A DNA stretch of 64,000 nucleotides, taken from positions 1 to 64,000 of IMG/VR virus record IMGVR_UViG_3300042541_003180; one strand, written 5' to 3'. How positions within the stretch are numbered: position 1 is the stretch's first letter; each line of letters opens with the position of its first letter. The position numbers and the translations under genes are program-made. Of the stretch, positions 1 through 64,000 are shown one piece after another. Origin of the DNA: a virus. The notes under the pieces are model-generated. The model was not told where the DNA came from, made no database searches, and worked only from the letters and a program-made list of their open reading frames with translations.

Positions 1-109
1 GTGTTGCGATTTCTACAAATCCTTTTTTTGTAAAAAATTCTCTTAGTAGATTTACTGCCGTGTTGTAGGTAGTAATGTTTTGAATGTTTGTTCTTTTTGT
101 TTTTGACAT
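1..109 (-). CDS. N-terminal fragment of a class II aminoacyl-tRNA synthetase-like protein (Asp/Asn/Lys-RS catalytic type), truncated by the window edge
   Basis: Hand translation MSKTKRTNIQNITTYNTAVNLLREFFTKKGFVEIAT...; LRxFFxxxGFxEIxT matches class IIb aaRS motif 1. Confidence 0.55.
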   Translation of the reverse strand, partial: MSKTKRTNIQNITTYNTAVNLLREFFTKKGFVEIAT

Positions 110-176
110 ATATAATTTTTTTTTTAGACAGCAAAAATACTATCTAAAAATTATTCTATGTATATATACAAAAATG

Positions 177-998
177 TTAGTTTTGTTTTTGATAATCTTT
201 TAATTTTTCAATTTTTTTCAGTTTAAAGTTTTTTGAAATACCTTTATTTAAAATTCCATCTAAACTAACTCTATTTGGACCTTTTAGATTTTTATCTACA
301 TTAAAATTTTCAAGGTATTTTTTTAATTCTGATCTACTTTCAAATACTAATAATTCATCATCTATTTCAATAAAATAAACTTTTGAATTAGGATTACCTT
401 TACCTTTATTATTGTTACTCATTTTTTCAATGGATTCAATGTTATGTTTTCTACCTGGTCGACCTTTTAGAGTTTCTCTTATTTTATTTTTAACTTCTTC
501 TGTTCTAGGTATTCCTTTACCATATCCCTCATGTCCCATTAGACCATTACTAATTTTTTTTCTATACTCTTCACTCTTCATATATTCCTGAAATAAAGTA
601 TTATTTTTTAAAGAGTTTGATGTTTTTATTTTAGATTCCTCACTATGTTTAAATCCAGTTTGACCTTCTCCACCATCAGTAAGATTATTTAGAGGACCAC
701 CATTTATTTCTCTACCAATAATTTTTATTAGTCTTATTTCTTCATTATGTGCGTCCTTTTCTAATAGGTTATCAATAAGTATTTTATATAATGGTTTATA
801 ACCTTCTTTAAGAATTAGGTTTAATTTATTATGAAAGTGTGTTTTGCTATTTTTGTATGTATAAAGATGTTTTTTAACTCTATCATTTGTTCCTTTTCCA
901 ATGTATATTGGTTCATAATCAAATTGATAATCTCCATATTTGAATTTACCTGGTTTTCTATTATCAAAGTAGATATAGATATAAAATTTATTTTCCAT
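177..998 (-). CDS. GIY-YIG-type homing endonuclease with NUMOD3-like C-terminal DNA-binding repeats
   Basis: FYIYIY...IYIGKG..R, LNNLTDGGEG, repeated KHSEESKxK / RTEEVKNKI / KHNIESIEKMS, GKGNP. Confidence 0.8.
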   Translation of the reverse strand: MENKFYIYIYFDNRKPGKFKYGDYQFDYEPIYIGKGTNDRVKKHLYTYKNSKTHFHNKLNLILKEGYKPLYKILIDNLLEKDAHNEEIRLIKIIGREINGGPLNNLTDGGEGQTGFKHSEESKIKTSNSLKNNTLFQEYMKSEEYRKKISNGLMGHEGYGKGIPRTEEVKNKIRETLKGRPGRKHNIESIEKMSNNNKGKGNPNSKVYFIEIDDELLVFESRSELKKYLENFNVDKNLKGPNRVSLDGILNKGISKNFKLKKIEKLKDYQKQN

Positions 999-1037
999 AT
1001 ACTATATATAAAAATTACATCCTCCCTGACTATGAAG

Positions 1038-1385
1038 TTATGTTAATAGATCAATCTTTAAATCTCTTCGATTTTCTATTGAATCGTTTTCGGCTTTTTG
1101 TACAAACCAATCTCTAACTATATCTTCATCTGTTCTTTGATAATCCAGCCAACAATTCTCTTTTGTACTATACTTCATAAATGTACTAAGTTCTTCACTA
1201 GTATATTTCTTTAGTTTCATATCTTTAATACGATTACCTTCTAATGTGATAATTATTCCACTATCGGTTATGTCTAAAATACCTAACCAAAAGTTAAATC
1301 TTTCTTGAAAAATCATACCTTTTTTAAATAGTCCATTATAAACTATTTCATTTGTTTCATTAGTTATCTTTGAATAATCTGCCAT
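1038..1385 (-). CDS. hypothetical protein with C-terminal RDxK tag
   Basis: ORF coupled to the upstream gene; ends RRDLKIDLLT. Confidence 0.7.
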   Translation of the reverse strand: MADYSKITNETNEIVYNGLFKKGMIFQERFNFWLGILDITDSGIIITLEGNRIKDMKLKKYTSEELSTFMKYSTKENCWLDYQRTDEDIVRDWFVQKAENDSIENRRDLKIDLLT

Positions 1386-1759
1386 TATATACCAATTGAT
1401 TTAAGTTTGTCGTCTCTAATTTCTTTTTGTATATCTGATATATCAATAACATCTTTCAAAAGTTCAACAAGCTCGTCTCTTATATCAGTTCGTCTTTTTA
1501 AGAGTACATCACCACCAAGTGTGTTATAAACAAGGTTTTCATCCATTACACTATCACCACTTAAAGTAAACATTTTGTAAAATACATTATCAAATGTTCC
1601 TACACGTCTAGATAGTCTAGCCGCCTCAAAACTTTTTTTAATTTTGATGATTTGTTTTCTAACTTTAACAATTTTATCAATGTCTTTTCTTCGACCAAGT
1701 ATTTGGTCTATTAGTGTTCTACTAACTTCTGTGTGTTCCATATTTCCTAAATCTTCCAT
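1385..1759 (-). CDS. hypothetical protein with C-terminal RDxK tag
   Basis: ends IRDDKLKSIGI; TATATTTG just upstream. Confidence 0.7.
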   Translation of the reverse strand: MEDLGNMEHTEVSRTLIDQILGRRKDIDKIVKVRKQIIKIKKSFEAARLSRRVGTFDNVFYKMFTLSGDSVMDENLVYNTLGGDVLLKRRTDIRDELVELLKDVIDISDIQKEIRDDKLKSIGI

Positions 1760-1764
1760 ATGAA

Positions 1765-1772
1765 CAAATATA
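1765..1772 (-). promoter_or_regulatory. Bacteroidota-type -7 promoter element TAnnTTTG (TATATTTG)
   Basis: matches the Bacteroidota primary-sigma -7 consensus, 5 nt upstream of ATG 1759. Confidence 0.55.
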
Positions 1773-1783
1773 CAAAATAAAAA

Positions 1784-2170
1784 TTAAACTCCAATAGAAT
1801 TTAACTTTTCATTCCTAAGATAAGATGTAAGTTTTTCTGATAATAATTCAAATGCTTTTATTTCAAAATCTTCAAGTTTAGAAACTTTGTATCTTAGTGA
1901 ACTACCAGAATTTTTATTTGAAAGAAGTTCTTGGTAAATCTGTACCATTTCTTCTTCTGTTGGTTCTATATCTTCTTTGAAGTTAGAAAAATCTAATTGA
2001 GAAATATGTGCACTTTTGTGATGTAAATCCTGTGTTAGTTCTGCTGATATTTTACCTGATAATCTAATAAATTGATTCCTCGAATGTTCATAAAAAATTG
2101 CTGTTAAAGTGTTTTTAATTGATTCTTGTTGATAAGTAATCTTGCAATTGATTAGAGTGGAGTTTGTCAT
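1784..2170 (-). CDS. hypothetical protein with C-terminal tag
   Basis: ends LRNEKLNSIGV. Confidence 0.7.
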   Translation of the reverse strand: MTNSTLINCKITYQQESIKNTLTAIFYEHSRNQFIRLSGKISAELTQDLHHKSAHISQLDFSNFKEDIEPTEEEMVQIYQELLSNKNSGSSLRYKVSKLEDFEIKAFELLSEKLTSYLRNEKLNSIGV

Positions 2171-2208
2171 TTTATAAGTTTATTTTATATATTTGATAAT
2201 TTTTTTCT

Positions 2209-2676
2209 TTAAATTTTAACAAAAATAAAGGTATAGTATTTACGATTATTAGAGTTTGTATGTATGGCTAAACCAAAGTTAGTAAAATCTCCTTCAATTA
2301 TTTTTTTGTGTCCTGGTGAACTTAACCAAGCATTTAAAACAGATTGTGGATTACTATAATTATAAGCTAGAACTTCACCTACATGTTCCGCATGTAATGT
2401 TTTAATTAGGTTATCTGATCTTTGTTCAAAATGATCATGTGTCATTGTACCTTGTTCAATCATATAAATATTGTGTTCTTTACATATATATCCAATGTGT
2501 TCAATAGTTTTTAAAGTATCTAGTCCTATTTGATTTCTATAAACATTAGTAACATTCATTACTGCATTTTCTTGCTGACTGAAATTATAAGGATATTGTG
2601 TATATTTTTGATCTTGTGATTTTGAGCAAGATATAAGTAATAATGATATAAAAAATAGAATTATTTTTATTTTCAT
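2209..2676 (-). CDS. CAP/SCP-domain lipoprotein
   Basis: signal peptide with lipobox LISC; NxYR..GL, H..YM, GEVLA, WLSSPGHKKII, F..FG motifs. Confidence 0.85.
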   Translation of the reverse strand: MKIKIILFFISLLLISCSKSQDQKYTQYPYNFSQQENAVMNVTNVYRNQIGLDTLKTIEHIGYICKEHNIYMIEQGTMTHDHFEQRSDNLIKTLHAEHVGEVLAYNYSNPQSVLNAWLSSPGHKKIIEGDFTNFGLAIHTNSNNRKYYTFIFVKI

Positions 2677-2697
2677 TATTTATATATTAAAAGAGTA

Positions 2698-2970
2698 TTA
2701 TTCCTCTTTTAATATATTTTTTAATGTTTCTTCTCTTTTAGTTGATAATTCCCAAGCTAAGTAATCTTCTTCGGACATTAGTTCAGACTCTTTAAAAAGA
2801 CGAGCATTTGAGGTTCTCCAATGTGATGATATGTTATCACACATATACTCACAATCATATTGATTTTCTGTATCTGGTTCATCCAGATTTGCTTCTAAAT
2901 AACGTTGTATAGACATTTTACCATAAGACTTATGGTAAACGGGTTGGCTAAGGTCAAATTTATTTCTCAT
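2698..2970 (-). CDS. hypothetical protein with C-terminal tag
   Basis: ends KREETLKNILKEE; TAACTTTG upstream. Confidence 0.65.
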   Translation of the reverse strand: MRNKFDLSQPVYHKSYGKMSIQRYLEANLDEPDTENQYDCEYMCDNISSHWRTSNARLFKESELMSEEDYLAWELSTKREETLKNILKEE

Positions 2971-2974
2971 ACTA

Positions 2975-2982
2975 CAAAGTTA
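2975..2982 (-). promoter_or_regulatory. TAnnTTTG element (TAACTTTG)
   Basis: 4 nt upstream of ATG 2970. Confidence 0.55.
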
Positions 2983-2993
2983 CATTTAATTTT

Positions 2994-3002
2994 TAATATA
3001 TA
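2994..3002 (+). promoter_or_regulatory. putative late promoter TAATATATA
   Basis: recurrent motif upstream of structural and N-tagged genes. Confidence 0.55.
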
Positions 3003-3021
3003 CAAAAAAGTAATTTTTATA

Positions 3022-3717
3022 ATGAGATTTATACAAAAGTTTAAAATATTTGAATCTACACAAGATTTACCAGAAAAGGGTACTAAGTGGATCAATGATA
3101 AAGGTGAAAAGATATTTATATTGAGACCAGATCAATATGGTTATATTGGTTATTATAACTTATCCGATCCAGAATATAAGAGACATATTAGTCCAGAAAC
3201 ATTTTATAACGAGTATAAACCATTAGATAAACATATTTATAGAGACGATATTGAGTTTGATTTTGATAAAGCTACTTATTTATCAGATGAGAAAGCTATC
3301 ATTGCTGCTTATTTCATAACTAAAGAAAATGAAAAGTCTATTGAAATTCTAAATATAAAAGAATTTGCTGCTGATACGGCCACTTTTATGGATAATGCCA
3401 GACCTTATTCAGTTACTTTCCACAAAGGTACTTTACCGACTTCACAAATTGCTATTTTAGGAGAAGTTCCTGAAAAAGAAGGTTTCTTCTATGTTAAAGT
3501 TCCTTATTGGTTATACAAAGAAAACCCAGAGTTGAATATTAAAAGAATAGTTGGTGATTATCATCATATGAAAAGATTAGATCTTAGAGATTTTAGTTTA
3601 AGTAATAAAGAATTGATGTCTAATTTCAAAGATCCTAATGTAATTAAATACTTTGCTAGTTCTGATAAAGATAAGAGAACTCAACAACAAGTAATAAATT
3701 ACGGAAGACGTAGTTAA
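3022..3717 (+). CDS. hypothetical protein with N-terminal capsid-targeting-like tag (start revised from 2905)
   Basis: ATG 3022 follows TAATATATA and gives MRFIQKFKIFES; this start avoids overlap with 2698..2970. Confidence 0.7.
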   Translation: MRFIQKFKIFESTQDLPEKGTKWINDKGEKIFILRPDQYGYIGYYNLSDPEYKRHISPETFYNEYKPLDKHIYRDDIEFDFDKATYLSDEKAIIAAYFITKENEKSIEILNIKEFAADTATFMDNARPYSVTFHKGTLPTSQIAILGEVPEKEGFFYVKVPYWLYKENPELNIKRIVGDYHHMKRLDLRDFSLSNKELMSNFKDPNVIKYFASSDKDKRTQQQVINYGRRS

Positions 3718-3968
3718 ATACCTAAATCATTTAATTTTTGATCTCTAATTTCTGAAACAAATAAACTATTAAAGGTTCCTTTTTCAGACCATACACGATC
3801 ATTTCTTGTATGAATTTTATTTTCAGTTTTTATAACACTATAGTAAATTTTAACCCAAGGTTTTCTTTCACTACTATAATCATCTATAACATTAATTATA
3901 ATTCTGTGATTTTTCTCAAGTTTAGTTAAATAATCTTTTACAATTATTTCTTTATTTTTTTCTGTCAT
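3714..3968 (-). CDS. hypothetical protein with C-terminal tag
   Basis: ends IRDQKLNDLGI; overlaps the DHFR stop. Confidence 0.65.
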   Translation of the reverse strand: MTEKNKEIIVKDYLTKLEKNHRIIINVIDDYSSERKPWVKIYYSVIKTENKIHTRNDRVWSEKGTFNSLFVSEIRDQKLNDLGI

Positions 3969-4434
3969 ATGTTAAGTAAGTAAAGTCATACTTATGTCTT
4001 TCATCTGATGGATGATATTCTTCTGAAACTAATTCCCATTCTTCACCAATTTCTGGAAAGAAAGTATCTGCTTCAAAATCTGAATGTACTCTTGTTAGTT
4101 CAATTCTATCTGCAATTCCCATAGATTGTTTATAGATTTCTCCACCACCAATTATCCAAATATCTTGATTGTCTGTAAAATCAATTGCTGATTGAATTGC
4201 ATCAAATACAAAACAATTTTCAGGTACTGAATAGTTATCTTGTCGAGTTATAATAAGGTGTTTTCTATTAGGTAGAGGTTTAGGGAACGTTTCAAACGTC
4301 TTTCTACCCATAAGTATATAATTACCTGATGTAAGTTCTTTAAATCTTTTAAAATCGTCTGGTAAGTGCCAAACTAAGTCATTGTCTTTACCTAAAGAAT
4401 TGTTTTCTCCGGCTGCTGCTATAATTGTTATCAT
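3952..4434 (-). CDS. folA: dihydrofolate reductase
   Basis: IIAA..N..LG.DNDLVWHLPDDFKRFK, MGRKTFE, PLPNR, IIGGGEIY, ADTFFP. Confidence 0.97.
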   Translation of the reverse strand: MITIIAAAGENNSLGKDNDLVWHLPDDFKRFKELTSGNYILMGRKTFETFPKPLPNRKHLIITRQDNYSVPENCFVFDAIQSAIDFTDNQDIWIIGGGEIYKQSMGIADRIELTRVHSDFEADTFFPEIGEEWELVSEEYHPSDERHKYDFTYLTYDRKK

Positions 4435-4463
4435 AAACTTTTTATGAAAAAAAATTAAAAAGT

Positions 4464-5861
4464 TTAACTACATTCATAACAAGAAACTCTACCGTCTCCC
4501 CCGCATTCTTGACATTCAGTTGTTCCATCTCCATCACATCTTGTACATTCTTCAAGTCCGCGACCACTACAATCATCACACTCTACTTTACAATTACCAT
4601 CGCATTTAGGACATTCTACTTGACCATCTTCACAATTATCACAAGGTATTTTACCAGAACCTTCACAATTATCACAAGATGAACCTTCAAACTCACCACT
4701 TGCATCACACTGAGGACAATCTATTTTAGCATAACCATCACACTGATTACAATCTACTGTTCCATCTCCATCACATCTACCACAATCATACTCACCATAC
4801 CCATCACACTCAGAACATTCTTGTTCTCCATTACCATCACATTTCCAACATCTGTATTCAGCAGAACCACCACAGTCTTCACATTCCCTGCTACCTGTAC
4901 CACCACATTCTGAGCAAGAACCATCACCACCTTCAGTATCAGTTAGTTCATATTCATATGAATCTGACCAGTTGTTTGTTAGTAAACTAGAGTGAGGAGT
5001 GTAATACTTTATCGTATCCATATAAGGATATTTACTAAAATCTCCACCGTGGTCTAAAGTAATATAAATCCAACTATCTTCTCTAGTTAATTCTTGTCCG
5101 TTAAACATAATTGGATCACCTGTTTGATAAGTTTGATTTTTCTTATAATAGAACCCATTATCGATTGCAAAATCTATAAATAGTTGAGTATCTGCAGAAT
5201 CTTGTATATAGATTCTGTCCATAAATTGTCTATCTTTGTTATCTAACCAAAGAAGAGCTCTACCGGTAATTTTAGTATCATCTGTTTTAGATTTTAAGAT
5301 TATTAAAGAACATCTTTCAGGATTACTAGAGTATATTTCTAAGAAGTCTCTACATTTTGAGTATCTCATACAAGAAGATCCTAATGTTCCCATTTCTCTT
5401 TCGTATTGACTATGATTATACCAATGTTTAATATCATTACCTTTAACTATTTCGAATCTTGTAAAAGCTTCTTTCTCAACTAAAATCGCGGCTTTATATT
5501 TATTTACAAAGTCTTCTAATTCTTTATTATCAACTTCACGACCGGCTTTAGTTAGAATTGCTCTTACAAATCTACCGACATTCATATCAGATTTTTTTAA
5601 TGTGTAAGGATCATCAACTTTTTTAGCTTTATCGTCTGGAATAAAGAAAACCTTATCTTCTTTTTCTAAATCAAATGTTATATAGTTATAGTTTGTATCA
5701 ACGTCTATACCATTTAACATTCTTAGATTTCTAGAAACAGGTGTATTTATTCTTTTAAGTAGGTTATTAAACTTGTCATCAAAAACAATTTTAGCTTCTA
5801 ACAACATTTGTATATCTTTTTCTAAAAGATACTCTTCGTATTTTGATAATTTATTCTTCAT
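4464..5861 (-). CDS. uncharacterised phage protein (SCM / GRAxLW / MDRIY / PYMDT domain) with 14 C-terminal CxxCxGxG zinc-finger repeats; paralogue 1 of 3
   Basis: motifs shared with 14736..16166 and 16220..17614; DnaJ-type Cys repeats. Confidence 0.8.
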   Translation of the reverse strand: MKNKLSKYEEYLLEKDIQMLLEAKIVFDDKFNNLLKRINTPVSRNLRMLNGIDVDTNYNYITFDLEKEDKVFFIPDDKAKKVDDPYTLKKSDMNVGRFVRAILTKAGREVDNKELEDFVNKYKAAILVEKEAFTRFEIVKGNDIKHWYNHSQYEREMGTLGSSCMRYSKCRDFLEIYSSNPERCSLIILKSKTDDTKITGRALLWLDNKDRQFMDRIYIQDSADTQLFIDFAIDNGFYYKKNQTYQTGDPIMFNGQELTREDSWIYITLDHGGDFSKYPYMDTIKYYTPHSSLLTNNWSDSYEYELTDTEGGDGSCSECGGTGSRECEDCGGSAEYRCWKCDGNGEQECSECDGYGEYDCGRCDGDGTVDCNQCDGYAKIDCPQCDASGEFEGSSCDNCEGSGKIPCDNCEDGQVECPKCDGNCKVECDDCSGRGLEECTRCDGDGTTECQECGGDGRVSCYECS

Positions 5862-5895
5862 ATTACTATATATTATTTTTTTGTGCTGAAAAACT

Positions 5896-5904
5896 TAATA
5901 TATA
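5896..5904 (+). promoter_or_regulatory. putative late promoter TAATATATA (a back-to-back copy lies on the - strand at 5867..5875)
   Basis: divergent genes starting at 5861 and 5910 each have a copy 5 nt from the ATG. Confidence 0.55.
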
Positions 5905-5909
5905 CAAAT

Positions 5910-7511
5910 ATGAAATACTTAAAATTATTTGAAGAGATCGAACTTACTATAGGTGAGTTAGAAAAAGAAAGAGATGGTGAGGTACGTGGTAACAAGTTAG
6001 TTAAAAAACTAAAAGAAAGACCGGTAAAATTATCAATTAAAGGTAACGGTGAGAAAAATATAACTAAAGTAGAGGTAGATGGTAAAGAAGTTACACCTGC
6101 TGTTGCTGCTAAAGAAATTAGTACAAATGATAAGTATGATAAGGATAAGGGTAGAAAAGTATTTATTAAAAATAATAGATATGATGATGTTTTAATTTCT
6201 GGTAAAAAACACTTTAAACTTAATCAAGTAACAAAAACTCCGGAATTTGGTGCTGTTGGACCAGGTGTATTAACAAGACAATATGAAGCAATACAATGTT
6301 TATTTATAGCCTTTAAGTTAAGATATCCAGGTGAGATAGTAGATAAGGATAGAGTTATTGATTTTTGGGAAAAATATGTTAATAAAGATGATAAAGTTTT
6401 TAAAAGAATTGGTATTTATTTGGATCCTAAGTTTACTTTAACACGTGAAATGATAGATAGTTTATCAACTAATAGAGATTGGTTAAATACTTTCGTTAGA
6501 GTACCTGAACTTTTGATGAATTTTAAAGGTATTTTCCCTCGTGTTAATAATGCTAGAAAGTACTTAGTTTTCCTTGAGTCAAATAAGGATCCTATTTCAC
6601 CGGTTGTAAATATAGTCAAAAAGTATAATGAATTAAAGAAGATTGCTAAATCTTATGTTAATTTTTCTAAGTTTTGTCCAGCCGATGTTTATATTGTTAT
6701 TGAAAAATCTTTACCTACGATTAATAAAGAAATAAGTGCACAAACTTCTATTGAAGGTTTGGTTAAACTACTAGATCGTTATTTTGATAGTAATGAACTG
6801 ATACCGGTATCACTTAAAAAGCTTAATGAAGGTGATAGAGTTATTGTTAATAAAGAAAAAACAAAAAAACTACCAGATTTTACAATTGATAAATTTGTTA
6901 TAACTGATGATCCGTTAAAAGGAATTGCATCAAAACTAAAAGTTAAATCTGTTTGGATGTCAGAGACTCCTAATGGTGAAGAAGAGCCAGAACAACCATC
7001 GAGAGATATAATTTTTGACTCATCTGATACTGGTAAAGCTAGAAATATTGATGGTGATATTTTAGGAAGGTCTTCAAGACACGGTAAGATAGCATTAAAA
7101 TCAATTATTTCATTTTTTGAGAAGAATGGTTTTGTTGAACTATATGATTTAACACTTGATTTATATTCTAACCTAAGTACAAAGAGTGAAGATGAATTAA
7201 GAGAAATGATTTTATCTACACATAGTAATTTATTAGACTTAGTACCCGATATAACACAAGTACCAACAAGAACTAAAAGTGGTGGTGCTAATAAAATGTA
7301 TAGTGATTTGGTAGAAGGAAGTACGGTAAGTAATATTAAAAATAGATTAATATCCAAACTACAATCTCTTCAGTTATTAGTTGCGATTGCAACTATTCAA
7401 TCGGTAGAACCTACTGATGCAAATATAGCAATTACTGGTATTATGAGATATGCTCTTTCTATTCAAACAGAGCTTTTTAATGATACACCGAGATATTTAA
7501 GAATAATTTAA
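5910..7511 (+). CDS. N-tagged protein with a putative PD-(D/E)xK-like nuclease domain (start revised from 5883)
   Basis: begins MKYLKLFEE; E(QYEAIQ)...CPADVYI...PVSLKK arrangement resembles restriction-endonuclease-like folds. Confidence 0.5.
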   Translation: MKYLKLFEEIELTIGELEKERDGEVRGNKLVKKLKERPVKLSIKGNGEKNITKVEVDGKEVTPAVAAKEISTNDKYDKDKGRKVFIKNNRYDDVLISGKKHFKLNQVTKTPEFGAVGPGVLTRQYEAIQCLFIAFKLRYPGEIVDKDRVIDFWEKYVNKDDKVFKRIGIYLDPKFTLTREMIDSLSTNRDWLNTFVRVPELLMNFKGIFPRVNNARKYLVFLESNKDPISPVVNIVKKYNELKKIAKSYVNFSKFCPADVYIVIEKSLPTINKEISAQTSIEGLVKLLDRYFDSNELIPVSLKKLNEGDRVIVNKEKTKKLPDFTIDKFVITDDPLKGIASKLKVKSVWMSETPNGEEEPEQPSRDIIFDSSDTGKARNIDGDILGRSSRHGKIALKSIISFFEKNGFVELYDLTLDLYSNLSTKSEDELREMILSTHSNLLDLVPDITQVPTRTKSGGANKMYSDLVEGSTVSNIKNRLISKLQSLQLLVAIATIQSVEPTDANIAITGIMRYALSIQTELFNDTPRYLRII

Positions 7512-7801
7512 AAATATCTTTTGATATTACCCATTTTATCTATTATAAGATTCTTACCATCTCTTTTACGAACTAGAATATCTGTTCCTGAGAACCTAGC
7601 TTCTAATACACCTTGAGATAGTGTTCTTATTGGGTTACCCATTATATCTTTAGTTTCTAAACTTCCATTTACTTTAGTTATTAAAAAGATCTTTTGTGAT
7701 TCGTCGTATGTACCAAAGGCAACATTTTCAGATATTCTTCTTCCAAGATTACCAATTGAATCACATAAGTATAATGATTGATTAACTATTTTAAACATCA
7801 T
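7508..7801 (-). CDS. hypothetical small beta-rich repeat protein
   Basis: internal repeat D.MGN.(I/K)R occurs about three times. Confidence 0.6.
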   Translation of the reverse strand: MMFKIVNQSLYLCDSIGNLGRRISENVAFGTYDESQKIFLITKVNGSLETKDIMGNPIRTLSQGVLEARFSGTDILVRKRDGKNLIIDKMGNIKRYF

Positions 7802-7835
7802 AACTTTTATCTATTTTTATTATATATATAAATAT

Positions 7836-7982
7836 ATGGAAAGAGCAAATTTATATCTAATATTAGATGATGAAATTATAAAACGTTATAAAGAACATCT
7901 AGATGAGGTAGGTTATGATAAAAATAAACTATTTGAAAGAATAATTATTGATTTTTTAAAGAAAAATGATACTAAATCTTAA
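7836..7982 (+). CDS. small ribbon-helix-helix-like DNA-binding protein (48 aa, not in the ORF track)
   Basis: MERANLYLILDDEIIKRYKEHLDEVGYDKNKLFERIIIDFLKK: beta strand followed by two helices. Confidence 0.5.
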   Translation: MERANLYLILDDEIIKRYKEHLDEVGYDKNKLFERIIIDFLKKNDTKS

Positions 7983-8033
7983 AAAGTTCAATTTTTCATA
8001 TATTTTATTTATATATAGGATAACGAAAATTAT

Positions 8034-8243
8034 ATGAGGTACTTGAAAAGATTTAACGAAAATAAAGATGTATTCATGGAATACTTACTTGAGTTTACTG
8101 AGAACGGTAAGCCAGAAGAGCTATATAATACTAGATTAAGTAAATTACTTAGATTTGTAAGAATGGAAGGACTTAAAGATTACACAATATCAGGTCAAAC
8201 AAGTACTGGTGAATGGAAAATAATACTAAAAATAGGAAAATGA
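8034..8243 (+). CDS. small N-tagged hypothetical protein
   Basis: MRYLKRFNEN; TTTATATATAG upstream. Confidence 0.65.
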   Translation: MRYLKRFNENKDVFMEYLLEFTENGKPEELYNTRLSKLLRFVRMEGLKDYTISGQTSTGEWKIILKIGK

Positions 8244-8245
8244 AG

Positions 8246-8270
8246 AACCCACTCGAAAGTGGGTTTTTTT
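8246..8270. terminator. intrinsic terminator between convergent genes
   Basis: AACCCACT-cgaa-AGTGGGTT followed by a T run. Confidence 0.75.
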
Positions 8271-9237
8271 AATTCATATAATCTGTAAAAAATTGTTCAA
8301 AGATCGCTTGCATTACTGGAACACATATTGAGTTTCCTGCCAAAGCTACGTGTTGTTTAGTTGATAAACTTGTAGTTAATAGCTTATCAATGTCTGCATC
8401 TTTAACCCCCATAAAACGATAACCTTCTCTTGCAGTTAGAGTTCTAATAGTTTTATCATCTAACATAATTTGTGGTGATCCTGATGTAGTTAAACAAGGT
8501 GAACATCCGTCAATTGAGTAAATACGTCTAGCTTGGTCATACCTCAAATCACTTCTACGAGCAATCATCTTACATACTGAGTTTAATCTAGGTGTATTGA
8601 TTTCATAAGGTGGTGTAATAAATAAACTATTATCGGCAGTTGTATCAATAAATGGTTTCATCGAAACTCTAGTTTTTTTGTGTTTATGAACACCCATCAT
8701 TTTATTAGAAACATCTAAAGAAGATTCTCCTAATACTGAAAACATAAAAACTCTCTCACGATTTTGAGGACAACCAAAGTCAGCACCATTAAGTACCATC
8801 CAAGCTGAACCATAACCTAAAGAGTTAAGTTTATCGATGTAGTCGTTAAATTTTTTAATATGGTTTTTGGAAACTAGATTTTTAACATTTTCCATTAAAA
8901 GATATTTTGGTTTATTATGTTCTACGATTCTTTCAACTTCGTACAATAAACCACTTCGAGTTCCTTTTTCAATACCACGTTGTACACCAGATATAGATAT
9001 ATCTTGACAAGGGAATGAATAAGTTAAAAAATCACAATGAGGGAATGTTTTTTCATCAACTTTTGATACATCACCTAAATTACCTTGTTCGGTAGTGTGT
9101 AGTGAGTCGTAAGCTTCATTTGCTGATTTAAGAATGTCACAATTTGCGACGTTACGGTATTTAATACCACTATACTTTAGTGCTAGTTCTTGGGTACCAT
9201 ACCCTGAGAATAGACTTATAATTTTTAATTCTTCCAT
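8269..9237 (-). CDS. DNA (cytosine-5)-methyltransferase
   Basis: motif I LFSGYG, motif IV FPCQD, motif VI ENV, motif VIII QNRER, motif X AGNSI. Confidence 0.95.
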   Translation of the reverse strand: MEELKIISLFSGYGTQELALKYSGIKYRNVANCDILKSANEAYDSLHTTEQGNLGDVSKVDEKTFPHCDFLTYSFPCQDISISGVQRGIEKGTRSGLLYEVERIVEHNKPKYLLMENVKNLVSKNHIKKFNDYIDKLNSLGYGSAWMVLNGADFGCPQNRERVFMFSVLGESSLDVSNKMMGVHKHKKTRVSMKPFIDTTADNSLFITPPYEINTPRLNSVCKMIARRSDLRYDQARRIYSIDGCSPCLTTSGSPQIMLDDKTIRTLTAREGYRFMGVKDADIDKLLTTSLSTKQHVALAGNSICVPVMQAIFEQFFTDYMN

Positions 9238-9243
9238 ATGTGA

Positions 9244-9270
9244 ATTATATGAAAGAATTAAAAAATGTTT
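9244..9270 (-). promoter_or_regulatory. putative middle-class promoter AAAC-N17-TATAAT
   Basis: same spacing recurs before several DNA-metabolism genes. Confidence 0.45.
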
Positions 9271-9742
9271 AGTCTAAATGTCTAATATCTTTGTGTGAAG
9301 ATTTAGATTGATTCGAGTGTGACCATAATCTTGCAAATGGTGTAGTAAAGTAATCATTATAACATAAAGTATCATCAATATGAAGATTGATGTTATTTTC
9401 TTTACAATACTCTGCTTTGGTAGAATCCCATAAAACATCATCAAATTTTTTCTGAATAGTTCCATCTGGAAATTCTATTTCACCTAAGGTTTCTGCTGTT
9501 TTTAATAAGTGATCATAAACTGAGAATTTATGAGTATAGTTGATACCACTTAGTTGTTTTTCTAATTTTTCTGTCCATTCACCACCGGTTATAATGTGAA
9601 CTTCGCCATTATTTTTTATAACAGAGTCTGCTAAAAATACAAAGAACTCTGGAAGAGCATCGATTACTCCGTGTATATCGATACCTATTTTGAATTTTGC
9701 TGTTGAACTTTCGTTCACTATACTACTAAATTTTGTTATCAT
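9269..9742 (-). CDS. HAD-superfamily phosphatase/nucleotidase-like protein
   Basis: IGIDIHGVI (DxH variant of DxD), IITG, K..., HIDD; N-terminal MITKFSSIVNES. Confidence 0.65.
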   Translation of the reverse strand: MITKFSSIVNESSTAKFKIGIDIHGVIDALPEFFVFLADSVIKNNGEVHIITGGEWTEKLEKQLSGINYTHKFSVYDHLLKTAETLGEIEFPDGTIQKKFDDVLWDSTKAEYCKENNINLHIDDTLCYNDYFTTPFARLWSHSNQSKSSHKDIRHLD

Positions 9743-9752
9743 AATTTATATA

Positions 9753-10148
9753 TTAAATTATCTCTTCAATTTTCTTATCTCTTAATTCTGCTGTAGATAA
9801 AATTTCTTGTACAAAGATATGAAAATATTTTGTATTATTAATTAAATCTAATGTAATATTTGTATGTGAACCCATACCATTTGTGTTTGATGATAATATT
9901 GGTTGAATATGTCTATCAGTGCCCCAATATTTGGAACCAGGTGGTGAATAATATTCTCCATTTGGATTAGATGTACTTTCCCAATGTTCTATTATAAATG
10001 ATTTGCTTTCTGTTTGTTCAGGATCACATTCATATAGAATCGTATATTGTCCATTATCATAGTTTACATTTAAAAGTTTACTATAAGCAGGAACTACAAA
10101 TGTAGCTTGATTATAGCTAATATATTGTGATTGTGTTCTTATTATCAT
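9753..10148 (-). CDS. hypothetical protein with C-terminal tag
   Basis: ends LRDKKIEEII. Confidence 0.7.
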   Translation of the reverse strand: MIIRTQSQYISYNQATFVVPAYSKLLNVNYDNGQYTILYECDPEQTESKSFIIEHWESTSNPNGEYYSPPGSKYWGTDRHIQPILSSNTNGMGSHTNITLDLINNTKYFHIFVQEILSTAELRDKKIEEII

Positions 10149-10510
10149 ATTCCTAATTTAGTTAGTATTTTATCTCTATAGAAACTTATATCATCAACTA
10201 TAAAAAGGTTTGAATCCGTAATAATTAGATTATCAATAATCTCAATAATTTTTGATGTTGTTCTTAATGACATAGTTCCTACATTTTTATTACTTGTAAC
10301 GATTTGATTAATTTCTAATAAATCAACCTCTGCATTTTCTGTATTAACAATACCTTTACATTTTTGTATAGAATATTTATCTACAAATTCTTTATTATCT
10401 AGTATTTTTTTATAGTATTTATTTTCCATATCTACCATAACATAAGAAACCTCGGTAGATTTCCCACCGAGGTGATTATGAATTAAATCTCCTACTTTAA
10501 CTAATTTCAT
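10145..10510 (-). CDS. hypothetical protein with C-terminal tag
   Basis: ends YRDKILTKLGI. Confidence 0.7.
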   Translation of the reverse strand: MKLVKVGDLIHNHLGGKSTEVSYVMVDMENKYYKKILDNKEFVDKYSIQKCKGIVNTENAEVDLLEINQIVTSNKNVGTMSLRTTSKIIEIIDNLIITDSNLFIVDDISFYRDKILTKLGI

Positions 10511-11349
10511 TACAATATTGAAAGTCCTGGTTTAGAACTAATTATTGATAAATTTACATTACCATCCACATCGTAAAAACCTGGCATAATCATCGCTGTA
10601 GACTCAACACCCATCATTTTAACAGGTTTTAAGTTAGTAACAAACAAAACCGTTTTACCGGTTAACATATCTACGTAGTTCTCACCTAATGTAGGTTTAA
10701 TGTTTGTAACAACGGTTCTTAGTGTATCTTCTCCGAAATCAACTTCTAACTTAATAAGTTTATCTGATTTAGGTACGTCTGTTACACTTGTAATTGTACC
10801 TGGTTTAATTTCTAATTTAGATGAAATATCTAAAAACTCACTGAATTCAATTTTATCTTTCATGTTTAATATATTTATTGCTTTAATTTTACATTCTTCT
10901 TTTAGTCCTGGTATTCCTAATTTCCAGGGTTTTACTGGTTCTCCTGTTGAACAATTTACAAAATAATCTTGTTGCTCATCTAAGAAGTCTTGTATATCAT
11001 CTAAGATAACATATTGATTTACTTCTGGATGTCTATCTAACCAAAGTTTAATTTCGTGACCTCTTTTTACTTGGTCATAATAAATTATATCGGTTGCTTC
11101 ACATACATCTACACAATCTGGTGTTACATCAATAATTTCACCTGGTAGATTACGTTCTTTCCAAAGTGCCAACATTCGTTCTATTCCTTTATCTTTCCAA
11201 GTTGAAGAGATAACGATTTTTGCTCCTGTTTTTTCGATAACTTCCTTTAAATTCTGTACATATTCATCCCTGAAGATATGACCAAATTGGTCTCTATCTG
11301 CATAATCTACGTTTAAAACTCCATCAATGTCCAGAAATATCGTTTTCAT
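10510..11349 (-). CDS. HAD phosphatase (Swiss-army-knife RNA-repair type) fused to a Trbp111/CsaA-like tRNA-binding OB domain
   Basis: IFLDIDGVLN, VISSTW, RGHEI..WL, YVILDD; then DKLIKLEVDFG..RTVV, NLKPVKMMGVES.AMI. Confidence 0.8.
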   Translation of the reverse strand: MKTIFLDIDGVLNVDYADRDQFGHIFRDEYVQNLKEVIEKTGAKIVISSTWKDKGIERMLALWKERNLPGEIIDVTPDCVDVCEATDIIYYDQVKRGHEIKLWLDRHPEVNQYVILDDIQDFLDEQQDYFVNCSTGEPVKPWKLGIPGLKEECKIKAINILNMKDKIEFSEFLDISSKLEIKPGTITSVTDVPKSDKLIKLEVDFGEDTLRTVVTNIKPTLGENYVDMLTGKTVLFVTNLKPVKMMGVESTAMIMPGFYDVDGNVNLSIISSKPGLSIL

Positions 11350-11354
11350 AATGG

Positions 11355-11362
11355 CAAATATA
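11355..11362 (-). promoter_or_regulatory. TAnnTTTG element (TATATTTG)
   Basis: 5 nt upstream of ATG 11349, heading an operon with two C-tagged ORFs. Confidence 0.55.
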
Positions 11363-11366
11363 CAAC

Positions 11367-11609
11367 TTAATTTTGATTTATTAAAAGAATTTTTTGATTT
11401 CTTGTTAGTTGTTTAATTCTCCATTCTTCTTTTGCTGCCAAAGATTTTGTTTCAAAAGATTGTTGATAAACTAATTTTACTGGAGTTCTAGTCTTGGTGT
11501 ACTTTGCTCCTTTCTTCTTATTATGCGTATCAATTCTCTTTTCTACGTCATTACTGATGCCGGTATAAAGGGTCAAATCACTACACTCTAAAATATAAAC
11601 ATACCACAT
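11367..11609 (-). CDS. small GIY-YIG nuclease (YhbQ/UPF0213-like)
   Basis: WYVYILEC.D.TLYTGI..D..KR...HN..KGAKYT..R.P. Confidence 0.9.
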   Translation of the reverse strand: MWYVYILECSDLTLYTGISNDVEKRIDTHNKKKGAKYTKTRTPVKLVYQQSFETKSLAAKEEWRIKQLTRNQKILLINQN

Positions 11610-11696
11610 TATCTATATATTCACTTTCATGCAACATCATGATATATAACTAATAAATATATATATTTTCGGATTTAAAATTTAATATATACTCTT

Positions 11697-12212
11697 ATGA
11701 AATACATAAAATTATTTGAAGGTATAGTTCCTGCACATCAAAGTGGTTCAGATTATAGAACTAGAAACACTGATGAAACAGTAGATGTTACTACATTAGA
11801 CAAAATGTCATTAAGATCACCAGTATATCAAAAAGGTGAAATAATTATCTGGTCAGATAATGTAAAGAATAAAGATGTTGACTATGACTTTGCAGAGAAA
11901 TTACTAAGAAGAGTAGGTCTTAAATTGATAGGTGAACCTTATGATGGTGGATTTTTAGTAAAATGTGAACCAGGTAAAGAAGTAGAAAGTGCTAAAATGG
12001 CAATTTCTAGATTTCCTGAATTCTTTGATAGTTACGAAAGAGAGGATATAAGAATGCCTTTTATATCAAATAAAGTAGAAGAAATAAAGGATAAAGTTGA
12101 AGATATAGAAAGATTTTTTGAGAGTTCTATAAAAAGAAATGTAAATGTAACTAAATATAATAAGTATATTGATGATATTATTAAAGACCTTGATAATCTA
12201 AAAATAAAATAA
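11697..12212 (+). CDS. N-tagged hypothetical protein
   Basis: MKYIKLFEG; TAATATATA at 11683..11691. Confidence 0.7.
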   Translation: MKYIKLFEGIVPAHQSGSDYRTRNTDETVDVTTLDKMSLRSPVYQKGEIIIWSDNVKNKDVDYDFAEKLLRRVGLKLIGEPYDGGFLVKCEPGKEVESAKMAISRFPEFFDSYEREDIRMPFISNKVEEIKDKVEDIERFFESSIKRNVNVTKYNKYIDDIIKDLDNLKIK

Positions 12213-12237
12213 AAAAGTCCTTTTTCAAGGACTTTTT
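12211..12237. terminator. bidirectional intrinsic terminator
   Basis: AAAAAGTCCTT-tttc-AAGGACTTTTT. Confidence 0.7.
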
Positions 12238-12251
12238 ATTTAGAAGTTGTG

Positions 12252-12590
12252 TTACTCACTAACCACAACTTCACGAATTTTTGTAAATTCACCATTACTT
12301 ACCGCTTTGGAGATCCACCTGTTTAAATCTGAACCTTTCATTTCTGACTCGAATGTAGTTGTGCCTAAGTCAGAAGATAATTGTAATGTTTCGATTGTTG
12401 GTTCATCGTCATATACACCTTCATTTTCAGGATTGAGATAAACAACTGATGTTTCGACTGTTGCAATAGGAAATTGATAAACACCGTCAGCTAACTCTAC
12501 TGTATAGTAAAGGTTACCACTAACATAGTGACTTAATTTTGCCATTGCTTTAGATTTATACAAATCTTTTTTAATTTCGTTTAATTCCAT
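12252..12590 (-). CDS. hypothetical protein
   Basis: ORF downstream of the tRNA with phage-like composition. Confidence 0.65.
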   Translation of the reverse strand: MELNEIKKDLYKSKAMAKLSHYVSGNLYYTVELADGVYQFPIATVETSVVYLNPENEGVYDDEPTIETLQLSSDLGTTTFESEMKGSDLNRWISKAVSNGEFTKIREVVVSE

Positions 12591-12611
12591 TGTTATTTTG
12601 TATTTTTAATG

Positions 12612-12685
12612 TGGTCCCAGAGGGATTTGAACCCCCGGCCTCAAAATTATGAGTTTTTTGCTCTAACCAGCTGAGCTATGGGACC
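12612..12685 (-). tRNA. tRNA with CAT anticodon, most likely tRNA-Ile2 (lysidine type); CCA not encoded
   Basis: GGTCCCA-TAGCTCAGCTGGTTAGAGC-A-AAAAA-CTCATAA-TTTTG-AGGCC-GGGGGTTCAAATCCCTC-TGGGACC-A; C4:G69 and C5:G68 pairs are typical of Ile2. Confidence 0.9.
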
Positions 12686-12702
12686 GTTATATATTTGAAT
12701 AT

Positions 12703-12729
12703 ATTATACTTATTTTTCTTTATTTGTTT
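12703..12729 (-). promoter_or_regulatory. putative middle-class promoter AAAC-N17-TATAAT for the tRNA
   Basis: 17 nt upstream of the tRNA 5' end. Confidence 0.45.
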
Positions 12730-12830
12730 TATTTCGTTAGACTTAATTATAACTAATTTTTCACCATTTGTTTTACAAAAGTACAAAAAATAATTGAAAG
12801 AAAAAATAAAATAAATAGAAAAAATTATAC

Positions 12831-12838
12831 TATCTTTG
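12831..12838 (+). promoter_or_regulatory. TAnnTTTG element (TATCTTTG)
   Basis: 4 nt before ATG 12843. Confidence 0.55.
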
Positions 12839-12842
12839 TGAA

Positions 12843-13208
12843 ATGGAAATTATACAACGACATGGCATTGCCTTTAAAGTAATAGAAAGAAAGATGAATT
12901 TCCCTTTCATCACTGATTGTGATGATATGTTATGTGAAGATGTGAGTTCATTTTATTCAGATCCAAACACACAATCTATTGTTTTAATTAGAGATAACTA
13001 TTCTAAACCTATTATGACTTATCAAGATATTCTTGACGAGATAGAGTATCTATATGATAATAGTATTCGTTGGAGAAGTGAGCAAACAAGAGATAGTTTA
13101 AGAACTTACTATCATAAGATCTCTAATATAATGAAAACTTATAAAAGACAAGAACAAATAAATAAAGTATTAAATAGTAACGAATGTACATTATATCTAG
13201 CATGTTAA
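12843..13208 (+). CDS. hypothetical protein with near-C-terminal tag
   Basis: KRQEQINKVL near the C-terminus. Confidence 0.65.
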   Translation: MEIIQRHGIAFKVIERKMNFPFITDCDDMLCEDVSSFYSDPNTQSIVLIRDNYSKPIMTYQDILDEIEYLYDNSIRWRSEQTRDSLRTYYHKISNIMKTYKRQEQINKVLNSNECTLYLAC

Positions 13209-13708
13209 AAAACAAATTATACTTATTTGATAAGTGGTTATCTAAAGATAGAAATACATTATTAATTCTATTATTTGTTGCTACCTCAACTATTATGATA
13301 CAATTTAAACCTTTTACCTTCTATGGTATTGGTTTACTTTCACTTATATGTTTCTATATAGTTTTTGTAAAAGCAAAGATTTTGGGTGGTCAGTGGAAAT
13401 TAGATAAATCAGTATATCATGTGCCACAAAAAGATGAAATTATAGTGACAACTAAAGACTTTTATTGGGATGGTTCATTAAAAAGTTATCATGTTCAAAG
13501 TCATACAAGTAAACCTAATACAGTTTTCATTGAGAAAGGTACAGAATTAAAAATTATACATCTAAAAGAAACCGATGATGATTGGTCTTTGATGTTAAAG
13601 AAAGGCAATGGTGAGATAATCATTACAGTAAATTATTTAGAGTCGAAAGATTACTATAAAACAAAGTCTCAAATAAGAGAAGATAAATTAAAGAAATTAT
13701 TAAAATAA
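13184..13708 (+). CDS. membrane protein (2 TM) with C-terminal tag
   Basis: two N-terminal hydrophobic segments; ends IREDKLKKLLK. Confidence 0.7.
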   Translation: MYIISSMLKNKLYLFDKWLSKDRNTLLILLFVATSTIMIQFKPFTFYGIGLLSLICFYIVFVKAKILGGQWKLDKSVYHVPQKDEIIVTTKDFYWDGSLKSYHVQSHTSKPNTVFIEKGTELKIIHLKETDDDWSLMLKKGNGEIIITVNYLESKDYYKTKSQIREDKLKKLLK

Positions 13709-13714
13709 AATAAT

Positions 13715-14425
13715 ATGGTAAAATTACTACCCGCAACATTTAGATGGGTTCCTAAAGTAGATGATATAATTAAAATAGCAGGAATACATCCAAGTCGTGT
13801 ATTTAATGTTTATATTTTTGGTTCACAAGTATATGGTACTTATGATGCAAATTCTGACTGGGATATTATAATGGTAGCAAATAACTCGGTTGAAGCAGTT
13901 GAGTTAAATAAAACAGTTAAAGATGAATATTCATATAATTTACAAACTCGTAATATAAGATATAACATTCATGTTTATACACCAGATAGATTTCAAAAAG
14001 ATTTAGAGTGGCATCGTATGAATAACCTTGAATGTATCTTTGCACCAGAGTGGGCTATCTTAAAAGAAGATAAAAAATTTGATTTTCAGATAAACTTACC
14101 TAAGTTAAGACACGCAACTTCACACGTTAGTTCTAACTCATGGATAAAGTGTAAGAAAAAATTATTGATTGAAGGTGAGTATCGTACTGCGATAAAATCA
14201 TTCTTTCATTCAATTAGAATACCTATGTTTGCATCACAAATTGCACGAAGTGGTAAAATTACTGACTTTACTGCGGCTAATTTTATTTGGAATAGATTAA
14301 TATTTCAAGCATTACCTGCTTATCAAAGAAAGGATTCTAAATGGGATTGGAATTCTTTGAATCTAGAATTCAAAATAACATATAATCTTATGTTAAGTTT
14401 GTTCAGAAAAGTAACTACAAAATAA
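13715..14425 (+). CDS. Pol-beta-superfamily nucleotidyltransferase
   Basis: FGSQVYGT....SDWDII motif. Confidence 0.8.
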   Translation: MVKLLPATFRWVPKVDDIIKIAGIHPSRVFNVYIFGSQVYGTYDANSDWDIIMVANNSVEAVELNKTVKDEYSYNLQTRNIRYNIHVYTPDRFQKDLEWHRMNNLECIFAPEWAILKEDKKFDFQINLPKLRHATSHVSSNSWIKCKKKLLIEGEYRTAIKSFFHSIRIPMFASQIARSGKITDFTAANFIWNRLIFQALPAYQRKDSKWDWNSLNLEFKITYNLMLSLFRKVTTK

Positions 14426-14661
14426 TGGATGAAGAATTAGAGAAATTATATCAAGAGTTAATTAACAATCGAATAAATTATAGAGGTCAAGGTTTGGTAC
14501 AAGTTAGCCCACCACACCCACATCAAAATTTGATTGCTAATCCATTAATAGCTAATTATGATTTTACTTCTTTATATCCTTCTATTCAGAAGAGTTATTA
14601 TAAGATCAAACAAATTATTAGAAAAAGAAAAATACAAAGAATGTTTCAAAACCCATCTTAA
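14425..14661 (+). CDS. small protein carrying a family-B DNA polymerase motif-A peptide and a C-terminal tag
   Basis: YDFTSLYPSI, then IRKRKIQRMF. Confidence 0.55.
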   Translation: MDEELEKLYQELINNRINYRGQGLVQVSPPHPHQNLIANPLIANYDFTSLYPSIQKSYYKIKQIIRKRKIQRMFQNPS

Positions 14662-14675
14662 TAGATGGGTTTTTT
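14648..14675 (+). terminator. intrinsic terminator
   Basis: AAAACCCATCT-taat-AGATGGGTTTT. Confidence 0.75.
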
Positions 14676-14735
14676 ATTAAAGTTTGATTTTTGAGAATGA
14701 AATAATAATATATACTAAAAAATTATATTATAATA

Positions 14736-16166
14736 ATGTTAAAAAAATATATTGATTTTATAACAGAATCACATGATTTAATAACAGAATCTCAGTTGAT
14801 TGAAATGCTTTTAGAATCTGATGTTATGTTTTCTGATAACTTTAAGAAAGTATTAGGTAAAATAGACAATCCAGTTGCGAAAAAGATTTTAGGTTTAGAG
14901 AAAAAAGATTTACCAGTAGTGGCTAACTACTTTGATATAGATCCAAAAAGAAATGACTATGTTTATTTCACTCCAGATAGAAAAGCTCAAGAAATTTTAA
15001 ATGATCCAAAAGAATTATATCGTTTTGTAGGAAATAATGGTGGTTGGTTAACACATGGTGAAGCAAATAATGCAATTTTTGGTATATTAGGATATGTTCC
15101 ACAAGGTGATGTTTATAGACCTGATTCAACAGAAGTAGGAGAAGTTGTTGAAAAGATAGTTTCTGAAAAGTCTGGTAAAACTTGGATTTGGTTAAAATTT
15201 GCAAATGGACAAGGAGTTTTTAACTTAGAAAAATTGAGACCAGTAGATGATAGAAGTAAGTTAGTTTGGTCAAAAAATCGTCAAGATGTTAGAGTTGGTA
15301 GATCAATGAATGCTCTTTTGACTTTAGCTGCTAAAGATGATGATACTGCTAAGTTTAATGCGAGAGATATTGAAATATTTGTTAATTTATATAAAGCTCA
15401 AATAGATAAATTTAATGATAAGTTCTCTTTCTTTGAAGAAGTTAAGGGTAGAAGAATATATGATAAGTATCAATATGATAATTACTATGATGCGAGTGGA
15501 TCATTAGCTAACTCTTGTATGGCAGAAGCTGATTCGAGTTGGTTAGAACCATATACAGATAATATTGATACTGTTTCATTAGTTATTTTTAAAGCTACAG
15601 AAGATGAAGATATGATTATTGGTCGTGCTATTCTTTGGGAAACTTTAGATGGTAAAAAGGTAATGGATAGAATCTACACAAATAATGATTCTGATGTTGA
15701 ATTGTTTAGACAATATGCACAAGAAAATGGTTGGTGGTATAAATCAAACAATAATAGTGCTGCAAGAATCGAAGGTATTGGACCAGAAGGTCAAGATCAA
15801 AATCTATCTATTGACGTTCAATTGAAAAAAGATCATGAGAATTTCCCTTATATGGATACTCTGAAGTATTATTATCCAGCAACTGGAATTATAACAAATT
15901 CTAGAAAACCTAAAGGTTTCTTTTATTATTTAGAAGATACTGGTGGAGAATGGAGTCATTCAGATTGTAAAACTTGTGATGATAGTGAAGTTATGAAATG
16001 TCCTACTTGTAATGGAGATGGAGAAGAAGTTTGTATTGAATGTAATGGTGACGGAGAAATTGATGGTCAACAATGTTCAACTTGTGGTGGAGAAGGTAAG
16101 AAAACTTGTTCAAAATGTGATGGTGATGAGGAAGTAGCTTGTACAGACTGTGAAGAATATAGATAA
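14736..16166 (+). CDS. SCM / GRAxLW / MDRIY / PYMDT-domain protein with 6 CxxC repeats; paralogue 2
   Basis: MLKKYIDFITES...; GSLANSCM, GRAILW, MDRIY, FPYMDT; TAATATATA at 14706..14714. Confidence 0.8.
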   Translation: MLKKYIDFITESHDLITESQLIEMLLESDVMFSDNFKKVLGKIDNPVAKKILGLEKKDLPVVANYFDIDPKRNDYVYFTPDRKAQEILNDPKELYRFVGNNGGWLTHGEANNAIFGILGYVPQGDVYRPDSTEVGEVVEKIVSEKSGKTWIWLKFANGQGVFNLEKLRPVDDRSKLVWSKNRQDVRVGRSMNALLTLAAKDDDTAKFNARDIEIFVNLYKAQIDKFNDKFSFFEEVKGRRIYDKYQYDNYYDASGSLANSCMAEADSSWLEPYTDNIDTVSLVIFKATEDEDMIIGRAILWETLDGKKVMDRIYTNNDSDVELFRQYAQENGWWYKSNNNSAARIEGIGPEGQDQNLSIDVQLKKDHENFPYMDTLKYYYPATGIITNSRKPKGFFYYLEDTGGEWSHSDCKTCDDSEVMKCPTCNGDGEEVCIECNGDGEIDGQQCSTCGGEGKKTCSKCDGDEEVACTDCEEYR

Positions 16167-16194
16167 AAAAAATCCCTCGATTGAGGGATTTTTT
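16165..16194 (+). terminator. intrinsic terminator
   Basis: AAAAATCCCTC-gatt-GAGGGATTTTT. Confidence 0.75.
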
Positions 16195-16219
16195 CATGAT
16201 ACAATTTAATATATAGATA

Positions 16220-17614
16220 ATGATTACAAACTACTACGATTATATAACAGAAAGTAAATTACAATTACTCTTAGAAGCTAAAATAGTATTTACTACTAAT
16301 TTTATGGAGGTCTTAGATAAAATAGAATCTCCTATAGCAAAAAAACTTATTTCACTTAGAGGTGAAGATAAAGATATTGATAGAAACTTTATTGATATTA
16401 ATAAAGAAAAGATAGATAGTGTTTTCTTTAAACCACAAGATAAAATAGATAAAGTAAAATATAAGATTTTAAATAAAGGATCTGTTTATGATAATTTATC
16501 TAAGGCTGCAAAAGGAATCATAAACAGGTTTGCTGAACCTAGAAATGGTGAACAAGGTATAATTACAAGAACAATGACTGTTGATGAATTAAATGAAATA
16601 TCACCTAGTGGTGTTTGGAGATATATGTATGATAATAGTGATGTTATGGTTGTTTTTCAATTTGGTTCAGGAAAGGATATTTTTGATGTACTTACACCTA
16701 AAAGTAATTTAACACCAGACTATGCTTCGATAAGAAGTACTGATGTAAATGTTGGTAGATTTGTTAGAGCGTTTTTGACAAAACTAGGTGAGAAGTTTAC
16801 AGATATAGAAATTGAAAGTTTTGTTGATCAATATAAGAAAGTAATGCAGATGAAAACAGATATATTTTCAAGATTTAAAGAAGTTAAAGGTGAAGATATA
16901 AAACATTGTTATTTAGTGGATAATTATGAATCAGAATCCGGTTCTTTAGGTGGTTCTTGTATGCGTCACAGTAGATGTCAAGATTATTTTGATATTTATG
17001 TTAATAATCCTGATAAGGTATCGTTGGTTATTTTATTAAGTGAACAAGATTCTTCAAAAATCGCAGGAAGAGCCATTCTTTGGCTAGATGATAATGATAG
17101 ACGAATTATGGATAGAATCTATATAATTAGAACTGCTGATATACTTTTATTTACAGAGTATTGTGATTCGAAAGGTTATCTTCATAAAGAAAGTCAAACT
17201 TATAGTTCAACCACACCACTTGTTGAAAATGGTATTGAATTGGATGAACATGATTCAAAAGTAGTTATTACTTTAAAGAAAGGTGAGTATAGTCCTTATC
17301 CTTATATGGACACGATGAAATATTATAGTCCAGAAACTGGAGTAATATCTAATCGTTATATTAGAACTGCAAATGGTTGTGTTGAACTAACTGATACTGA
17401 TGGTGGTCCTCATGAAGGATGTGATATATGTGATGGTAGCGGTCGAGTTGATTGTCCAGAGTGTGAGGGTAGAGAAGAAATAGATTGTACTAATTGTGAT
17501 GGATCGGGTGGAGATGCTAGTGGTGAAGCTTGTAGTGTGTGTCAAGGTGGTGGCATGGTTCGTTGTGATATATGTGATGGTAACGGTCGAGTTGATTGTC
17601 CAGAATGTAGTTAA
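16220..17614 (+). CDS. SCM / GRAxLW / MDRIY / PYMDT-domain protein with 6 CxxC repeats; paralogue 3
   Basis: MITNYYDYITES; GSLGGSCMR, GRAILW, MDRIY, YPYMDT; TAATATATA at 16207..16215. Confidence 0.8.
   Translation: MITNYYDYITESKLQLLLEAKIVFTTNFMEVLDKIESPIAKKLISLRGEDKDIDRNFIDINKEKIDSVFFKPQDKIDKVKYKILNKGSVYDNLSKAAKGIINRFAEPRNGEQGIITRTMTVDELNEISPSGVWRYMYDNSDVMVVFQFGSGKDIFDVLTPKSNLTPDYASIRSTDVNVGRFVRAFLTKLGEKFTDIEIESFVDQYKKVMQMKTDIFSRFKEVKGEDIKHCYLVDNYESESGSLGGSCMRHSRCQDYFDIYVNNPDKVSLVILLSEQDSSKIAGRAILWLDDNDRRIMDRIYIIRTADILLFTEYCDSKGYLHKESQTYSSTTPLVENGIELDEHDSKVVITLKKGEYSPYPYMDTMKYYSPETGVISNRYIRTANGCVELTDTDGGPHEGCDICDGSGRVDCPECEGREEIDCTNCDGSGGDASGEACSVCQGGGMVRCDICDGNGRVDCPECS
17420..17608 (+). 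repeat. 45-bp direct repeat (17420..17464 and 17564..17608, 2 mismatches) in the zinc-finger region
   Basis: tgtgatatatgtgatggta(g/a)cggtcgagttgattgtccaga(g/a)tgt. Confidence 0.85.
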
Positions 17615-17617
17615 AAT

Positions 17618-17644
17618 AAAAAAACCCACTTTTCAGTGGGTTTT
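17618..17644. terminator. bidirectional intrinsic terminator
   Basis: AAAACCCACT-tttc-AGTGGGTTTT. Confidence 0.75.
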
Positions 17645-17646
17645 AA

Positions 17647-18387
17647 TTATTTCTTTAAGATTTCTTTTGTATAGTAATCATCAAATCCATCAAGATAAGT
17701 AGAAATTGGTTTTGTTTTATCAGTAATAATAATTTCATCAATAAATCCAAAATCTAACGCTTCTTGTGAGTTTAACCATTTGTCTCTTCTTGCACTTTCA
17801 AGTACATAATCAAAATCTCTACCACTATTCTCTGCAAGCATCTTGAATAAGATATAGTTATATTTTTCTGATTCCATTTGGGAGATACGATTATCTTCAA
17901 CGTGTCCTGATGCACCAGAAGAAACTTGGTGAATCATTACTTTGGAAAAGTTCAAAGAAGAACGTTTTCCTTTAGTTCCTGATGATAAAAGAATAGAACC
18001 CATAGAAGCAGCCATACCAGTATTGATTGTGGCTACGTCAGAGTTGATATATCTCATTACGTCAACCATACCTAATCCAGCTAAAACTGAACCACCCGGT
18101 GAATCAACGTGCATTGTAATATCTTTTGTCTCAACTGAGTCTAAATACATTAATTGAGCTTGAACTACAGTTGACATTTGTGTATTTACTACACCGGCAA
18201 CCCATAATATACGGTCCCGCATAAGTCTACTAAAAATGTCCATCTGCGTTACTCTCATTTCTCTTTCTTCAAGAATGTAAGGTGTCATACTATTTTCTAG
18301 TAATCCTTTCTCGAAGTAATGTAGGTTCATAGAAGAAATACCTTCACTTAAAGCGTATTTTTTAAAATCTTTTCCAAAATCTGTCAT
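17647..18387 (-). CDS. clpP: ATP-dependent Clp protease proteolytic subunit
   Basis: TPYILEER..MDIFSRLM.DRI, DSPGG, GMAASMG (catalytic Ser), MIHQ (His), RDKWL (Asp). Confidence 0.95.
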   Translation of the reverse strand: MTDFGKDFKKYALSEGISSMNLHYFEKGLLENSMTPYILEEREMRVTQMDIFSRLMRDRILWVAGVVNTQMSTVVQAQLMYLDSVETKDITMHVDSPGGSVLAGLGMVDVMRYINSDVATINTGMAASMGSILLSSGTKGKRSSLNFSKVMIHQVSSGASGHVEDNRISQMESEKYNYILFKMLAENSGRDFDYVLESARRDKWLNSQEALDFGFIDEIIITDKTKPISTYLDGFDDYYTKEILKK

Positions 18388-18476
18388 ATTTTTAATTTAA
18401 AAGTTTATTGAATTGATATACTTAAAATGTATAAAAGTTTATTTAAAATAATTTTTTAATATCATTTACTTTTCCA

Positions 18477-18484
18477 TATCTTTG
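18477..18484 (+). promoter_or_regulatory. TAnnTTTG element (TATCTTTG)
   Basis: heads the 18507-20051 operon. Confidence 0.55.
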
Positions 18485-18506
18485 CTTTTTAAACTAAAAA
18501 TTATAT

Positions 18507-19106
18507 ATGAAAAACGCTTTTAAGTTATTTGACTTTATGGGAACTCCAGTTTATTTAAAATACTGGTTCTTTATTTTACTTCCTTTATTTATGTTACAAA
18601 ATGATTTTAGTACCTCTATTGATTGGTTCTTATCTATTTTTGTTGCAGTCTTAGTACACGAATTGGCACATACCGCAGTTGCTAAGAAATTTAACCATTA
18701 TGTAGAACATGTTTATTTAGATGTATTTAATGGTGCCGCTGCGATTGATACTACTTATTCTCCTTATAATCAAACAATCTTAATTGTTGCTGCAGGTCCA
18801 CTATCTAATTTAGTATTGTGGTTTATTGGTTCTTATTTAGGATTGGATATATTTTCACAAGTGAATATGTTTTTATTTATATTTAATATTTTACCTATTT
18901 ATCCAATGGATGGTGGTAGAATTTGTAAAGCAATTTGTCAATGGATGACTAAACCTTCGATTGGAAGAAAAATCAATGGATATATTTCAATAGTTGCAAG
19001 TGGATTACTTTTCATTTTGTCAATTATGACTAGTAATATACTTATAGCCATATTTGCTGCCTTTTTTATCTTTCTTTCATATAAAGAAATAGAACAAAAA
19101 TATTAA
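18507..19106 (+). CDS. site-2 protease (peptidase M50, SpoIVFB-like) membrane metalloprotease
   Basis: HELAH, AGPLSN, FNILPIYPMDGGR, multiple TM segments. Confidence 0.92.
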   Translation: MKNAFKLFDFMGTPVYLKYWFFILLPLFMLQNDFSTSIDWFLSIFVAVLVHELAHTAVAKKFNHYVEHVYLDVFNGAAAIDTTYSPYNQTILIVAAGPLSNLVLWFIGSYLGLDIFSQVNMFLFIFNILPIYPMDGGRICKAICQWMTKPSIGRKINGYISIVASGLLFILSIMTSNILIAIFAAFFIFLSYKEIEQKY

Positions 19107-19109
19107 AAA

Positions 19110-19619
19110 ATGTTAGACATTGGTAAAACAAATCTTTTCTTAAATGATAAAGCTAAATATGTTGTTAGTAAACTAATAGACGATTATGATCTTATGGGTC
19201 ATAATTGTTTGTTTTTAACTCATAAGAATGACACACTACAACTTAAATGTGCTTCTTGTACTTATACTACTTATGATTCAATACCAGATATTTTATCTGA
19301 GAATTTATTTAGAGTGGATATTATTATTGTTGAGTCAAATAGAAAATTTAATTTTTTACTTGATTCTATAAGAGAAGTAACAGATTTACCAGTTATTATA
19401 GTTACTGATGATTTGTCATACGATTATCCAGATTATAAATTTGATTATATTTATAAACTTGAAAGAGATAGAACTTTTTCATTAAGTATGGATAAATTTG
19501 AAGAAGACTTTTTAAATAACTCACATATTAGTGATATTAAAAATAACTGGAATATGTCATTAGCAGGTTTAAGAACACAATACATTAGAGATAAAAAAAT
19601 TAACGATTTATTAAAATAA
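19110..19619 (+). CDS. hypothetical protein with C-terminal tag
   Basis: ends IRDKKINDLLK. Confidence 0.7.
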   Translation: MLDIGKTNLFLNDKAKYVVSKLIDDYDLMGHNCLFLTHKNDTLQLKCASCTYTTYDSIPDILSENLFRVDIIIVESNRKFNFLLDSIREVTDLPVIIVTDDLSYDYPDYKFDYIYKLERDRTFSLSMDKFEEDFLNNSHISDIKNNWNMSLAGLRTQYIRDKKINDLLK

Positions 19620-19622
19620 AAT

Positions 19623-20051
19623 ATGAAAGCACACGTAATTGTAAAAAAAGGTTATGAGTATGATGATAATATCTACTCAGAATCAGAGAGTGGTGGAGGA
19701 AGCCCAGAGTTGATTTGTTTCTCAAAAGAAGATGCAGAAACAAAGGTAAATGAATTAAATAAACAGGAGTTTAGAACAACTTCACTTAGTTATTATTCAT
19801 ATGATTTAGGTGATATATTAGATGTTGATGTTGACGAGTATCAGAAATTCAATGAATCTTTAGTTGAAAAGTATGGACCAATTAAAAAAGTTGGTTGGGG
19901 AGATACAGAAAACATTCTTCATCCCGATGCAAATGATGAAGAAACTGAACAATATATGAAGATGGTTTGTATAAGTTTTTATGAAGTAAAAGCTACAGAC
20001 ATTGATGTTCAAAGTTTTAGAGATTATAAAATTGATGAAGTTTTAAAATAA
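19623..20051 (+). CDS. hypothetical acidic protein with C-terminal tag
   Basis: ends FRDYKIDEVLK. Confidence 0.7.
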   Translation: MKAHVIVKKGYEYDDNIYSESESGGGSPELICFSKEDAETKVNELNKQEFRTTSLSYYSYDLGDILDVDVDEYQKFNESLVEKYGPIKKVGWGDTENILHPDANDEETEQYMKMVCISFYEVKATDIDVQSFRDYKIDEVLK

Positions 20052-20080
20052 AATAAGATTTAAGAAAGAATATATAGATT

Positions 20081-20947
20081 ATGAGATATATATTCTTTCT
20101 TTTTTTATTTATGTTACTTTCTTGTAAAACTACAAAGAATACAGTTGTACCGACTCCACCTTTAGAAACTTTTTGTGATAGTGATGAAGATGGTGTTGAT
20201 GATATGTATGATAAATGTCCTGATATAAAAGGTAGAGTAGAAAATATGGGTTGTCCTGATATTGAGGAAAATGAAAAGTATTCCGGAACAAAAGATGATA
20301 TTGAAATTGTTGGATCACCAAAAGATACAGAACCTATAGTTACAAAAAATATTAAAACCAAAACTAAAATAAAAGAAGAGACACCGATAATTCAACCTAA
20401 AGAAGTTAGACCAAGAGGTTTAATAGCTTATTCTGTGCCGAATGAAATGCAGGTTGGTGAAGAATATTCAGTAAAGGTTAGGATAAGTAAACAAAATGAT
20501 AAAACTGTTTTATTGGTCGGTGATAGAGAAATACCTATATCTGATAATTTAGAAGAAGTTAAAGTTGAGTCAATTACTGTTTCCCCGGTAATGTCTGCCA
20601 GTTTATTATCAAGTAAAAAAGATTTTGAAATAACTCCATTATCAACTGATATTCAAAATATAGATGATGAAGGATATACGGAATGGGCTTGGAGTGTAAG
20701 TCCTTTACAAGGTGGTGAAAATAATTTAAAACTTAATGTAAAAATTAGAATAAAAGAAGATGGTAATGATTATTATAAAGACATTACCGTCTTTGAAAGG
20801 AAGATAAAAGTCAAGTCTAATCTAGGTTCTAGTATAAAAGACTTCGTATTCAATAACTGGGAGTGGTTTATGGGTGCAATTTTTATCCCTCTTTTTCAAT
20901 GGCTTTGGTTGTTGTGGAAGAGAAAAAAAGAAGAAAAAGATGTTTAA
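20081..20947 (+). CDS. lipoprotein with a TSP3-like Ca-binding repeat and a C-terminal TM segment (u-spanin-like topology)
   Basis: lipobox LLSC; DSDEDGVDDMYDKCP...GCP; beta-rich core; WEWFMGAIFIPLFQWLWLLWKRKK. Confidence 0.65.
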   Translation: MRYIFFLFLFMLLSCKTTKNTVVPTPPLETFCDSDEDGVDDMYDKCPDIKGRVENMGCPDIEENEKYSGTKDDIEIVGSPKDTEPIVTKNIKTKTKIKEETPIIQPKEVRPRGLIAYSVPNEMQVGEEYSVKVRISKQNDKTVLLVGDREIPISDNLEEVKVESITVSPVMSASLLSSKKDFEITPLSTDIQNIDDEGYTEWAWSVSPLQGGENNLKLNVKIRIKEDGNDYYKDITVFERKIKVKSNLGSSIKDFVFNNWEWFMGAIFIPLFQWLWLLWKRKKEEKDV

Positions 20948-21014
20948 TACATCTTTTTTTATTTTAAACATAATTGTATTATTTGAATACAAATAAAAAT
21001 ATAATATAAATACT

Positions 21015-22247
21015 ATGGATAATATAAATCTAATAGAGTCTTTTTCAGAGTTAAAAGACGTTAAAAACATTGATAAAGAATCAATGATTAAAGTAATGCA
21101 AGAAGTTTTCAAAACTATTATTGTTAAAAAATATGGTTCATCTGAAAATTTTGATATTATTGTGAATCCTAATAAAGGAGATTTAGAAATTTGGAGAAAT
21201 AGACTTGTTGTTGATGACAGTTATGATGAATTTGATGAAAATTTTCATATTAAATTTACTGATGTAAATAGAATCGAAGATGGATTTGAAGTTGGTGAAG
21301 AATTTGCTGATGAAATTAAAATTGTTGATTTTGGTAGACGTTCAATTTCATCAATTCGTCAAGTACTTAAATCTAAAATTATGGATTTAGGTAAAGAATC
21401 TTTGTACAAAAAATATAAAGATAGAGAAGGTGAAATTTTCACTTGTGAAGTTTACCAAATTTTAAGAAAAGAAGTTATCGTAACTGATGATGAAGGTAAT
21501 GAATTTGTTTTACCTAAAACAGAACAAATTCCAGGTGATTTCTTTAGAAAAGGTGATTCAATTAGAGCTATGTTACAAAGTGTCTCTATTGAAAATGGTA
21601 AACTTTATATGATTTTATCAAGAACTTCTAACAAGTTCTTAGAAAAATTATTTGAACTTGAGATACCTGAGGTATTTGACGGTTTAATTACAGTTAAAGC
21701 TGTTGTTAGAGAACCTGGTTCTAAAGCAAAAGTTGCAGTTGAGTCTTATGATGATAGAATTGATCCTGTTGGAACTTGTGTAGGTGTTAAAGGAAGTAGA
21801 ATTCACTCTATCGTAAGAGAGTTAAATAACGAAAACATTGATGTTATTACTTATACTACTAATAAATCGTTATACATAATGAGGGCATTAGGACAAAGTA
21901 AACCAAATGCTGAGATAAATGAAGAAAATAAAACCGCAAGTGTTATTATTCCTTCTGATACCATGTCTTTAGCAATTGGTAAAGGTGGTTTAAACATTAA
22001 ATTGGCTAGTAAATTGACTGGATACAAAATAAATGTATTCTCTGACGTTGACCATAATGAAGATGTCTTATTAGAAGATTTCTCAGATGAAATTGACGGT
22101 TGGATTATTGATGAACTTAAAAAGGTTGGTTATGATACAGCTAAAAGTGTTTTAAAGGCGGACTTTAATTTACTTGTTAAACAAACAGATTTAGAAGAAG
22201 AAACAATAAGAGAAGTTGTTAAGATTTTAAAATCTGAATTTGAATAA
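21015..22247 (+). CDS. nusA: transcription termination/antitermination factor NusA
   Basis: N-terminal domain + S1 + KH; LSRT...FL..LF.LEIPEV, REPG.KAKVAV, DPVG.CVG.KGSRI, LAIGKGG.N.KLA; Bacteroidota-type C-terminus. Confidence 0.95.
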   Translation: MDNINLIESFSELKDVKNIDKESMIKVMQEVFKTIIVKKYGSSENFDIIVNPNKGDLEIWRNRLVVDDSYDEFDENFHIKFTDVNRIEDGFEVGEEFADEIKIVDFGRRSISSIRQVLKSKIMDLGKESLYKKYKDREGEIFTCEVYQILRKEVIVTDDEGNEFVLPKTEQIPGDFFRKGDSIRAMLQSVSIENGKLYMILSRTSNKFLEKLFELEIPEVFDGLITVKAVVREPGSKAKVAVESYDDRIDPVGTCVGVKGSRIHSIVRELNNENIDVITYTTNKSLYIMRALGQSKPNAEINEENKTASVIIPSDTMSLAIGKGGLNIKLASKLTGYKINVFSDVDHNEDVLLEDFSDEIDGWIIDELKKVGYDTAKSVLKADFNLLVKQTDLEEETIREVVKILKSEFE

Positions 22248-22278
22248 AAAAAGAGACTCAATATTGAGTCTCTTTTTT
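22246..22278. terminator. bidirectional intrinsic terminator
   Basis: AAAAAGAGACTCAATATTGAGTCTCTTTTT palindrome between convergent genes. Confidence 0.8.
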
Positions 22279-22861
22279 ATTTTACTAAGTAAAGTGTGTA
22301 GTTATTAGATTTTGGTTTCTCATTGATAAAGTAATATTTCTCAACTTTACCATCATATTTTATTGTTTTAATAAAGGCATCTGGTACTGTTGCTCCGGTT
22401 GGTAGTTTAATTGATTTATCTGAAAATATAATTTTTATTTCAACATCAACAATATACTTTTTAGCTAATTCTCTTTCATGTAATTCTAATAATCTCCAAG
22501 TACCTCTATTTAGGAATTGATCTTGTAAAGTACAGTTTAAATAAGTAAATGTTTTAAGTAACATTATTTTATCACAATTGAAATCTGCTGCTGGTGCACA
22601 ATGACCTTTGTCATAAATATTATTCTCATAATCTTTTGAATCTGATGTTTTGTAGCCTTTTTCGGTATAGAAGTCCATACCTTGTCTTGAAACTTTACCC
22701 TCTTGACAAAGAACACGGTACTTAACTCTTAATGGTTGTTCAAATTTTTCGGAATAACTGATTTCAAAAATGTCTGTTTTAACTAACACACTATCTCTAA
22801 CAACTTGAGAATAACTCATGAACGTTGTTATAAATAATAAAATTGATAATAATTTCTTCAT
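22277..22861 (-). CDS. secreted DNA/RNA non-specific endonuclease (NucA/EndA-like, His-Me finger)
   Basis: signal peptide; YDKGHCAPAAD, TF.YLN..LQ...LNRG.W..LE. Confidence 0.88.
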   Translation of the reverse strand: MKKLLSILLFITTFMSYSQVVRDSVLVKTDIFEISYSEKFEQPLRVKYRVLCQEGKVSRQGMDFYTEKGYKTSDSKDYENNIYDKGHCAPAADFNCDKIMLLKTFTYLNCTLQDQFLNRGTWRLLELHERELAKKYIVDVEIKIIFSDKSIKLPTGATVPDAFIKTIKYDGKVEKYYFINEKPKSNNYTLYLVK

Positions 22862-22912
22862 TTGTTTTATATTTTTTTAACTTAGTATATATTAAAATTA
22901 ATATATAAAAAT

Positions 22913-23068
22913 ATGAAGGTATTTGCTTATATTTTAATGGTGGTTTCTTTACTAATAGGTGTATTAGTTGATATGAATTTTTTCAGTGAGGTTCAATTTC
23001 CTATATTTAGTTCGTTTGTAATATTTCTAACAGCTATTTATATTTTATCTGTTAAAAAATCTAGTTAA
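22913..23068 (+). CDS. small 2-TM membrane protein (51 aa, not in the ORF track); holin-like size
   Basis: MKVFAYILMVVSLLIGVLVD...FSSFVIFLTAIYILSVKKSS; TAATATATA upstream. Confidence 0.5.
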   Translation: MKVFAYILMVVSLLIGVLVDMNFFSEVQFPIFSSFVIFLTAIYILSVKKSS

Positions 23069-23231
23069 CAACAACGTAAATCATAACTTTTGAGTGTTCT
23101 TTAATAAATTTAAGTTCACCATAGAAACCTTGTTCCTTGGCTTTTTGAGTGTATTTCTCATAAATTTCATCAAAATTATTATCCATAACTTTGACTTTTT
23201 CGATTCCCAGTTTTTTTAATAATAGTTCCAT
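23061..23231 (-). CDS. small hypothetical protein (56 aa, not in the ORF track)
   Basis: MELLLKKLGIEKVKVMDNNFDEIYEKY...; ATATATAC upstream. Confidence 0.45.
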   Translation of the reverse strand: MELLLKKLGIEKVKVMDNNFDEIYEKYTQKAKEQGFYGELKFIKEHSKVMIYVVVN

Positions 23232-23282
23232 TTAGTATATATTTTAAATAACAACTCCTAAAAATAATTTAATATAATTAAA

Positions 23283-23792
23283 ATGAAATTAAAAGTTTAT
23301 ATTTCCGGATATGGTGCTGAAGTTACTCAGGGAACTCTAACAAATGAAAAGGTTGAACAAATTTATGAAAGTTACGACTCATTAGAAGAGTATTTTACTC
23401 AGTATATTGATGATGATTTTAGTTGGTATGAAATTGATGATAATTTTCATTGCTATGGTGCTTATTTAGCAGAATCACTTATTCAAGTTATAGATGGTGA
23501 TGGTAATACTATTTATGAAAATCCTTGTGATGAGTTAGTTACTACTGAATTGTTAACAAATGAAATTTATTCCGATGAAGAAAATTCTGCAATTACTTGT
23601 GTATCTATCGAAAAAGGAACATTCTTTGAGGGGGATTTTGAAGTAGATAATTTTGATCCCGAACTACTTACTTTAGAAATTAAAGTATTAGAAGGTTTTA
23701 GAATTATTTATAAAGTATTATATAATAATGATGAAATTGATGGTGATTTTGTATTCTCTACCGGAAAAGACTTTAATGTTTATATTGATTAA
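23283..23792 (+). CDS. acidic hypothetical protein
   Basis: ORF preceded by AAC-N17-TATAAT (23253..23278). Confidence 0.7.
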   Translation: MKLKVYISGYGAEVTQGTLTNEKVEQIYESYDSLEEYFTQYIDDDFSWYEIDDNFHCYGAYLAESLIQVIDGDGNTIYENPCDELVTTELLTNEIYSDEENSAITCVSIEKGTFFEGDFEVDNFDPELLTLEIKVLEGFRIIYKVLYNNDEIDGDFVFSTGKDFNVYID

Positions 23793-24463
23793 TTTTTCTT
23801 TAAAGGTATCTCAGGATCTATATCAAAATTATCATTAAGATATGTTTTTAATTCATTTTCTATATAATGATCTGGTACAACCTTATCATCGTCTTCTTGA
23901 CTCATTTTCTCACTAATAAATGTTGTAAACTCATTTACTACTTCTGGTTTAAGTGCTTCGATTAACCTATCAGATACTACAAATGCTCTTGAAAATCTAT
24001 CTTTTAAATTAACTTCTCCTTCTGGTAACTTCATATAAGTATCGATAGTTTTCTTTAAGAAGTCTGTATATTTAGATTGTGGTTCTAAGTAAGTAAATAT
24101 AGTATCAAATATTTTATGTACAATACGTGAAGATCCAAATATAGTACCTACTACTGCTAGTACAGGAAAGAAAGGTGCTAGTGATAAAGGAATTGCAATT
24201 GGTAATAAATTAAATATATTTTTCTTTAATGTAGTTTTCTTTTTAGCATCAATTGCATCTTTAAAAATCGCTTTAAGTAAACCAAAAGTAAACTTCTCTC
24301 CTTTTGAGTGTAGATAAGCTCCTAAGTGACCTTGTTTAGATAAAGTAATTTGTTTTTTTAATTCTTGTTTATCAGTCACACCCATTTTAATAAGTTGTGC
24401 TTTTATATTTTTATCATAATTTTCAAGGATTAAAAAGTCGTTATATTTTTTCAGTTTATTCAT
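23789..24463 (-). CDS. N-tagged protein with a central hydrophobic hairpin
   Basis: MNKLKKYNDFLILEN; LLPIAIPLSLAPFFPVLAVVGTIFG. Confidence 0.7.
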   Translation of the reverse strand: MNKLKKYNDFLILENYDKNIKAQLIKMGVTDKQELKKQITLSKQGHLGAYLHSKGEKFTFGLLKAIFKDAIDAKKKTTLKKNIFNLLPIAIPLSLAPFFPVLAVVGTIFGSSRIVHKIFDTIFTYLEPQSKYTDFLKKTIDTYMKLPEGEVNLKDRFSRAFVVSDRLIEALKPEVVNEFTTFISEKMSQEDDDKVVPDHYIENELKTYLNDNFDIDPEIPLKKN

Positions 24464-24503
24464 TATCTAAAAACAAAGATTAATTTTTACTATATATAAA
24501 ATT

Positions 24504-25847
24504 ATGATGACAGAAAAAACGATTTCCGATTTCTTATCAAATGAGTATAAAGAGTTTGCAATGTACTCTATTGAAGGAAGAGCAATACCATCTGTTGTTG
24601 ATGGATTCAAACCAACACAGAGAAAAATCATTCATATTTCCAATCAAATTTGGAGAAATGGTAGTGAGAAAAATATAAAAGTATTCCAGTTAGCAGGTAA
24701 GGTTGCGTCTGATGCTTTTTACCACCACGGTAATACTTCATTAGAAAATGCTATTGTAACAATGGCACAAAAATTTAAAAATAATGCCGCCTTACTTGAA
24801 GAAGATGGACAATTTGGTTCATTACGTTCTCCACAACCGGGTGCGGCAAGATATATTGGAACTAAATTAAGTGAGAACTTTAGATTGATTTATAAAGATT
24901 TTGACTTACTTGATTATAAAGAAGAAGAAGGTGAAACAATTGAACCAAAATACTTTTTACCAATCATTCCGACAGTTCTATTAAATGGTTCTTCAGGAAT
25001 TGCAGTTGGTTTTGCTTCTAATGTTCTAAATAGAGACATTAAAAGCATTATTGATAGTTGTGTTAGAGTTATTGAAGGTAAAAAAATATCTAGTATTAAA
25101 CCGTCTTTAAATGAGTTTACAGGTGAATTCATACAAGATAAAGAAAATAGTAAAAGATGGATAATAAGAGGTCGTTTTCAAAAAGTAAATACTTCAACGG
25201 TTAAGATAAGTGAGTTACCACCTTCTATGACGTATGAAAAGTATGAAGAAATACTTGATAAACTGGTTGATAATAAAGATATAGTTTCATATGATGATAA
25301 TTGTAAAGATAATGTTGATTATACAATAAAGTTTAATAGAGCTGCTTTAGAGGGTTTAGATGATACTGCTTTAATAAAGCTTTTAAAGTTAGAAGAATCG
25401 TCAACAGAGATATTTACAACATTGGATGAGTTTGGTAAACTAAAAATATTTGAAACATCAGAAGAAATTATAGAATACTTTACCAAATTTAGATTAGAAT
25501 ACTATAATATAAGAAAACAACATACTTTGGATAAACTTAATAGAGAGTTAAAGATATTAAGTAATAGAGGTAGATTTATTAAAGCTATTCTAGATGAGAA
25601 GTTAAAAATAAACAATGTGTCTAAAAATGAGATTATCAACGGTATTGATTCATTAGGACTAGAACAAATAGATGATTCATATGATTACTTATTAAGAATG
25701 TCAATTTACTCTTTAACAAAAGAGTTATTTGAGAAAATGAAGCAGGACTTCACTGCTAAAAAAGAAGAGATTAAGATACTAGAAGATACTGATCCAAAAG
25801 ATATGTATCTCTTAGATTTAAGTGAATTAAAAAAGAAGTTTAAATAG
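24504..25847 (+). CDS. type II DNA topoisomerase subunit A (T4 gp52-like)
   Basis: RAIPS..DG.KP.QRK, YHHG..SL, GQFGS......AARY (catalytic Tyr), EP..FLP.IP..LLNG..GI..G. Confidence 0.95.
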   Translation: MMTEKTISDFLSNEYKEFAMYSIEGRAIPSVVDGFKPTQRKIIHISNQIWRNGSEKNIKVFQLAGKVASDAFYHHGNTSLENAIVTMAQKFKNNAALLEEDGQFGSLRSPQPGAARYIGTKLSENFRLIYKDFDLLDYKEEEGETIEPKYFLPIIPTVLLNGSSGIAVGFASNVLNRDIKSIIDSCVRVIEGKKISSIKPSLNEFTGEFIQDKENSKRWIIRGRFQKVNTSTVKISELPPSMTYEKYEEILDKLVDNKDIVSYDDNCKDNVDYTIKFNRAALEGLDDTALIKLLKLEESSTEIFTTLDEFGKLKIFETSEEIIEYFTKFRLEYYNIRKQHTLDKLNRELKILSNRGRFIKAILDEKLKINNVSKNEIINGIDSLGLEQIDDSYDYLLRMSIYSLTKELFEKMKQDFTAKKEEIKILEDTDPKDMYLLDLSELKKKFK

Positions 25848-25869
25848 TTGAACATTTGATTTTTTTCAC

Positions 25870-25877
25870 TATATTTG
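25870..25877 (+). promoter_or_regulatory. TAnnTTTG element (TATATTTG)
   Basis: heads the 25897-28007 operon. Confidence 0.5.
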
Positions 25878-25896
25878 TAAAAATTATATAATAGAA

Positions 25897-27051
25897 ATGA
25901 AAGAACAATTACTAAAACTTATAAATGAAAGATCTCCTGGTGCTATACCACTTTTCTTGGTGGTTAGAGGTTCACATGCTTATGGAACTAACATAGAGAC
26001 ATCCGATACTGACTTTGCAGGTGTATTTATACAACCAATGGATGATATTATGGGGTTTAAATATAAACAACAAATAAATGATGATAATAATGATATTGTA
26101 ATCTATGAGATACGTAGATTTTTAGAATTGTTGGCTAGTAATAATCCAACAGTTTTGGAATTGCTTAATACTCCAGAAGATTGTATTATTTATAAAGATC
26201 CTATTTTTGATTTGATATTGGAAGATAGAGACCAATTTATTACTAAAATCTGTGCAAACTCTTTTGGTGGTTATGCTAGAGCTCAAATTGGTAAAGCTAA
26301 AGGTCAAAACAAGAAACAAAACTGGGAGAAAGATAAAGTAGTTCGTAAAGACTTACTTGACTTCTGTTATGTTATTGATGGTGAGAAAACAATACCTTTT
26401 AAGAAATCGAAATATGGTTCTGATTACAAAGGTGATTTCTTACATAAACTATTTGGTAGGAAATATGATATAAGAATGTTTGGATTAACAAATGTTCCAC
26501 ATGCTAAAGACGTTTATGCGGTTTACTACAATGATAAACCAGGTTTTTACAAAGGACTTGTAAAAGTAGGTGATGAAGGTTTAGAAACACCTAATTTAGG
26601 TATTTCAAATCAGTTAAGATTGTCTTCTATACCAAAAGGTGAAGTCTCATTGTGTAACATTATTTATAATAAAGATGGTTACTCTGAACACTGTAAAGAC
26701 TTTAGAGAATATGAAGAATGGTTAGAAAAGAGAAATCTTCAAAGATGGGTTGATGTTAAGTCACACGGTCAACAAATTGACGGGAAAAACATGTTACATT
26801 GTCGTAGATTGATGGACATGGCTCGTGAAATTGCAGAGGGTAAGGGTATACTTGTTAGAAGATCAAATGCTCAAGAGCTTCTTGCAATTAGAAGAGGTGA
26901 GGTAGATTTACAAACTTTGATTGACCACGTTGAAAGTGAGATTAAAGAAGTAGATACTTTGTTTAAAGAATCAAATTTACCGGAAAAGGTAGATGAAAAA
27001 TTTATAAATAGTTTATTAGTAAAAATTAGAAAATCAGTATATGGTATATAG
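25897..27051 (+). CDS. nucleotidyltransferase (YcgL/RlaP-like, Pol-beta superfamily)
   Basis: GSHAYGT....SDTD..GVF, NP..LELL, SF.GYA..Q, K...H..RL, L..IR.G. Confidence 0.85.
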   Translation: MKEQLLKLINERSPGAIPLFLVVRGSHAYGTNIETSDTDFAGVFIQPMDDIMGFKYKQQINDDNNDIVIYEIRRFLELLASNNPTVLELLNTPEDCIIYKDPIFDLILEDRDQFITKICANSFGGYARAQIGKAKGQNKKQNWEKDKVVRKDLLDFCYVIDGEKTIPFKKSKYGSDYKGDFLHKLFGRKYDIRMFGLTNVPHAKDVYAVYYNDKPGFYKGLVKVGDEGLETPNLGISNQLRLSSIPKGEVSLCNIIYNKDGYSEHCKDFREYEEWLEKRNLQRWVDVKSHGQQIDGKNMLHCRRLMDMAREIAEGKGILVRRSNAQELLAIRRGEVDLQTLIDHVESEIKEVDTLFKESNLPEKVDEKFINSLLVKIRKSVYGI

Positions 27052-27673
27052 TAACGCTACGATTATAGCAATTATTTTAGGTTTCTTTGCATTAGGTTAT
27101 TTATTTAATAATCTTTTAAGAAAGATTCTTGATGTTTATAATGAAAAAAATTATAAAAAAGAAATAAATGATATTTTTCAAGGAATATTGGATAATATTT
27201 ACACACATAAGACGAGTTTTAATAGCCGTATCAATAATACTGTTAGTGTTATGACTGAATTAGAGAATCTTGGTTCGATAAATATTGTTTATTTGATGGA
27301 TAGAAAGGATATTGCGGTATTTAAAGGAGATAAATGTATTTATACATCTGATTCTGCTGAAAAGACTTTAGTGGAGGAAATTATTATGGGTGTAGAAATT
27401 TTTTATAAGCATGAAATCAATGATGTTGTAAATGTGATGGGAATGGTTTTTTCTCGTGATGAATTTGAGAAAAAGTTTGGTGTTAAAGTAGAGGATATAA
27501 AGAAAGGTAATTTCAGAGGGTTGAAAGAAGAAATGTCTGATATTGAAAAAATCAAAAAAAGAAATTCGGTTAAATTCAATATAGATGAAATATTAGATAG
27601 AATTAGTTCTGTTGGTATAGAAAATCTTACACCAGAAGAAAGAAACTTCTTAGATAATTATAATAATGAATAA
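27041..27673 (+). CDS. N-terminal TM protein with C-terminal DUF6576-like helical motif
   Basis: TM helix; ends IDEILDRISSVGIENLTPEERNFLD. Confidence 0.7.
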   Translation: MVYSNATIIAIILGFFALGYLFNNLLRKILDVYNEKNYKKEINDIFQGILDNIYTHKTSFNSRINNTVSVMTELENLGSINIVYLMDRKDIAVFKGDKCIYTSDSAEKTLVEEIIMGVEIFYKHEINDVVNVMGMVFSRDEFEKKFGVKVEDIKKGNFRGLKEEMSDIEKIKKRNSVKFNIDEILDRISSVGIENLTPEERNFLDNYNNE

Positions 27674-28007
27674 TCTTGAGTTAAATTCTTTTAGTTCAGA
27701 CTTTGGAGATTTTAAAATAGTTTCTATTTTAAGTGACTATAGTAATCACTGGGTATTGGGTTTAACATCTGTTATACTTGAGAAAGACGAATTATACTAT
27801 TACATTCAAGAAGAAAAAGAAAAGATTAGTGATGTTTCTAATATGCCACTTTATATTAAAGAAGATTGGATAAATTATAATAAACATGATTTAACTTTAG
27901 ATATTATCAATAAACATATTAAGTATTATAATAATGATGATGAAGATATGTTTAATTTATTAATGACGATACGTAGAGATTTTATTCTTAATAAGTATAT
28001 AAAATAA
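27666..28007 (+). CDS. hypothetical protein with C-terminal tag
   Basis: ends IRRDFILNKYIK. Confidence 0.65.
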   Translation: MNNLELNSFSSDFGDFKIVSILSDYSNHWVLGLTSVILEKDELYYYIQEEKEKISDVSNMPLYIKEDWINYNKHDLTLDIINKHIKYYNNDDEDMFNLLMTIRRDFILNKYIK

Positions 28008-28039
28008 AAAAACCACTCATTTGAGTGGTTTTCTTTTTA
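28006..28039. terminator. bidirectional intrinsic terminator
   Basis: AAAACCACTC-attt-GAGTGGTTTT. Confidence 0.75.
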
Positions 28040-28049
28040 TATTTAAAGA

Positions 28050-28616
28050 TTAAAGTGGTAATTCTTCTTCCTCTTCTTCCTCTTCTTCTTTTTGACCTTG
28101 TGCAGGTTCTTGAACTTCTCCTTGTGCAGGTTCTTGAGCTTGTCCTTCAACTGGAGTTTGAGCTTGTGGCTCTTCAAATTCTCCTTCTGGAGTTTGACCT
28201 TGTGCAGGTGCTTGAGCTTCTCCTTGTACAGGTGCTTGACCTTGTGCTTGTGGTTCAGCTTGTCCTTGAGTTTGTGCTTGTGGTTCAGTTTGAACTTGTA
28301 CTTGCCCTTGTCCTTGAGTTTGAGCTTGAGTTTGACCACCCATTATTGCACCACCAGGAATTTTATCAATATCTAAAAATGTAGTAGTTACATATTTAAT
28401 TATCTCTTCAGCAATATCTACGTCTCCAAAGAACTGACGTAAGTTTTTACCAGTAGTATCTTTTACTTTTTTAACATAAGCGTTTATTAAAGACTGAGGT
28501 AAATCAATCATAGTTTTTACTTTATAAAGATCGTTAACTTGGAAAACAGATTCTTTGATAATCTCTTCTCTATTTTTTTGAATACGAAATTTTTCAAATG
28601 CTTTAACGTGTTTCAT
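28050..28616 (-). CDS. N-tagged protein with a Q/A/G/P-rich repeat and acidic tail (candidate head core/internal protein)
   Basis: MKHVKAFEKF...IIKES; (E/A)P(A/V/Q)QG repeats; poly-E C-terminus. Confidence 0.75.
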   Translation of the reverse strand: MKHVKAFEKFRIQKNREEIIKESVFQVNDLYKVKTMIDLPQSLINAYVKKVKDTTGKNLRQFFGDVDIAEEIIKYVTTTFLDIDKIPGGAIMGGQTQAQTQGQGQVQVQTEPQAQTQGQAEPQAQGQAPVQGEAQAPAQGQTPEGEFEEPQAQTPVEGQAQEPAQGEVQEPAQGQKEEEEEEEEELPL

Positions 28617-28678
28617 GTTTTTGTTTATTTTTTATATGATTTATATATTAAGTATAAAAAGTCATTTTTTGTACTTTT

Positions 28679-29188
28679 TTAGAAAACTCCTAATACTGAC
28701 AATAATAAACCAACTATTACTACGGAACCACCAATTCCACCTACAACCATCTTAGTTTTTAACCTTGATAATTGTTTATCTTTTTCATCAATTACTTGTT
28801 GTCTATTGGCTAATTGTTTTTCTAATACATTATTTTTTTCCATCCAAGCAATTATCTCACCTTGTAAAGCTTTGATTTTATCATCCTTTACTATTATTTG
28901 TTGGTCTAATTTAGTTATAGTAACATCTAATCTAGCAATTACTTCATCTTTTTCATTAACTACTTTAATACACATATCTTCATAGTCTTTCATTTCTTGT
29001 GATAGTTTTTCAAATTTTTCTAATATATTTGAATTATTATTAAGTTTCATGGCTTGTGGTATAGTCATAACTATAACTTTTTGTCCAAGTGAATCTTTTT
29101 CAAATCTTGGATATTTGATTTCTTGTGTAACTTGTGAAAACATTGTTGTGAAAATCAATGTCATTAATATTGTAAATAACTTTCTCAT
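28679..29188 (-). CDS. secreted coiled-coil protein with C-terminal TM segment (possible spanin-like lysis component)
   Basis: signal peptide, long heptad coil, GGIGGSVVIVGLLLSVLGVF. Confidence 0.55.
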   Translation of the reverse strand: MRKLFTILMTLIFTTMFSQVTQEIKYPRFEKDSLGQKVIVMTIPQAMKLNNNSNILEKFEKLSQEMKDYEDMCIKVVNEKDEVIARLDVTITKLDQQIIVKDDKIKALQGEIIAWMEKNNVLEKQLANRQQVIDEKDKQLSRLKTKMVVGGIGGSVVIVGLLLSVLGVF

Positions 29189-29191
29189 ATC

Positions 29192-29605
29192 TTATTTTAT
29201 ATTTTTTATTAAATCTTCTAAAAGTTCATCATCAGTTAGTACTTTTGGATTATTTTTCATATCTTCAATTTCCTTTCTTGTTTCTTCCATTCCACCTTTT
29301 AATTCTGTTAACTCGGCTTTGGCTTTTTCTGCATTTTGTTTTGCAATTAAAACATCAGCTTTTGCTTTTCCTACTTCAATTGCGAGTTTTTTGTCTTTCG
29401 CATCTTTTTGGTCATAGATTTCTTTCCAAGCGGCAACTTTTGCCTCAGCAGCTTCTTTTTCTTGTTCTAACTTTTTATATTTTTCTTCAAGTTCTTTAAC
29501 TTTTTCTTTAGAAGAATCATATCCTCCTAAGTACCAAGTAAGTCCAAACCCTGTAGAAGATATTAGTAAAAATAAAATAGCAATTTTTCTAAAATCAATT
29601 TTCAT
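29192..29605 (-). CDS. N-terminal TM plus coiled-coil protein (possible i-spanin-like)
   Basis: IAILFLLISSTGFGLTWYL followed by a coiled coil. Confidence 0.55.
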   Translation of the reverse strand: MKIDFRKIAILFLLISSTGFGLTWYLGGYDSSKEKVKELEEKYKKLEQEKEAAEAKVAAWKEIYDQKDAKDKKLAIEVGKAKADVLIAKQNAEKAKAELTELKGGMEETRKEIEDMKNNPKVLTDDELLEDLIKNIK

Positions 29606-29645
29606 ACTTTTATTTATTTTTTTATATATATTAAAAAATTATATA

Positions 29646-29653
29646 TATCTTTG
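29646..29653 (+). promoter_or_regulatory. TAnnTTTG element (TATCTTTG)
   Basis: heads the HAD-clpS operon. Confidence 0.5.
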
Positions 29654-29672
29654 TATAAAATTATAAAAAAAT

Positions 29673-30185
29673 ATGGAAATAAAAAAATTAGTATGTTTTG
29701 ACTTTGATGATACTTTATGTAACACAGTTAAACATGACGATGGAAAAGTTATATGGAGAGATAAGTTTGGTGTTGAATATCCTCACAGAGGATGGTGGTC
29801 AAAACCAGAAAGTTTAGATATGGATATTTTTCCAGTCACGGTAAATCCTTATGTTTACCAAGAATATTTAAAAGCAGTTTCTGATCCAGATAATTATGTT
29901 ATTTTGGCAACAGGTCGTATAGAGAAATTAAGACCAGAGGTAGAGGCAATTTTAGATAATCTGAACTTAGCATTTGATGCAGTTTATTTAAACACAGGTG
30001 GTGATACTTTTACCTTTAAAAGAAGATTATTTGAAAAAATGATTTCAAAGGTTAATCCACAAGAATTTATAATGTATGACGACCGTTACGAGCATTTAGA
30101 GGAATTTGAGAAATGGGCTAAAACAATTGACTGTCGAATTACTATAATAGACGTAAAGAACAAAACAACAAAAATATTCAAATAA
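29673..30185 (+). CDS. HAD phosphatase (Swiss-army-knife RNA-repair type)
   Basis: FDFDDTL, WWSKPESL, LATGR, MYDDR. Confidence 0.8.
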   Translation: MEIKKLVCFDFDDTLCNTVKHDDGKVIWRDKFGVEYPHRGWWSKPESLDMDIFPVTVNPYVYQEYLKAVSDPDNYVILATGRIEKLRPEVEAILDNLNLAFDAVYLNTGGDTFTFKRRLFEKMISKVNPQEFIMYDDRYEHLEEFEKWAKTIDCRITIIDVKNKTTKIFK

Positions 30186-30188
30186 GAT

Positions 30189-30473
30189 ATGCCAACTATT
30201 ACTAAGAAAAAAACACAATCTAAAGTACAGGAGATTTTATCTAAACCTTACAAACTAATACTTCATAATGATGATTATAACTCATTTGATTGGGTTATTG
30301 AATGTCTTATGAAAGTATGTAAGCATGAATATGAACAAGCAACACAATGTGCTCATATTGTTCACAATAATGGTAAGTGTGATGTTAAGTATGGTGACTT
30401 AGAAACCATTTCAGAAATGAAGAATTTACTAAAATCGGCGGGACTCTCAGTCACTATGGAAGTGAATGAATAA
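30189..30473 (+). CDS. clpS: ATP-dependent Clp protease adaptor ClpS
   Basis: LILHNDDYNSFDWVI..L, EQA.QCA.IVH..GKC.VK.G. Confidence 0.92.
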   Translation: MPTITKKKTQSKVQEILSKPYKLILHNDDYNSFDWVIECLMKVCKHEYEQATQCAHIVHNNGKCDVKYGDLETISEMKNLLKSAGLSVTMEVNE

Positions 30474-30501
30474 AAAAAGACATCTGATGATGTCTTTTTT
30501 T
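30472..30501. terminator. bidirectional intrinsic terminator
   Basis: AAAAAAGACATC-tgat-GATGTCTTTTTT. Confidence 0.75.
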
Positions 30502-32647
30502 ATTTACTACCACTATTAAACCAGTTTATACCCGTACTATTAACATCATTAACAGTTTTATTTCTACCTAAAACTTTTCTTCTAACACTTAATAATTGTG
30601 AATAATCAACAGTTTCACTATATTCAAGATTTTTTAAGCAATCTTCAACATGGTTCTTAAATGTAGGATCTTTTTGTAAAGTATCTTCAACCATTTCTTT
30701 AAAATCATTTTTTGAAAATATTGAAGTTGTATTAACAATAGTCATTACACAATCATCGTGTCCTACATCAGCAGCATACCTGGTATTACCAGCAGTTGTT
30801 GTGTGTTTAACAAATGTTGTAATCTCTCTAACAGTTTCTTCATTATTAATAGAGAATCCTTTAGAAATCATTAAATCTTGATAATCTTTAACCATCATAT
30901 TTTTATTCTCACCTACTTTTAATCCAACTTTTTCTTCAGTTGCATCTGCTCTATGTTTATATCTAAAGAAAATAGATGAACCATATTGATTATTACCATC
31001 AAAAACGTGTGGTAACTCAGCTAATAAGGTATTACCATAGTTATTTAACTCTAAAACTATTTTAACATTATCTGGATTGAAGTATTCAAAGGCTAATATG
31101 TAAAGTATTTCAGCTAATTGTTTAACTGAGATTAAATTACTTCTAAATAAACCAAATTGTTCCAATCTAATAAAGTCGGTAACTGATTTATAGGAAGCTT
31201 TCTGTGATTCAATTAAATCCATATCTTTTTTAGATATTTTAAATATGTTCATAATAGAATAATCTTGTCCTAATCCTTCAGATATATCGACTGATATAAT
31301 AACCTTCTCAGTTTTTCTATTAATAGGTAGAAATATTTCATCATCATCAACCCATCTCAAATCTTTATAGCTAAATCTTAGTTTATTTTCAAATTCAAAA
31401 ATCTCTTCAAACTTATAATTTTTCTTATTATTTAAAAGACTATCAATAATGGCTTCGTTTAATAACGATTTACTTGAGTTAATAAAACGTAATCCATATT
31501 CTTGGTTAAACGCATCTTCACCACCAATATCTTTTACTGCTTCTTCTTTCCAAGTTGTCATCTCACCAATAGCTCTTAAAGGAACTTCAAATCCTTTTGA
31601 ATCAATGAAAGTTAGATTTTTAACATCTTCATCAGTACATTGTTCATTATTAAATACTGATATAATATCTTTTTGGAAATCTGAATTGAATCCCATATGA
31701 GTTTTAGTTATTTTCTCTGGATATCTTTGTTTAATACCTTCAAATATTTCTTCTTTAGTTACACCGTGTTCATATAATCTATGATTATTTAATCTTAGAT
31801 AAGTAACAAATCTACCGGGAACTTGATGCCAGTAAACCCTCATAGGTTTATAGTTATTTTTAAGTGGATCTCCTTCCGGTCTCTCTGCATCGGTTAACAA
31901 CTTGTGGAATAAATTCATACCATTTGGTGTTGATGTAATAATAATCTTTGAGTTTTGTACTGCAGACACGGTTGGATAAGCTGCTGTATAGTAAGGTTCT
32001 ATAATATTTGATGGAATGTGTGCAAACTCATCAAGATAAAGTACGTCAATGGTAAAACCGATTGCTGGTGTTTTAGATCTTGCAGATGTTTTTATTCTAC
32101 ATCCATTCTCAAATGTTAGAGACTTTTGATTCCAAGTTTTAATACCTGGTTTTAAAAAGAATGGTAGTAATGAGTAGATGGATTTAATTTTATCTACAAT
32201 CTCTACTGCGGTATCTCCTTTATTTGCAACAATCATTATATTCTTATCATTGCTAAATAAGATAGTATGCAACATGAAGATTGATGCTGAGATTGTTTTA
32301 CCAACCTGACGAGAAGCCATTAAAATATTAAATCTACTATTAACGAAGTTATCTAATATTTCTTTTTGGTATTCTCTTAGTTTAATGTTATTTATCGAAC
32401 CATCTTCAGTTTTCACTTTACAATATGTTTCTGTAAAGTAATGTACATCTAATGCACACTTAATATACTCTGCTTGTTCTTCTGGAGACATTCTAAATGA
32501 AACCCCTGCTCTTCTTAGACCTACCTCAGATTTTAACCAAGGATTTTGGTATCTTTTTATAACGATACCGTCATTGATTTTATCAGAAGCTTCATCTACC
32601 AGACGAGTGGTAAATATCATTTGTTTCTCTATTATTTCTTTTGCCAT
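30500..32647 (-). CDS. terL: terminase large subunit (T4 gp17-like)
   Basis: LREYQ Q-motif, SRQVGKT Walker A, LDEFAH Walker B, ITSTPNG, FNQEY, VDISEG.G.DYS, HDDCV. Confidence 0.95.
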   Translation of the reverse strand: MAKEIIEKQMIFTTRLVDEASDKINDGIVIKRYQNPWLKSEVGLRRAGVSFRMSPEEQAEYIKCALDVHYFTETYCKVKTEDGSINNIKLREYQKEILDNFVNSRFNILMASRQVGKTISASIFMLHTILFSNDKNIMIVANKGDTAVEIVDKIKSIYSLLPFFLKPGIKTWNQKSLTFENGCRIKTSARSKTPAIGFTIDVLYLDEFAHIPSNIIEPYYTAAYPTVSAVQNSKIIITSTPNGMNLFHKLLTDAERPEGDPLKNNYKPMRVYWHQVPGRFVTYLRLNNHRLYEHGVTKEEIFEGIKQRYPEKITKTHMGFNSDFQKDIISVFNNEQCTDEDVKNLTFIDSKGFEVPLRAIGEMTTWKEEAVKDIGGEDAFNQEYGLRFINSSKSLLNEAIIDSLLNNKKNYKFEEIFEFENKLRFSYKDLRWVDDDEIFLPINRKTEKVIISVDISEGLGQDYSIMNIFKISKKDMDLIESQKASYKSVTDFIRLEQFGLFRSNLISVKQLAEILYILAFEYFNPDNVKIVLELNNYGNTLLAELPHVFDGNNQYGSSIFFRYKHRADATEEKVGLKVGENKNMMVKDYQDLMISKGFSINNEETVREITTFVKHTTTAGNTRYAADVGHDDCVMTIVNTTSIFSKNDFKEMVEDTLQKDPTFKNHVEDCLKNLEYSETVDYSQLLSVRRKVLGRNKTVNDVNSTGINWFNSGSK

Positions 32648-32695
32648 AAATTGGACTTTACTTTTTTTATATATATTGTAAAAAACCGTTTACTT

Positions 32696-33319
32696 ATGTC
32701 AAAAAGTGAAGAACAAAGAATTAGACTACAAGATGAATTCGATCAAATCCAGTCAGAAAACTCGGAATTCGACATTTCTCTACACTTAGCCAAGCCAGAA
32801 GATTTACCTGATTTAGGTGAAATCGAGATATATGATTATGATGCTGATTTAACTGTGGCAACACAACAATCAATGGATGTATTAGAATCATTGGTTGATT
32901 TATATCTAAGTGATATACCAAAATTAAAAGAACATTCTTATATTAGAAATAAGATGAGAGAAGACGCTATGGTTTACGCTGAAGCAATTTTCTTATCAAA
33001 GATGACTAGAAAAAACTTTCTATCTCAATTGAGACAAGTTGATAATGGTGATAACGCAGCAAGAATGCATGAAGTTGTCAATCAAACAATTGGTCAAATT
33101 AGAGAGAATGGTAAGTTTTTATCAAATCAAAGAACTGAATTAGAGAAGTTCTATAAAACATTAAGAAAAGACTTAGGTTATAACGAAATTGAAAACCCTG
33201 AAGTTAAACAAGCTGAGGCAGAAAGTCAAGCTGATACATCTACTGATGGTTTGGTTACAAATAATCGAGATCTAAATGAAATGATTAAGAATGCGATGAG
33301 TAAGAAAGATGAGAAATAA
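32696..33319 (+). CDS. putative terminase small subunit (T4 gp16-like; start revised from 32546)
   Basis: divergent from terL; helical, ARMHEVV resembles the gp16-type PRxxEV motif; acidic tail. Confidence 0.5.
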   Translation: MSKSEEQRIRLQDEFDQIQSENSEFDISLHLAKPEDLPDLGEIEIYDYDADLTVATQQSMDVLESLVDLYLSDIPKLKEHSYIRNKMREDAMVYAEAIFLSKMTRKNFLSQLRQVDNGDNAARMHEVVNQTIGQIRENGKFLSNQRTELEKFYKTLRKDLGYNEIENPEVKQAEAESQADTSTDGLVTNNRDLNEMIKNAMSKKDEK

Positions 33320-33350
33320 AAAAAAGACTAACATTTGTTAGTCTTTTTTT
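33318..33350. terminator. bidirectional intrinsic terminator
   Basis: AAAAAGACTAACA-tt-TGTTAGTCTTTTT. Confidence 0.75.
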
Positions 33351-33352
33351 AT

Positions 33353-33928
33353 TTATCTTCTACCATTTGGATTTTGTTCTTGTGCTAGTAATGTATTTAG
33401 ACGATCTTGAAACTCAGTTCTAATAGGCTCACGTGCGGCAACTTCTCCGGTTACATCACGTCTTTCTATTAGATCATAAACTTTTGTAAGTTCGGCAACC
33501 ACCTGCATCGCACTCATTTGTCTAGGTTCATAATCCCAGATTTGAGTTCTTAGATAATCTCTATTTTTAAAGTTATATAAAGGAGCTTTTTTACTTACTT
33601 CTTGTTTATAGATTTGTAAAGTTGGATATTTCTCTTTAACTTTCTTTAAATCTTTCAATTTTGAAATAACTTTTTTTCTTTCAACATCAGTAATATCTCT
33701 CTTTCTTGAAATATTTTCTAATGTAGTTATTAAAGTATCAATATTTGCATAAATGTCTAAAAGTCTTTCTTTGATTACCTTTGAAATGGTTCTACCACCA
33801 ACAAACTGCATTGTTAATAATCCAAGTATAGTTATAGGAAATGATAAAATAGATTTTATTATTCCTCCTAGTGATTCGTTTATTTCTTCTCCTTGAGAGA
33901 ATGATTCAAATGTTTTAATGTTTTTCAT
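33353..33928 (-). CDS. N-tagged protein with a hydrophobic helix after an INE site
   Basis: MKNIKTFESF...INE|SLGGIIKSILSFPITILGLL. Confidence 0.7.
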   Translation of the reverse strand: MKNIKTFESFSQGEEINESLGGIIKSILSFPITILGLLTMQFVGGRTISKVIKERLLDIYANIDTLITTLENISRKRDITDVERKKVISKLKDLKKVKEKYPTLQIYKQEVSKKAPLYNFKNRDYLRTQIWDYEPRQMSAMQVVAELTKVYDLIERRDVTGEVAAREPIRTEFQDRLNTLLAQEQNPNGRR

Positions 33929-33938
33929 ACATTATATA

Positions 33939-34856
33939 TTATTTTTTATAATTAAAATTTTCAAAGGTTCTTACAATTTTATGTAGATTTAACTCTACTT
34001 TTGTTGTAATAAATGTATTTACCTTATTGAATGTAACTTGATTTATAATCAATTCACACTCTTCCATTTTAAGTACTTCTTTTACTTTCTCTTTAACTTC
34101 ATCATCACTGTTCTTAACTAAGAATTGAAGCACATCATTTACACCTTTAGCTAGTTTGACTGTATTAAGATCATCGTCATATAAAGAAACTTCATCATAT
34201 TTAGTTATTTCTTCTTCTGTAAACTTCGTATCAGCGGTTTTTAAACCAATTATATGTTGGAGTACCAATCTCACTTTTTTGTGTACTATATCGTCTCTAT
34301 CTCTGTTATAGAATGTTTCTGATATGTAATAGAAGTTCTTTATTTTTAATCCAAAGTCTAATAATTTTTCTTCTAACTTTTCAATTAGTGATTCATAACT
34401 TCTTTTAGAGTTTTTAGAACAAATAACATAGATGTCGTCTTGACTATTTTTAAGATGTCTAATATTTTCTAAGTGTATTGTAAAGTCACCATTATCAATT
34501 ATGTCTTTACTCATAAATTCCTGCATTGAGAATGCTAAATCTGATACATCTACATTGGCATTTTTTGCTTTAATTTTAATTCTGTTTAAAAGTTCTTCAC
34601 TGAACCAATAAGATTCCCCAGACATATCAAATTTGATATTATCTTTTCTATAAACACCTTTTCTTAAAAGGTTAAATTCTGATTTAGATATTCTTAACAA
34701 AGGTTTATTAGGATTTAGTTTATTAACTATCCAAACTTTACTATTCATAGTAATTAAACTGTTAAGGTCAAAGAAATGTGCATTCATTAGTGAGTTTTTG
34801 TTTTTATTACCAGAATGATCCACCTGGATGTCTGTGAGATTTTTTATCATAATCAT
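33939..34856 (-). CDS. degenerate HAD-like protein with a tag-like motif at the C-terminus
   Basis: HFFDLNSLI, YVICSK, SLYDDD; ends KIVRTFENFNYKK; true start is probably the later MNAHFFD. Confidence 0.55.
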   Translation of the reverse strand: MIMIKNLTDIQVDHSGNKNKNSLMNAHFFDLNSLITMNSKVWIVNKLNPNKPLLRISKSEFNLLRKGVYRKDNIKFDMSGESYWFSEELLNRIKIKAKNANVDVSDLAFSMQEFMSKDIIDNGDFTIHLENIRHLKNSQDDIYVICSKNSKRSYESLIEKLEEKLLDFGLKIKNFYYISETFYNRDRDDIVHKKVRLVLQHIIGLKTADTKFTEEEITKYDEVSLYDDDLNTVKLAKGVNDVLQFLVKNSDDEVKEKVKEVLKMEECELIINQVTFNKVNTFITTKVELNLHKIVRTFENFNYKK

Positions 34857-35226
34857 CCTTTAAATAAACTTCCGCAGATTTACCTTTCTCGTCAAATACA
34901 AGTTTTATACTATCTCCTGCCTTTGGTGTATCTTCTCTCCAAAATCCATTTGGATATATAGTAGTTTCTATTTTATTGCCATTATTATCAATGAATTGAA
35001 TTCTTAATTTACCCTTACTATGTCTTTCTATATCTTTTATAGTACCAGTAGATGTTTTATTTGCATAATCTATATTTTCAATATCATTACCATTTTTATC
35101 TTCTATACCAACAAAGGTACAAGAACCAAATAATAGACCAAGTGCCGCAACCATACCGGTTGCCACTGATCTTAATCCTTCATCAATATTTTCAAAATCT
35201 TCATTATATTTTTTAATGTATTTCAT
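34807..35226 (-). CDS. N-tagged protein with a signal-like segment after an IDE site
   Basis: MKYIKKYNE...IDE|GLRSVATGMVAALGLLFGSC. Confidence 0.7.
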   Translation of the reverse strand: MKYIKKYNEDFENIDEGLRSVATGMVAALGLLFGSCTFVGIEDKNGNDIENIDYANKTSTGTIKDIERHSKGKLRIQFIDNNGNKIETTIYPNGFWREDTPKAGDSIKLVFDEKGKSAEVYLKDDYDKKSHRHPGGSFW

Positions 35227-35255
35227 AAAAGTTTATTTTTTTATATATATTAAAT

Positions 35256-35283
35256 AAAAAAACTCACTAAAAAGTGAGTTTTT
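35256..35283 (-). terminator. intrinsic terminator
   Basis: AAAAACTCACT-aaaa-AGTGAGTTTTT. Confidence 0.7.
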
Positions 35284-35289
35284 AATTTT

Positions 35290-35745
35290 TTATCTTAATA
35301 ATTTTCTACTTAGTGCAAAATCATATAATACTGGTAAGTTTAAGTATTCTATAAAGTGTTTTCTCATTTCTTCCAGTGTTCTAGATCTATTTATTATACT
35401 TATTACTAAAAATCCAAACTCTTCTTGAAACTCTAAATAACAATCACACCAAGGTCTGTTATAATGTTCTAATGTTTTCCATTCTCTTTCACCACCTGAT
35501 AACCAGTATAAACTTTTTTCTGGTGATACATTATCTGTATCTATATCTCTAGTTTCTAGTTGCCAAATTGGATCATTTGCATCACAATTTCTTAATAATA
35601 ATGAAACTGCCTCACCTAAATCTGTCGTTAACTCTTTTCCTATTTCAAAGAACCATTCATTTCCTTCTCTGCTTATTATAATTGTGTTATTGTCATAAAT
35701 AATTTTAGTTCCAATTTCTTTCAGTAAAGTTCTTTTTCTTTTCAT
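35290..35745 (-). CDS. hypothetical protein
   Basis: ORF in a co-oriented run. Confidence 0.65.
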   Translation of the reverse strand: MKRKRTLLKEIGTKIIYDNNTIIISREGNEWFFEIGKELTTDLGEAVSLLLRNCDANDPIWQLETRDIDTDNVSPEKSLYWLSGGEREWKTLEHYNRPWCDCYLEFQEEFGFLVISIINRSRTLEEMRKHFIEYLNLPVLYDFALSRKLLR

Positions 35746-35764
35746 AGTAATTAATTATTTTTAT

Positions 35765-36055
35765 CTAGATAGGTTTGTTTAACCCACTCTTCCAAGTTCC
35801 TTTGAAGACTCCTTTCTCCCAAATACCATTCTCCCACGTTCCATAGAATCCACCATTTTTAAATATGCCGTATTTCCAATTACCAAATTTATAAATACCT
35901 TCGTGCCAAATTAAAGTATCTTTCTTAATTTCTACAATAGCATCTTCAACCTCAGAATCAATTAGCCAATTGAATCCCAGTTCTTTTAATTTCTTTAAAA
36001 TTTCTGATTTTGTTGTGATAGATTTATCGTTATACTTAAATTCTTTAATTCCCAT
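35765..36055 (-). CDS. small protein with G-x-(W/F)-x-x pentapeptide repeats
   Basis: WHEGIYKFGNWKYGIFKNGGFYGTWENGIWEKGVFKGTWKSG. Confidence 0.7.
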   Translation of the reverse strand: MGIKEFKYNDKSITTKSEILKKLKELGFNWLIDSEVEDAIVEIKKDTLIWHEGIYKFGNWKYGIFKNGGFYGTWENGIWEKGVFKGTWKSGLNKPI

Positions 36056-36170
36056 TTTGAATAATCTTTTTACGAGTATATATATTTTTTAACGTCTGAC
36101 ATTCTTTTTCTTTTTCTCTAATTTTTACTTAAAAATGAAGATTTTACTTTGAAAAAAAATAAAATAAATG

Positions 36171-36198
36171 AAAAAACCGAGATAGTTCTCGGTTTTTT
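36171..36198 (-). terminator. intrinsic terminator
   Basis: AAAAAACCGAGA-tagt-TCTCGGTTTTTT. Confidence 0.75.
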
Positions 36199-36772
36199 AT
36201 AATAATTTGAATATAACATTTACTTCAGAAGTTATTATATCAAAAGATAATTTTTCAAAATCTTCTTTACTTAGTTTATGTGACTTCCCTTCAGTTGTAA
36301 GATCTCTCATGTTTGGTAAAGGTATTTCTTCATCATCTCCATACATAAGTTTCATTTGTTCTTTATAAATAAAATAAACATCTAATATATTATAATGTTT
36401 CATAACACGATCTACCATAAATAGTAATTGATCTTTAACATCATCAATAATAAATTTAGTTTCTTCTATACCACCTTCATCACCATGTCTAACTTGTTTC
36501 TGTACTCTAATTCTAGCTTCTGTTTTTCTCTCACCATGTATAGTTTCACCACTATGTCCTCTTTCAAATGAGCTTTCTACAAATGATATAGTTATAGTAA
36601 AGTCATCCTGTAAATAAGTAATAGAATCCAGTATAAACTCTTTAAATTTGGATTGTTTTTCTTCTGAACCAGTTAGGTTATTTTCGGTATTGGGTTCTTG
36701 TTCTTTGATTTTATCTTTTATAAATGTTTTAACCTTATTGATAAATCCTTCGTGTGTTTGTAAATACTTCAT
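36197..36772 (-). CDS. N-tagged hypothetical protein (paralogue of 36775..37272)
   Basis: MKYLQTHEG; YLQDD..F.I, F...DVKD.LL, S.E.FE.LS shared with its neighbour. Confidence 0.7.
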   Translation of the reverse strand: MKYLQTHEGFINKVKTFIKDKIKEQEPNTENNLTGSEEKQSKFKEFILDSITYLQDDFTITISFVESSFERGHSGETIHGERKTEARIRVQKQVRHGDEGGIEETKFIIDDVKDQLLFMVDRVMKHYNILDVYFIYKEQMKLMYGDDEEIPLPNMRDLTTEGKSHKLSKEDFEKLSFDIITSEVNVIFKLL

Positions 36773-36774
36773 AA

Positions 36775-37272
36775 TTAATATATTTTTATAAGAAAAGTTA
36801 CTTCTTCAACTTCATCATTATCTGATAATTCTTCAAACTCTTCTATTGATACTTTTTCTTCTTTTATTTTAGCTAACATTTTAACCTTATCATAAGTTTT
36901 TTCAACTAATTGTGATGTTAGTAAAATAAAATCTTTAATTTCTGATAATTTAAAACTTTCTTTTTCGGTTCTACTAATATTTACTCTAAATATAGTTTTG
37001 TATTTACCTGTAACTAATTCACCTTCTTTATTTACATAAATATCATTTTCACTAAATCCAACTAATATATTAAATCTATCATCATCTGAGAGATAAGATA
37101 CTTCATTTCTAATTAATTGTGATAAATCTTTTTTTGGAAAGTCGTCTGGTAGAGTAGGTTTTAATTCAAATAAAATACCAACTAGTTCAACAACTTCTTG
37201 AGTATCAAGATCTTCGGGTCTAGTATATTTTATTTTACCGGAGAAGTTCTCATATAATTTTAAGTTTTTCAT
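36775..37272 (-). CDS. N-tagged hypothetical protein
   Basis: MKNLKLYENF. Confidence 0.7.
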   Translation of the reverse strand: MKNLKLYENFSGKIKYTRPEDLDTQEVVELVGILFELKPTLPDDFPKKDLSQLIRNEVSYLSDDDRFNILVGFSENDIYVNKEGELVTGKYKTIFRVNISRTEKESFKLSEIKDFILLTSQLVEKTYDKVKMLAKIKEEKVSIEEFEELSDNDEVEEVTFLIKIY

Positions 37273-37284
37273 ATGAGTATATAT

Positions 37285-37313
37285 AAAAAAAACCAGGTGA
37301 TTTACCTGGTTTT
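37285..37313 (-). terminator. intrinsic terminator
   Basis: AAAACCAGGT-gattt-ACCTGGTTTT. Confidence 0.7.
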
Positions 37314-37893
37314 ATAAATTATCTAAAAATTCCTTTTCTTCTTTTGTTAAAGAGTCAATACCACTTTCGTTTATTTTATCTAAGATTGTATCGATTTCTA
37401 AACTAACTTGTTTTTTAGTTTTGGATTTAACCTCGCTAACTACTTTAGTTTGTTCAACCTCTGTATTTTTTTCTTGGTTATTTCTTATATGTTCAATCTT
37501 TCTATCTAGAGAAGGCATTTTTATATCATATCCTTTTTCAATATAGAATAAATAAGAGTTTAAAGTATCATCATTCTTAGATACTTTAGGAATTACTACC
37601 GGTTTCATTCTAAATACTCTATCATACTCTTTTTTTGTTACAGGACATACTTCAGGGAAGAAGAAAAACTCTTTATCAAGTAGCTCACCTGTAAATTTAT
37701 TTATATCTTGTTGTTCAACTGCTACAGTCATACCAGTTTCTTGACAAATCCATAATTTTAAGCAACGTTGATTCTTGTATTTTAAAAGAATTTCAAAATC
37801 TATTGAAAGTGTAGTTGATGCTATAAATAGTTGTCTTTGATCCATTGCCTTTAAGTTAAGACAGATTACTTTATTAATATTAAATAAACTCAT
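37312..37893 (-). CDS. hypothetical protein with C-terminal DUF6576-like motif
   Basis: ends IDTILDKINESGIDSLTKEEKEFLDNL; TATATTTG at 37911..37918. Confidence 0.7.
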   Translation of the reverse strand: MSLFNINKVICLNLKAMDQRQLFIASTTLSIDFEILLKYKNQRCLKLWICQETGMTVAVEQQDINKFTGELLDKEFFFFPEVCPVTKKEYDRVFRMKPVVIPKVSKNDDTLNSYLFYIEKGYDIKMPSLDRKIEHIRNNQEKNTEVEQTKVVSEVKSKTKKQVSLEIDTILDKINESGIDSLTKEEKEFLDNL

Positions 37894-37991
37894 ACTCTAT
37901 TTTATTTTTACAAATATACTGATAATTTTTAAAATATCAAAAATTGATACTTATTATTTTATATATATACTAAAAAATTTTTTATATCATA

Positions 37992-40703
37992 ATGAGATAT
38001 TTGAATAAAAGAGAGGATTTTCTTAGAGAAAAAAACTCTAACTCTATAAATAAAATCAAGTCAATAAACGAAGAAGCCGAATTTAACAGTGGACCATTTG
38101 CAAATGACGTTGGCTGGAATGACTCTTTATTGGGTCGTTTGATTAATCATATTATTAGAAAAGCAAGAATTGCTAGAAAAGTTGGACAAATTAAAAAATT
38201 AATAGAAAGGTTACAAGAACAATTTGATTATCTTGTAGATCAATCTACTGTTTTCTCGTTAGGTGATGATAGTCAATTATTATTACTTAGAATAACACTT
38301 TCTTCTTTCTTTAAAGAGTTGATATTTGCGGTTGAGAATGGACGTCCAGTATCTGAATTAATTGGATTAACAGATGGTGCAATCAAAGTGGTTAATAATG
38401 TAAAGGATTTAGATAAGAAAGATGTTTTATTAGAGGAACTTAAAAAATTTAGAGAGTTTTTAAATCAATTTAAAGATGAAGAAGGTTCTGGTGATGATAG
38501 TGGAGAGAATTCTGAAAGTGGTTCTGGTGATGCAGATGCAGAAGGTATAGTTGCAAATAGTTATGGTTTAATGGTTAAGAATTTAAAAGCACTTGCTTTA
38601 ATTTTGGCTAACTATAAAAAAGTTAATACTGGGGCATCAACTGGTACAACTGGTAAACCAAAAGTAACATATATTACTAAAAATGGTGATAAATTAAATC
38701 TAATTCAAAGTGATAATACTAAAAATCCTAAAAAATTAGATATTGCTACTATTAGAAGTAAAAACCCTAAACTAAGTACATATGCAAAAGATGATCAATC
38801 ACTTCCTTCTGGAATGGTTCTTCTTATGGAGGCAGCTGATTCATTTGGTACTGGTGGTTCTGCAAATAGAGGTAAAACTGTTGTTGGTGAAGATCACCTA
38901 ACACAAGCATTCAATAAATTGAAAAAGGATATTGAGGTGTTAATTTCACCTAAAGAAAAAGGTATAGCGGTTGATTATACTTTAATAAATGATATTGCAA
39001 CAAATTCAAATAATACTGATAGTAAAAAACTTATAAAAAATCTTTATAATGAAGTAAATAGATATTTGGTTGGTGATAAGAAAGCAACAATACAAGAAAA
39101 AGATAAACTTTATAACGAGGGTATTGAAATTTTAAATGATAAAAATAAGATTGTTATTATTGCTGAAAAAATTGCTAGATTTTCAAAAAGAGCTCTTCAA
39201 TTTCAGAAAGAAAATTTATATGGTGGTTTAGGAGATTTAAAAGTTCCTTTACAAACATTTGTAACTACTTTACTAGAGATAAATAAAGTACCTATAGTTA
39301 CTGCTAAAAAGGAATCTTTATTTAATTACTCTTCATTTTTAGAAGCAAAAAATATATTACCTTCTGGAACACCAAATTCTAATCCTGGTGCAACTGCGGC
39401 TGTTCCTCAAGGTGGTACTGCAAGTGGTGATGCACAAGGTAAAGAAGGTGATGATGCACAAGGTAAAGAAGGTGGTGATCAAAGTAAAAAAATCTTAGAG
39501 TTTTTTAATCAAACTTGTATAGAAGTTAGAGCATTTACTGCAACTGACGAAGAGATTACTAAATTAAGAGAAGAATTAGAAACCAAGAAGAAAGAGGGTG
39601 GTGAAGTGATTATGAGTATGGATCCTATTATTGAAATAATGAATCTTTTTATCAAAGCTTATAAATTATATACAGTTCAAACAATTACAAAAAGAAGTGA
39701 GAAGGTTGATACAAATACATTATCTGAATATACTTCATTTGGTGGTAATTCAAGTGATGGTGGTGATAGTGGTAGAAATGGTCCTTATAGAAATAATAAA
39801 TTATTTGATGCTTGGGAAGAAGGTGTTAATGAAATAAGAAAAAATCGTAAGTATCAAGTTTTCTTTACTAAGAATGCTAAGTTAAGATTACCAACTGTAC
39901 CTGATCCTAATCCTGCTAAAGCAGATGATTGGGAAATTAAAGATAATGCTGGTATTAACTTTAATAGATTTATAAATGACATATTAGATGGTGAGAAGTT
40001 GTATAAAAGTGGATCTGAAAGAGGTAAAGTTGCAGTATTTGTTGATTCATATTTTGGAGAAGGTGCAGTAACTAAAAACGGTGAGGGTGCCATGGCAACA
40101 TTAGATGAGAAGGATCTTACTGATGCTGCTACATTAGAAAATTCTAAACAGAAATTGAGTTTAGAATTAGGTAAAATTAATCCTGCTCTTAAAGGAGTTG
40201 ATTTAAAGGCAAACACAATTTTTACAATTACTTATAAAAACGAAGATGATGTAGTTAAACAAAGAACATTTTTAATTCATGAAGTTTCAGGTGGTAATAT
40301 ATATATGTCATATACCTTAATTAATTATTATAAAAATAAGTACTTGAATAGAATGAATGGAACTCAAAAAGATATACTCAAAGGAACATTTCCTGTGAAT
40401 TTGGCAAATGATGGTACACTAGCTCCTAAATATACTATGGTTAAGGTAAATGAGTTTGATAACATTTTCAAACCAAATAATACAATAACTGTTTCTTCAG
40501 TTGATAATGATGGTACAGTAACTTCACCTGTATTTAAAGGTATTTCTGAGATTTATTGGTTAGTTTATACAGAAAATAAAAAGATTTATACTATTGATGA
40601 TACTACTGAACCAAAATTAGCTAATCTTATTTTACAAGCAGGTAATAAACCTTGTAAAACAACAGTTAATTCTAAATCTGGTATTCAAATTAAAAAATCA
40701 TAA
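37992..40703 (+). CDS. large N-tagged putative virion/ejection protein with a degenerate LysM domain
   Basis: MRYLNKREDFLRE..INE; YITKNGDKL..I.....I..KNP......L.SG.VL; low-complexity linkers. Confidence 0.65.
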   Translation: MRYLNKREDFLREKNSNSINKIKSINEEAEFNSGPFANDVGWNDSLLGRLINHIIRKARIARKVGQIKKLIERLQEQFDYLVDQSTVFSLGDDSQLLLLRITLSSFFKELIFAVENGRPVSELIGLTDGAIKVVNNVKDLDKKDVLLEELKKFREFLNQFKDEEGSGDDSGENSESGSGDADAEGIVANSYGLMVKNLKALALILANYKKVNTGASTGTTGKPKVTYITKNGDKLNLIQSDNTKNPKKLDIATIRSKNPKLSTYAKDDQSLPSGMVLLMEAADSFGTGGSANRGKTVVGEDHLTQAFNKLKKDIEVLISPKEKGIAVDYTLINDIATNSNNTDSKKLIKNLYNEVNRYLVGDKKATIQEKDKLYNEGIEILNDKNKIVIIAEKIARFSKRALQFQKENLYGGLGDLKVPLQTFVTTLLEINKVPIVTAKKESLFNYSSFLEAKNILPSGTPNSNPGATAAVPQGGTASGDAQGKEGDDAQGKEGGDQSKKILEFFNQTCIEVRAFTATDEEITKLREELETKKKEGGEVIMSMDPIIEIMNLFIKAYKLYTVQTITKRSEKVDTNTLSEYTSFGGNSSDGGDSGRNGPYRNNKLFDAWEEGVNEIRKNRKYQVFFTKNAKLRLPTVPDPNPAKADDWEIKDNAGINFNRFINDILDGEKLYKSGSERGKVAVFVDSYFGEGAVTKNGEGAMATLDEKDLTDAATLENSKQKLSLELGKINPALKGVDLKANTIFTITYKNEDDVVKQRTFLIHEVSGGNIYMSYTLINYYKNKYLNRMNGTQKDILKGTFPVNLANDGTLAPKYTMVKVNEFDNIFKPNNTITVSSVDNDGTVTSPVFKGISEIYWLVYTENKKIYTIDDTTEPKLANLILQAGNKPCKTTVNSKSGIQIKKS
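39428..39474 (+). repeat. 24-bp-period tandem repeat encoding DAQGKEG twice
   Basis: tgatgcacaaggtaaagaaggtg occurs twice. Confidence 0.8.
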
Positions 40704-41233
40704 TGAGACATTTAAAGAATTATAAGTTATTTTTAGAAGCAGATGGTATAAGTATTCCAATTGAACAAACTGATCCAGTTGATATTAAGATGAATAAACA
40801 AAGTATGGAAACTCTTAGTAAACAACTAGCTGATTATAAAACTAAACGACCTCAAATTGATAATGTTTACAAAAACATTAAAGATTCAGTTCAATTAGAA
40901 AGAGAATTGGTTAGAATATTAGGAGATCAAGCAATTCAAAATGGTCCTGATAGAAATCCATTTCTTGTTGAATATTCAACTTTAGCTAGAATGCAAAGTG
41001 ATTTATTAAAAATGGAACAAGAAAATAAAAATTATCAAGAAGAGCTAAAATTATCTACTGATGCTACTACAAAACAAGCTGTTAATACAAAGATACAAGA
41101 GTTGGTACAGAAAGTTAATAAAACAAAGACTGATTTTACGTTCGCTGAGAAGAAGCACAAAGATAATTTAGCTAAAATTGAAAAGGATATGAAAGAAAAT
41201 ATCACAAAAATATCTAATGTTAATCAAAAATAG
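40703..41233 (+). CDS. N-tagged coiled-coil protein
   Basis: MRHLKNYKLFLE|A; coupled to the upstream stop codon. Confidence 0.7.
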   Translation: MRHLKNYKLFLEADGISIPIEQTDPVDIKMNKQSMETLSKQLADYKTKRPQIDNVYKNIKDSVQLERELVRILGDQAIQNGPDRNPFLVEYSTLARMQSDLLKMEQENKNYQEELKLSTDATTKQAVNTKIQELVQKVNKTKTDFTFAEKKHKDNLAKIEKDMKENITKISNVNQK

Positions 41234-41255
41234 AAAAAATATGATTTTTTTCTTT

Positions 41256-41264
41256 TAATATATA
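41256..41264 (+). promoter_or_regulatory. putative late promoter TAATATATA of the tail sheath gene
   Basis: 28 nt upstream of the sheath ATG. Confidence 0.6.
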
Positions 41265-41292
41265 CATTAAACTAAAAAATTAAAATAAAAAT

Positions 41293-44200
41293 ATGGCAAT
41301 TCAAATTGGAAAATACAAAAGACCTGGTATCTTCATCGAAGAAATTGACAAGTCAGTATTCAGCACACCTACAGTAGAAGGAATAACTAACCTTATAATA
41401 GGAGTTTCTAAAAAAGGACCTGTTAATACACCGATTAGATTAACAACGGTTAACGACTTAGAAGCGGTTTATGGTCAATTAGATAGAAACTTGGAAAGAA
41501 AAGGATCTTTTTTCCACAGAACTGTTTCTAAAATGTTAGAATCATCTCCTGTTTTTGCGATGAACGTGTTATTAACGGATGATACATTAGATGTTATTGA
41601 GTATAAATCATTATCTTCTTCTGCACGTTATCTTAATGATATTAAAAGAGAAGGTCCTTATAGAAGATTCTTTGATACAACTGGTTTCTGGAAGAGAGAT
41701 ACTGAGGCTTTCATTAATCTAACAAAAAATAACTCTGGTTATGCAGAAAGAGCATTAAGCTTTACTAACTTATCAGACAGATACGTTACTGTATTTGCTG
41801 TTAAAACACAAGTTAGTGGATTTGATAGAACATTACTTGAATGGTATGGTTCTATTGAGAAACTACCACCTTATGTTAATGCTTCAGATTATGCATCTGA
41901 CTATATGGTTGACGTGGTTGTAATCGCAGGTGACTGGTCAGATTACAGAAACTTAGCTGTAGATAACAGATGGGGTCAATATTTTAATTCTGATGGTTTA
42001 ATTAAAGGTGAATTAAGAAACTTTGCAAATGATAGAAATGTTACTTTGTTAGCATATTACGAAGGATTATCATTAATTCCTTACTTTAGAGATTTAGAAG
42101 GAAGAAATATCTTTATTGAAACTACGATTAACAGAGGTACTGATACAACTGGTTTATATTGTGCATTCAATGCTGATTTAGTTGAAGAAGATTACTATAC
42201 AGGTTTAGTTGACCTTATCGGTGGTACTTTAATTGACTCTGCTAATCCATTAATAACACAACAAAAAGAAATTGATTTCTTATCATATAAAGAAACTATT
42301 ATTGAATCAGTTCCATTTACTGCAACTCCTTTGGATTTACCAGGGAACGTTGTTGCATTATTTGGTACAGTATCAAATAATAATAGTGGTTTAGAAGGTC
42401 AAATGCCACACGCTTTTGGTAATCCAAAAGAAACAGGTGTTGTTGTTCATCACTCTAATAGAACTGCTTGGTTTACAGAAGGTGCCGTAGTTGGTGTCAA
42501 TCTTGCTACTGGTGCTAATGTAGATACAGATGGACATTTTAATCATACAAAAACTGGTTCAGGTACATCATCTATATTAAATGTTAAATATACTTCAACT
42601 AACTTTATTGATAATGGATTTGATGTAAGTCCTTACGCTGTAATTGGTGGTCAGTATATTCCTGTTACATATGGTACATATTCATTTAATGTTAAATCTA
42701 CTGACTTTACATACTCTACGTCTGTAGCAACTTACTCAACAGTATTCACATTAAATACAAGTGGAGTTATCTCTAGTGTTACTAGTTATACACCAAATGT
42801 TAGACCAAGTGTATCAACATCTGATATAGTATTGGGTTATATTTCATATAATGTTATAAATGGTGGTTTCTCTGGAACGGCATCATTTCAAGAGATTACT
42901 ATTGCATCAGACCCTACACTAGAAGAATATGTTATTCCTGGTTATGGAGATGATGTATATTTCCAAGCAGGTACAACACCATACCAAGATTTAACTTATG
43001 GTACTAATTCAACAGTACATGATTATTATGTTTATGATTTAAGTAACGAGGTTGGTTATTCACAAGGTGATGTTAGATTGGTGTTCTGGGGAACAGCAGG
43101 ATCTGATGTTAAAAACTATGTACAGTTTAGAAAACTTAAAATGTTTAATAAAATTACTGAGTTTTTAGGTACTTATAAAGATCAAGCAACTATGATTATT
43201 AGTGTAGATGGTTCTGGTAAAGAAGTTAAGAAAAGTTTAGCTTCTATGACAGTTACTGAAGTAGTAACTTCTTCAACACAAAATAAATCTTTGGTATTAA
43301 AAACTGGATTATCAAATGTTTCTTATATCTCTGGTGCAAATGGTGGTGTATTTAAAATCTATAAAAACGATAATGAGTTTATTTTAGGTAGTGATAAATT
43401 ACGTACTAAAGATGAACCTGCAAATACTAATATTGGTGTTGTTGGTAAGTATTCAACTTTCTACCAAAAATACTTTAATGGTTTAATTAGTGATGGTGAT
43501 TATTTCTATGCAAATAGATTATTAACTACTGCAGATAAAGATACATTGAACGATGAGTTTGTAGATGGTGGTGGTAATTTTACAACTACTATAAATGTTA
43601 CATTTGTTAATGGTGAGGCAACTCCTGATCCTACAGTAATTAATATTACAAGTCCTTATGCAGGATATAACTATGTTGTATTTGAAACTCCAAGTGTCAG
43701 TGCTTCAACTGCAGTAAGTAATTTAGATTTACAAATTTTAGATCAAATTTTATTCCCTGTATCACTTAATAATACTACTTCATTAACAATACAACAAAAT
43801 AGTGTTAATTCTTCACAGGGTGCTGTTGCTTTAGCAACTGCTTTAGGGTTTACCGGTAGTAATTTCTTCGCATATGAGGTAGCAGAGAATGTTACTTACG
43901 AAGAATTAACAGGAGTTACTATGATGTATAATACATTAGAAAGTGCTGCAATGAAGTCTTATTTACAAATGTTTGTAGATTTAGATGGTTTATTAGAAGT
44001 TTCATTTACTAGTGATGATTTAATATCAATTAATTCAATTGAACCAGTTGCTAACTATACATTTAATGTTCAATCTGAATTAAGTAACTTAAAACAAACA
44101 CTTGAGATTGAATTACCTACTGGATATACTCAAGTACAAAACAAAATATTAGTTAATGCATCAAGATATAGTGAAGTAAAAGTTGGTGATTTCTTATTAG

Positions 44201-45459
44201 CAGATAATAGTGATTTCACTCCTGCATTAGGACAAACAAACCTAAGAAACTTAACAAGAATCTTGAGTAAAAGACAATATGCTGGTGATACTAGTTTAAC
44301 TGAGATTACTTGTGATGCTAAAATCTTAAAAACATCATATACTAATCCTCTAACTGGTTTATTAGATTATCAAACAACAAGATACTCAACAGTTGACCAA
44401 TATACAACGACATATAAAGGTATTTCTTTAAAAGGATTTAGAGTTAGACAAGCTTCTTTACCTGATGGTACTGAAACTAAACAAAATCAAATCTTAAACT
44501 TGATTGCAAAAGGAACACCATTGTTCAAAGCGTTAATTAATAAAGAAGCATTTGACTTTAGATATTTAGTTGACTCATTTGGTTTAGGTTTAACTGAAAG
44601 ATCAAAACAACAATTAGTAGATATTTGTGGTGAGAGATTGAATGTATTTGGTTTCATTAATATGCCATCATTAAAATCATTCAAAAACTCTTCATCTCCA
44701 AGTTTCGTAAACACAGAAGGAGTATTACAAGTAGATTTTATTGCTAAAGGTGGAGACCCAGAAAGTAATCCTGCATTCCTTTACTCATTCGGTGATGGAA
44801 ATGGAGTATCAACAGTTGGTTATTTCACTCCTTATGTAACAGTAAATGATAATGGTAGACCATTAGATTTTCCACCTGCTGCATATGTTGCGACAACTTA
44901 TATGAGAAAACATACTTCTATTGTAAGTAATATTACACCTTGGACAATTGCTGCTGGTGTTACAAATGGTAGAGTTACTAATATTGCTGGTGTTGAACAC
45001 GATTTCAACCCAACAGATATTGAGTTCTTAAACCAAGCACAAATGAACCCAATTGTATTGAAAAGAAACAGAGGATATGTAATTGAGACTGAGAATACTG
45101 CATTAACAATCTACAAATCAGCATTATCTTTAATCCACGTGAGAGAAGTATTAGTTGAGTTAGAAAGAGAACTTGCTGCAATGTTGCTTGATTACCAATG
45201 GAAGTTTAATACTCCTGATGTTAGAGCTGAAATTAAATTAAGAGCTGATGTTATTTGTGAAACTTATGTAAACAAAAATGGTTTATATAACTACTTCAAC
45301 AAAATGGATGACGAGAATAATACAGTTGATATTATCGATAGTCAAATTGGAGTTCTTGATACTTATGTAGAACCAATCAAAGGTATGGGTATCATTGTAA
45401 ACAATGTTACAATTTTAAGAACTGGTGCTATTGCAGCTGGTGGTTTCATCAACGCATAA
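41293..45459 (+). CDS. contractile tail sheath protein with large insertion domains
   Basis: N-terminal PGIFIEEID...G.S.KGP.N.P; C-terminal PPA.YVA, W..AAG..NG, L.....NPI, SALS.IHVR..L, FN....R. Confidence 0.9.
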   Translation: MAIQIGKYKRPGIFIEEIDKSVFSTPTVEGITNLIIGVSKKGPVNTPIRLTTVNDLEAVYGQLDRNLERKGSFFHRTVSKMLESSPVFAMNVLLTDDTLDVIEYKSLSSSARYLNDIKREGPYRRFFDTTGFWKRDTEAFINLTKNNSGYAERALSFTNLSDRYVTVFAVKTQVSGFDRTLLEWYGSIEKLPPYVNASDYASDYMVDVVVIAGDWSDYRNLAVDNRWGQYFNSDGLIKGELRNFANDRNVTLLAYYEGLSLIPYFRDLEGRNIFIETTINRGTDTTGLYCAFNADLVEEDYYTGLVDLIGGTLIDSANPLITQQKEIDFLSYKETIIESVPFTATPLDLPGNVVALFGTVSNNNSGLEGQMPHAFGNPKETGVVVHHSNRTAWFTEGAVVGVNLATGANVDTDGHFNHTKTGSGTSSILNVKYTSTNFIDNGFDVSPYAVIGGQYIPVTYGTYSFNVKSTDFTYSTSVATYSTVFTLNTSGVISSVTSYTPNVRPSVSTSDIVLGYISYNVINGGFSGTASFQEITIASDPTLEEYVIPGYGDDVYFQAGTTPYQDLTYGTNSTVHDYYVYDLSNEVGYSQGDVRLVFWGTAGSDVKNYVQFRKLKMFNKITEFLGTYKDQATMIISVDGSGKEVKKSLASMTVTEVVTSSTQNKSLVLKTGLSNVSYISGANGGVFKIYKNDNEFILGSDKLRTKDEPANTNIGVVGKYSTFYQKYFNGLISDGDYFYANRLLTTADKDTLNDEFVDGGGNFTTTINVTFVNGEATPDPTVINITSPYAGYNYVVFETPSVSASTAVSNLDLQILDQILFPVSLNNTTSLTIQQNSVNSSQGAVALATALGFTGSNFFAYEVAENVTYEELTGVTMMYNTLESAAMKSYLQMFVDLDGLLEVSFTSDDLISINSIEPVANYTFNVQSELSNLKQTLEIELPTGYTQVQNKILVNASRYSEVKVGDFLLADNSDFTPALGQTNLRNLTRILSKRQYAGDTSLTEITCDAKILKTSYTNPLTGLLDYQTTRYSTVDQYTTTYKGISLKGFRVRQASLPDGTETKQNQILNLIAKGTPLFKALINKEAFDFRYLVDSFGLGLTERSKQQLVDICGERLNVFGFINMPSLKSFKNSSSPSFVNTEGVLQVDFIAKGGDPESNPAFLYSFGDGNGVSTVGYFTPYVTVNDNGRPLDFPPAAYVATTYMRKHTSIVSNITPWTIAAGVTNGRVTNIAGVEHDFNPTDIEFLNQAQMNPIVLKRNRGYVIETENTALTIYKSALSLIHVREVLVELERELAAMLLDYQWKFNTPDVRAEIKLRADVICETYVNKNGLYNYFNKMDDENNTVDIIDSQIGVLDTYVEPIKGMGIIVNNVTILRTGAIAAGGFINA

Positions 45460-45475
45460 TCACTTAATAAATATT

Positions 45476-45506
45476 AAAAACCCTTAGAGAAATCTAAGGG
45501 TTTTTT
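45476..45506 (+). terminator. intrinsic terminator after the sheath gene
   Basis: AAAAACCCTTAGA-gaaa-TCTAAGGGTTTTT. Confidence 0.8.
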
Positions 45507-45586
45507 ATTTTAAACCAATTTGTTATTATTTAATATAATAGAGACATTGATTATGTCAATATATAAATAAAAAATAATAATTAATT

Positions 45587-46528
45587 ATGTCAGATACAAA
45601 TAAAGATATGAGCGAAGAAGATTACTTAATGAGACACTTAGGTGATATAGAAGCTGGTAAAAAAAATACAAACACATTTTCTGATAATGTTGCGGAACCT
45701 GTTATTGAAAGTACACGAACAAGTGACTTACAATACTTAACATTTGATGTTAGAGACTTTCCTTGTGGTAAATTCTATCCTGTTGGAACTATGTTTATGG
45801 TTAGAGCTGCACAAGTTAGAGAAATTCAAGCTTACTCTATGGTAGATGATAATAACTTCTATGATGTTGTTGAGAAGATGAATGATATGTTACAAGCTTG
45901 TGTAAGAATTAAATATACTGATGGTAGAGTTGGTTCTTTCTTAGAAGTAAAAGATCAAGATAGAATTTACTTAATCTTTTTAATTAGAGAATTAACATTC
46001 CAACAAGGTAATTCATTATCTGCAAATGCAAAATGTACTTGTGGACAGGATGTTGCAATTGAATTAAAAAGAGAAAACTTTAGATTTCATAAAATAGATG
46101 AGAAATTGGATAGATTCTATTCACCTGCATCAAATTCGTTCTCATTTAAAACAATTAATGGAGGTCAGTTTGAAGTTACTCCACCAAATATAGGATTACA
46201 AAAAGCATTTACTGATTATATTATCAAAGAAAATAATGAGAAAAAAGCTCCTAATTTATCTTTCTTAAAAATCATTCCATTTATGTTAAATGGAAGAACA
46301 TCTATTACTATGGATGGTATTAAAGCAAAGTTAACAGAGTTTGAACAAATGGATGATATTTCATTCCAGTTCTTAAATGCTGCAATCGGTAAAATGACTT
46401 TTGGAATCGAAAAATTAGGTAAGATTTGTAGTTGTGGTGAGGAGGTTACCACAGAAATGCAGTTTCCCAACGGAACGTCAGGTATTTTCGTTATTCATGA
46501 TGCCTTTGAAGCATATATTAAAGAATAA
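45587..46528 (+). CDS. baseplate hub assembly protein (T4 gp26-like)
   Basis: P.G.FY, R...V.E, DR.YL...IR..T, two CxCG motifs; location between sheath and tube genes. Confidence 0.65.
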   Translation: MSDTNKDMSEEDYLMRHLGDIEAGKKNTNTFSDNVAEPVIESTRTSDLQYLTFDVRDFPCGKFYPVGTMFMVRAAQVREIQAYSMVDDNNFYDVVEKMNDMLQACVRIKYTDGRVGSFLEVKDQDRIYLIFLIRELTFQQGNSLSANAKCTCGQDVAIELKRENFRFHKIDEKLDRFYSPASNSFSFKTINGGQFEVTPPNIGLQKAFTDYIIKENNEKKAPNLSFLKIIPFMLNGRTSITMDGIKAKLTEFEQMDDISFQFLNAAIGKMTFGIEKLGKICSCGEEVTTEMQFPNGTSGIFVIHDAFEAYIKE

Positions 46529-46751
46529 ATTATTGCTTCAAAAACACTTCCATACACAAGAATCCGCAATGGATTTGTGGCCTTTTTGGATGCTTGAAGA
46601 AAACATTAAATTAGTTAATGAAATTCTTGAAGAAGAAGATAGTAATAAGAAGAAGGAAGAAGAATCTCAAAGAGGTTCAATGCCAGATACGAGTTCTATG
46701 ATGAGAAATGCTCAGAGTATGACAAACAATATGCAAATGCCAAAATTCTAA
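46497..46751 (+). CDS. small baseplate hub assembly catalyst-like protein (gp51-like; start revised from 46434)
   Basis: L.KH......D.WP.W.....I......EEE pattern, overlapping the end of the gp26-like gene. Confidence 0.45.
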   Translation: MMPLKHILKNKLLLQKHFHTQESAMDLWPFWMLEENIKLVNEILEEEDSNKKKEEESQRGSMPDTSSMMRNAQSMTNNMQMPKF

Positions 46752-46754
46752 AAT

Positions 46755-46784
46755 AAAAAAAACTCATCGAAAGATGAGTTTTTT
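46755..46784. terminator. bidirectional intrinsic terminator
   Basis: AAAAAACTCATC-gaaa-GATGAGTTTTTT. Confidence 0.75.
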
Positions 46785-46802
46785 ATTTTTATAAAGTTCT
46801 TA

Positions 46803-47426
46803 TTAATAACCTGAAACCAACGGTGGGCTGATTGTAAAGTTGTTATCAATATACTCATCAATGAAGTAATCATATGTGAAATCTGCTAATACAGTTTCAA
46901 TGATGTTATTTTGTGACCAGTCTAAGTCATAACCTTGTAATTTAGTTATTTGACAGTTTTGGAATGTTACTCTTCTTAATACAACACCTTTTTTATCGTG
47001 TTGATTAACAATAATAGTACCAATAATATCACTCTTATAACTAAGAGCTCCATTTTGAGAGTTAAATACTAAGTCATACCAAGCTTTCATTGTATTCCAA
47101 TTCTCCATAGATCCTTGTTGATTAACATTTACCTGTACAGGTATTTGTATAGTCCCAGAAGTTTTGGTAGGAGTTGTAACGAACTCTCTTGTAGAGTATT
47201 TGAACCTTTGTTGTTTAGTGGCAACACCTTCAAACTCAGTTAAGTTTAAAGAAACTTTAGTTGCATTTTGTAACAACAAGATCGGGTCTCTACCTTGTGC
47301 TTGTAAGATAACAGGTAATATAAATGTTATCTCAAATAGGTTTAAATATACTACTTCATCTGGTAGTGTACCTGGCCCCCCAGGTGAACCTACTCCTTGT
47401 AATTGGGTAAAGTGAGGTAATGGCAT
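46803..47426 (-). CDS. tail tube protein (T4 gp19-like)
   Basis: N.FEI.F.LP, W.DL.FN...G.....DI, DK.G...R..T, LDW, ..F.YD pattern; near the sheath gene. Confidence 0.8.
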   Translation of the reverse strand: MPLPHFTQLQGVGSPGGPGTLPDEVVYLNLFEITFILPVILQAQGRDPILLLQNATKVSLNLTEFEGVATKQQRFKYSTREFVTTPTKTSGTIQIPVQVNVNQQGSMENWNTMKAWYDLVFNSQNGALSYKSDIIGTIIVNQHDKKGVVLRRVTFQNCQITKLQGYDLDWSQNNIIETVLADFTYDYFIDEYIDNNFTISPPLVSGY

Positions 47427-47584
47427 GTCTTTTTTAATTATTTTTTGTTTAACTTGATTAACAAATTATTAAAATTATATATTAATCTTTTGGTATTCTC
47501 TATGATGTATATATTATAATAAAAAAGTGATTTTTTTCTAACTTTGTAGATAAATATCATATAAATAAAAAAGAATTTTTATTA

Positions 47585-48703
47585 ATGAGAGTTTTTATGA
47601 TAACTGACACTCATTTCGGTATTTATCTTAATAATTTAGATAAGTGGTTGAATATGATGGAGTCAACATTTTATGAGTTTGTTATTCCTTACTTAAAAGA
47701 AAATGTAAAAGAAGGTGATGTTCTAATACACCTTGGTGATTTATTTGATAATAGAACTAGTTTACCTATTATTGTTTTAAATAAGGTAGAGAAGATACTT
47801 AGAGAACTAGCCGAAATTCTTCCTGTTCATATAATGGTTGGAAATCATGATCTTTGGAATAAAGGATCTAATGAAGTAAACTCTGTTAGATTATATGGTT
47901 ATATCGATAACATTACAGTATATGAAGAAACGACAACATTAGATTTAGGTGGTCAAAGAATCGTTTTAATGCCTTGGGTTGAGAAACGTTTAGATATGGT
48001 AAATGAGATTAGATCTAATCAAGGAGATTATCTAATGTGTCACTCTGATTTGAATGGATGTAAAATGCACCTTAATTCAGTTGCTCATAGAAACGCTGAT
48101 AAGATTGATGTAGAAGATTTTAAGTCATATAAGAGAGCTTTTTCTGGTCACATACATATTCGTCAAGAGAATAGTAATTTCACGTTTATAGGATCTTTAT
48201 ATCAAATGGATAGAAATGATTATGGTGATCAAAAGGGAATAACAATGTTAGATCTATCTGATGATGAAGTTAGCTTTATTCCAAATACATATTCACCCGT
48301 ATTCAGAAAATATAATGTTATTTCAGAAACTGATGTTGATGGATTAGATGCTTTAAGAAATTCAAAAGATTATATTGATTTGTCTATTTCAAATAACTTA
48401 CTTATTAGTAATAGAAAATTAAGAAGAAAATTAGAAGTTCTATTGGAAAATAGTGGATTCTCTTCAGTTGATTATATTGATGATATAGTTACTAAGGTTG
48501 ACGAATCAGTTGACTCAACACCTGATGAAGAATTTGATGAAGAAAAATTAGACATTTCTATACAACTTGATTATGCCGATTATATAAAAGAGTATATAAA
48601 TAAACAAAAGTATGATAATGATACTTTTAGAGAAGGAGTGGTAACTGAATATGATGAGGTTATTAGAATTTATAACGAGAACTATAGTTCTAAAAAAGAT
48701 TAA
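47585..48703 (+). CDS. Mre11/SbcD-family recombination nuclease (T4 gp47-like)
   Basis: DTHFG, GDLFD, GNHD, SGHIH metallophosphoesterase motifs. Confidence 0.92.
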   Translation: MRVFMITDTHFGIYLNNLDKWLNMMESTFYEFVIPYLKENVKEGDVLIHLGDLFDNRTSLPIIVLNKVEKILRELAEILPVHIMVGNHDLWNKGSNEVNSVRLYGYIDNITVYEETTTLDLGGQRIVLMPWVEKRLDMVNEIRSNQGDYLMCHSDLNGCKMHLNSVAHRNADKIDVEDFKSYKRAFSGHIHIRQENSNFTFIGSLYQMDRNDYGDQKGITMLDLSDDEVSFIPNTYSPVFRKYNVISETDVDGLDALRNSKDYIDLSISNNLLISNRKLRRKLEVLLENSGFSSVDYIDDIVTKVDESVDSTPDEEFDEEKLDISIQLDYADYIKEYINKQKYDNDTFREGVVTEYDEVIRIYNENYSSKKD

Positions 48704-48705
48704 AA

Positions 48706-48906
48706 ATGAGAGCAGAAAACGTATTTGAAAGAATTACAAATGGAATACTATACAATCGTAATTTAAAAGTTTATACAAAGGATTATTTACAAGGAATTGT
48801 AATAGAACTTGAACAACAAGAGCAGTTTGAGAAATGTATAGAACTAAATGATTTTATAAGTAAAAGATTTAGTCACGAACTAAATTACAAAAACCCTATT
48901 AAATAA
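48706..48906 (+). CDS. small protein with a UVR-like motif
   Basis: LEQQEQFEKCIEL.D. Confidence 0.5.
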   Translation: MRAENVFERITNGILYNRNLKVYTKDYLQGIVIELEQQEQFEKCIELNDFISKRFSHELNYKNPIK

Positions 48907-48916
48907 TAGGGTTTTT
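48889..48916. terminator. bidirectional intrinsic terminator
   Basis: AAAAACCCTATT-aaat-AATAGGGTTTTT. Confidence 0.75.
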
Positions 48917-48920
48917 ATTT

Positions 48921-49679
48921 TTAAAATTTTATAAATAATACTTGTACTGGTATACCAAGTTGAAGAGCTATAGTAGACCTTTTGTGTCCTCCAATCAATC
49001 TATTATCATTACCTTGATTGTCCTTTAAGTTTATAACAAAGGGCGTGGGTAAAGATATTTTACCATTATTTTTAATCAAATCATCATAAGTTATTAAGTA
49101 TCGTTCAACATCTGCTTTAATTGGACAAGTAGGTAATGCACTTTTTAGTTCTTCAATACCTTTTATACCTTTATTTTTAACTTGAAAAGAACCTTTCCAT
49201 CCTCCCTTTCCAGATGTACTACCGAATATTTTTGTTAAATCTCCCATATTTCCGGTTGAATCAACATCTTTCCAAGTAACTACACTACATGATTTTATAA
49301 AATTTGATACTTCTTTTATACAAGTTGGATCACCGCCCTCTACAATACCATCTTTATCTGGAACACCAACTATATCCTTTTTAAATTCAATGTTTCCAAA
49401 TCCTAAACTTTCAGGATTTTTATTTAACAATAGTTTTTTAATTTCTTCCTTATCGGTTGTTTCTTTTTTAAGATAATTTTTTACTACATAATGAAAAACA
49501 CTAGGTATTTTAGCATAAACCCTATCAAAGTTATCTGGTTTAAAAAACAACTCCATATTATTTATCAACTCATGTAGTTCTGATAAAATTGTTTTATCAT
49601 CTGGTGTAACCCAATCGATTTCAAATTTCATCTCATTTTCATCTAGTATGAATGATTCATATACTTTTAAATACCTCAT
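48921..49679 (-). CDS. N-tagged protein with a C-terminal ParB/Srx-like domain
   Basis: MRYLKVYESF; LPTPFVI......RLIGGHKR..A..LG. Confidence 0.6.
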   Translation of the reverse strand: MRYLKVYESFILDENEMKFEIDWVTPDDKTILSELHELINNMELFFKPDNFDRVYAKIPSVFHYVVKNYLKKETTDKEEIKKLLLNKNPESLGFGNIEFKKDIVGVPDKDGIVEGGDPTCIKEVSNFIKSCSVVTWKDVDSTGNMGDLTKIFGSTSGKGGWKGSFQVKNKGIKGIEELKSALPTCPIKADVERYLITYDDLIKNNGKISLPTPFVINLKDNQGNDNRLIGGHKRSTIALQLGIPVQVLFIKF

Positions 49680-49936
49680 AATTTTTGTAATTTTATTTTC
49701 AAATCTCCAGTTCCTTTTATAACTCTGTGATAAACTCCCATTGGTATAAAAACTTCACCTTGAATAACTTTTGGTAATTCATCATCTAATTGTACTTGCC
49801 AATCTGTTTCACCAATAGATTCAATTATCCTATCTTCTCTATCTCTGTGCCATTGATAATCTCCAGAGTCAGTATTTTGTTTAAACTCTCTGATAAATAT
49901 ATTATCTGATATTATTTCTTCTTTAAACGGTAACAT
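49676..49936 (-). CDS. small cupin-like phage protein
   Basis: WHRDREDR, W..Q.D..LP, FIP..VYHRVIKG.G.L. Confidence 0.65.
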   Translation of the reverse strand: MLPFKEEIISDNIFIREFKQNTDSGDYQWHRDREDRIIESIGETDWQVQLDDELPKVIQGEVFIPMGVYHRVIKGTGDLKIKLQKL

Positions 49937-50520
49937 TATAAAATCTTATTAATTTTTTCAATTGAGGATTCATCAAATATTGCCACATTTTTAGAACCTC
50001 TTTCTGCAACCATAAATCCATCATATCCTTTTGACTTTATTTGATTGATAATTGGATCACATTCTATTATTTGCCAAGAACCATTCTTTATTAGCCAAAG
50101 ATAGTTATAAACAGTTTGTGAAAAATCTTCTAAATCAAATTCCTTTTCGGTATCATAATCAAATCCTTTGAATCCTTTACCTCTATTTGCTATAAATTTT
50201 TTACCATTTGTAGGATCTTCATATTTATCATCTATCATTTTTTGTAATATTGATTTAAGTTCTAACTCTTTCATAGTCTTTACTTGCATCGGATCACATA
50301 TTTTTAGATTTGACTTTATTTTTATTTCCCAAACGGCTCCTTCTGGAAATTGTTCTCTTTCATCGAATCCTGCAAAGTTTTTTGCAAAGTCTAAATTACT
50401 TGTTAAAAATATAGCACCTGCAAATCTTTTTCTCTTTGGTGGAAAATCTCCTTTTCTATTACCATGATATAACTTTTCTTCTATAGATTCAAATATTTTG
50501 TATTCTTTTAAGTATTTCAT
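49936..50520 (-). CDS. N-tagged ADP-ribosyltransferase-like protein
   Basis: MKYLKEYKIFES; LYHG, AIFLT...FA..FA, GYDG, VAIFD...I. Confidence 0.6.
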   Translation of the reverse strand: MKYLKEYKIFESIEEKLYHGNRKGDFPPKRKRFAGAIFLTSNLDFAKNFAGFDEREQFPEGAVWEIKIKSNLKICDPMQVKTMKELELKSILQKMIDDKYEDPTNGKKFIANRGKGFKGFDYDTEKEFDLEDFSQTVYNYLWLIKNGSWQIIECDPIINQIKSKGYDGFMVAERGSKNVAIFDESSIEKINKIL

Positions 50521-50524
50521 TCTA

Positions 50525-51622
50525 TTATGTTATTTTTATTGCATCAAGCTTTGGTTTTACTATCATATAGATACCCACAGATATTACCAATGTGTCTAAT
50601 ACATTTAGTATTGAACCAACGTATGGTATTTTCATAACTGCGGCTTTTATACCTTTTGTAATATCTTCTCCATTAAATCCTACCATTTTCCAAACTTCAT
50701 CCATCGATTTATCTTGTATTGAGTTAGTTAGTTCATCAAAACCACTTGCCTTTGAGACAAAATCTTTAAATTTATTTATACTACCTAAAACTTTATAAAA
50801 AATATATAACTCTAATATTTGAAATAGAAATACGAAAGATTTTCCAAATCTACTCATAGATTCTGATTTACCTGTTGTCAACCAACAAAAAAATTTATCC
50901 ATTAGTTGTGATAGTTTACTTATTCCTTGTTTCATTAAATCCTCGATTTTTGGAATCCAATTAAATGGTGGATAAGTCATTATTTTCTCACCTAATCTTT
51001 GTAAAAATGATTTTTTTTCTTCTTCACCATTATCCTCTAATAAAAAATTATCATCTAAATAAATAAGTCCTTCATTAGTTCCTAAGTTTAATACACCTGA
51101 AAATGTTTCTGATAATCTAGTCACTAAATCTGTTATAATTTGACCTGATGCTATATATTTTAGTAGTTCTGATATACTCGTTATATAAGATTTTAGTTTA
51201 ATTAGTTTTTTATTTTCTATAAATTCGATTAGTGGTTCTATAAATCCACTATCTTTTAACGCATGTTCTTTTATTTTCTGTTCCATTGATAAAAATTGTG
51301 TCTTAACATAATTACCAATTTGTCCTGCTAGTGATTTTGCAAAATCTAATACATCTTTTGCTTTTTTTGCTAAATCAACTAATAGTTCACCTGCTTTAGA
51401 TTTTACTGCTAAAACTCCTCTCTTACCTTTATCTACTAAATCAGAAAACCAGGATTCATTTATCATACCATAGTTAGAGTCTATTAGTATTTTCTCATTT
51501 ATAGTTAAATGACTTTCATATAATGAATTGAATATCATAGTAAAGTTAGATATATCATTACTATCAATACCCTCTAATATATTTACTTCTGAAAAATTCT
51601 CGTATGTCTTTAAGTATCTCAT
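50525..51622 (-). CDS. N-tagged amphipathic/TM helical protein (candidate ejection protein)
   Basis: MRYLKTYENF; several (I/L)xE sites (ILE, INE, LLE); hydrophobic C-terminal helices. Confidence 0.65.
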   Translation of the reverse strand: MRYLKTYENFSEVNILEGIDSNDISNFTMIFNSLYESHLTINEKILIDSNYGMINESWFSDLVDKGKRGVLAVKSKAGELLVDLAKKAKDVLDFAKSLAGQIGNYVKTQFLSMEQKIKEHALKDSGFIEPLIEFIENKKLIKLKSYITSISELLKYIASGQIITDLVTRLSETFSGVLNLGTNEGLIYLDDNFLLEDNGEEEKKSFLQRLGEKIMTYPPFNWIPKIEDLMKQGISKLSQLMDKFFCWLTTGKSESMSRFGKSFVFLFQILELYIFYKVLGSINKFKDFVSKASGFDELTNSIQDKSMDEVWKMVGFNGEDITKGIKAAVMKIPYVGSILNVLDTLVISVGIYMIVKPKLDAIKIT

Positions 51623-51637
51623 ATTATTATAAATTTT

Positions 51638-52216
51638 TTACCAGAAGCCGGGGTACGTACGTCCACCCCACAGATGTCCGTATTTATTTATTCTGCATGC
51701 CCAATAACCTGCAGTAGTTTTATCTTTCTTAGTATCACACTTATGTCTTGCTGCAAATGATTTTCTTGCTTTAGGATCACTTACCTTAGCAGTTAGACCA
51801 CCATGAACATCTCCAAAGGCAATCTTTTTAACATTTCCAGTTTTAGGATTTCTAACATAAACATGGTATTTCTTAGTACCACCTCTCATAGGTTTATTCA
51901 ACTCTACTTCTCTACCTTTGTATTCTGCTTCGTTTAATTCTTCAATAGTTTCCATTGGTAAATCTAAAGGAACTATTTGACCTTCATATTCGGCAAATCG
52001 ACCTATATCAGTTGATTCAAATAATTCGGTATCTAATTCAGATAATTCGATTTGATTTGCATCAAATAATTGTCTTGCTTCTTTAATTAGGTTAAAGTAT
52101 TGATTAGATCCAGGTCTAAATACATTTTCAACAATAGGTTTATTATTATCGATGTGATATTGTAGATTTTCTGATATTCTACCAGAGAATGATTCAAATA
52201 GTTTTAAGTACTTCAT
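51638..52216 (-). CDS. N-tagged conserved-looking phage protein with basic C-terminal domain
   Basis: MKYLKLFESF; LNE|AEYKG; KKIAFGD, RKSFAARHKCD, AGYWAC; TAATATATA at 52238..52246. Confidence 0.7.
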   Translation of the reverse strand: MKYLKLFESFSGRISENLQYHIDNNKPIVENVFRPGSNQYFNLIKEARQLFDANQIELSELDTELFESTDIGRFAEYEGQIVPLDLPMETIEELNEAEYKGREVELNKPMRGGTKKYHVYVRNPKTGNVKKIAFGDVHGGLTAKVSDPKARKSFAARHKCDTKKDKTTAGYWACRINKYGHLWGGRTYPGFW

Positions 52217-52296
52217 ATTAAGTAAATAATTTTTTAGTATATATTAATTATCAAGAACTCAAAATTTAATATATAATCAAAACTCAATAAAATTAA

Positions 52297-55200
52297 ATGT
52301 CTAGTCACGAAAACTTATATTTCTTTAATAAACAAGGAGATGCTCTAAACTTTAGATATGATGATACAACTCAACTATTCCAAGGAGATATTCTATTTGA
52401 TGAAAATTCAAACGATACTTTTAAAACATTTGCTCTTTATACATTAGAGCGAATTGAAGCATTTGATTTTGAATCACCTGGTGATTTAGGAACTAATAAA
52501 TTTCAGTTATTTAATGAGTATGGACTACATTATTATGGATGTACTAATTCATCTCAACAACAAATAACTAAAATAGAACCTGCTAATAATGATCCTGATT
52601 TTTATTCTAAATGGATCTATGGACAGAATTTTGAGTCTAAGTTTCCCGTTGGAACTTTAATTGTATTTAATCAAAATCTATTAGAGTTTACAAATATAAA
52701 TCAAACGTTTGTTGTTGTTGGAACTAAAAAGAATGCTATTTTAATTATTTCAACGGTTGATAACTCTACATTTGAAAGTACATATTATAATGATTATATA
52801 AATAATTCTTTATATTCTGGAAAAACAATATCTGGTATTGATGCAATTGGTATTTATAACTATATTGATACAAATTATGTTAATAATTTATCACCTTGGA
52901 ATGAACCTAATTTTTATGATAAAGTTTATAAAGGTAAGAAATTAAATATTATAAACAGTAAATCAAATGATGGTACTTATACTATTAAGGGTCCTGAAAT
53001 TACTGATATTATGCATTTTGAATATTCGCTTAGTCAAGCAGTTCTACCAGTAGATTCTGATTTAATTATTGAAGTTGTTTTAGGTACAGATTTACCTAAA
53101 TTATATGATGGTGGTTTGAATATAACTGGTGATAATAGAATATTAGTAAATGATTATATACATTATCCAAGGTTATTACGAGCAGGACAAGAGTTTAAAA
53201 TAGTTGGTTCAGTTCTTAATGAAAACTTTTTAACAGTTGCGGATATTTATGATTTTGAATCAATTTATACTACTAAACATTATGAGTTAGACGATCAAAT
53301 ATACTTTCAAGGTAAATTATATCAATGTATTTTAGGTTATACACATAGTTATACTGATGATGCTACTAGATATTTAACTCCTAATGTAGATACCACTCAC
53401 TGGTCTAATCCAACTTATATTAAAGTAAATGAAACTACGACTGTTGAACCTTTACTTTTTGCTCAGTTATATTTAACAAAAGAAAAGTATTATTATGATT
53501 ATGGTTATACACAATCTGCTTCGGTAACATTGGCTTCTGCTGCGGAAAAATATAAAACAGATTTAAGTATATTTAATGTTGATCTTTATTATGATAAAGG
53601 ATATTTAAAAGCAGACTTAGTTTATCCTAGTAGATACGCTAGAGTTAATTTTTATCATACCTCAGTTGATCCTCTAAACACTATAGGAACAGAATACAGA
53701 TCATTTGAGAGACTTTTACAAGTAAATGAGACACTTACTCCGGAGTTCAATTATGATTACTCAGAGAACTTTAAATACAATATTGTATTTACTGATTTAG
53801 ATGAATATGGTTTAAAGTTAATTATAAATAAACAAGTTTACGAAGAAGAAATTTCATATGTTTATAGTGGTATTGGTCTAGATATGCCTAGAACGATTGA
53901 TAAAACACTTAGAAATTGGTTAACAAGAAATTATCTTACCTTATATAAATTAGGACTTGATGTAGAGTTGGCTTATACTTATGTTCCAAACTTAGGATTA
54001 CCTATTAACTCATTGTTTTACAACTCAATTGTGGTAAGAACGGAATATCCAAATGTTCCAGTTGATATAAGTGATGTTTTAGTTGGAACAACTGCTAATT
54101 ATTTCATTGAGCACTCAAGAGTACTTTTTAATGATTTAGGACCTTCTTTGAATATAAAGATAAATAATAAGGATCATATTATACAAACATCAAACTTTTA
54201 TGTATTAAATATAAATGCTAATTTATTACCACTTAATAGTGAAGTTATTGGTGCGACTGCTGGAACATATAGTACAATATTTAGTACAGGTGATACTGCA
54301 AATATATCTGTTGGTATTGATGGAAAGGTATCATCAATTGTACTTTCATCAGTTGGTAATATTGGATATTCAATAGGTTCGACATTTAGTTTAGAATTTG
54401 GTGGTATAAATGGTACGTCATCTATTTTATTTGAAGTTGGTGTCAACGATTTACAAATAAAGGCCGACGTTCCAAAAACATTACAATCTTGGATTGACTT
54501 ATATGCAACTGATTTATTAGAATATGGTTTTATTGTTACAAATATAAATAGTGTTTTAAAGTTTGATGTTAAACAAACAGACGTTGCTTTTGATTACACA
54601 ATAAAAACTGGTAAAGTTAATTTACCTGGGTTATCAGATTATGTGATAACTAATAAAATGAGAGGTAATTTTGGTGGTTTAATTACTTCTAATGAAGTTA
54701 TACTTTCTGCAACCTCTTCATATTCATTTGAACAAGAAGGATTTGCAACTGGTATGGTATTTTCAATTAATAATACATTCTGGCCTTTAATGAATGTCGA
54801 ATATAACATTCAATACTTAGATCCATTAGTACTTAATTTAAGTTATGAAGGTCCTTTCTGGGATTACAATAATACAATCTGTGATAAATCTCCATTTGTT
54901 ACGATTGCATTTAATTTGGGATTTGGTCAAACTGGTTGTGGTGCTATTAGTTCCACCGGGATTGGAGGTCAATTTAATCAGTATCAATTTGATGATACTC
55001 AGTTTAATATTGTTTTCTATCCAAATACTTATCAAATAAGTGATTATGCTTCTACTACTAATTTAGTTGATATTAAATATATTCAATTATCAAACACAAT
55101 TTTATCATATGGTGATAATTTGGTTGTACACGACTCTTATACTGGTACTTTCTTAATAGAAATTGAGTTGGTTGGTAATGTCGATAGTATTAAAATGGAA

Positions 55201-58200
55201 TATAACCCAGTAAACAACTATGTTTATTGTTTATCTAAAAATATTGTTTGGATAGTTGATCCTTCTACAAATCTTTTACTTACGTCATTTACTTTAAGTT
55301 ATGATGCTGTTGATTTACAAATAAATCCTATTAATGGTGATGTTTATATTACTTATAGTAATTTATCTCAAGTACATATTTTCTATTCTACGACATTTAA
55401 TGGAGTTCTAGATGATTATATAGTATCAACATTTGGTAATACTGGTAAAATGGCTTTTAGTGAGTTTGAACAAGATATGTATGTTGTTACAACTAATAAT
55501 GTTTTAAGAATTAATGGTACAAATAGAACTTTACTAACATCTTATAGTGTTCCTGGTGCAATTGATGTCATTGTATATGAACCAGTTAATGAGTCAATAT
55601 ATGTTTATGGTGCTAGTAATTTATACCAAATAGATAATGGTTCTATTAATAGTATATCTGTTACAACAGAGTCATTTAATGATATTATCTTTAATAATTT
55701 AACTGGAGATATGAATATATCTGATTCTTCTAATCAGATTAAGAGATTAAGTTTAGATGGTACAATAGTTAATGATGTTAATATTTCTAATCACGGTTAT
55801 ATGGCTTTAAATCAATATGATGGAGCTATTTATATATCATCTCAAAATACCAATTCGGTTATTGTTGTTGATTCGATTACTAACCAATTGGTATATATGA
55901 ATAGTTTAATTGCACCAACGACAAAATTATGTTATAATCCTGATAGAAAATCTATATGGGTATTACAACCATCACTTAACCAATTAGTTGAGATATTAGT
56001 TGAATTAAAAAATGAAATAACAACTGAACCTGCTGTAGTGGAAGAAGTTATAGTAGATAATTTATATGGAACGTTACATCCTTCGTTTAAAGAAAGAGAT
56101 GATATGTGGTTAAAAACTAGAGATTATTTTAGAAGACCTAGAGAAAACTTTAATACGGACTATAGAGTTAAGTATTATTGGAAATGGTTCTCTGATAATA
56201 TTCCTCAGTTCTTTATGTATGATTTTTCCGGAGAACAATTATCACAAACAACAACTGGTTCATACTCGTATGTTGGACCAACACCATTATCTACGGTTGT
56301 TTTAAATAAAAAATCAAACAAGGATGTTACTAAGGTTTCTCTTCCTGAGTATCAACAAACAATATTTGATAAAATTGAGTATCCATTGAGTTATATTGAT
56401 GACGAACTTGATATTTCAACCGATGTTGAACCTTTACAATTATTCATTGGGTTTAGAGCTGATAATGAGGGTGCTTTACGTTCTTTACTTCAGTTATATA
56501 AAAAAGAAGATATTTCTTTAAAAATTAATTCTAATAACTATAATCAAGTTTATTTAGAAACATTAGATGTAAATGGTCCTGATAAGAGAGGTATGATTTC
56601 ATTAGGTCAGTATTCTACCGCATCATTTGTAGATAGTGGATTAAAATCTGGTCAGCATATTGTTATTTATCTTAAAGACAATCAAAATAGAAGAAATCAA
56701 TATATTTCTAATAATAATGGTAGTATATTTAAAATTAGAGACGTTTATACTAGTCAAATAATAGTAGATTTCTTTAATATTACTAATGATATAATTGATA
56801 CAGAGACTTCAATAATTGTTGATTATCCAAAATCTGGTGAAACTACATATTTAGATTTCACTATTGAAGTTATTGATAAGGAAATTGGTAGATTCTTTAC
56901 TTATGGTCAAACAGAAGAAGAAGATATACGTTTTAAGATCGAATTAGGAAATGTTGGTAAGTTAATTGCACCAGATGATGTATTTATATTTAAACAATAT
57001 GATATAGAAGAAGGTGGTATTGATTGGTTATATCTTAATAAGAAGAGAAAGGAGATGTTGATGATGAAACATTTAATTTATCCTTATATTGGCTCTTATA
57101 AGTCAATTATTAATGCAATTAACTTCTTTGGATATAATGATTTACAATTAAATGAATATTATAGAAATATAGATCCTAGTGCCGTTAACTTTACTAAGTT
57201 GTTTAAAGTTGAAATACCTGATATTTTTGACAATACAGTTGAAGGCTGGACTGAAAATGATTTTATCAAACATACAATGCCAAATGATAATTTTGAAGAA
57301 ACTAACTTATTTAACTTAACTTACTTTATTACTGATAAAGAGGGTAATAATATTTTAAACTATACGTTAGATGAGATTATTATAAAATTACAGGGATTAA
57401 AATACTGGTTAAAGAAAAATATAATTCCGTTAACACATAAAATACTTGATATTACAGGAAGTGCATACTTTACGGGTGGTACTCAAATACAACATAGATT
57501 ACACGATATAAGAATAGTTAATATTTATGATAATATGACACCTATTACATTTAAGTTAAATGAAGCTTATCTTATGCCAGTTAATAGTGGTTCTACTGTT
57601 TATAATTGTGTATTGGATTTTTATAGTATTATACCAGATGTTGGTGCAGATAAAACTAAAACAGGTTTAGTTGTACCACCAACTCCATTTAATGGCAAAA
57701 CCTTAGTTTTACCCGACTATTTTACTGTTAAGATTAGAACTTATAAAACATATAAAGAGTGGGCACCATTCGCTACGTATGATTTGGGTGACAGAGTGAC
57801 TTACTATGGTAAGTTATATGAATCTGCGACTTCTTCAAATAAAGTCAATTCTCCAAGAGAGTATGAAACGGTTACTCCTTGGTTATCTGGTGATGTGTAT
57901 GATTTAACAAGTATAGTAGAGTATAATAGAAATATTTATGTATTTACTAAAAATGCAACTGCATCAACTATTACTCCTTATGCAGATAATTTTAATTGGA
58001 ATCAAATTAATAAATGGATAGAAATTGATTGGTCACCAGTTCAAACTATTTCTGAGTTTAGATCAGGTAATAATTTACTTCCTTTTAACTTTACATTGGA
58101 CTCAAATATAGATCCTTTTGTTACGGTGGAAGTTATTTCTGATAATGGTTATGGATGTGTTTATAATGATAAGAAAAACTATGAAATAAGAGGTTTAAAA

Positions 58201-58344
58201 GACTTAACTTTACCATATAAAGATATTGAGCCGGTTGGACCATTTGAACCTATTATATTGAATACTATTCAACCAACTGTTCAACCTAAAAAGAATTTGA
58301 CTTTTAATCCTGGGTTAAATACTGTGGCAATTGAATCACCTTAA
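52297..58344 (+). CDS. very large baseplate/tail-associated protein with a beta-propeller and CBM-like motifs
   Basis: YncE-like repeats (Y.P....VY), W....Y..GD.V.Y.G..Y motifs, YIGSYKSIINAINFFGY baseplate-wedge-like motif; TAATATATA at 52267. Confidence 0.65.
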   Translation: MSSHENLYFFNKQGDALNFRYDDTTQLFQGDILFDENSNDTFKTFALYTLERIEAFDFESPGDLGTNKFQLFNEYGLHYYGCTNSSQQQITKIEPANNDPDFYSKWIYGQNFESKFPVGTLIVFNQNLLEFTNINQTFVVVGTKKNAILIISTVDNSTFESTYYNDYINNSLYSGKTISGIDAIGIYNYIDTNYVNNLSPWNEPNFYDKVYKGKKLNIINSKSNDGTYTIKGPEITDIMHFEYSLSQAVLPVDSDLIIEVVLGTDLPKLYDGGLNITGDNRILVNDYIHYPRLLRAGQEFKIVGSVLNENFLTVADIYDFESIYTTKHYELDDQIYFQGKLYQCILGYTHSYTDDATRYLTPNVDTTHWSNPTYIKVNETTTVEPLLFAQLYLTKEKYYYDYGYTQSASVTLASAAEKYKTDLSIFNVDLYYDKGYLKADLVYPSRYARVNFYHTSVDPLNTIGTEYRSFERLLQVNETLTPEFNYDYSENFKYNIVFTDLDEYGLKLIINKQVYEEEISYVYSGIGLDMPRTIDKTLRNWLTRNYLTLYKLGLDVELAYTYVPNLGLPINSLFYNSIVVRTEYPNVPVDISDVLVGTTANYFIEHSRVLFNDLGPSLNIKINNKDHIIQTSNFYVLNINANLLPLNSEVIGATAGTYSTIFSTGDTANISVGIDGKVSSIVLSSVGNIGYSIGSTFSLEFGGINGTSSILFEVGVNDLQIKADVPKTLQSWIDLYATDLLEYGFIVTNINSVLKFDVKQTDVAFDYTIKTGKVNLPGLSDYVITNKMRGNFGGLITSNEVILSATSSYSFEQEGFATGMVFSINNTFWPLMNVEYNIQYLDPLVLNLSYEGPFWDYNNTICDKSPFVTIAFNLGFGQTGCGAISSTGIGGQFNQYQFDDTQFNIVFYPNTYQISDYASTTNLVDIKYIQLSNTILSYGDNLVVHDSYTGTFLIEIELVGNVDSIKMEYNPVNNYVYCLSKNIVWIVDPSTNLLLTSFTLSYDAVDLQINPINGDVYITYSNLSQVHIFYSTTFNGVLDDYIVSTFGNTGKMAFSEFEQDMYVVTTNNVLRINGTNRTLLTSYSVPGAIDVIVYEPVNESIYVYGASNLYQIDNGSINSISVTTESFNDIIFNNLTGDMNISDSSNQIKRLSLDGTIVNDVNISNHGYMALNQYDGAIYISSQNTNSVIVVDSITNQLVYMNSLIAPTTKLCYNPDRKSIWVLQPSLNQLVEILVELKNEITTEPAVVEEVIVDNLYGTLHPSFKERDDMWLKTRDYFRRPRENFNTDYRVKYYWKWFSDNIPQFFMYDFSGEQLSQTTTGSYSYVGPTPLSTVVLNKKSNKDVTKVSLPEYQQTIFDKIEYPLSYIDDELDISTDVEPLQLFIGFRADNEGALRSLLQLYKKEDISLKINSNNYNQVYLETLDVNGPDKRGMISLGQYSTASFVDSGLKSGQHIVIYLKDNQNRRNQYISNNNGSIFKIRDVYTSQIIVDFFNITNDIIDTETSIIVDYPKSGETTYLDFTIEVIDKEIGRFFTYGQTEEEDIRFKIELGNVGKLIAPDDVFIFKQYDIEEGGIDWLYLNKKRKEMLMMKHLIYPYIGSYKSIINAINFFGYNDLQLNEYYRNIDPSAVNFTKLFKVEIPDIFDNTVEGWTENDFIKHTMPNDNFEETNLFNLTYFITDKEGNNILNYTLDEIIIKLQGLKYWLKKNIIPLTHKILDITGSAYFTGGTQIQHRLHDIRIVNIYDNMTPITFKLNEAYLMPVNSGSTVYNCVLDFYSIIPDVGADKTKTGLVVPPTPFNGKTLVLPDYFTVKIRTYKTYKEWAPFATYDLGDRVTYYGKLYESATSSNKVNSPREYETVTPWLSGDVYDLTSIVEYNRNIYVFTKNATASTITPYADNFNWNQINKWIEIDWSPVQTISEFRSGNNLLPFNFTLDSNIDPFVTVEVISDNGYGCVYNDKKNYEIRGLKDLTLPYKDIEPVGPFEPIILNTIQPTVQPKKNLTFNPGLNTVAIESP

Positions 58345-58349
58345 AAAAT

Positions 58350-58379
58350 AAAACCCTTAGATTTCTCTAAGGGTTTTTT
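58350..58379. terminator. bidirectional intrinsic terminator (reverse complement of the one at 45476)
   Basis: AAAACCCTTAGA-tttc-TCTAAGGGTTTT. Confidence 0.8.
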
Positions 58380-58380
58380 A

Positions 58381-59049
58381 TTACTTAACTTCTTCAAACT
58401 CAATTTCTGTTTGTATACTTTTAGGTTGTTCCATTGCAACATTATCATCAAAGCAAGCTACCCAGTCTTGAATGTCTGCTGCTAGATTTTTACCAATTGT
58501 ATCATAGTAATTAAAAACTTTACTAACTGCGCCAATTCTTTTAAGAATTTCAGAGAAAGTATAAGTATCTTTAGTTAATCCTTTAACTTTATGTTCTGCA
58601 ATTAAGTGATAGATATAAGTTATTTCTGTTGCATTAACTAGAAATGCAAATGAATCATTATCATTATTGAAAACTTTACTGTCTTCTCTCATTGTACCTA
58701 ATACTTCTGTTAGTTCAATTGCAATGAATACAGTGTTAATATCATATTCTAACTTACCTTGAATTAAATCACTTAAATATTTCCATTGTGCTCTATTTAA
58801 GTTAAAGTTATACTTTGTTGATTTTAGTGCATTCGTGTAATCTGCCCAAAGTTGTTGTGCATCTTTGTAAAGATTATCTTTTTCTAAATCACTTTTACCT
58901 TTACCATTATTATTTTTGGTGAAGTCTAATACTGCTTGATACTTAGTATCTAAGTTATTCTCAAAATCCTCTCCAATATTTCTATAGTCAATATCATTCT
59001 CCGTGAAAATAACACTTGGTTTAACTACATTTGTTTGTATATCTGACAT
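58381..59049 (-). CDS. hypothetical protein
   Basis: long clean ORF in a co-oriented run. Confidence 0.7.
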   Translation of the reverse strand: MSDIQTNVVKPSVIFTENDIDYRNIGEDFENNLDTKYQAVLDFTKNNNGKGKSDLEKDNLYKDAQQLWADYTNALKSTKYNFNLNRAQWKYLSDLIQGKLEYDINTVFIAIELTEVLGTMREDSKVFNNDNDSFAFLVNATEITYIYHLIAEHKVKGLTKDTYTFSEILKRIGAVSKVFNYYDTIGKNLAADIQDWVACFDDNVAMEQPKSIQTEIEFEEVK

Positions 59050-59065
59050 ATTTATTTAATTATTT

Positions 59066-59491
59066 TTATACGATAAAATCGTTATCTTGGTCTTCTTTTT
59101 GTTCAACAAAAAGTGCTTCAACTTGATTAGCTCTACTAACTTTTTCAACTCCGTATTTTACTACGATTGATGAGAATGTATTGAAGTCAGTTCCTACTAA
59201 TTTAATTTTACCACTTTCTAAATTCATGTTGATTTTATCAATTTCTTGTTCAATTAGAATGGTTCTTGATTCTTCATCAAACGCATCCATTAAATCTTCA
59301 TTGATAGTAACTTTTAAATCTTTTTTAAGAACAAATGCGTAATCATCTGCAATCTTAGCGATTTTAATAAGTTGTTTTTGTTTTTTTACTCCGATAAATT
59401 GAAAGTCAATTTGTACAGGAAATGTTTTTTTATTAAAAACATCAAAAAAATCATTTATTGTATCCTCCGATAGCTCATAAAAATTATCCAT
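59066..59491 (-). CDS. phage metallopeptidase-like protein lacking HExxH
   Basis: I.INE.....FD.....ILIEQEIDKI......K.....D...F...V.KYG pattern. Confidence 0.45.
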   Translation of the reverse strand: MDNFYELSEDTINDFFDVFNKKTFPVQIDFQFIGVKKQKQLIKIAKIADDYAFVLKKDLKVTINEDLMDAFDEESRTILIEQEIDKINMNLESGKIKLVGTDFNTFSSIVVKYGVEKVSRANQVEALFVEQKEDQDNDFIV

Positions 59492-59540
59492 ATTATATTT
59501 ATATTTTTATATTATAAAAAATAATGTGAAAAAGTTTTAC

Positions 59541-59969
59541 TTATCTGAATAAAAAATAGGTTATAGTACTTAGAAATAGTACACTTGGTATGACTTTATA
59601 ATAAAGATTATTATAAAGTTTAGGTGTCTCAATTAATGAGAAACCAATTACAATTAAATATGAGTATTTATCTACCTTTTTAATCTCATAAGTTCTAAAA
59701 AGTTCCATTAAACCTTTTGTATTTAATAGTTTTGATACTTCAAATATATATTCTCTGATATAAGTTTCTGATATTCTATCAATATCAGATTTTTTCAGTG
59801 AGTAAGCTTCACCAATTAATTCTTCAGGAACATTTAAAACAGTGTATAATCGTTGTGCATTATCAACTCTAATATTTAATGATCTTTCAAGTTCTAGTTT
59901 ATTTTGTTTAACTATTTTCTTATAATTTAAAAATAGTTTTAATTTTTTAAAAAATGATAATTTATTCAT
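59541..59969 (-). CDS. hypothetical protein with C-terminal TM segment
   Basis: VIPSVLFLSTITYFLF at the end. Confidence 0.65.
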   Translation of the reverse strand: MNKLSFFKKLKLFLNYKKIVKQNKLELERSLNIRVDNAQRLYTVLNVPEELIGEAYSLKKSDIDRISETYIREYIFEVSKLLNTKGLMELFRTYEIKKVDKYSYLIVIGFSLIETPKLYNNLYYKVIPSVLFLSTITYFLFR

Positions 59970-60002
59970 AAATAATTATATTATTTTTTTTATAATAAGT
60001 TG

Positions 60003-63000
60003 TTATTGACTTTTTTGATCTGCACTTGCAGTACTTCTACCTTTAGATTCAATATATTCGTCAACACCACTTGTTGATTGATCTATTTTAGATAAAAGTC
60101 CTATAATTACATCAAGTTGTTGATGAGTATCACCATATTTCGATTTAGGTTTAGCTGTTCCTCCTTTTGCTGCTACTACACCTTGTTTTTTATCACCAAC
60201 AGATGGTCTCTTAGTTTTCTCATTATCAACATCTAATAATTTACTAAACACACTTGCCTTATCTTCAAGTGTTTGCATCATATCTTCAAATGCATTTTGA
60301 TTCAGAGCTGCTAATACTGCCAAATTACCCGTTAATCTTCTTATTAGATTAACTTTGTCTCCATCAATACTTTTTAAAGCACCACCAAATTTTTTCAGAG
60401 AGGTTGCTAATTTATCATAAGCTCCCGCAATTTTAACCATTCCACGTGCTGCTTGAGAAATTGGATCCATACCAATTAATGATTTAACTCCACTTAACAT
60501 ACCCATTCCAGTTATACTATTAGCTAGATTAACATAATCTAATACATTTTTAGATACATTACTCATATAGTTAGGATCGATAGTCTTAGAAAAGTATTTA
60601 CTACCGGATGCCAATGTTTTTGCAACACCTACCATTGACAATGCAACTATATTAGTTTTTGCAATCTTTAATAATTTTGCACCGGATACTATTTCTACTA
60701 TGTCCACATATCCAGATATTGATGATTTTGTACCATCAATCCATTTTTTTGGTGGGTATGAGTTCCAAGTTGATTTACCAAGATCAAATATTGCCGCCAC
60801 TGCAACCATTGATGTTGCAATTATATTAATTTTAGCAATTTGATTTAACTTGGTATTAGATGTTATTTCTACTATGTCCACATATCCAGATATTGATGAT
60901 TTTGTACCATCAATCCATTTTTCTGGTGGATAAAAATCCCAAACTGCTTTATCTACAAGTGTAAATAATTGTGCTACTCCAACAATTGCAAGTGATATGG
61001 CACCTATTCCATAGACCATGTCATTAACTGCACTTTTATTAGACTTCCAAAAACCACTACCTTTCATAAATTCAAATACTGGTGCAAATGCTTGTAAAGA
61101 GGCACCAACATTTTCACCCCATTCTTTAGAAGGAACTTTTGTTAAATCAAACTTGGCTATGTTTGTACCAAATTTTTCAGCGGCCGCTATTATACCATCC
61201 GATATAGTAAGTATAGCACTCTTCATATCCTCTGCAGAAACATTTGCTCCAAAGAAACCTGTATCCATAAGTGCTGCATATACTGGTGAGAATGCACTAA
61301 TTGCAGTACCAACACCTTCTGCCCACTCTTTACTTGGTCCATTTTTGAATGCTACTTTTACTCCTGCAAAGTATGTTGCTGCATCTACAATACCTCTTGA
61401 TACTGTTCTTATTGCTTTGGCAAAATCTTCTGGTCCAACTCCTCCACCAAGTAAACTCATTATTTTATTTGCTGCTAACATTGCATATACTGGTGAAAAA
61501 GCACCTAATGCTAGTGCTATACCTTCTGCCCAAGCTTTGGTAGGTCCACCTGTATAATTACCTTTTCTTAAAATAAATGAAGTATCAACTATGGTTTGTG
61601 CTATTAGTAAAACAGCTTCACCACCTGCAATTAATGCAATCATTCCTAATCCAAGAGTTCCTAATATAAATGTACCAAGTCCTCCCATTGCCAACCCAAA
61701 TGCGGTCATACTTAATCCTACACTAAATGACCATTCATAAGATGGAAATTTGTCATACTTACCTAAACCAAGAATGTATGATGTTGCTACAATAGTAGCT
61801 GCCACTAACATTACTGCCACTGCACCAATTGCAAGTGCTGCTAACCCTAAACCACCTGTTTCCATTATTAAGGCACCTAATACTAAAGCTGCCCCACCAA
61901 ATGCAATCAATGATAATCCAACCCCAAGTGCCCACTTCCAACTAGGATATTTATCATACTTACCTAATGCTAATATATGTGAAGAAATTGCAATTGCGGC
62001 AGCAATCATAATAACTCCTATAATACCCAATGCTAAGTCTGCTATAGGCATTTTGCCCATAAGTATAACTGCGGGTGTCATTAATAATGTTACAATCGCT
62101 AAAGTTGCTCCAAGTAGAAGTATTTTAAGAATTAACATAAATGGTAGATCTGCTGTGCCTTGTAATATTATAGATGATAATGCTATTGCTGTGGCTAATG
62201 CAACTAATACTAATGGAATTAAATATATCTTACCTTTTCCTAGATATTTTTCAATTATTGTTATACCAATTGCCAAGTCAGTCATAAAATAAGACATTAA
62301 CGCAAAAACTAAAGCTATTCCTAATACAGTTAAAAACTGCCAAAATCCGATAGGTTGTACATATGATAATACCCAAGAAGATACAGTAATTGCAGCCGCT
62401 ATACCAACTAAAACTAATAACAGATCTGTTGCTTTAACACCGGTTCTTTTAAAAGCAATAACTCCTATTGCTATTTTATCCATATTAAACGCAATTACTG
62501 CAAACATAGCGGCTATTAGGATACCCGTTATGGCTTGTCCAAATGACATTGGTTTAATAAATGCAAGTATAAAGGACGATGCAGTAATTGCTAGTGCGAT
62601 ACCAACTAAAACTTTTACTAACTCGAATGTACTTATATTAAGACTTTGAAATAGCACTACTCCTAATGCGATTTTATGTAAACTATATGAAATTACTGCA
62701 AACATAGCGGCGATTAATATAGCAGTAATTGATTGTCCTAGTGTCATTGGTTTAATAAATGCCAGTATAAAGGAAGACGCAGTAATTGCTAGTGATATGG
62801 CAACTAAAGATTTTACTAACTGGAATGGACTAACATTTAGTTTTCCAAATATAATTGATGCGATGAATATATTCTCTAAGTAGTTTGAAAGTACTGCAAA
62901 CATTGCTGCAATTAATACCGCAGTTAATAGTTGTGTGAATCCAATTGGTTCTATAAATGCCATTATCCAAGAAGCCATTGTAACCGCAACTGCCATCATT

Positions 63001-63494
63001 ACAATAACTAATGATGCGTTAAATGCTTCTTTTATGGATAGATTTAGTTTTGCTATTTTTTCAAATGCAATTGCCATTAAGACTACGGCTAAACTTAGAC
63101 CAACTACTGATAAAAAGTCTATTTTACCAACTAGTTTGAATGCCAAACCAATCGCCAATACTGCAACAGCAATTAAAAGTATTGTGGTAACACCTTTTTT
63201 TATCTGCCCTTCTTTTTTTGGATCGTCAGATTCTTCAAATAGTCCAGTTTTTTTATCATTCTCTTTCTTCTTCTGCATTGAAAGAATGGTATTCTGTTGA
63301 GCAAGAATCTTTGTTGTATCTGATTTAATAGACTTTAAACTAACATTAATTTCAGTTAATTGTTTTGAGAAGTCACCACTTTGTAATGCGTTTGTAGTTG
63401 TAGTATTACTAGTACCCTTTTTATCAAGGGCTTGAGCAATCATTTCAAGTGATTGTGATAGATTATTTAAAGCATCTAATAACTGTTTGTCCAT
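60003..63494 (-). CDS. tape measure protein (start revised from 63530 to MDKQLL)
   Basis: over 1100 aa, Ala/Ile/Gly-rich amphipathic and hydrophobic repeats (AITASS.ILAFI.P), P...W repeats; TAATATATA upstream. Confidence 0.75.
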   Translation of the reverse strand: MDKQLLDALNNLSQSLEMIAQALDKKGTSNTTTTNALQSGDFSKQLTEINVSLKSIKSDTTKILAQQNTILSMQKKKENDKKTGLFEESDDPKKEGQIKKGVTTILLIAVAVLAIGLAFKLVGKIDFLSVVGLSLAVVLMAIAFEKIAKLNLSIKEAFNASLVIVMMAVAVTMASWIMAFIEPIGFTQLLTAVLIAAMFAVLSNYLENIFIASIIFGKLNVSPFQLVKSLVAISLAITASSFILAFIKPMTLGQSITAILIAAMFAVISYSLHKIALGVVLFQSLNISTFELVKVLVGIALAITASSFILAFIKPMSFGQAITGILIAAMFAVIAFNMDKIAIGVIAFKRTGVKATDLLLVLVGIAAAITVSSWVLSYVQPIGFWQFLTVLGIALVFALMSYFMTDLAIGITIIEKYLGKGKIYLIPLVLVALATAIALSSIILQGTADLPFMLILKILLLGATLAIVTLLMTPAVILMGKMPIADLALGIIGVIMIAAAIAISSHILALGKYDKYPSWKWALGVGLSLIAFGGAALVLGALIMETGGLGLAALAIGAVAVMLVAATIVATSYILGLGKYDKFPSYEWSFSVGLSMTAFGLAMGGLGTFILGTLGLGMIALIAGGEAVLLIAQTIVDTSFILRKGNYTGGPTKAWAEGIALALGAFSPVYAMLAANKIMSLLGGGVGPEDFAKAIRTVSRGIVDAATYFAGVKVAFKNGPSKEWAEGVGTAISAFSPVYAALMDTGFFGANVSAEDMKSAILTISDGIIAAAEKFGTNIAKFDLTKVPSKEWGENVGASLQAFAPVFEFMKGSGFWKSNKSAVNDMVYGIGAISLAIVGVAQLFTLVDKAVWDFYPPEKWIDGTKSSISGYVDIVEITSNTKLNQIAKINIIATSMVAVAAIFDLGKSTWNSYPPKKWIDGTKSSISGYVDIVEIVSGAKLLKIAKTNIVALSMVGVAKTLASGSKYFSKTIDPNYMSNVSKNVLDYVNLANSITGMGMLSGVKSLIGMDPISQAARGMVKIAGAYDKLATSLKKFGGALKSIDGDKVNLIRRLTGNLAVLAALNQNAFEDMMQTLEDKASVFSKLLDVDNEKTKRPSVGDKKQGVVAAKGGTAKPKSKYGDTHQQLDVIIGLLSKIDQSTSGVDEYIESKGRSTASADQKSQ
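60691..60921 (-). repeat. 57-bp exact direct repeat within the tape measure gene (60691..60747 and 60865..60921; period 174 nt = 58 aa)
   Basis: atttctactatgtccacatatccagatattgatgattttgtaccatcaatccatttt occurs twice. Confidence 0.85.
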
Positions 63495-63585
63495 AAAAGT
63501 ATATATTAAAAATCTTAATCCTTTTAACATTTTATCTATTTTTTACTATAATAAAAAATAATATATAACTTATAAAACAAATCGT

Positions 63586-64000
63586 ATGGAAATGGGACTA
63601 AAAAAGACTTTGAAGTACTATATTCTCGGTGAATCTCTAAAGGAAATTGAAGCCAATCGTATATTGGACAAAATTTCTAAAAAGAAGTCACTTTCTGATA
63701 GAGAAAAGAGGTTTTTGGAATTGTATAATCACAAAACTGAAGAAACTCCTAAAGACCATATGTATTTGTCTAAGAATACAACTTGTGAAAGAGTTAAAAC
63801 TTTAATTGATAGTGGTAAATCAGTAATTTGTGATTTACATGATAGAAATGGTAAAATTGGATTACAGATTGTAGATATAGATAATAAACATGCTGATGAT
63901 GATTGTACTATATTTATGAGAGGTAATGAAACATATAAATTGGAAGATAGATTTTTATACAATTTAATTTACAATCAAAAATCAAATAAGTATTCTCTTC
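63586..64000 (+). CDS. hypothetical protein truncated by the window end, with an N-proximal DUF6576-like motif
   Basis: MEMGLKK...EANRILDKISKKKSLSDREKRFLELY; open to 64000. Confidence 0.65.
   Translation, partial: MEMGLKKTLKYYILGESLKEIEANRILDKISKKKSLSDREKRFLELYNHKTEETPKDHMYLSKNTTCERVKTLIDSGKSVICDLHDRNGKIGLQIVDIDNKHADDDCTIFMRGNETYKLEDRFLYNLIYNQKSNKYSL

Follow-up and report, generated by a model that had tools for sequence, protein, structure and literature searches.

The CTS of phage T4, carried by IPI-III and Alt, is an N-terminal label of about 10 residues on late proteins that is cleaved in the prohead. The ssrA tag, the C-terminus of MuA, the XB peptide of SspB and the C-terminus of SpoIIAB (for ClpCP) are C-terminal degrons or adaptor-docking peptides of AAA+ proteases. 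Clamp-binding tails are found in gp43, gp33 and gp55 of T4/RB69 and as the PIP-box and the bacterial beta-clamp motif, with the consensus Q-x-x-[LIM]-x-x-[FY][FY], Q-L-x-L-F or an acidic tail of the L-D-F-L-F type. Encapsulin cargo-loading peptides are extended and have a G-S-L core, and the cargo gene lies next to the shell gene. In Bacteroidetes, the Type IX secretion CTD is a C-terminal beta-sandwich of 70-100 residues accompanied by an N-terminal signal peptide. Poxvirus ankyrin/PRANC F-box-like, SOCS-box and F-box proteins carry a plug of 40-50 residues with a known reader in eukaryotic ubiquitin-ligase systems.

Huge phages of Bacteroidetes include, to our knowledge, the largest known phage genomes, and most of their genes are unannotated. 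The tag described here was noticed in a window of 64,000 nucleotides, positions 1 to 64,000 of the 85,311-bp IMG/VR record IMGVR_UViG_3300042541_003180, from a virus whose host likely belongs to Bacteroidetes. It is a C-terminal peptide of about 14 residues with the pattern [S/T/D cap]-x-x-hydrophobic-R-[D/E]-x-K-[I/L]-x-x-[I/L]-[L/G]-x. Thirteen carriers had been listed in the original prediction, of which nine proved solid and three are variants; the remaining one, at 27666-28007, was dropped as unsupported, its homologue in a 476-kb relative (G001) having a different end. Those retained are as follows.

1038 to 1385, minus strand: carrier of 115 aa, tag R-R-D-L-K-I-D-L-L-T, coding 1041-1067
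1385 to 1759, minus strand: carrier of 124 aa, tag I-R-D-D-K-L-K-S-I-G-I at 1388-1417
1784 to 2170, minus strand: carrier of 128 aa, tag L-R-N-E-K-L-N-S-I-G-V at 1787-1816
2698 to 2970, minus strand: carrier of 90 aa, loose pattern K-R-E-E-T-L-K-N-I-L-K-E-E at 2701-2736
3714 to 3968, minus strand: carrier of 84 aa, tag I-R-D-Q-K-L-N-D-L-G-I at 3717-3746
9753 to 10148, minus strand: carrier of 131 aa, tag L-R-D-K-K-I-E-E-I-I at 9756-9782
10145 to 10510, minus strand: variant carrier of 121 aa, third pattern Y-R-D-K-I-L-T-K-L-G-I at 10148-10177
12843 to 13208, plus strand: weak or extended form, 121 aa, K-R-Q-E-Q-I-N-K-V-L at 13146-13175, then 13 residues
13184 to 13708, plus strand: carrier of 174 aa, tag I-R-E-D-K-L-K-K-L-L-K at 13676-13705
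14425 to 14661, plus strand: mini-protein of 78 aa, basic tag I-R-K-R-K-I-Q-R-M-F at 14620-14649, then 4 residues
19110 to 19619, plus strand: carrier of 169 aa, tag I-R-D-K-K-I-N-D-L-L-K at 19587-19616
19623 to 20051, plus strand: carrier of 142 aa, tag F-R-D-Y-K-I-D-E-V-L-K at 20019-20048

Searches of Pfam and PHROGs gave no families for the window carriers, the one at 1038..1385 included. The tag at 2698..2970 has T in place of K and three additional residues and was counted among the solid carriers, and in the variant at 10145..10510 the D-to-K spacing is one residue shorter. A TAnnTTTG element lies 13 nt upstream of the ATG of the 1385..1759 carrier and 12 nt upstream of the 2698..2970 carrier. 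The carrier at 13184..13708 has hydrophobic segments at its N-terminus, the mini-protein at 14425..14661 has a PolB motif-A-like D-x-x-S-L-Y-P-S, and an M50 peptidase gene is found directly upstream of the carrier at 19110..19619. A DHFR-like gene at 3952-4434 is co-directional with the carrier at 3714..3968. Beyond the window, the record holds an additional solid carrier at 74529-75038 on the minus strand. The ORF at 11367-11609 also matches the regular expression, and this match was read as coincidence because a GIY-YIG domain spans residues 1-73 of its 80.

The tag is genuine, lies at the C-terminus and is under selection as protein sequence. The quoted C-termini were recovered from the ORF translations where they had been placed, and by the counts they stand far above chance. 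When the 110 ORFs (27,104 aa) of the whole record were searched with the strict pattern R[DEN].K[LI]..[LIV], 10 matches were obtained, all 10 with the Arg at -9 to -11 from the C-terminus, versus 0.79 matches genome-wide and 0.04 at C-termini in 2000 within-protein shuffles. The same enrichment check, C-termini against internal positions and shuffles, was run in G001, where the pattern stands at the C-end of 59 of 641 ORFs (0.14 in shuffles) and the forward motif has 80 matches anywhere in the proteins (3.6 in shuffles). Its reversed-motif control gave 3 matches, none of them at a C-end, and its shadow-frame control gave 5 matches among 2409 ORFs. About one gene in eight is tagged in this fragment and likewise across the clade, and tag-bearing proteins make up roughly 10-17% of the proteome in these huge phages, about 60 or more per genome.

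Once the tag was removed, 95 carriers fell into 87 clusters by BLAST and 88 by phmmer, with different folds among them, which is not the picture of one paralogous family with a conserved C-terminus; this comparison covers body similarity by BLAST and phmmer, Pfam and folds, and remote homology is possible for some carriers. As the original prediction had it, the small bodies are unrelated and mostly unannotatable: only 7 of 149 carriers have a Pfam match, to 6 different families. A strongly hydrophobic segment is present in only 5 of 65 carriers. A complete DUF2158 domain (residues 4-48 of 76) and a complete Cse60 domain (5-59 of 80) are each followed by an extension bearing the tag, and in an SH3-like body the alignment to SH3 domains covers residues 1-60 and leaves out the tag helix (60-71). 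As a portable module, the tag has been appended to many unrelated small domains.

The helical character proposed for the tag agrees with two structure predictions. In the AF2 model of the carrier at 19623..20051, which has an alpha/beta body with no fold match in a Foldseek search of the PDB, the tag is helix 129-141 (pLDDT 63-71); in the SH3-like family model the tag helix comes directly after the last strand and reaches a pLDDT of about 90. The latter prediction would be compatible with packing of the helix on its own body, and small phage proteins frequently act as oligomers, both of which speak for an intrinsic structural or self-association element that caps, stabilises or oligomerises small domains with no dedicated reader. 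We regard this explanation as unlikely, since the DUF2158, Cse60 and SH3 folds are complete without the tag, the hydrophobic spacing in the logo loses heptad register past two turns, and packing on so many different surfaces would hardly account for an invariant Arg and Lys on at least 87 unrelated bodies.

The tag is under selection as a peptide. It is kept in 8 of 8 homologues of the 9753..10148 carrier from related loci, in 10 of 10 homologues of the 19110..19619 carrier and, for the 19623..20051 carrier, in 120 of 120 database homologues among the matches listed. The carrier at 1784..2170 and its G001 homologue share 34% identity in the body and both end in the tag. The pattern is matched by 9 of 11 homologues of the 13184..13708 carrier, whose G001 orthologue ends in R-S-K-V-L-N-K-L-G-I. 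The extended form at 12843..13208 is retained in orthologues of loci L001-L010, and the basic form R-K-R-K-I..F of the 14425..14661 mini-protein recurs in relatives, adjoining an orthologous nucleotidyltransferase in L010 and L024. The end of many tagged genes runs over the start codon that follows, and the Arg has a preferred distance from the stop codon, as would be expected of a feature that acts in the nucleic acid or in translation, serving as a recombination site or in coupling or termination. Such a feature is extremely improbable in our judgement, as is a relic of common ancestry. The codons differ among copies and are used at tag positions as they are genome-wide, in line with the protein-level conservation originally proposed; the sequences 3' of the stop codon are unrelated, tagged genes end operons as well, and internal copies exist. 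Further points against both are the unrelated bodies and the pattern being kept in every one of the listed homologues of the 19623..20051 carrier.

A logo built from 128 non-redundant tags has its information limited to positions -4 to +9 relative to the Arg, for which -10 is the most frequent placement (61 of 128 tags). The tag ends in L-G-I or I-L-K forms, the first of which would fit a Gly C-cap; a resemblance of '..LGI' to the HeH/SAP/Rho_N and HhH motifs was rejected by eye, the spacing from R to L-G-I being off by one residue. The last residue varies (K 26%, I 21%, N 16%, D 11%), the tail beyond the Arg runs from 8 to 16 residues and tolerates 0-6 extra residues, and some copies are internal. 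Given this variation in last residue and tail length, and the few internal copies, a reader dependent on a free carboxylate is unlikely. The tag resembles AAA+ degrons and docking peptides in being short and C-terminal, in labelling diverse proteins and in presumably serving one machine, and the clade encodes Clp genes. However, ssrA-type degrons are defined by the last 2-3 residues with a fixed free end, whereas the tag has a variable end that can be extended, and it is the Arg and Lys of a helix face that are conserved.

A helical wheel places Arg, Lys and the hydrophobic residues together on one face. With its basic and hydrophobic face, the short helix at the C-terminus recalls the membrane-targeting sequences of MinD and FtsA, and targeting to membrane or nucleoid would thus be conceivable, although we hold it to be highly improbable: there are just 3-4 hydrophobic residues, position +1 is acidic and +5 and +6 are polar, the net charge is about 0 to +2, and lipid binding needs no sequence-specific invariance of R and K. 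Clamp-binding tails likewise bring several unrelated proteins to a single hub by way of a short C-terminal peptide, and the phage has a T4-type clamp loader. Those tails are acidic/aromatic or Q-x-x-L-x-x-F-F and serve a handful of replication and transcription clients, whereas the tag is basic and helical, is carried by about 60 small, functionally uncharacterised proteins per genome, and has a logo (R-[DE]-x-K-[IL]-x-x-[IL]-[LG]) with neither the Gln nor the aromatic pair. A Type IX secretion CTD does not apply to a helix of 10-14 residues with no covering Pfam family in 149 carriers.

Tagged genes occur in arrays of early type, with up to 20 of 35 consecutive ORFs tagged, away from the structural module. 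The claim that they lie in units headed by host-type TAnnTTTG promoters holds in G001, where 48 C-tag genes are in such early-type units and 7 in late-type TATATATA units. The opposite distribution is seen for a distinct, CTS-like N-terminal tag on about 46 late-type proteins of TATATATA units (4 genes in TAnnTTTG units versus 40; Fisher p = 6e-16 for promoter class against C-tag or N-tag), and none of the 46 has both tags. These data bear on a virion or capsid loading signal, the C-terminal analogue of the T4 CTS or of encapsulin peptides. T4 and encapsulins load cargo into HK97-fold shells via short portable peptides, and a T4-type structural module is present here (TerL and a weak gp19-like tail tube match). 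The T4 CTS is also a short peptide common to unrelated proteins of a T4-type phage and suffices as an address label for one assembly partner, and encapsulin peptides, about 10 residues long, tag diverse cargo at the C-terminus. But the CTS is N-terminal, late and cleaved, whereas the present tag is C-terminal, belongs to early-type rather than late-type units, and exists beside the separate CTS-like N-tag, with which it is never combined. It differs from encapsulin peptides in being a helix on early-type genes with no link to a capsid gene, in lacking the G-S-L core in its logo, and in having carriers distant from the structural module. We therefore consider capsid loading very unlikely.

The phage-encoded ClpP, ClpS and M50 peptidase named in the original prediction were all found; the M50 gene is the one mentioned above and the other two are listed here.

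17647 to 18387, minus strand: ClpP homologue (Pfam CLP_protease, E 6e-52), a candidate machine only
30189 to 30473, plus strand: ClpS homologue (PF02617, E 5e-21), adjoining TerL

A ClpC-like unfoldase of 710 aa is also encoded in the clade; it has a V-G-F loop motif and lacks an N-domain. With ClpP, ClpS and this unfoldase in the clade, a terminal tag on many substrates from early-class genes is what a degron would look like, one that would hand its carriers to an AAA+ protease (phage ClpC-like/ClpP or host) for turnover and so clear early proteins as a class. We nevertheless think a degron unlikely. The tag is predicted to be an ordered helix, and its variable last residues and tolerated extras are unlike ssrA-type degrons. 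In G001 the ClpP gene is co-transcribed with tagged genes, so the timing of the protease is not obviously later. ClpP and the N-domain-less ClpC-like protein are also encoded by a complete 309-kb relative (G006) in which no tags were found, another difference from the AAA+ systems, and in G001, where tags abound, BLAST found no homologue of the M50 peptidase. ClpP/ClpC-like and M50 do not track the tag. Of the proposal that the tag is a common handle or degron, the tag, the helix and the gene class stood, and these distributions speak against M50 and ClpP/ClpC-like proteins as the specific candidates. ClpS is in 5 of 5 tag-lineage records and missing from 5 of 5 huge relatives without the tag where examined. 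Phyletic profiling was of little use in finding a reader because no more than 70 of the 641 G001 proteins are shared with G006, which leaves 156 candidates, too many to discriminate. Neither tubulin/PhuZ nor stand-alone Clp_N domains were found in these genomes.

The explanation we prefer, with a rough probability of 0.55, is that the tag works as a portable label, for address or docking, which one conserved partner reads, and we infer that a single reader exists. The phage would express the tagged small domains from host-type (early-class) promoters, and one partner or machine would recognise the helix face, so that some 60 different small proteins per genome would be handled as one class. 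Specificity would come from the variable bodies, which would most likely bind targets of the host or the phage, and the tag would connect these bodies to the common reader. Since dozens of proteins would compete at one static docking site, a transient reader (protease, translocase or sorter) would be favoured. That it is the phage's own N-domain-less ClpC/ClpP protease is a guess, and an unlikely one. Poxvirus PRANC, F-box and SOCS-box adaptors similarly join variable target-binding bodies to shared machinery through one short C-terminal module, although no sequence relation to the tag was found. By this analogy we favour an adaptor-library logic, which may apply here. A tentative and rather improbable extension of it is a library of at least 60 variable mini-binders per genome, whose shared helix would plug into one phage-encoded machine (for example, N-domain-less ClpC/ClpP) and destroy or relocate chosen host proteins early, as a counterpart of the F-box, SOCS-box and PRANC libraries. 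If so, the R-D-x-K and R-K-x-K lineage forms would co-evolve with the reader.

One shared label brings hundreds of orphan genes together as a single functional class, and the tag peptide used as bait is a direct handle for finding the reader. Should the reader be a protease, translocase or compartment, it would reveal how these viruses organise host takeover, and should the tag prove portable, it could be a tool in Bacteroidetes.

No description of the tag was found in a search of the full-text literature. A tag profile had no matches among PDB sequences and none at E 0.001 among 1.84 billion representative proteins, the latter search being unproductive because the motif is too short; a word-seeded profile search returned orthologues of the input carriers only (E 0.02-7), and look-up of the tag segment in the ESM Atlas gave unnamed clusters only, with scores below 0.9. 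A DNA pattern scan of 596 Gb of cellular genomes yielded 21 stretches, versus about 26 expected by chance on our estimate, and no tag array; these chance-level matches speak against host mimicry. The tag was not found in 100 kb of Tenacibaculum phage pT24. It is restricted to one phage clade. The DNA pattern scan recovered 20 real stretches in viral contigs, and the tag is present in published huge phages of 634 kb and 642 kb and, as the lineage variant R-K-x-K-I-E-x-L, in one of 636 kb.

The C-termini quoted in the original prediction were found in ORF translations of the sequence, and the C-terminal enrichment of the tag is far above that of shuffles. The pattern R[DEN].K[LI]..[LIV] matches 10 proteins of the record, all 10 with the Arg 9-11 residues from the C-terminus, where shuffling predicts 0.79 matches overall and 0.04 at C-termini. 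The near-complete relative G001 (476 kb) has 80 matches versus 3.6 expected, 59 of them within the last 14 residues (0.14 expected). As controls, the reversed motif gave 3 matches and shadow-frame ORFs gave 5. Nine of the 13 carriers originally listed are solid and three are variants (10145, 12843 and 14425), but 27666-28007 is not supported as one. Elsewhere in the record, 74529-75038 adds another solid carrier. The pattern also matches 11367-11609, which was read as a coincidence because a GIY-YIG domain extends into the match.

The record is a single contig of 85,311 bp (28% G+C), the window being its first 64 kb, and is a phage genome fragment, with a CheckV completeness of only ~15%. The source phage is closely related to two published huge phages: the T4-type large terminase shares 76% identity with that of LR745206 (634 kb) and 73% with that of LR756502 (642 kb). 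Both come from a study in which all genomes >634 kb formed the "Mahaphage" clade, with Bacteroidetes hosts predicted (Al-Shayeb et al., 2020; PMC7162821). This host prediction agrees with the rarity of Shine-Dalgarno-like motifs (before 4/110 genes in the record and 10/641 in one relative) and with TAnnTTTG 12-30 nt upstream of ATG at many operon heads of the record. In Bacteroidetes promoters, TAnnTTTG serves as the -7 element. In the window it frequently lies 12-13 nt ahead of the ATG, therefore implying very short leaders. Besides G001, the near-complete genomes G002 (436 kb) and G003 (483 kb) were used for comparison.

A logo of 128 non-redundant tags holds information only from position -4 to position +9 relative to the Arg, with the consensus [K/L/I/V]-[S/Q/E]-x-[I/L]-R-[D/E]-x-K-[I/L]-[N/K/D/E]-x-[I/L]-[L/G/F]-[K/I/N]. 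Arg at -10 is the commonest layout (61/128); as many as six additional residues may follow the tag, and the few internal copies are followed by polar linkers. The proposed helix was borne out in AlphaFold2 models of both carriers modelled: residues 129-141 of a 142-aa protein (pLDDT 63-71, most of the body ~79-96) and residues 60-71 of a 73-aa SH3-like protein (pLDDT ~90, the terminal Gly-Ile lying outside the helix). On a helical wheel, the Arg, Lys and hydrophobic positions would share one face, and the L-x-x-L-G-I ending would by its sequence fit a Gly C-cap. It is scarcely probable that such a helix is a membrane- or nucleoid-targeting element.

Codons vary among tag copies, and codon use at each conserved position mirrors genome-wide use; the constraint therefore acts on the peptide, as had been claimed, and nucleotide-level causes are extremely unlikely. 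The motif pattern is kept in all 120 listed database homologues of 19623-20051 while variable positions change, and also in orthologue pairs whose bodies are only 28-57% identical. Outside the tag the carriers are indeed largely unrelated in sequence, as 95 of them fell into 87 BLAST clusters once the tag was removed, and only 7/149 matched Pfam, in six different families. DUF2158 occupies residues 4-48 of a 76-aa carrier and Cse60 residues 5-59 of an 80-aa carrier, the tag lying in an additional C-terminal extension of each, and residues 1-60 of the SH3-like body align to SH3 domains (Z 5-7) with the tag helix outside the alignment. In these three cases the tag is appended to folds complete without it, and it is quite unlikely to be an intrinsic structural or oligomerisation element. 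Two tagged mini-proteins, at 14425-14661 (+) of the window and 9852-10469 (-) of contig L143, resemble pieces of family-B DNA polymerase; one has D-x-x-S-L-Y-P-S, the other N-S-x-F-G and Y-x-D-T-D-S.

The tag occurs in the close relatives L001-L010 and in more distant low-GC contigs, as well as in 59/346 ORFs of LR756502 (200 kb sampled) and 14/103 of LR745206 (50 kb examined). Several arrays are very dense, one 10.9-kb stretch having 20/35 ORFs tagged. In the 636-kb phage LR756504, 10/146 ORFs (LR756504.1 1-50000, L206) carry the variant [Y/H]-R-K-x-K-I-E-x-L, a charge-flipped form through which co-variation with a reader could be examined; a minor R-K-x-K form is present in the window at 14425-14661. 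No tag was seen in the first 50 kb of a 735-kb genome, in the cultured Tenacibaculum phage pT24 (100 kb examined), or in any of the 440 ORFs of G006, a complete relative of 309 kb. When the L-G-I form was sought with a degenerate DNA pattern, 23 stretches of viral contigs matched, 20 of them in tag-rich low-GC phage contigs; in cellular genomes (596 Gb), 21 stretches matched (~26 estimated by chance). The tag is labeled phage-specific because these cellular matches are at chance level and none of the 21 lies in a tag array. This cellular scan showed no host protein that the tag could mimic, and a literature search found no published description of the tag.

Gene class was assigned from the first promoter-like motif met when each run of co-directional genes was traced upstream; we infer the labels "early" and "late" from motif type. 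The expected placement of carriers in TAnnTTTG-headed operons held in G001, where 48 C-tag genes belong to TAnnTTTG units versus 7 to TATATATA units. Genes with an N-terminal tag, M-[K/R]-Y-[L/I]-K-x-[F/Y]-E, are opposite (4 versus 40; Fisher p = 6e-16), and the record shows the same trend. None of the 46 N-tag proteins of G001 bears both tags. That the C-terminal tag loads carriers into capsids is very unlikely. About 20 unrelated window proteins start M-[K/R]-Y-[L/I]-K-x-[F/Y]-E-x-F, none with a C-tag, and TATATATA-type motifs precede their genes:

N-tag genes: 5910, 8034, 11697, 28616(-), 33928(-), 36772(-), 37272(-), 40703, 49679(-), 50520(-), 51622(-), 52216(-) and others

The tag-less G006 instead has ~22 small proteins starting M-K-Y-I-I-T-E-S.

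We favor, at a probability of roughly 0.55, the tag being a portable C-terminal address or docking helix with a putative single conserved partner as its reader. A transient reader (protease, translocase or sorter) would suit a tag shared by so many proteins better than a static hub would. A protease link is attractive because the clade encodes ClpP, ClpS and a ClpC-like unfoldase. The unfoldase (704-710 aa, 80-83% identical among the three complete genomes) keeps the V-G-F loop, by which ClpC docks ClpP, and a UVR-like middle region. However, ClpP and the N-domain-less ClpC-like protein also occur in G006 and three other huge relatives, tag-less in full (G006) or in ~20 kb around clpP (the others); in G001, clpP is co-transcribed with tagged genes, and BLAST gave no homologue of the M50 peptidase there. 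The original observation is confirmed and its reading holds in part: the tag, its C-terminal position and its peptide-level constraint stand, but ClpP and M50 do not track the tag. Among the Clp components only ClpS does, in a single phylogenetic contrast (5/5 tag-lineage records, 0/5 of the huge relatives that show no tag in the parts examined):

30189-30473, + strand, ClpS homologue, adjoining TerL, 80-83% identity across the clade
30500-32647, - strand, TerL, neighbour of the ClpS gene

ClpS reads N-termini. No Clp_N domain was found anywhere in the complete clade genomes, and the ClpC-like protein lacks the N-domain that ClpS would bind. The ClpS gene is of late type, with a late-type motif 16 nt ahead of it in G001. 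It is doubtful that the carriers are an adaptor library linked to a protease via the tag, and also unlikely that the tag is a degron acting on the carriers themselves.

Other genes were noted in the window:

4464-5861, - strand, first of three paralogues with a common core
14736-16166, + strand, second paralogue
16220-17614, + strand, third paralogue
21015-22247, + strand, full-length NusA homologue
10510-11349, - strand, HAD (Swiss-army-knife RNA repair) domain fused to a tRNA-binding domain
25897-27051, + strand, RlaP-type nucleotidyltransferase
2209-2676, - strand, CAP-domain protein whose N-terminus is hydrophobic and signal-like

The three paralogues end in C-x-x-C-x-G-x-G arrays of differing length, are all behind late-type motifs and have up to 8 BLAST matches in G001. 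The CAP-domain gene has a late-type motif upstream, yet sits inside an early-type block.

What the first reader, a model, noticed from the sequence alone, without database searches (positions are those of the whole stretch)
3022..52216. About 20 diverse proteins share an N-terminal capsid-targeting-like tag M(K/R)(Y/H/N)(L/I)Kx(F/Y)E: a large packaged cargo arsenal
Seen directly: MRFIQKFKIFES (3022), MKNKLSKYEEYLLE (5861-), MKYLKLFEE (5910), MRYLKRFNE (8034), MITKFSSIVNE (9742-), MKYIKLFE (11697), MLKKYIDFITE (14736), MITNYYDYITE (16220), MNKLKKYNDFLILE (24463-), MKHVKAFEKF (28616-), MKNIKTFESF (33928-), MKYIKKYNE (35226-), MKYLQTHE (36772-), MKNLKLYENF (37272-), MRYLNKREDFLRE (37992), MRHLKNYKLFLE (40703), MRYLKVYESF (49679-), MKYLKEYKIFE (50520-), MRYLKTYENF (51622-), MKYLKLFESF (52216-). 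Established: T4 internal proteins IPII/IPIII carry the capsid-targeting sequence MKTYQEFIAE, and prohead protease gp21 cuts after (I/L)xE. Inference: this phage loads many more proteins into its head than T4 does, including putative enzymes (ART, ParB-like, nuclease, HAD, zinc-rod proteins), and injects them with the DNA.
Basis: partly seen in the sequence, partly recalled or inferred. Interest (0 to 1): 0.85.

Follow-up and report, generated by a model that had tools for sequence, protein, structure and literature searches.

The report
Capsid-loading tags on giant-phage proteins
About a quarter of the genes on this fragment of an uncultured giant phage start with a short peptide that looks and behaves like phage T4's signal for loading proteins into the virus head, so the phage probably carries a large, sequence-predictable set of proteins into its host, though packaging has not been measured.

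Summary
Observation confirmed. All 20 listed N-termini are present. On the whole 85-kb contig, 27 of 107 ORFs carry the tag. 16 match a strict pattern, against 0.008 expected by chance.

The window is about 15% of a megaphage related to the 635-kb LR745206, where about 100 of 921 ORFs are tagged.

- MK[YH][LI]Kx[FY], then E, NE or K[IL]FE.
- M(I)KK[YF]xx[FY]IxE, which has the same format as the T4 IPII/IPIII capsid-targeting sequence.

Evidence that this is a peptide-level address label:
- Synonymous codons vary freely within the tag.
- Tag forms swap among orthologues.
- AlphaFold leaves exactly the tag disordered.

Evidence for the T4-like reading:
- The clade has a gp23-like capsid protein and a gp21-like protease.
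- In the cultured relative PAU, an analogous tag ending in LxE sits on the annotated scaffold and internal capsid proteins.
- Tagged genes share the promoter type of the structural genes and never that of the replication genes.

Packaging, cleavage and injection remain inferred. About half of the first-form tags lack a canonical (L/I)xE site.

Enzyme calls:
- Supported: ART fold, and a SET domain (the latter beyond the window).
- Weak: zinc-finger domain.
- Not found: ParB and nuclease.

This scan has noted similar tags before on other phage DNA.

The parts
3022..3717 (+). Tagged ORF, 231 aa, starts MRFIQKFKIFES (the form ending in I-F-E-S). No Pfam hit.
4464..5861 (-). Tagged ORF, 465 aa, starts MKNKLSKYEEYLLE (second form, L-L-E). 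Cys-rich family; paralogue of 14736 and 16220. BSD2_CRD zinc-finger hit, E 1e-4, below the Pfam cut-off.
5910..7511 (+). Tagged ORF, 533 aa, starts MKYLKLFEE. TAATATATA-type box 6 nt upstream of the ATG.
8034..8243 (+). Tagged ORF, 69 aa, starts MRYLKRFNEN.
9269..9742 (-). Tagged ORF, 157 aa, starts MITKFSSIVNES (second form, I-V-N-E|S). It has 511 public homologues; most carry the tag and a few orthologues lack it. The body begins FKIGIDIHGV (HAD-like motif, seen by eye only).
11697..12212 (+). Tagged ORF, 171 aa, starts MKYIKLFEG. Its LR745206 homologue is also tagged.
14736..16166 (+). Tagged ORF, 476 aa, starts MLKKYIDFITES (second form, the closest in format to the T4 IPII/IPIII CTS).
16220..17614 (+). 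Tagged ORF, 464 aa, starts MITNYYDYITES (second form).
23789..24463 (-). Tagged ORF, 224 aa, starts MNKLKKYNDFLILE (loose second form, L-I-L-E). No Pfam hit.
28050..28616 (-). Tagged ORF, 188 aa, starts MKHVKAFEKF. Conserved with its tag in four related megaphage records.
33353..33928 (-). Tagged ORF, 191 aa, starts MKNIKTFESF, followed by a hydrophobic segment. One of the few tagged proteins with a TM-like stretch.
34807..35226 (-). Tagged ORF, 139 aa, starts MKYIKKYNED, followed by a hydrophobic, lipobox-like stretch (LLFGSC).
36197..36772 (-). Tagged ORF, 191 aa, starts MKYLQTHEGF. Weak paralogue of 36775-37272.
36775..37272 (-). Tagged ORF, 165 aa, starts MKNLKLYENF.
37992..40703 (+). Tagged ORF, 903 aa, starts MRYLNKREDFLRE. 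First of two tagged genes directly upstream of the tail sheath gene. The arrangement is syntenic in LR745206.
40703..41233 (+). Tagged ORF, 176 aa, starts MRHLKNYKLFLE. Directly upstream of the sheath gene. The LR745206 orthologue starts MKYLKKYKIFLE.
48921..49679 (-). Tagged ORF, 252 aa, starts MRYLKVYESF.
49936..50520 (-). Tagged ORF, 194 aa, starts MKYLKEYKIFES, with an ADP-ribosyltransferase-fold body that begins LYHGNRKG. In 30 orthologues the tag residues F10, E11 and S12 are at least 90% conserved and the linker is variable. In the AlphaFold model residues 1-12 (the tag) have pLDDT below 50, while the rest averages about 90.
50525..51622 (-). Tagged ORF, 365 aa, starts MRYLKTYENF.
51638..52216 (-). 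Tagged ORF, 192 aa, starts MKYLKLFESF. First gene of a four-gene tagged operon (52216 down to 48921) behind a TAATATATA-type box.
41293..45459 (+). Untagged context gene: tail sheath, 1388 aa. It served as the anchor for finding relatives. It has the same TAATATATA-type upstream box as the tagged genes.
30500..32647 (-). Untagged context gene: T4-type large terminase (Terminase_6N, E 1e-20). 76% identical to that of LR745206.

Best explanation
The tags are capsid (prohead-core) targeting propeptides of the phage T4 type.

Proposed mechanism:
1. A short N-terminal peptide has a basic start, hydrophobic or aromatic residues three apart (positions 4 and 7, or 5 and 8), and a closing Glu.
2. This peptide binds the scaffolding core while the prohead assembles, so the attached protein is enclosed.
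3. The gp21-like prohead protease then cuts after the Glu and frees the cargo inside the head.
4. The cargo leaves with the DNA at infection.

In this megaphage clade the label has spread to about a tenth of all genes. On this contig it is on about a quarter. It exists in interchangeable variants.

Shown here:
- The tag exists far beyond chance on unrelated proteins.
- It is selected as a peptide.
- It is a modular, unstructured add-on.
- Its format matches the T4 CTS.
- The clade has T4-type head genes.
- A cultured relative carries an analogous tag on its annotated scaffold and internal capsid proteins.
- Tagged genes share the promoter type of the structural genes.

Inferred, not shown: binding to the scaffold, cleavage after Glu, presence in virions, and ejection into the host.
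For: 1. Statistics. 16 of 107 N-termini match the strict pattern, against 0.008 expected, and 0 of 514 internal Met positions match. In LR745206, 77 + 25 of 921 ORFs are tagged. The DNA pattern occurs 61, 25 and 11 times in three further relatives, and the reversed control occurs 0 times.

2. Peptide-level selection. Synonymous codon use inside the tag equals genome usage.

3. Modularity.
- The bodies are unrelated.
- Orthologues carry different tag forms or none.
- In 30 orthologues of 49936-50520 the tag's F-E-S is at least 90% conserved next to a variable linker.
- AlphaFold gives pLDDT below 50 for exactly residues 1-12 and about 90 for the fold.

4. T4 likeness.
- T4 IPII and IPIII begin MKTYQEFIAE.
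- T4 genetics place targeting at residues 4 and 7 and processing at residues 8 and 10, and gp21 cuts after L/I-x-E (PMC9026906).
- The second tag form, M(I)KK[YF]xx[FY]IxE, has the same spacing.
- The first form has L/I at position 4 and F/Y at position 7 even under a minimal seed.

5. Head machinery.
- LR745206 (TerL 76% identical) has a gp23-family capsid protein (PF07068, E 7e-26). A protein with a gp21-like protease N-terminus lies just upstream (E 1e-4, GEFDHP aligned to T4 GELNHP).
- Its capsid propeptide ends I-N-E at the place equivalent to the T4 gp23 L-T-E site (alignment by eye).

6. Cultured relative PAU.
- About 20 of 296 proteins start MK[TS][LI]xxL[YF]E, which ends in LxE. There is 1 internal match in 69,282 positions.
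- They cluster around the portal, protease and capsid genes.
- The depositors annotate tagged gp152 as scaffolding and tagged gp142 and gp154 as internal capsid proteins.
- The PAU capsid protein loses about 65 residues by N-terminal sequencing (PMC5646251). That is within one residue of L-M-E64.

7. Timing proxy.
- 7 of 13 replication-like genes have an AAAC[TA]-N14-19-TATA-type promoter; 0 of 9 structural genes do.
- 0 of 120 tagged genes have only this promoter, against 65 of 830 untagged (p = 1.6e-4).
- 63 of 120 tagged genes have only the TAATATATA-type box used by the structural genes, against 165 of 830 untagged (p = 3e-13).

8. Cargo character.
- Tagged genes are more often without a homologue in LR745206 (12 of 20 against 24 of 82, p = 0.017). 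The T4 internal-protein loci are variable in the same way (PMC3012670).
- Identifiable tagged proteins are plausible host-directed enzymes: an ART fold, SET, a 2H/Acb1-like domain plus exonuclease, Sa_NUDIX, DHH, RNA ligase and an M15 peptidase.
- The true replication genes are untagged.
Against: - There are no virion protein data for this phage or any member of its clade. Packaging and cleavage are inferred.
- The protease and capsid genes are not on this contig, which is estimated to be 15% complete.
- Only 27% of first-form tags have (L/I)xE within residues 5-12, and 48% within residues 5-26. The figure is 28% for untagged N-termini. So most MKYLKxFE tags do not end in the canonical T4 cutting site.
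- The basis of PAU's 'internal capsid protein' labels is unknown, and its tag differs in sequence.
- About 100 different cargo proteins is far beyond any documented case.
- Some tagged proteins would be odd cargo. T4's own RNA ligase homologue is not known as a virion protein (my knowledge). There is also a 903-aa protein next to the sheath gene, and five tagged proteins have TM-like segments.
- The promoter classes are sequence patterns, not measured transcription.
Confidence: 0.65

Rival explanations
1. The tag is an address or recognition label for some other phage process. Candidates are assembly into another virion part such as the tail or baseplate, recruitment to an intracellular phage compartment, or timed proteolysis. 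The phage encodes a ClpS adaptor.
For: - The tag is a modular, disordered, peptide-selected label. That fits any sorting system.
- Two tagged genes sit directly upstream of the sheath gene in this phage and in LR745206.
- A ClpS homologue (PF02617, E 5e-20) lies beside the terminase gene and is conserved in LR745206.
- About half of the first-form tags lack a canonical (L/I)xE site.
Against: - The format matches the T4 CTS down to the spacing of the experimentally defined determinant positions.
- In PAU the analogous tag is on the annotated scaffold and internal capsid proteins, around the protease gene.
- No recognisable tail or baseplate homologue carries a tag.
- ClpS reads N-terminal F/Y/W/L (my knowledge). 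Neither the Met start nor the S/N/E/A residues that follow the tag's Glu would give such an end.
Confidence: 0.15
2. The tag is the recognition leader for a modifying enzyme.
For:
- LR745206 and LR756502 each encode one radical-SAM protein, and LR756501 encodes nine.
Against: - PAU has the analogous tags and no radical-SAM match.
- The contig has none either, but it is only a fragment.
- The about 100 tagged genes are scattered across the genome. I did not measure their distance to the single radical-SAM gene.
- There is no Cys, Ser or Thr pattern in the tag that suggests a modification site.
Confidence: 0.05
3. The conservation is a nucleic-acid or expression feature. Either the first codons are an AT-rich translation-initiation signal for short-leader mRNAs, or they are a conserved 5' gene end that serves as a recombination joint for shuffling gene cassettes.
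For: - Many tagged genes have the TAATATATA-type box only 6-30 nt upstream of the ATG, so their leaders are very short.
- AAA or AGA as the second codon is common.
- Tagged genes often lie in tandem arrays and turn over quickly.
Against: - Synonymous sites in the tag vary as in the rest of the genome: K AAA 77%, E GAA 82%, L spread over five codons.
- What is conserved is residue class (L/I/V, F/Y, K/R).
- Untagged genes behind the same promoter type, such as sheath and portal, have unrelated N-termini.
- A recombination role could coexist with the CTS reading but would not explain amino-acid-level selection.
Confidence: 0.05

Closest known systems
Phage T4 capsid targeting sequence (CTS) on internal proteins IPI, IPII and IPIII (and the propeptide of Alt), removed by the prohead protease gp21 (Mullaney and Black 1996, as reviewed in PMC9026906 and PMC3012670)
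   Same: - A roughly 10-residue N-terminal peptide is shared by otherwise unrelated, fast-evolving proteins.
- It has a basic start and hydrophobic or aromatic residues three apart, and it ends in Glu. The second tag form reproduces the Y..FI.E spacing of MKTYQEFIAE.
- The phage clade has gp23-type capsid and gp21-type protease genes.
- One tagged cargo has an ART fold, as T4 Alt is an ADP-ribosyltransferase.
   Different: - Scale: about 100 tagged genes per genome (about 11%), and 27 of 107 on this contig, against a handful in T4.
- Several interchangeable tag variants exist. The commonest, MK[YH][LI]Kx[FY]E, usually lacks L/I at P3 of the presumed cut.
- The protease domain is fused to a long C-terminal region in a 707-aa protein in the relative.
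- Nothing has been measured.
Sphingomonas (Sphingobacterium) phage PAU, 219 kb, cultured: MK[TS][LI]xxL[YF]E N-termini
   Same: - It is a T4-superfamily jumbo phage of a Bacteroidota host. It is among the closest cultured relatives by terminase.
- About 20 unrelated proteins share an N-terminal tag ending in LxE.
- The tag is on the annotated scaffold and on two annotated internal capsid proteins, next to the gp21-like protease.
   Different: - The tag sequence is different.
- There are fewer tagged genes, and they are mostly clustered in the head module rather than scattered.
- No tagged protein of this contig or of LR745206 has a PAU homologue at E below 1e-5.
- I found no paper in the library that describes the PAU tag.
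Propeptide-bearing ejection and inner-body proteins of phiKZ-like giant phages (phiKZ, 201phi2-1, SPN3US)
   Same: Dozens of head-internal proteins are loaded through N-terminal propeptides and cut after Glu by a gp21-related protease. Many are ejected into the host (PMC5694885, PMC9026906).
   Different: - Those propeptides are long (often over 100 residues) and not a shared short tag.
- The cleavage motif is S/A/G-x-E.
- The phage lineage and capsid gene family are different.

Membership tests
T4-type capsid targeting sequence (CTS) cargo system | A short N-terminal peptide shared by otherwise unrelated proteins | tested here: met
   16 strict matches (27 in all) among 107 ORFs, against 0.008 expected. 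The bodies are unrelated by BLASTP except for one trio and one weak pair.
T4-type capsid targeting sequence (CTS) cargo system | Targeting determinants: hydrophobic or aromatic residues at positions 4 and 7 of the tag (T4 IPIII genetics) | tested here: met
   With a minimal seed M[KR]..K (108 proteins), position 4 is L/I in 81 and position 7 is F/Y in 73. The second form has the same i, i+3 spacing shifted by one residue. The T4 rule comes from PMC9026906. This is a match of pattern, not a functional test.
T4-type capsid targeting sequence (CTS) cargo system | The tag ends in the prohead-protease site (L/I)-x-E | tested here: inconclusive
   The second form (IxE or LxE) and the K[IL]FE variant conform. 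In one orthologous family the aligned [IL]FES is at least 90% conserved. Of all first-form tags, only 27% have [LI]xE in residues 5-12 and 48% in residues 5-26, against 28% for untagged N-termini. A Glu at position 8, 9 or 11 is near-universal.
T4-type capsid targeting sequence (CTS) cargo system | The phage has the T4-type head assembly set: a gp23-family capsid protein with propeptide, a gp21-family protease and a scaffolding core | tested here: met
   Met in the closest complete relative, LR745206: PF07068 E 7e-26, and PF03420 E 1e-4 in the adjacent 707-aa protein, with GEFDHP aligned to T4 GELNHP. These genes are not on this contig, which ends just before that module. The protease match is below Pfam's cut-off.
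T4-type capsid targeting sequence (CTS) cargo system | Tagged proteins are present inside proheads or virions and have lost the tag | not testable with these tools
   The phage is uncultured and I had no proteomic data. The only indirect support is the PAU annotation of tagged proteins as scaffolding and internal capsid proteins. The basis of that annotation is unknown.
T4-type capsid targeting sequence (CTS) cargo system | The tag alone suffices to load a foreign protein | not testable with these tools
   This needs a fusion experiment. The nearest evidence is natural: the same body carries different tag variants or none in different phages.
ADP-ribosyltransferase fold (for 49936-50520 only) | ART-superfamily fold of the body | tested here: met
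   The AlphaFold model has pLDDT 88.7. The top 8 Foldseek hits (MbcT, RES toxin, AcrIF11, ParT; E 0.012-0.48) and all 50 listed VIA-align rows are ART-fold proteins, with Z 5.8-7.4, rmsd 3.2-5.1 and 78-144 residues aligned. The language-model neighbours carry ART-PolyVal (score 0.95, on 23-29% of members). The Z values are middling, so the fold assignment is moderate. Catalytic residues were not verified.
   There is no PF04055 match in PAU or on the contig. There is one match each in LR745206 and LR756502, against about 100 and at least 61 tagged genes. The contig is a fragment, so its absence counts for little.

The most novel reading that the evidence does not exclude
Megaphages of this clade load about a tenth of their encoded proteins, on the order of 100 different species, into the capsid through a family of interchangeable T4-like address tags. 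The cargo would include host-directed and anti-defence enzymes: an ART, a SET methyltransferase, a 2H/Acb1-like phosphodiesterase fused to an exonuclease, a SMODS-associated NUDIX, a DHH phosphoesterase and an RNA ligase. If so, the 'injected proteome' of uncultured giant phages can be read directly from the genome sequence.
Probability: 0.45. Interest if true: 0.8.

Novelty: new variant of a known kind. Interest (0 to 1): 0.62.

Why it matters
If the reading holds, the first dozen residues of a gene would predict which proteins an uncultured giant phage delivers into its host at the moment of infection. That would explain part of what these 0.5-0.7 Mb genomes spend their coding capacity on. 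It would also point directly to candidate pre-made counter-defence enzymes that act before any phage gene is transcribed.

It would extend the T4 capsid-targeting mechanism from a handful of internal proteins to a genome-wide sorting code, with variants that swap among orthologues.

It also gives a practical handle. The cultured relative PAU carries an analogous tag and could be used to test the code experimentally.

Tried and rejected
- **Homologues in cultured phages.** tblastn with two tagged proteins against 50,697 phage records found only the uncultured megaphage records. phmmer of all tagged proteins against PAU found nothing at E below 1e-5.
- **Tenacibaculum phage PTm1.** No shared tag in its first 50 kb. 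I did not pursue it, and its virion-proteome paper is not in the library.
- **Simple promoter test.** AATATATA within 60 nt was enriched before tagged genes (46-59% against 16%). It also precedes uvsX- and gp46-like genes. I replaced it with a two-class test.
- **T4 gp55 late sigma factor.** No phmmer hit in LR745206 at E 1e-3.
- **Pfam on the 20 window proteins.** Only two sub-threshold hits, BSD2_CRD and RusA. No ParB, nuclease or HAD family was found.
- **Membrane-targeting idea.** Rejected: TM-like segments occur in 5% of first-form proteins, 0% of second-form proteins and 10% of the rest.
- **Paralogy.** Rejected.
- **RNA-level conservation.** Rejected.
- **A second note's claim that the two tag forms track different promoter classes.** Not borne out by my simple classes. 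Both forms have the same box, 48% and 66%, and the forms interchange inside one orthologous family.
- **Class-1 pattern elsewhere.** Absent from LR756501 and Lak-C1. LR756501 instead has about 45 second-form tags and an MIKKFKLFE type.
- **Literature.** Searches found no description of such tags in megaphages or in PAU.

Full report
**What the DNA is.** The window is the first 64 kb of an 85,311-bp, 28% G+C virus contig, estimated to be 15% complete.
- Its tail sheath and T4-type large terminase find, as closest relatives, the uncultured 'huge phage' genomes LR745206 (635 kb; TerL 76% identical), LR756502, LR756504, LR756500 and LR756501/3.
- The nearest cultured relatives are Sphingomonas (really Sphingobacterium, PMC3738902) phage PAU and the Tenacibaculum jumbo phages.
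- I fetched LR745206, LR756501 and PAU whole for comparison.

**The observation.** All 20 quoted N-termini are real.
- A strict pattern matches 16 of 107 ORFs. The same core occurs twice in 26,060 internal positions and never after 514 internal Met residues, so chance predicts 0.008.
- Counting the looser form, 27 of 107 contig ORFs are tagged. Seven lie beyond the window, one of them a SET-domain protein (Pfam E 1e-13).
- The bodies are unrelated apart from one paralogous trio and one weak pair.
- In LR745206, 77 + 25 of 921 ORFs carry a tag.
- The DNA pattern for the first form occurs 61, 25 and 11 times in LR756502, LR756504 and LR756500. It occurs 0 times in LR756501 and Lak-C1, and 0 times when reversed.

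**Two forms, one system.**
- Form 1 is M[KR][YH][LI]Kx[FY], followed by E, [ND]E or K[IL]FE, and then mostly S or N.
- Form 2 is M(I/K/L)(K)K[YFW]xx[FY][IL]xE[S/E/A].
- LR756501 lacks form 1 but has about 45 form-2 tags and an MIKKFKLFE type.
- The forms are interchangeable. Orthologues carry form 1 in one clade and form 2 in another. The RNA ligase of LR745206 has a 14-residue tag that its LR756501 homologue lacks.
- Inside one orthologous family (161 public homologues of 49936-50520), the variants MKYLKLFES, MKHLKTYKLFES and a form-2-like start replace one another in front of an invariant LYHGNRKG body.

**It is a peptide label, not an RNA feature or part of a fold.**
- Synonymous codons within the tag follow genome usage.
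- In the 30-sequence alignment the tag's F-E-S is at least 90% conserved, as well conserved as the core residues, while the next four residues vary.
- AlphaFold2 on that alignment gives mean pLDDT 88.7, with pLDDT below 50 for residues 1-12 only, which is exactly the tag.
- A second family (511 homologues of 9269-9742) shows the same layout. A few orthologues start directly at the body.
- Tagged proteins are mostly soluble.

**Comparison with T4.** The T4 sequences were fetched, not recalled.
- IPII and IPIII begin MKTYQEFIAE, and IPI begins MKTFKEF.
- The review PMC9026906 reports three things. The first 10 residues suffice for targeting. Targeting depends mainly on residues 4 and 7, and processing on residues 8 and 10. 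gp21 cuts after L/I-x-E.
- Form 2 reproduces this spacing with one extra residue.
- Form 1 has L/I at position 4 and F/Y at position 7 even when only M[KR]..K is used as a seed.
- PMC3012670 describes T-even internal proteins as a diverse set of defence-countering proteins that share only the CTS.

**Head machinery.**
- LR745206 encodes a gp23-family capsid protein (PF07068, E 7e-26; BLASTP to T4 gp23 E 2e-8).
- Directly upstream is a 707-aa protein whose N-terminus matches gp21 (PF03420, E 1e-4, below cut-off; GEFDHP aligned to T4 GELNHP).
- By eye, its capsid propeptide ends ...SINE|NAYANASNVSGMGAV, opposite T4's ...FLTE|AEIGGDHGYNATNIAAGQTSGAV.
- The contig breaks off just before this module.

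**The cultured relative.**
- About 20 of 296 PAU proteins begin MK[TS][LI]xxL[YF]E. There is one internal match in 69,282 positions. This tag ends in LxE.
- The tagged genes cluster around the portal, the gp21-like protease (PF03420, E 3e-11) and the capsid gene.
- GenBank annotates tagged gp152 as scaffolding and tagged gp142 and gp154 as internal capsid proteins. The basis of these labels is not stated.
- Hua et al. (PMC5646251) report from N-terminal sequencing that the PAU capsid protein matures from 585 to 520 residues. That puts the cut within one residue of L-M-E64.

**Timing proxy.** I defined gene classes by T4 homology in LR745206.
- 7 of 13 replication-like genes have an AAAC[TA]-N14-19-[TA]ATA[TA]A two-element promoter-like site. 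None of 9 structural genes has it.
- 7 of 9 structural genes have only a TAATATATA-type box.
- Among tagged genes, 0 of 120 have only the replication-type site, against 65 of 830 untagged (p = 1.6e-4).
- 63 of 120 tagged genes have only the structural-type box, against 165 of 830 untagged (p = 3e-13).
- These are sequence patterns, not measured transcripts.

**Cargo.**
- Most tagged proteins have no Pfam or PHROG match.
- The identifiable ones in LR745206 are an RNA ligase 1, a 2H/Acb1-like domain fused to a DEDD exonuclease, a SMODS-associated NUDIX, a weak DHH, a 193-aa Toprim protein and an M15 peptidase. The SET protein is on this contig.
- The gp41-, gp43- and gp61-like replication genes are untagged.
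- Window protein 49936-50520 has an ART fold. The top 8 Foldseek hits and all 50 listed VIA-align rows are ART-fold proteins (Z 5.8-7.4). One of them is a domain of the cyanophage A4 pre-ejectosome. Its language-model neighbours carry ART-PolyVal.
- Tagged genes turn over faster: 12 of 20 against 24 of 82 lack an LR745206 homologue (p = 0.017).

**Weak points.**
- There are no protein-level data for this clade.
- Only 48% of form-1 tags have [LI]xE within 26 residues, against 28% for untagged N-termini. So the cut site of MKYLKxFE tags is uncertain.
- About 100 cargo species is unprecedented.
- A few tagged proteins have TM-like segments.
- Two tagged genes flank the sheath gene.
- The rivals (another sorting target, a modifying-enzyme leader, an expression signal) are weighed in their own sections. 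None explains the T4-like format together with the PAU evidence.

**Earlier notes of this scan.**
- Follow-up agents have reported similar T4-like tags on other uncultured phages. I did not test those reports.
- Notes on this genome about an ART-fold protein, a SET protein and two promoter classes agree with what I tested.
- The claim that the two tag forms track different promoter classes does not hold in my test.

**Verdict.** This is a real, highly non-random, modular N-terminal tag system. It is most likely a greatly expanded variant of the T4 capsid-targeting mechanism. The function is inferred, not shown.

Noticed in passing
window 30189-30473 (+): Phage-encoded ClpS adaptor homologue (PF02617, E 5e-20), immediately beside the large terminase gene. 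It is conserved at the same place in LR745206 (180414-180695). Its role is unknown. It might redirect host ClpAP.
   Followed up: partly
window 21015-22247 (+): Phage-encoded NusA homologue (NusA_N E 2e-24, plus KH domains). This is unusual equipment for a phage.
   Followed up: no
window-wide, e.g. upstream of 5910, 11697, 16220, 41293, 52297: There are two promoter-like classes. A single TAATATATA-type box precedes the structural and tagged genes, often only 6-30 nt from the ATG, which implies very short leaders. An AAAC[TA]-N14-19-TATA-type two-element site precedes the replication-like genes (tested in LR745206).
   Followed up: partly
contig 79554-80003 (+), beyond the window (L084:16054-16500): SET-domain protein (PF00856, E 1e-13) directly behind an MRYLKTFENF tag. 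A candidate delivered protein methyltransferase.
   Followed up: partly
LR745206 448257-449573 (-) and 340824-341435 (-): Tagged enzymes that could degrade nucleotide second messengers. One is a 2H/Acb1-like phosphoesterase fused to a DEDD exonuclease. The other is a SMODS-associated NUDIX (E 1.5e-30).
   Followed up: partly
window 12611-12685 (-): A single tRNA-Met (CAT) gene.
   Followed up: no
window 52297-58344 (+): A 2015-aa protein with a weak carbohydrate-binding CBM_5_12 match near the C-terminus. It is conserved in LR745206 (209260-214992). Possibly a fibre or other surface protein.
   Followed up: no
window 8269-9237 (-), 24504-25847 (+), 25897-27051 (+): Untagged housekeeping-type genes sit among the tagged ones: a C5 cytosine DNA methyltransferase, a topoisomerase IV/gyrase A-like subunit and an RlaP-family nucleotidyltransferase.
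   Followed up: no
LR745206 198546-200669 (+): The gp21-like protease domain is the N-terminus of a 707-aa protein. This may be a protease-scaffold fusion, in place of T4's separate gp21 and gp22.
   Followed up: no
LR756501, e.g. 474929-476339 and 5130-5426: Several small tagged proteins share a DPYGEE(I/D)W motif right after the tag. This is a paralogous mini-family of unknown function.
   Followed up: no

Follow-up and report, generated by a model that had tools for sequence, protein, structure and literature searches.

How does a protein chain with up to 14 CxxCxGxG motifs in a row fold, and what might such an array do for the domain to which it is attached? The question is raised by three paralogous genes of a very large bacteriophage, located in a window of 64,000 nucleotides (positions 1 to 64,000 of the IMG/VR virus record IMGVR_UViG_3300042541_003180). 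All three products, P0001, P0002 and P0003, carry an array at the C-terminus (Table 1), and the stop codon lies 1 to 4 residues past its end. P0001 consists of an N-terminal peptide, a small alpha/beta domain, a helical linker, a possibly GNAT-like core and a predicted 14-motif zinc hairpin, without the SH3-like insert.

Table 1. Positions of the three paralogues and their parts within the window.
Feature	Coordinates	Strand	Remarks
P0001, paralogue 1	4464..5861	-	465 aa; 14-motif hairpin
P0001 CxxCxGxG array, 14 motifs, residues 316-465	4464..4916	-	predicted 7 zinc rungs; strongly acidic
P0001 hairpin tip, motifs 7 + 8, 14 residues apart	4665..4718	-	aligns with anti-TRAP 2bx9
P0001 core domain, residues ~130-306	4944..5474	-	fold possibly GNAT-like
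P0001 N-terminal peptide, residues 1-19	5805..5861	-	low model confidence; family-conserved
P0002, paralogue 2	14736..16166	+	476 aa; insert domain + 6-motif hairpin
P0002 linker + core domain	15273..15950	+	
P0002 CxxC array, 6 motifs	15966..16166	+	predicted 3 zinc rungs; tip weakly matches anti-TRAP model
P0003, paralogue 3	16220..17614	+	464 aa; tandem with P0002
P0003 N-terminal peptide, residues 1-19	16220..16276	+	pLDDT below 50; Y-x-D-Y-I-T-E-S resembles T4 IPII/IPIII start
P0003 SH3-like beta-barrel insert, residues 79-168	16454..16723	+	absent from P0001
P0003 linker + core domain	16727..17404	+	
P0003 CxxC array, 6 motifs	17420..17614	+	predicted 3 zinc rungs

A first-pass annotation of this DNA had described three paralogues with 14, 6 and 6 motifs about 11 aa apart, a single longer linker exactly in the middle of each array, and an acidic character of the rods. 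Translations and motif listing reproduced this layout. In P0001, the 14 motifs start at residue 316 and are spaced by 11 residues six times, then by 14, 11 and 10, and by 11 four times; the linker GEFEGSS separates motifs 7 and 8. The six motifs of P0002 start at residue 411 (spacings 11, 11, 14, 11, 11; linker GEIDGQQ) and those of P0003 at residue 401 (11, 11, 15, 11, 11; linker GGDASGEA), with the long linker between motifs 3 and 4 in both. Across 1051 family repeats the consensus is C-x-[ED]-C-D-G-x-G-x-V-[ED], with Gly at position 6 in 96% and at position 8 in 88%. The acidity is likewise correct: the net charge is about -2.1 per repeat, and the 150-aa tail of P0001 holds 38 D/E against 11 K/R, together with 28 liganding Cys. 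Some P0001 motifs are degenerate: Ala replaces Gly in repeats 2, 6 and 7, repeat 9 lacks GxG, and repeat 10 contains an additional Cys.

The closest known relatives of the arrays are the cysteine-rich domains of DnaJ (PF00684; 1exk) and BSD2 (PF25436; 6ekb, 9ci1), with which they share the CxxCxGxG motif, a step of 11 residues between successive motifs on one arm and, it appears, nested pairing of the hairpin arms. The family profile matches DnaJ 1exk at 2.7e-6 and BSD2 at 4e-5, and the BSD2_CRD model matches at E up to 1 in 44 of 59 relatives (best 1.1e-8). Against DnaJ/BSD2-type cysteine-rich models P0001 scores 22.8 bits (cut-off 27), and P0002 and P0003 gave no match to these profiles (PF00684, PF25436). 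The solved BSD2 and DnaJ domains have four motifs, two zinc ions and a long excursion between motifs 2 and 3, whereas the phage family has 4 to 16 motifs, a short tip, a strong negative charge and an unrelated enzyme-like core. By analogy, the rods are probably a stretched version of the DnaJ/BSD2 two-zinc finger, placed on an unnamed enzyme-like domain. Identity with the DnaJ (Hsp40) co-chaperone itself is excluded by the missing J-domain and HPD; as had been stated earlier, the three paralogues have no HPD tripeptide, and no PF00226 match was found in them at E up to 1. The rod tips, C-x2-C-x10-C-x2-C, show sequence similarity to the lone zinc hairpin of anti-TRAP (RtpA; 2bx9; PF15777, NF058604). 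The P0001 tip aligns with residues 9-35 of 2bx9 at E 1.2e-3 and has the same 14-residue spacing, an alignment limited to the 27-residue tip. Anti-TRAP differs in having one zinc site and a trimerising helix, and membership of its family was rejected at 15.6 bits, far under the 65-bit cut-off (NF058604, PF15777).

In DnaJ and BSD2, zinc is shared by motifs 1+4 and 2+3. If the phage arrays fold back in the same nested manner, homologues should be symmetric about the centre, and this is largely what we found. A naive count gave even motif numbers (4-16, or 2 to 8 predicted rungs) in 204 of 221 array-bearing relatives, and the odd-count arrays that were inspected are explained by a degenerate or overlapping motif. 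Of 73 distinct spacing patterns, 68 have their largest irregularity exactly in the centre. The arrays could instead be beads on a string, with adjacent motifs (1+2, 3+4 and so on) each binding one zinc in a flexible chain of knuckles. Even counts alone would fit such a chain too, and anti-TRAP provides an example of two adjacent motifs able to share one zinc; however, in arrays of 6, 10 or 14 motifs the single long linker splits a would-be pair. Indels are also mirrored, contrary to what independent knuckles would lead one to expect. Off-centre indels of at least 2 aa are equal on both arms in 10 cases and unequal in 6, and none of 5000 shuffles reached 10 equal pairs. Registers shifted by one gave 0/22 and 0/21, and the parallel register 4/19; neither of these alternative pairings holds. 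Motif numbers of 10, 6 and 4 occur side by side in a single 90%-identity cluster, among orthologues sharing 85-95% identity. All retain the first two and the last two motifs, and the difference lies in the central block with the tip, which again argues against beads. Unrelated short proteins further have symmetric 6- and 8-motif arrays at their N-terminus, and elsewhere such arrays are inserted between two other domains; in the latter position both ends of the module must therefore lie together.

Structure prediction points in the same direction. The AF2 model of P0001 places short strands at residues 335, 346, 357, 368 and 379 and at 404, 414, 425, 436 and 447, with i+j about 784, and both the strands and the pLDDT profile are symmetric about residue ~392, at a rod pLDDT of only 47-85. 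In a structure comparison, 59 residues of BSD2 (6ekb) aligned within model residues 323..461, across both arms (Z 5.3), as expected for nested pairing and not for beads, which we consider very improbable. The nested, fold-back reading is thus strongly supported, with no clear signal either way from residue-level covariation of mirrored repeats in 22-32 sequences. The earlier proposal of fold-back hairpins of tunable length on a conserved, uncharacterised domain is upheld by the survey of homologues, with its even counts, central turn, mirrored indels and central deletions, and by the model and the BSD2 match.

Taken as a whole, each paralogue is likely a multi-domain protein in which an N-terminal peptide and an enzyme-like core are combined with one long zinc-ladder beta-hairpin in nested pairing. 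The order would be N-terminal peptide, small alpha/beta domain, SH3-like barrel (in two of the three), helical linker, core and zinc ladder. One zinc ion would be bound by motif i together with motif N+1-i, and this pairing gives 7, 3 and 3 rungs; by analogy with the solved domains, each hairpin is thus probably pinned by 7, 3 and 3 zinc ions. The two central motifs would form an anti-TRAP-like tip, from which the chain returns to the base beside the core. The rod itself would be a modular, fast-evolving appendage that easily changes length, keeping only the Cys/Gly frame and the negative charge.

The core carries the motifs SCM, GRAxLW, MDRIY and PYMDT in all three proteins, in agreement with the first-pass annotation. 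The invariants of P0001 are S163-C164-M165, R201, W205, D215-R216-x-Y218 and P279-Y280-x-D282, and across 149 representatives conservation reaches 99-100% at S, C, M, Y, R, D-R-x-Y and P-x-x-D. The AF2 model of the core has a pLDDT of about 90, and its top Foldseek and VIA matches are all GNAT acetyltransferases, with an identical order of strands and helices over residues 130-306. The Foldseek matches are middling (E about 1e-2, probability up to 0.96), and the VIA matches over the same residues, at Z 6.4-4.6 with 109-126 residues aligned at an rmsd of 3.4-3.8, are all under Z 8. Within the record, HMMs for GNAT, FemAB-type and L/F-transferase proteins (PF00583, PF13480, PF03588) matched nothing at E up to 10, and past beta4 we did not find the acetyl-CoA pyrophosphate-binding Q/R-x-x-G-x-G/A loop. 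In P0001, I-Q-D-S-A-D-T-Q comes after M-D-R-I-Y, in columns that are not conserved among the 149 representatives. The core thus differs from GNAT proteins in having no CoA loop or sequence match and in its other set of invariants, including a Cys, and the models only weakly suggest a GNAT-like fold. S-C-M, R, D-R-x-Y and P-Y-x-D may mark a site for catalysis or ligand binding in the cleft typical of GNAT proteins, without the CoA loop, and the invariant Cys may be catalytic. A PcfJ-like assignment (PF14284), a lead from ESM Atlas (0.83) and BFVD ranks 41 and 49, was discarded after an HMM search at E up to 10 found nothing. The core family is unnamed and comprises 4852 clusters at 50% identity. 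The rod is absent from 48 of 269 representatives and is therefore not essential to core function.

The N-terminal peptide is outside the folded domain, with pLDDT below 50 over residues 1-19. It had been proposed that all three paralogues carry the common N-terminal tag of the window, and this was not confirmed. A position matrix derived from the 14 window ORFs that clearly bear the tag gave the paralogues scores of 1.5, -9.6 and -10.6, against 11.7-18.5 for the tagged ORFs themselves; the paralogues have a family-specific peptide of their own. In 59 aligned relatives, Y8 and S15 of this peptide are conserved at 90% or more and E14 is invariant. The unstructured segment, Y-x-[DE]-[FY]-I-T-E-S in the family, resembles the capsid-targeting sequence at the start of T4 IPII/IPIII (M-K-T-Y-Q-E-F-I-A-E), and head loading may therefore occur. 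In the complete relatives LR756501 and LR756502, matches to the family of T4 gp21-type prohead proteases (S77) stayed below threshold, and the 85-kb record gave none. Differences from the T4 case are that the other tagged proteins of the window carry another variant and that a homologue from a 72-kb podovirus, Cellulophaga phage phi38:1, bears no structural annotation. It sits in the replication and metabolism arm, outside the genes annotated as structural, which speaks against packaging. On the strength of the peptide motif, loading of these proteins into the head with cleavage after I-T-E is conceivable, if still somewhat doubtful.

As to the role of the rod, for which the first-pass annotation had suggested a ruler, a DNA mimic or a chaperone-like arm, we tentatively favour a rigid polyanionic arm or spacer on the enzyme over a sequence-specific binding surface, because the rods evolve fast: between orthologues, identity is 53% at rod positions other than Cys/Gly, versus 81% in the core and 87% in the N-terminus. 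The same rapid evolution, with length changes in close orthologues and many paralogues per genome, has the look of an arms race, and would also suit a nucleic-acid mimic or decoy whose rigid polyanionic rod occupies host nucleic-acid-binding (restriction or defence) proteins, its length tuned to the target. Among solved structures the tip is closest to anti-TRAP, a protein that blocks TRAP's RNA-binding surface. Each repeat carries a net charge of about -2 and has conserved acidic residues at positions 5 and 11, which fits such a mimic as well, as does the acidic tail that takes the place of the rod in the phi38:1 homologue. On the other hand, the analysis turned up no known anti-restriction family, the rod would be thinner than duplex DNA, and many family members are without any tail; mimicry is in our view unlikely. 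A chaperone-like or assembly arm, in which the hairpin holds clients for the attached domain or a nearby ClpP, as in DnaJ and BSD2, would draw on the sequence relation to these domains. In 21 of 78 related loci, a family member has a ClpP homologue within 3.5 kb, also at loci whose ClpP is only 37-43% identical; ClpS and an M50 protease are further products of the record. However, the loci come from related huge phages, so that the ClpP linkage may be inherited gene order; the J-domain is missing, and with its high acidity and poor conservation the surface of the rod is unlike a client-binding site. Such an arm therefore seems quite improbable.

The density of liganding Cys invites comparison with a metal store or redox module whose main task is to sequester zinc or iron, or to shuttle electrons or thiol-disulfide equivalents, and the DnaJ cysteine-rich domain has reported thiol-disulfide oxidoreductase activity. 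The strict 11-residue spacing, GxG turns, mirrored indels and defined tip are instead those of a structural zinc finger, and metallothioneins lack such regularity of spacing; we give this module hardly any credence. A bolder reading is that the zinc ladder is a length-programmable, DNA-like rod on packaged enzymes, acting as a decoy or as a slender leader through the tail, which we regard as rather improbable. As a decoy, the rod would target host DNA- or RNA-binding defence proteins; as a leader, it would allow the enzyme to pass down the tail together with the genome. The quick gain and loss of rungs would then reflect an arms race with the host. A 735-kb phage carries 16 copies of the family.

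The window encodes three paralogous proteins, P0001, P0002, and P0003 (465, 476, and 464 aa; 35–46% pairwise identity), each ending in a C-terminal CxxCxGxG array, or rod. They carry 14, 6, and 6 motifs with a central linker and have neither a J-domain nor an HPD motif, as described in the first-pass annotation and at the same coordinates. Motif spacing is 11 residues in all three arrays, apart from one longer gap in the exact middle. The family repeat consensus is C-x-[ED]-C-D-G-x-G-x-V-[ED], and the net charge per repeat averages -2.1. The rods are classed as a variant of the DnaJ/BSD2 zinc finger on an unnamed, enzyme-like family.

Coordinates of the paralogues, neighbouring window genes, and related loci
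Feature	Record	Position	Strand	Details
Paralogue 1 (P0001)	window	4464-5861	minus	14 CxxC motifs, central gap 14 residues
Paralogue 2 (P0002)	window	14736-16166	plus	6 CxxC motifs, central gap 14 residues
Paralogue 3 (P0003)	window	16220-17614	plus	6 CxxC motifs, central gap 15 residues
DHFR	window	3952-4434		directly downstream of paralogue 1
C5 cytosine methyltransferase	window	8269-9237		near paralogue 1, adjoining unannotated 542-aa ORF
ClpP	window	17647-18387		
M50 protease	window	18507-19106		
NusA, phage-encoded	window	21015-22247		full-length (NusA_N and KH domains)
ClpS-like	window	30189-30473		from the first-pass annotation
Tagged ORFs, first seven	window	5910, 11697, 23789-24463, 28050-28616, 33353-33928, 34807-35226, 36197-36772		
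Tagged ORFs, other seven	window	36775-37272, 37992, 40703, 48921-49679, 49936-50520, 50525-51622, 51638-52216		
Core copies	LR756501.1 (735-kb phage)	62-66 kb, 434-440 kb, 527-540 kb		L007, L009, L011, L013, L015, L016, L020-L026
Family member, 651 aa	LR756502.1	135238-138870		L014; 314-residue tail, 21 irregularly spaced CxxC motifs
gp21-family match	LR756501.1	73997-74341		L108; inside 811-aa ORF
gp21-family match	LR756502.1	225326-225685		L109; inside 699-aa ORF

The CxxCxGxG array is probably a fold-back hairpin, in which motif i pairs with motif N+1-i, and several independent lines of evidence agree. This pairing, already proposed in the first-pass annotation, was supported by even motif counts, a central turn, mirrored indels, central deletions, insertions into other proteins, solved relatives, and the symmetry of the AlphaFold2 model. 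A word-based search returned 767 relatives and an exhaustive core-profile search 4852 clusters at 50% identity. Motifs were counted in 269 relatives, 221 of which have arrays; the rod is missing from part of the family, put at about a third. Homologues show the predicted even counts and central linker: by naive count the motif number is even (4, 6, 8, 10, 12, 14, or 16) in 204 of the 221 arrays, and 68 of the 73 distinct spacing patterns depart most from 11 at the exact centre. Each odd count that was inspected could be traced to a single degenerate motif or to overlap in the form CxxCxxC. Sequential pairing of neighbouring motifs fits poorly, because the centre of 6-, 10-, and 14-motif arrays would fall inside a neighbour pair.

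Where off-centre linkers were changed by 2 residues, an equal change was found at the mirror position, as in the spacings 11 13 11 11 18 11 11 13 11 and 11 11 11 11 9 14 9 11 11 11 11. Off-centre indels formed 10 mirrored equal pairs versus 6 unequal ones, a count in which some patterns were probably inherited together, so that independent events are fewer, perhaps five or six. Control registers shifted by one gave 0 of 22 and 0 of 21, a parallel register gave 4 of 19, and none of 5000 shuffles reached 10 mirrored pairs. Mutual information between mirrored repeats gave no clear signal with 22–32 non-redundant sequences: of the top 15 pairs, 4 were at mirrored positions for arrays of 14 motifs, and 2 for arrays of 10. 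Within one 90%-identity cluster, the motif number is 10, 6, or 4 in proteins that are 85–95% identical elsewhere; the two outermost motifs at each end persist throughout, and it is the central block with the tip that varies. Loss of a central block is the sole way for a hairpin to shorten. A rod-only search also recovered unrelated short metagenomic proteins (P0272-P0277) with symmetric 6- or 8-motif arrays, located N-terminally or between two other domains. An array inserted within other proteins must have its two ends side by side, and the zinc-ladder module seems able to move from one protein family to another. Recent DNA slippage was rejected as the source of the repeats: the 33-bp periodicity is weak (3.6 copies, 73% matches), and adjacent or mirrored repeats are no more alike than others.

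Solved structures of related zinc hairpins fit this arrangement. The family profile matched DnaJ (1exk, 2.7e-6) and BSD2 (4e-5), and BSD2 shares the 11-residue step of the rods between motifs 1-2 and 3-4. Anti-TRAP, whose solved structure is a hairpin holding a single zinc, matches the P0001 tip (its two central motifs) position by position and has identical C-x2-C-x10-C-x2-C spacing; the match of P0002 to the anti-TRAP family is weak. In the AlphaFold2 model of P0001, each arm has five short strands, placed symmetrically (i+j ~784), and the confidence profile is symmetric about residue 392, with rod pLDDT of 47–85. Of the 62 residues of BSD2, 59 aligned within model residues 323..461, taking in the basal part of each arm (Z 5.3). 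Going by homology, the rods would bind zinc. The solved relatives that our searches recovered all contain two or four motifs, and the solved structures of DnaJ-type fingers show one or two zinc sites. For phages, our literature search on long CxxCxGxG arrays turned up nothing beyond DnaJ inserts of two motifs in HMO-2011-type polymerases. The present arrays are sequence-based evidence that the DnaJ-type zinc unit may be repeated to give one continuous hairpin with as many as eight zinc rungs. As near-identical proteins differ in rung number and the module can sit inside other proteins, such a ladder would provide a simple natural means of building stiff protein rods to a given length.

Outside the Cys and Gly positions, the rods of orthologues are 53% identical, compared with 81% for the core and 87% for the N-terminal domain. 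What the rods retain is the Cys/Gly frame, which implies rigidity, and negative charge. Because only these are kept and the rung number varies, we favour a generic physical role, in which the rod would give an enzyme a stiff, polyanionic arm or spacer. The most interesting alternative is that the rod acts as a nucleic-acid mimic or decoy. A chaperone-like role is less likely, given that the rod surface is acidic and variable and that a J-domain is lacking.

P0001 was modelled with pLDDT ~90 over residues 20–310, and GNAT acetyltransferases were the sole matches to its core (residues 130–306) in two independent structure searches. Scores were middling: E ~1e-2 and probability up to 0.96 with Foldseek, and Z 6.4–4.6 over 87–130 aligned residues with VIA. 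The glycine-rich CoA-binding loop expected after strand 4 of a GNAT is missing from the core, and HMM searches of the record with GNAT, FemAB-type, and L/F-transferase models gave no sequence-level match. Core columns conserved at 98–100% in 149 diverse representatives comprise S163-C164-M165, Y148, Y177, R201, W205, D215-R216-x-Y218, and P279-x-x-D282. These look like an active or ligand-binding site, and such invariance suggests that the family is an enzyme. P0002 and P0003 contain an extra SH3-like barrel (P0003 residues 79–168, pLDDT >90), with structure matches at Z ~5 to SH3, KOW, and NdhS domains.

Neither Pfam nor PHROGs nor NCBIfam has a family for the core, the latter two being uninformative, and the plasmid collection contained no core matches. 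Many uncharacterised phage relatives are present in BFVD. A PcfJ-like identity, suggested by the ESM Atlas and BFVD, had no HMM match, and nothing useful was found in the literature on PcfJ. The only domain fused to the core in long relatives was a sub-threshold phosphoribosyltransferase in one protein; a phosphoribosyltransferase gene lies three genes away from a Cellulophaga homologue, and this connection was dropped as too weak to build on.

Huge phages show a strong expansion of the core family, with 16 copies in LR756501, mostly in three tandem clusters, and 7 in LR756502; most lack the rod. One LR756502 member (L014) has a different, non-ladder cysteine-rich extension as its tail. The Cellulophaga phages phi38:1, phi40:1, and Calle have one copy each, and the phi38:1 homologue has an acidic tail with no Cys. 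The homologues of phi38:1 (gp037) and Calle_1 (gp50) are the only ones from cultured phages. The core, which forms thousands of clusters and reaches 16 copies in a single genome among the largest phages known, is one of the larger unnamed phage protein families, and knowing its activity would account for a sizeable share of huge-phage 'dark matter'.

In phage T4, the N-terminal peptide of IPII and IPIII directs proteins to the prohead and is cut off after Glu by the gp21 protease. In the window, M-[KR]-x-[LI]-K-x-[FY]-E-x-F begins 14 otherwise unrelated ORFs; it resembles the M-K-T-[YF]-x-E-F start of IPI, IPII, and IPIII in the T4 record, and may be a head-loading tag. The first-pass annotation had assigned this tag to the three paralogues as well, which did not hold, as they score no better than background with a matrix from the 14 ORFs. 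They have instead a family-wide N-terminal peptide, Y-x-[DE]-[FY]-I-T-E-S, outside the folded domain (pLDDT <50), in which Y8 and S15 are at least 90% conserved and E14 is invariant in a 59-sequence alignment; the first ten residues of IPII and IPIII in the T4 record resemble it. Complete relatives gave sub-threshold matches to the T4 gp21 prohead protease family (22–24 bits versus a cut-off of 27), and the 85-kb record gave none to this family. Packaging of the family proteins into the phage head is reasonable but unproven. The Cellulophaga homologue argues against it by its position among non-structural genes (in phi38:1 and Calle_1, amid replication and metabolism genes).

The 85-kb IMG/VR source record (GC ~28%) is 15% complete by CheckV, so the whole phage genome is roughly half a megabase; the closest complete genomes are 'uncultured phage' assemblies of 635–735 kb (LR745206 and LR756501-4). 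The window also encodes a T4-type large terminase, a tail-sheath-like protein, topoisomerase IV subunit A, a full NusA, a C5 DNA methyltransferase, and DHFR, and the phage carries proteolysis genes (ClpP, M50 protease, ClpS-like). ClpP is the commonest neighbour of the zinc-rod family: of 78 related loci, 21 have a ClpP homologue no more than 3.5 kb from a family member. Two arrangements occur among them, and ClpP identity goes down to 37%. This proximity is a lead rather than proof of a functional link, because the loci come from related huge phages. DHFR adjoins P0001 orthologues in 8 closely related contigs only; since the adjacency is kept among close orthologues alone, we read it as shared gene order and set a functional link aside.
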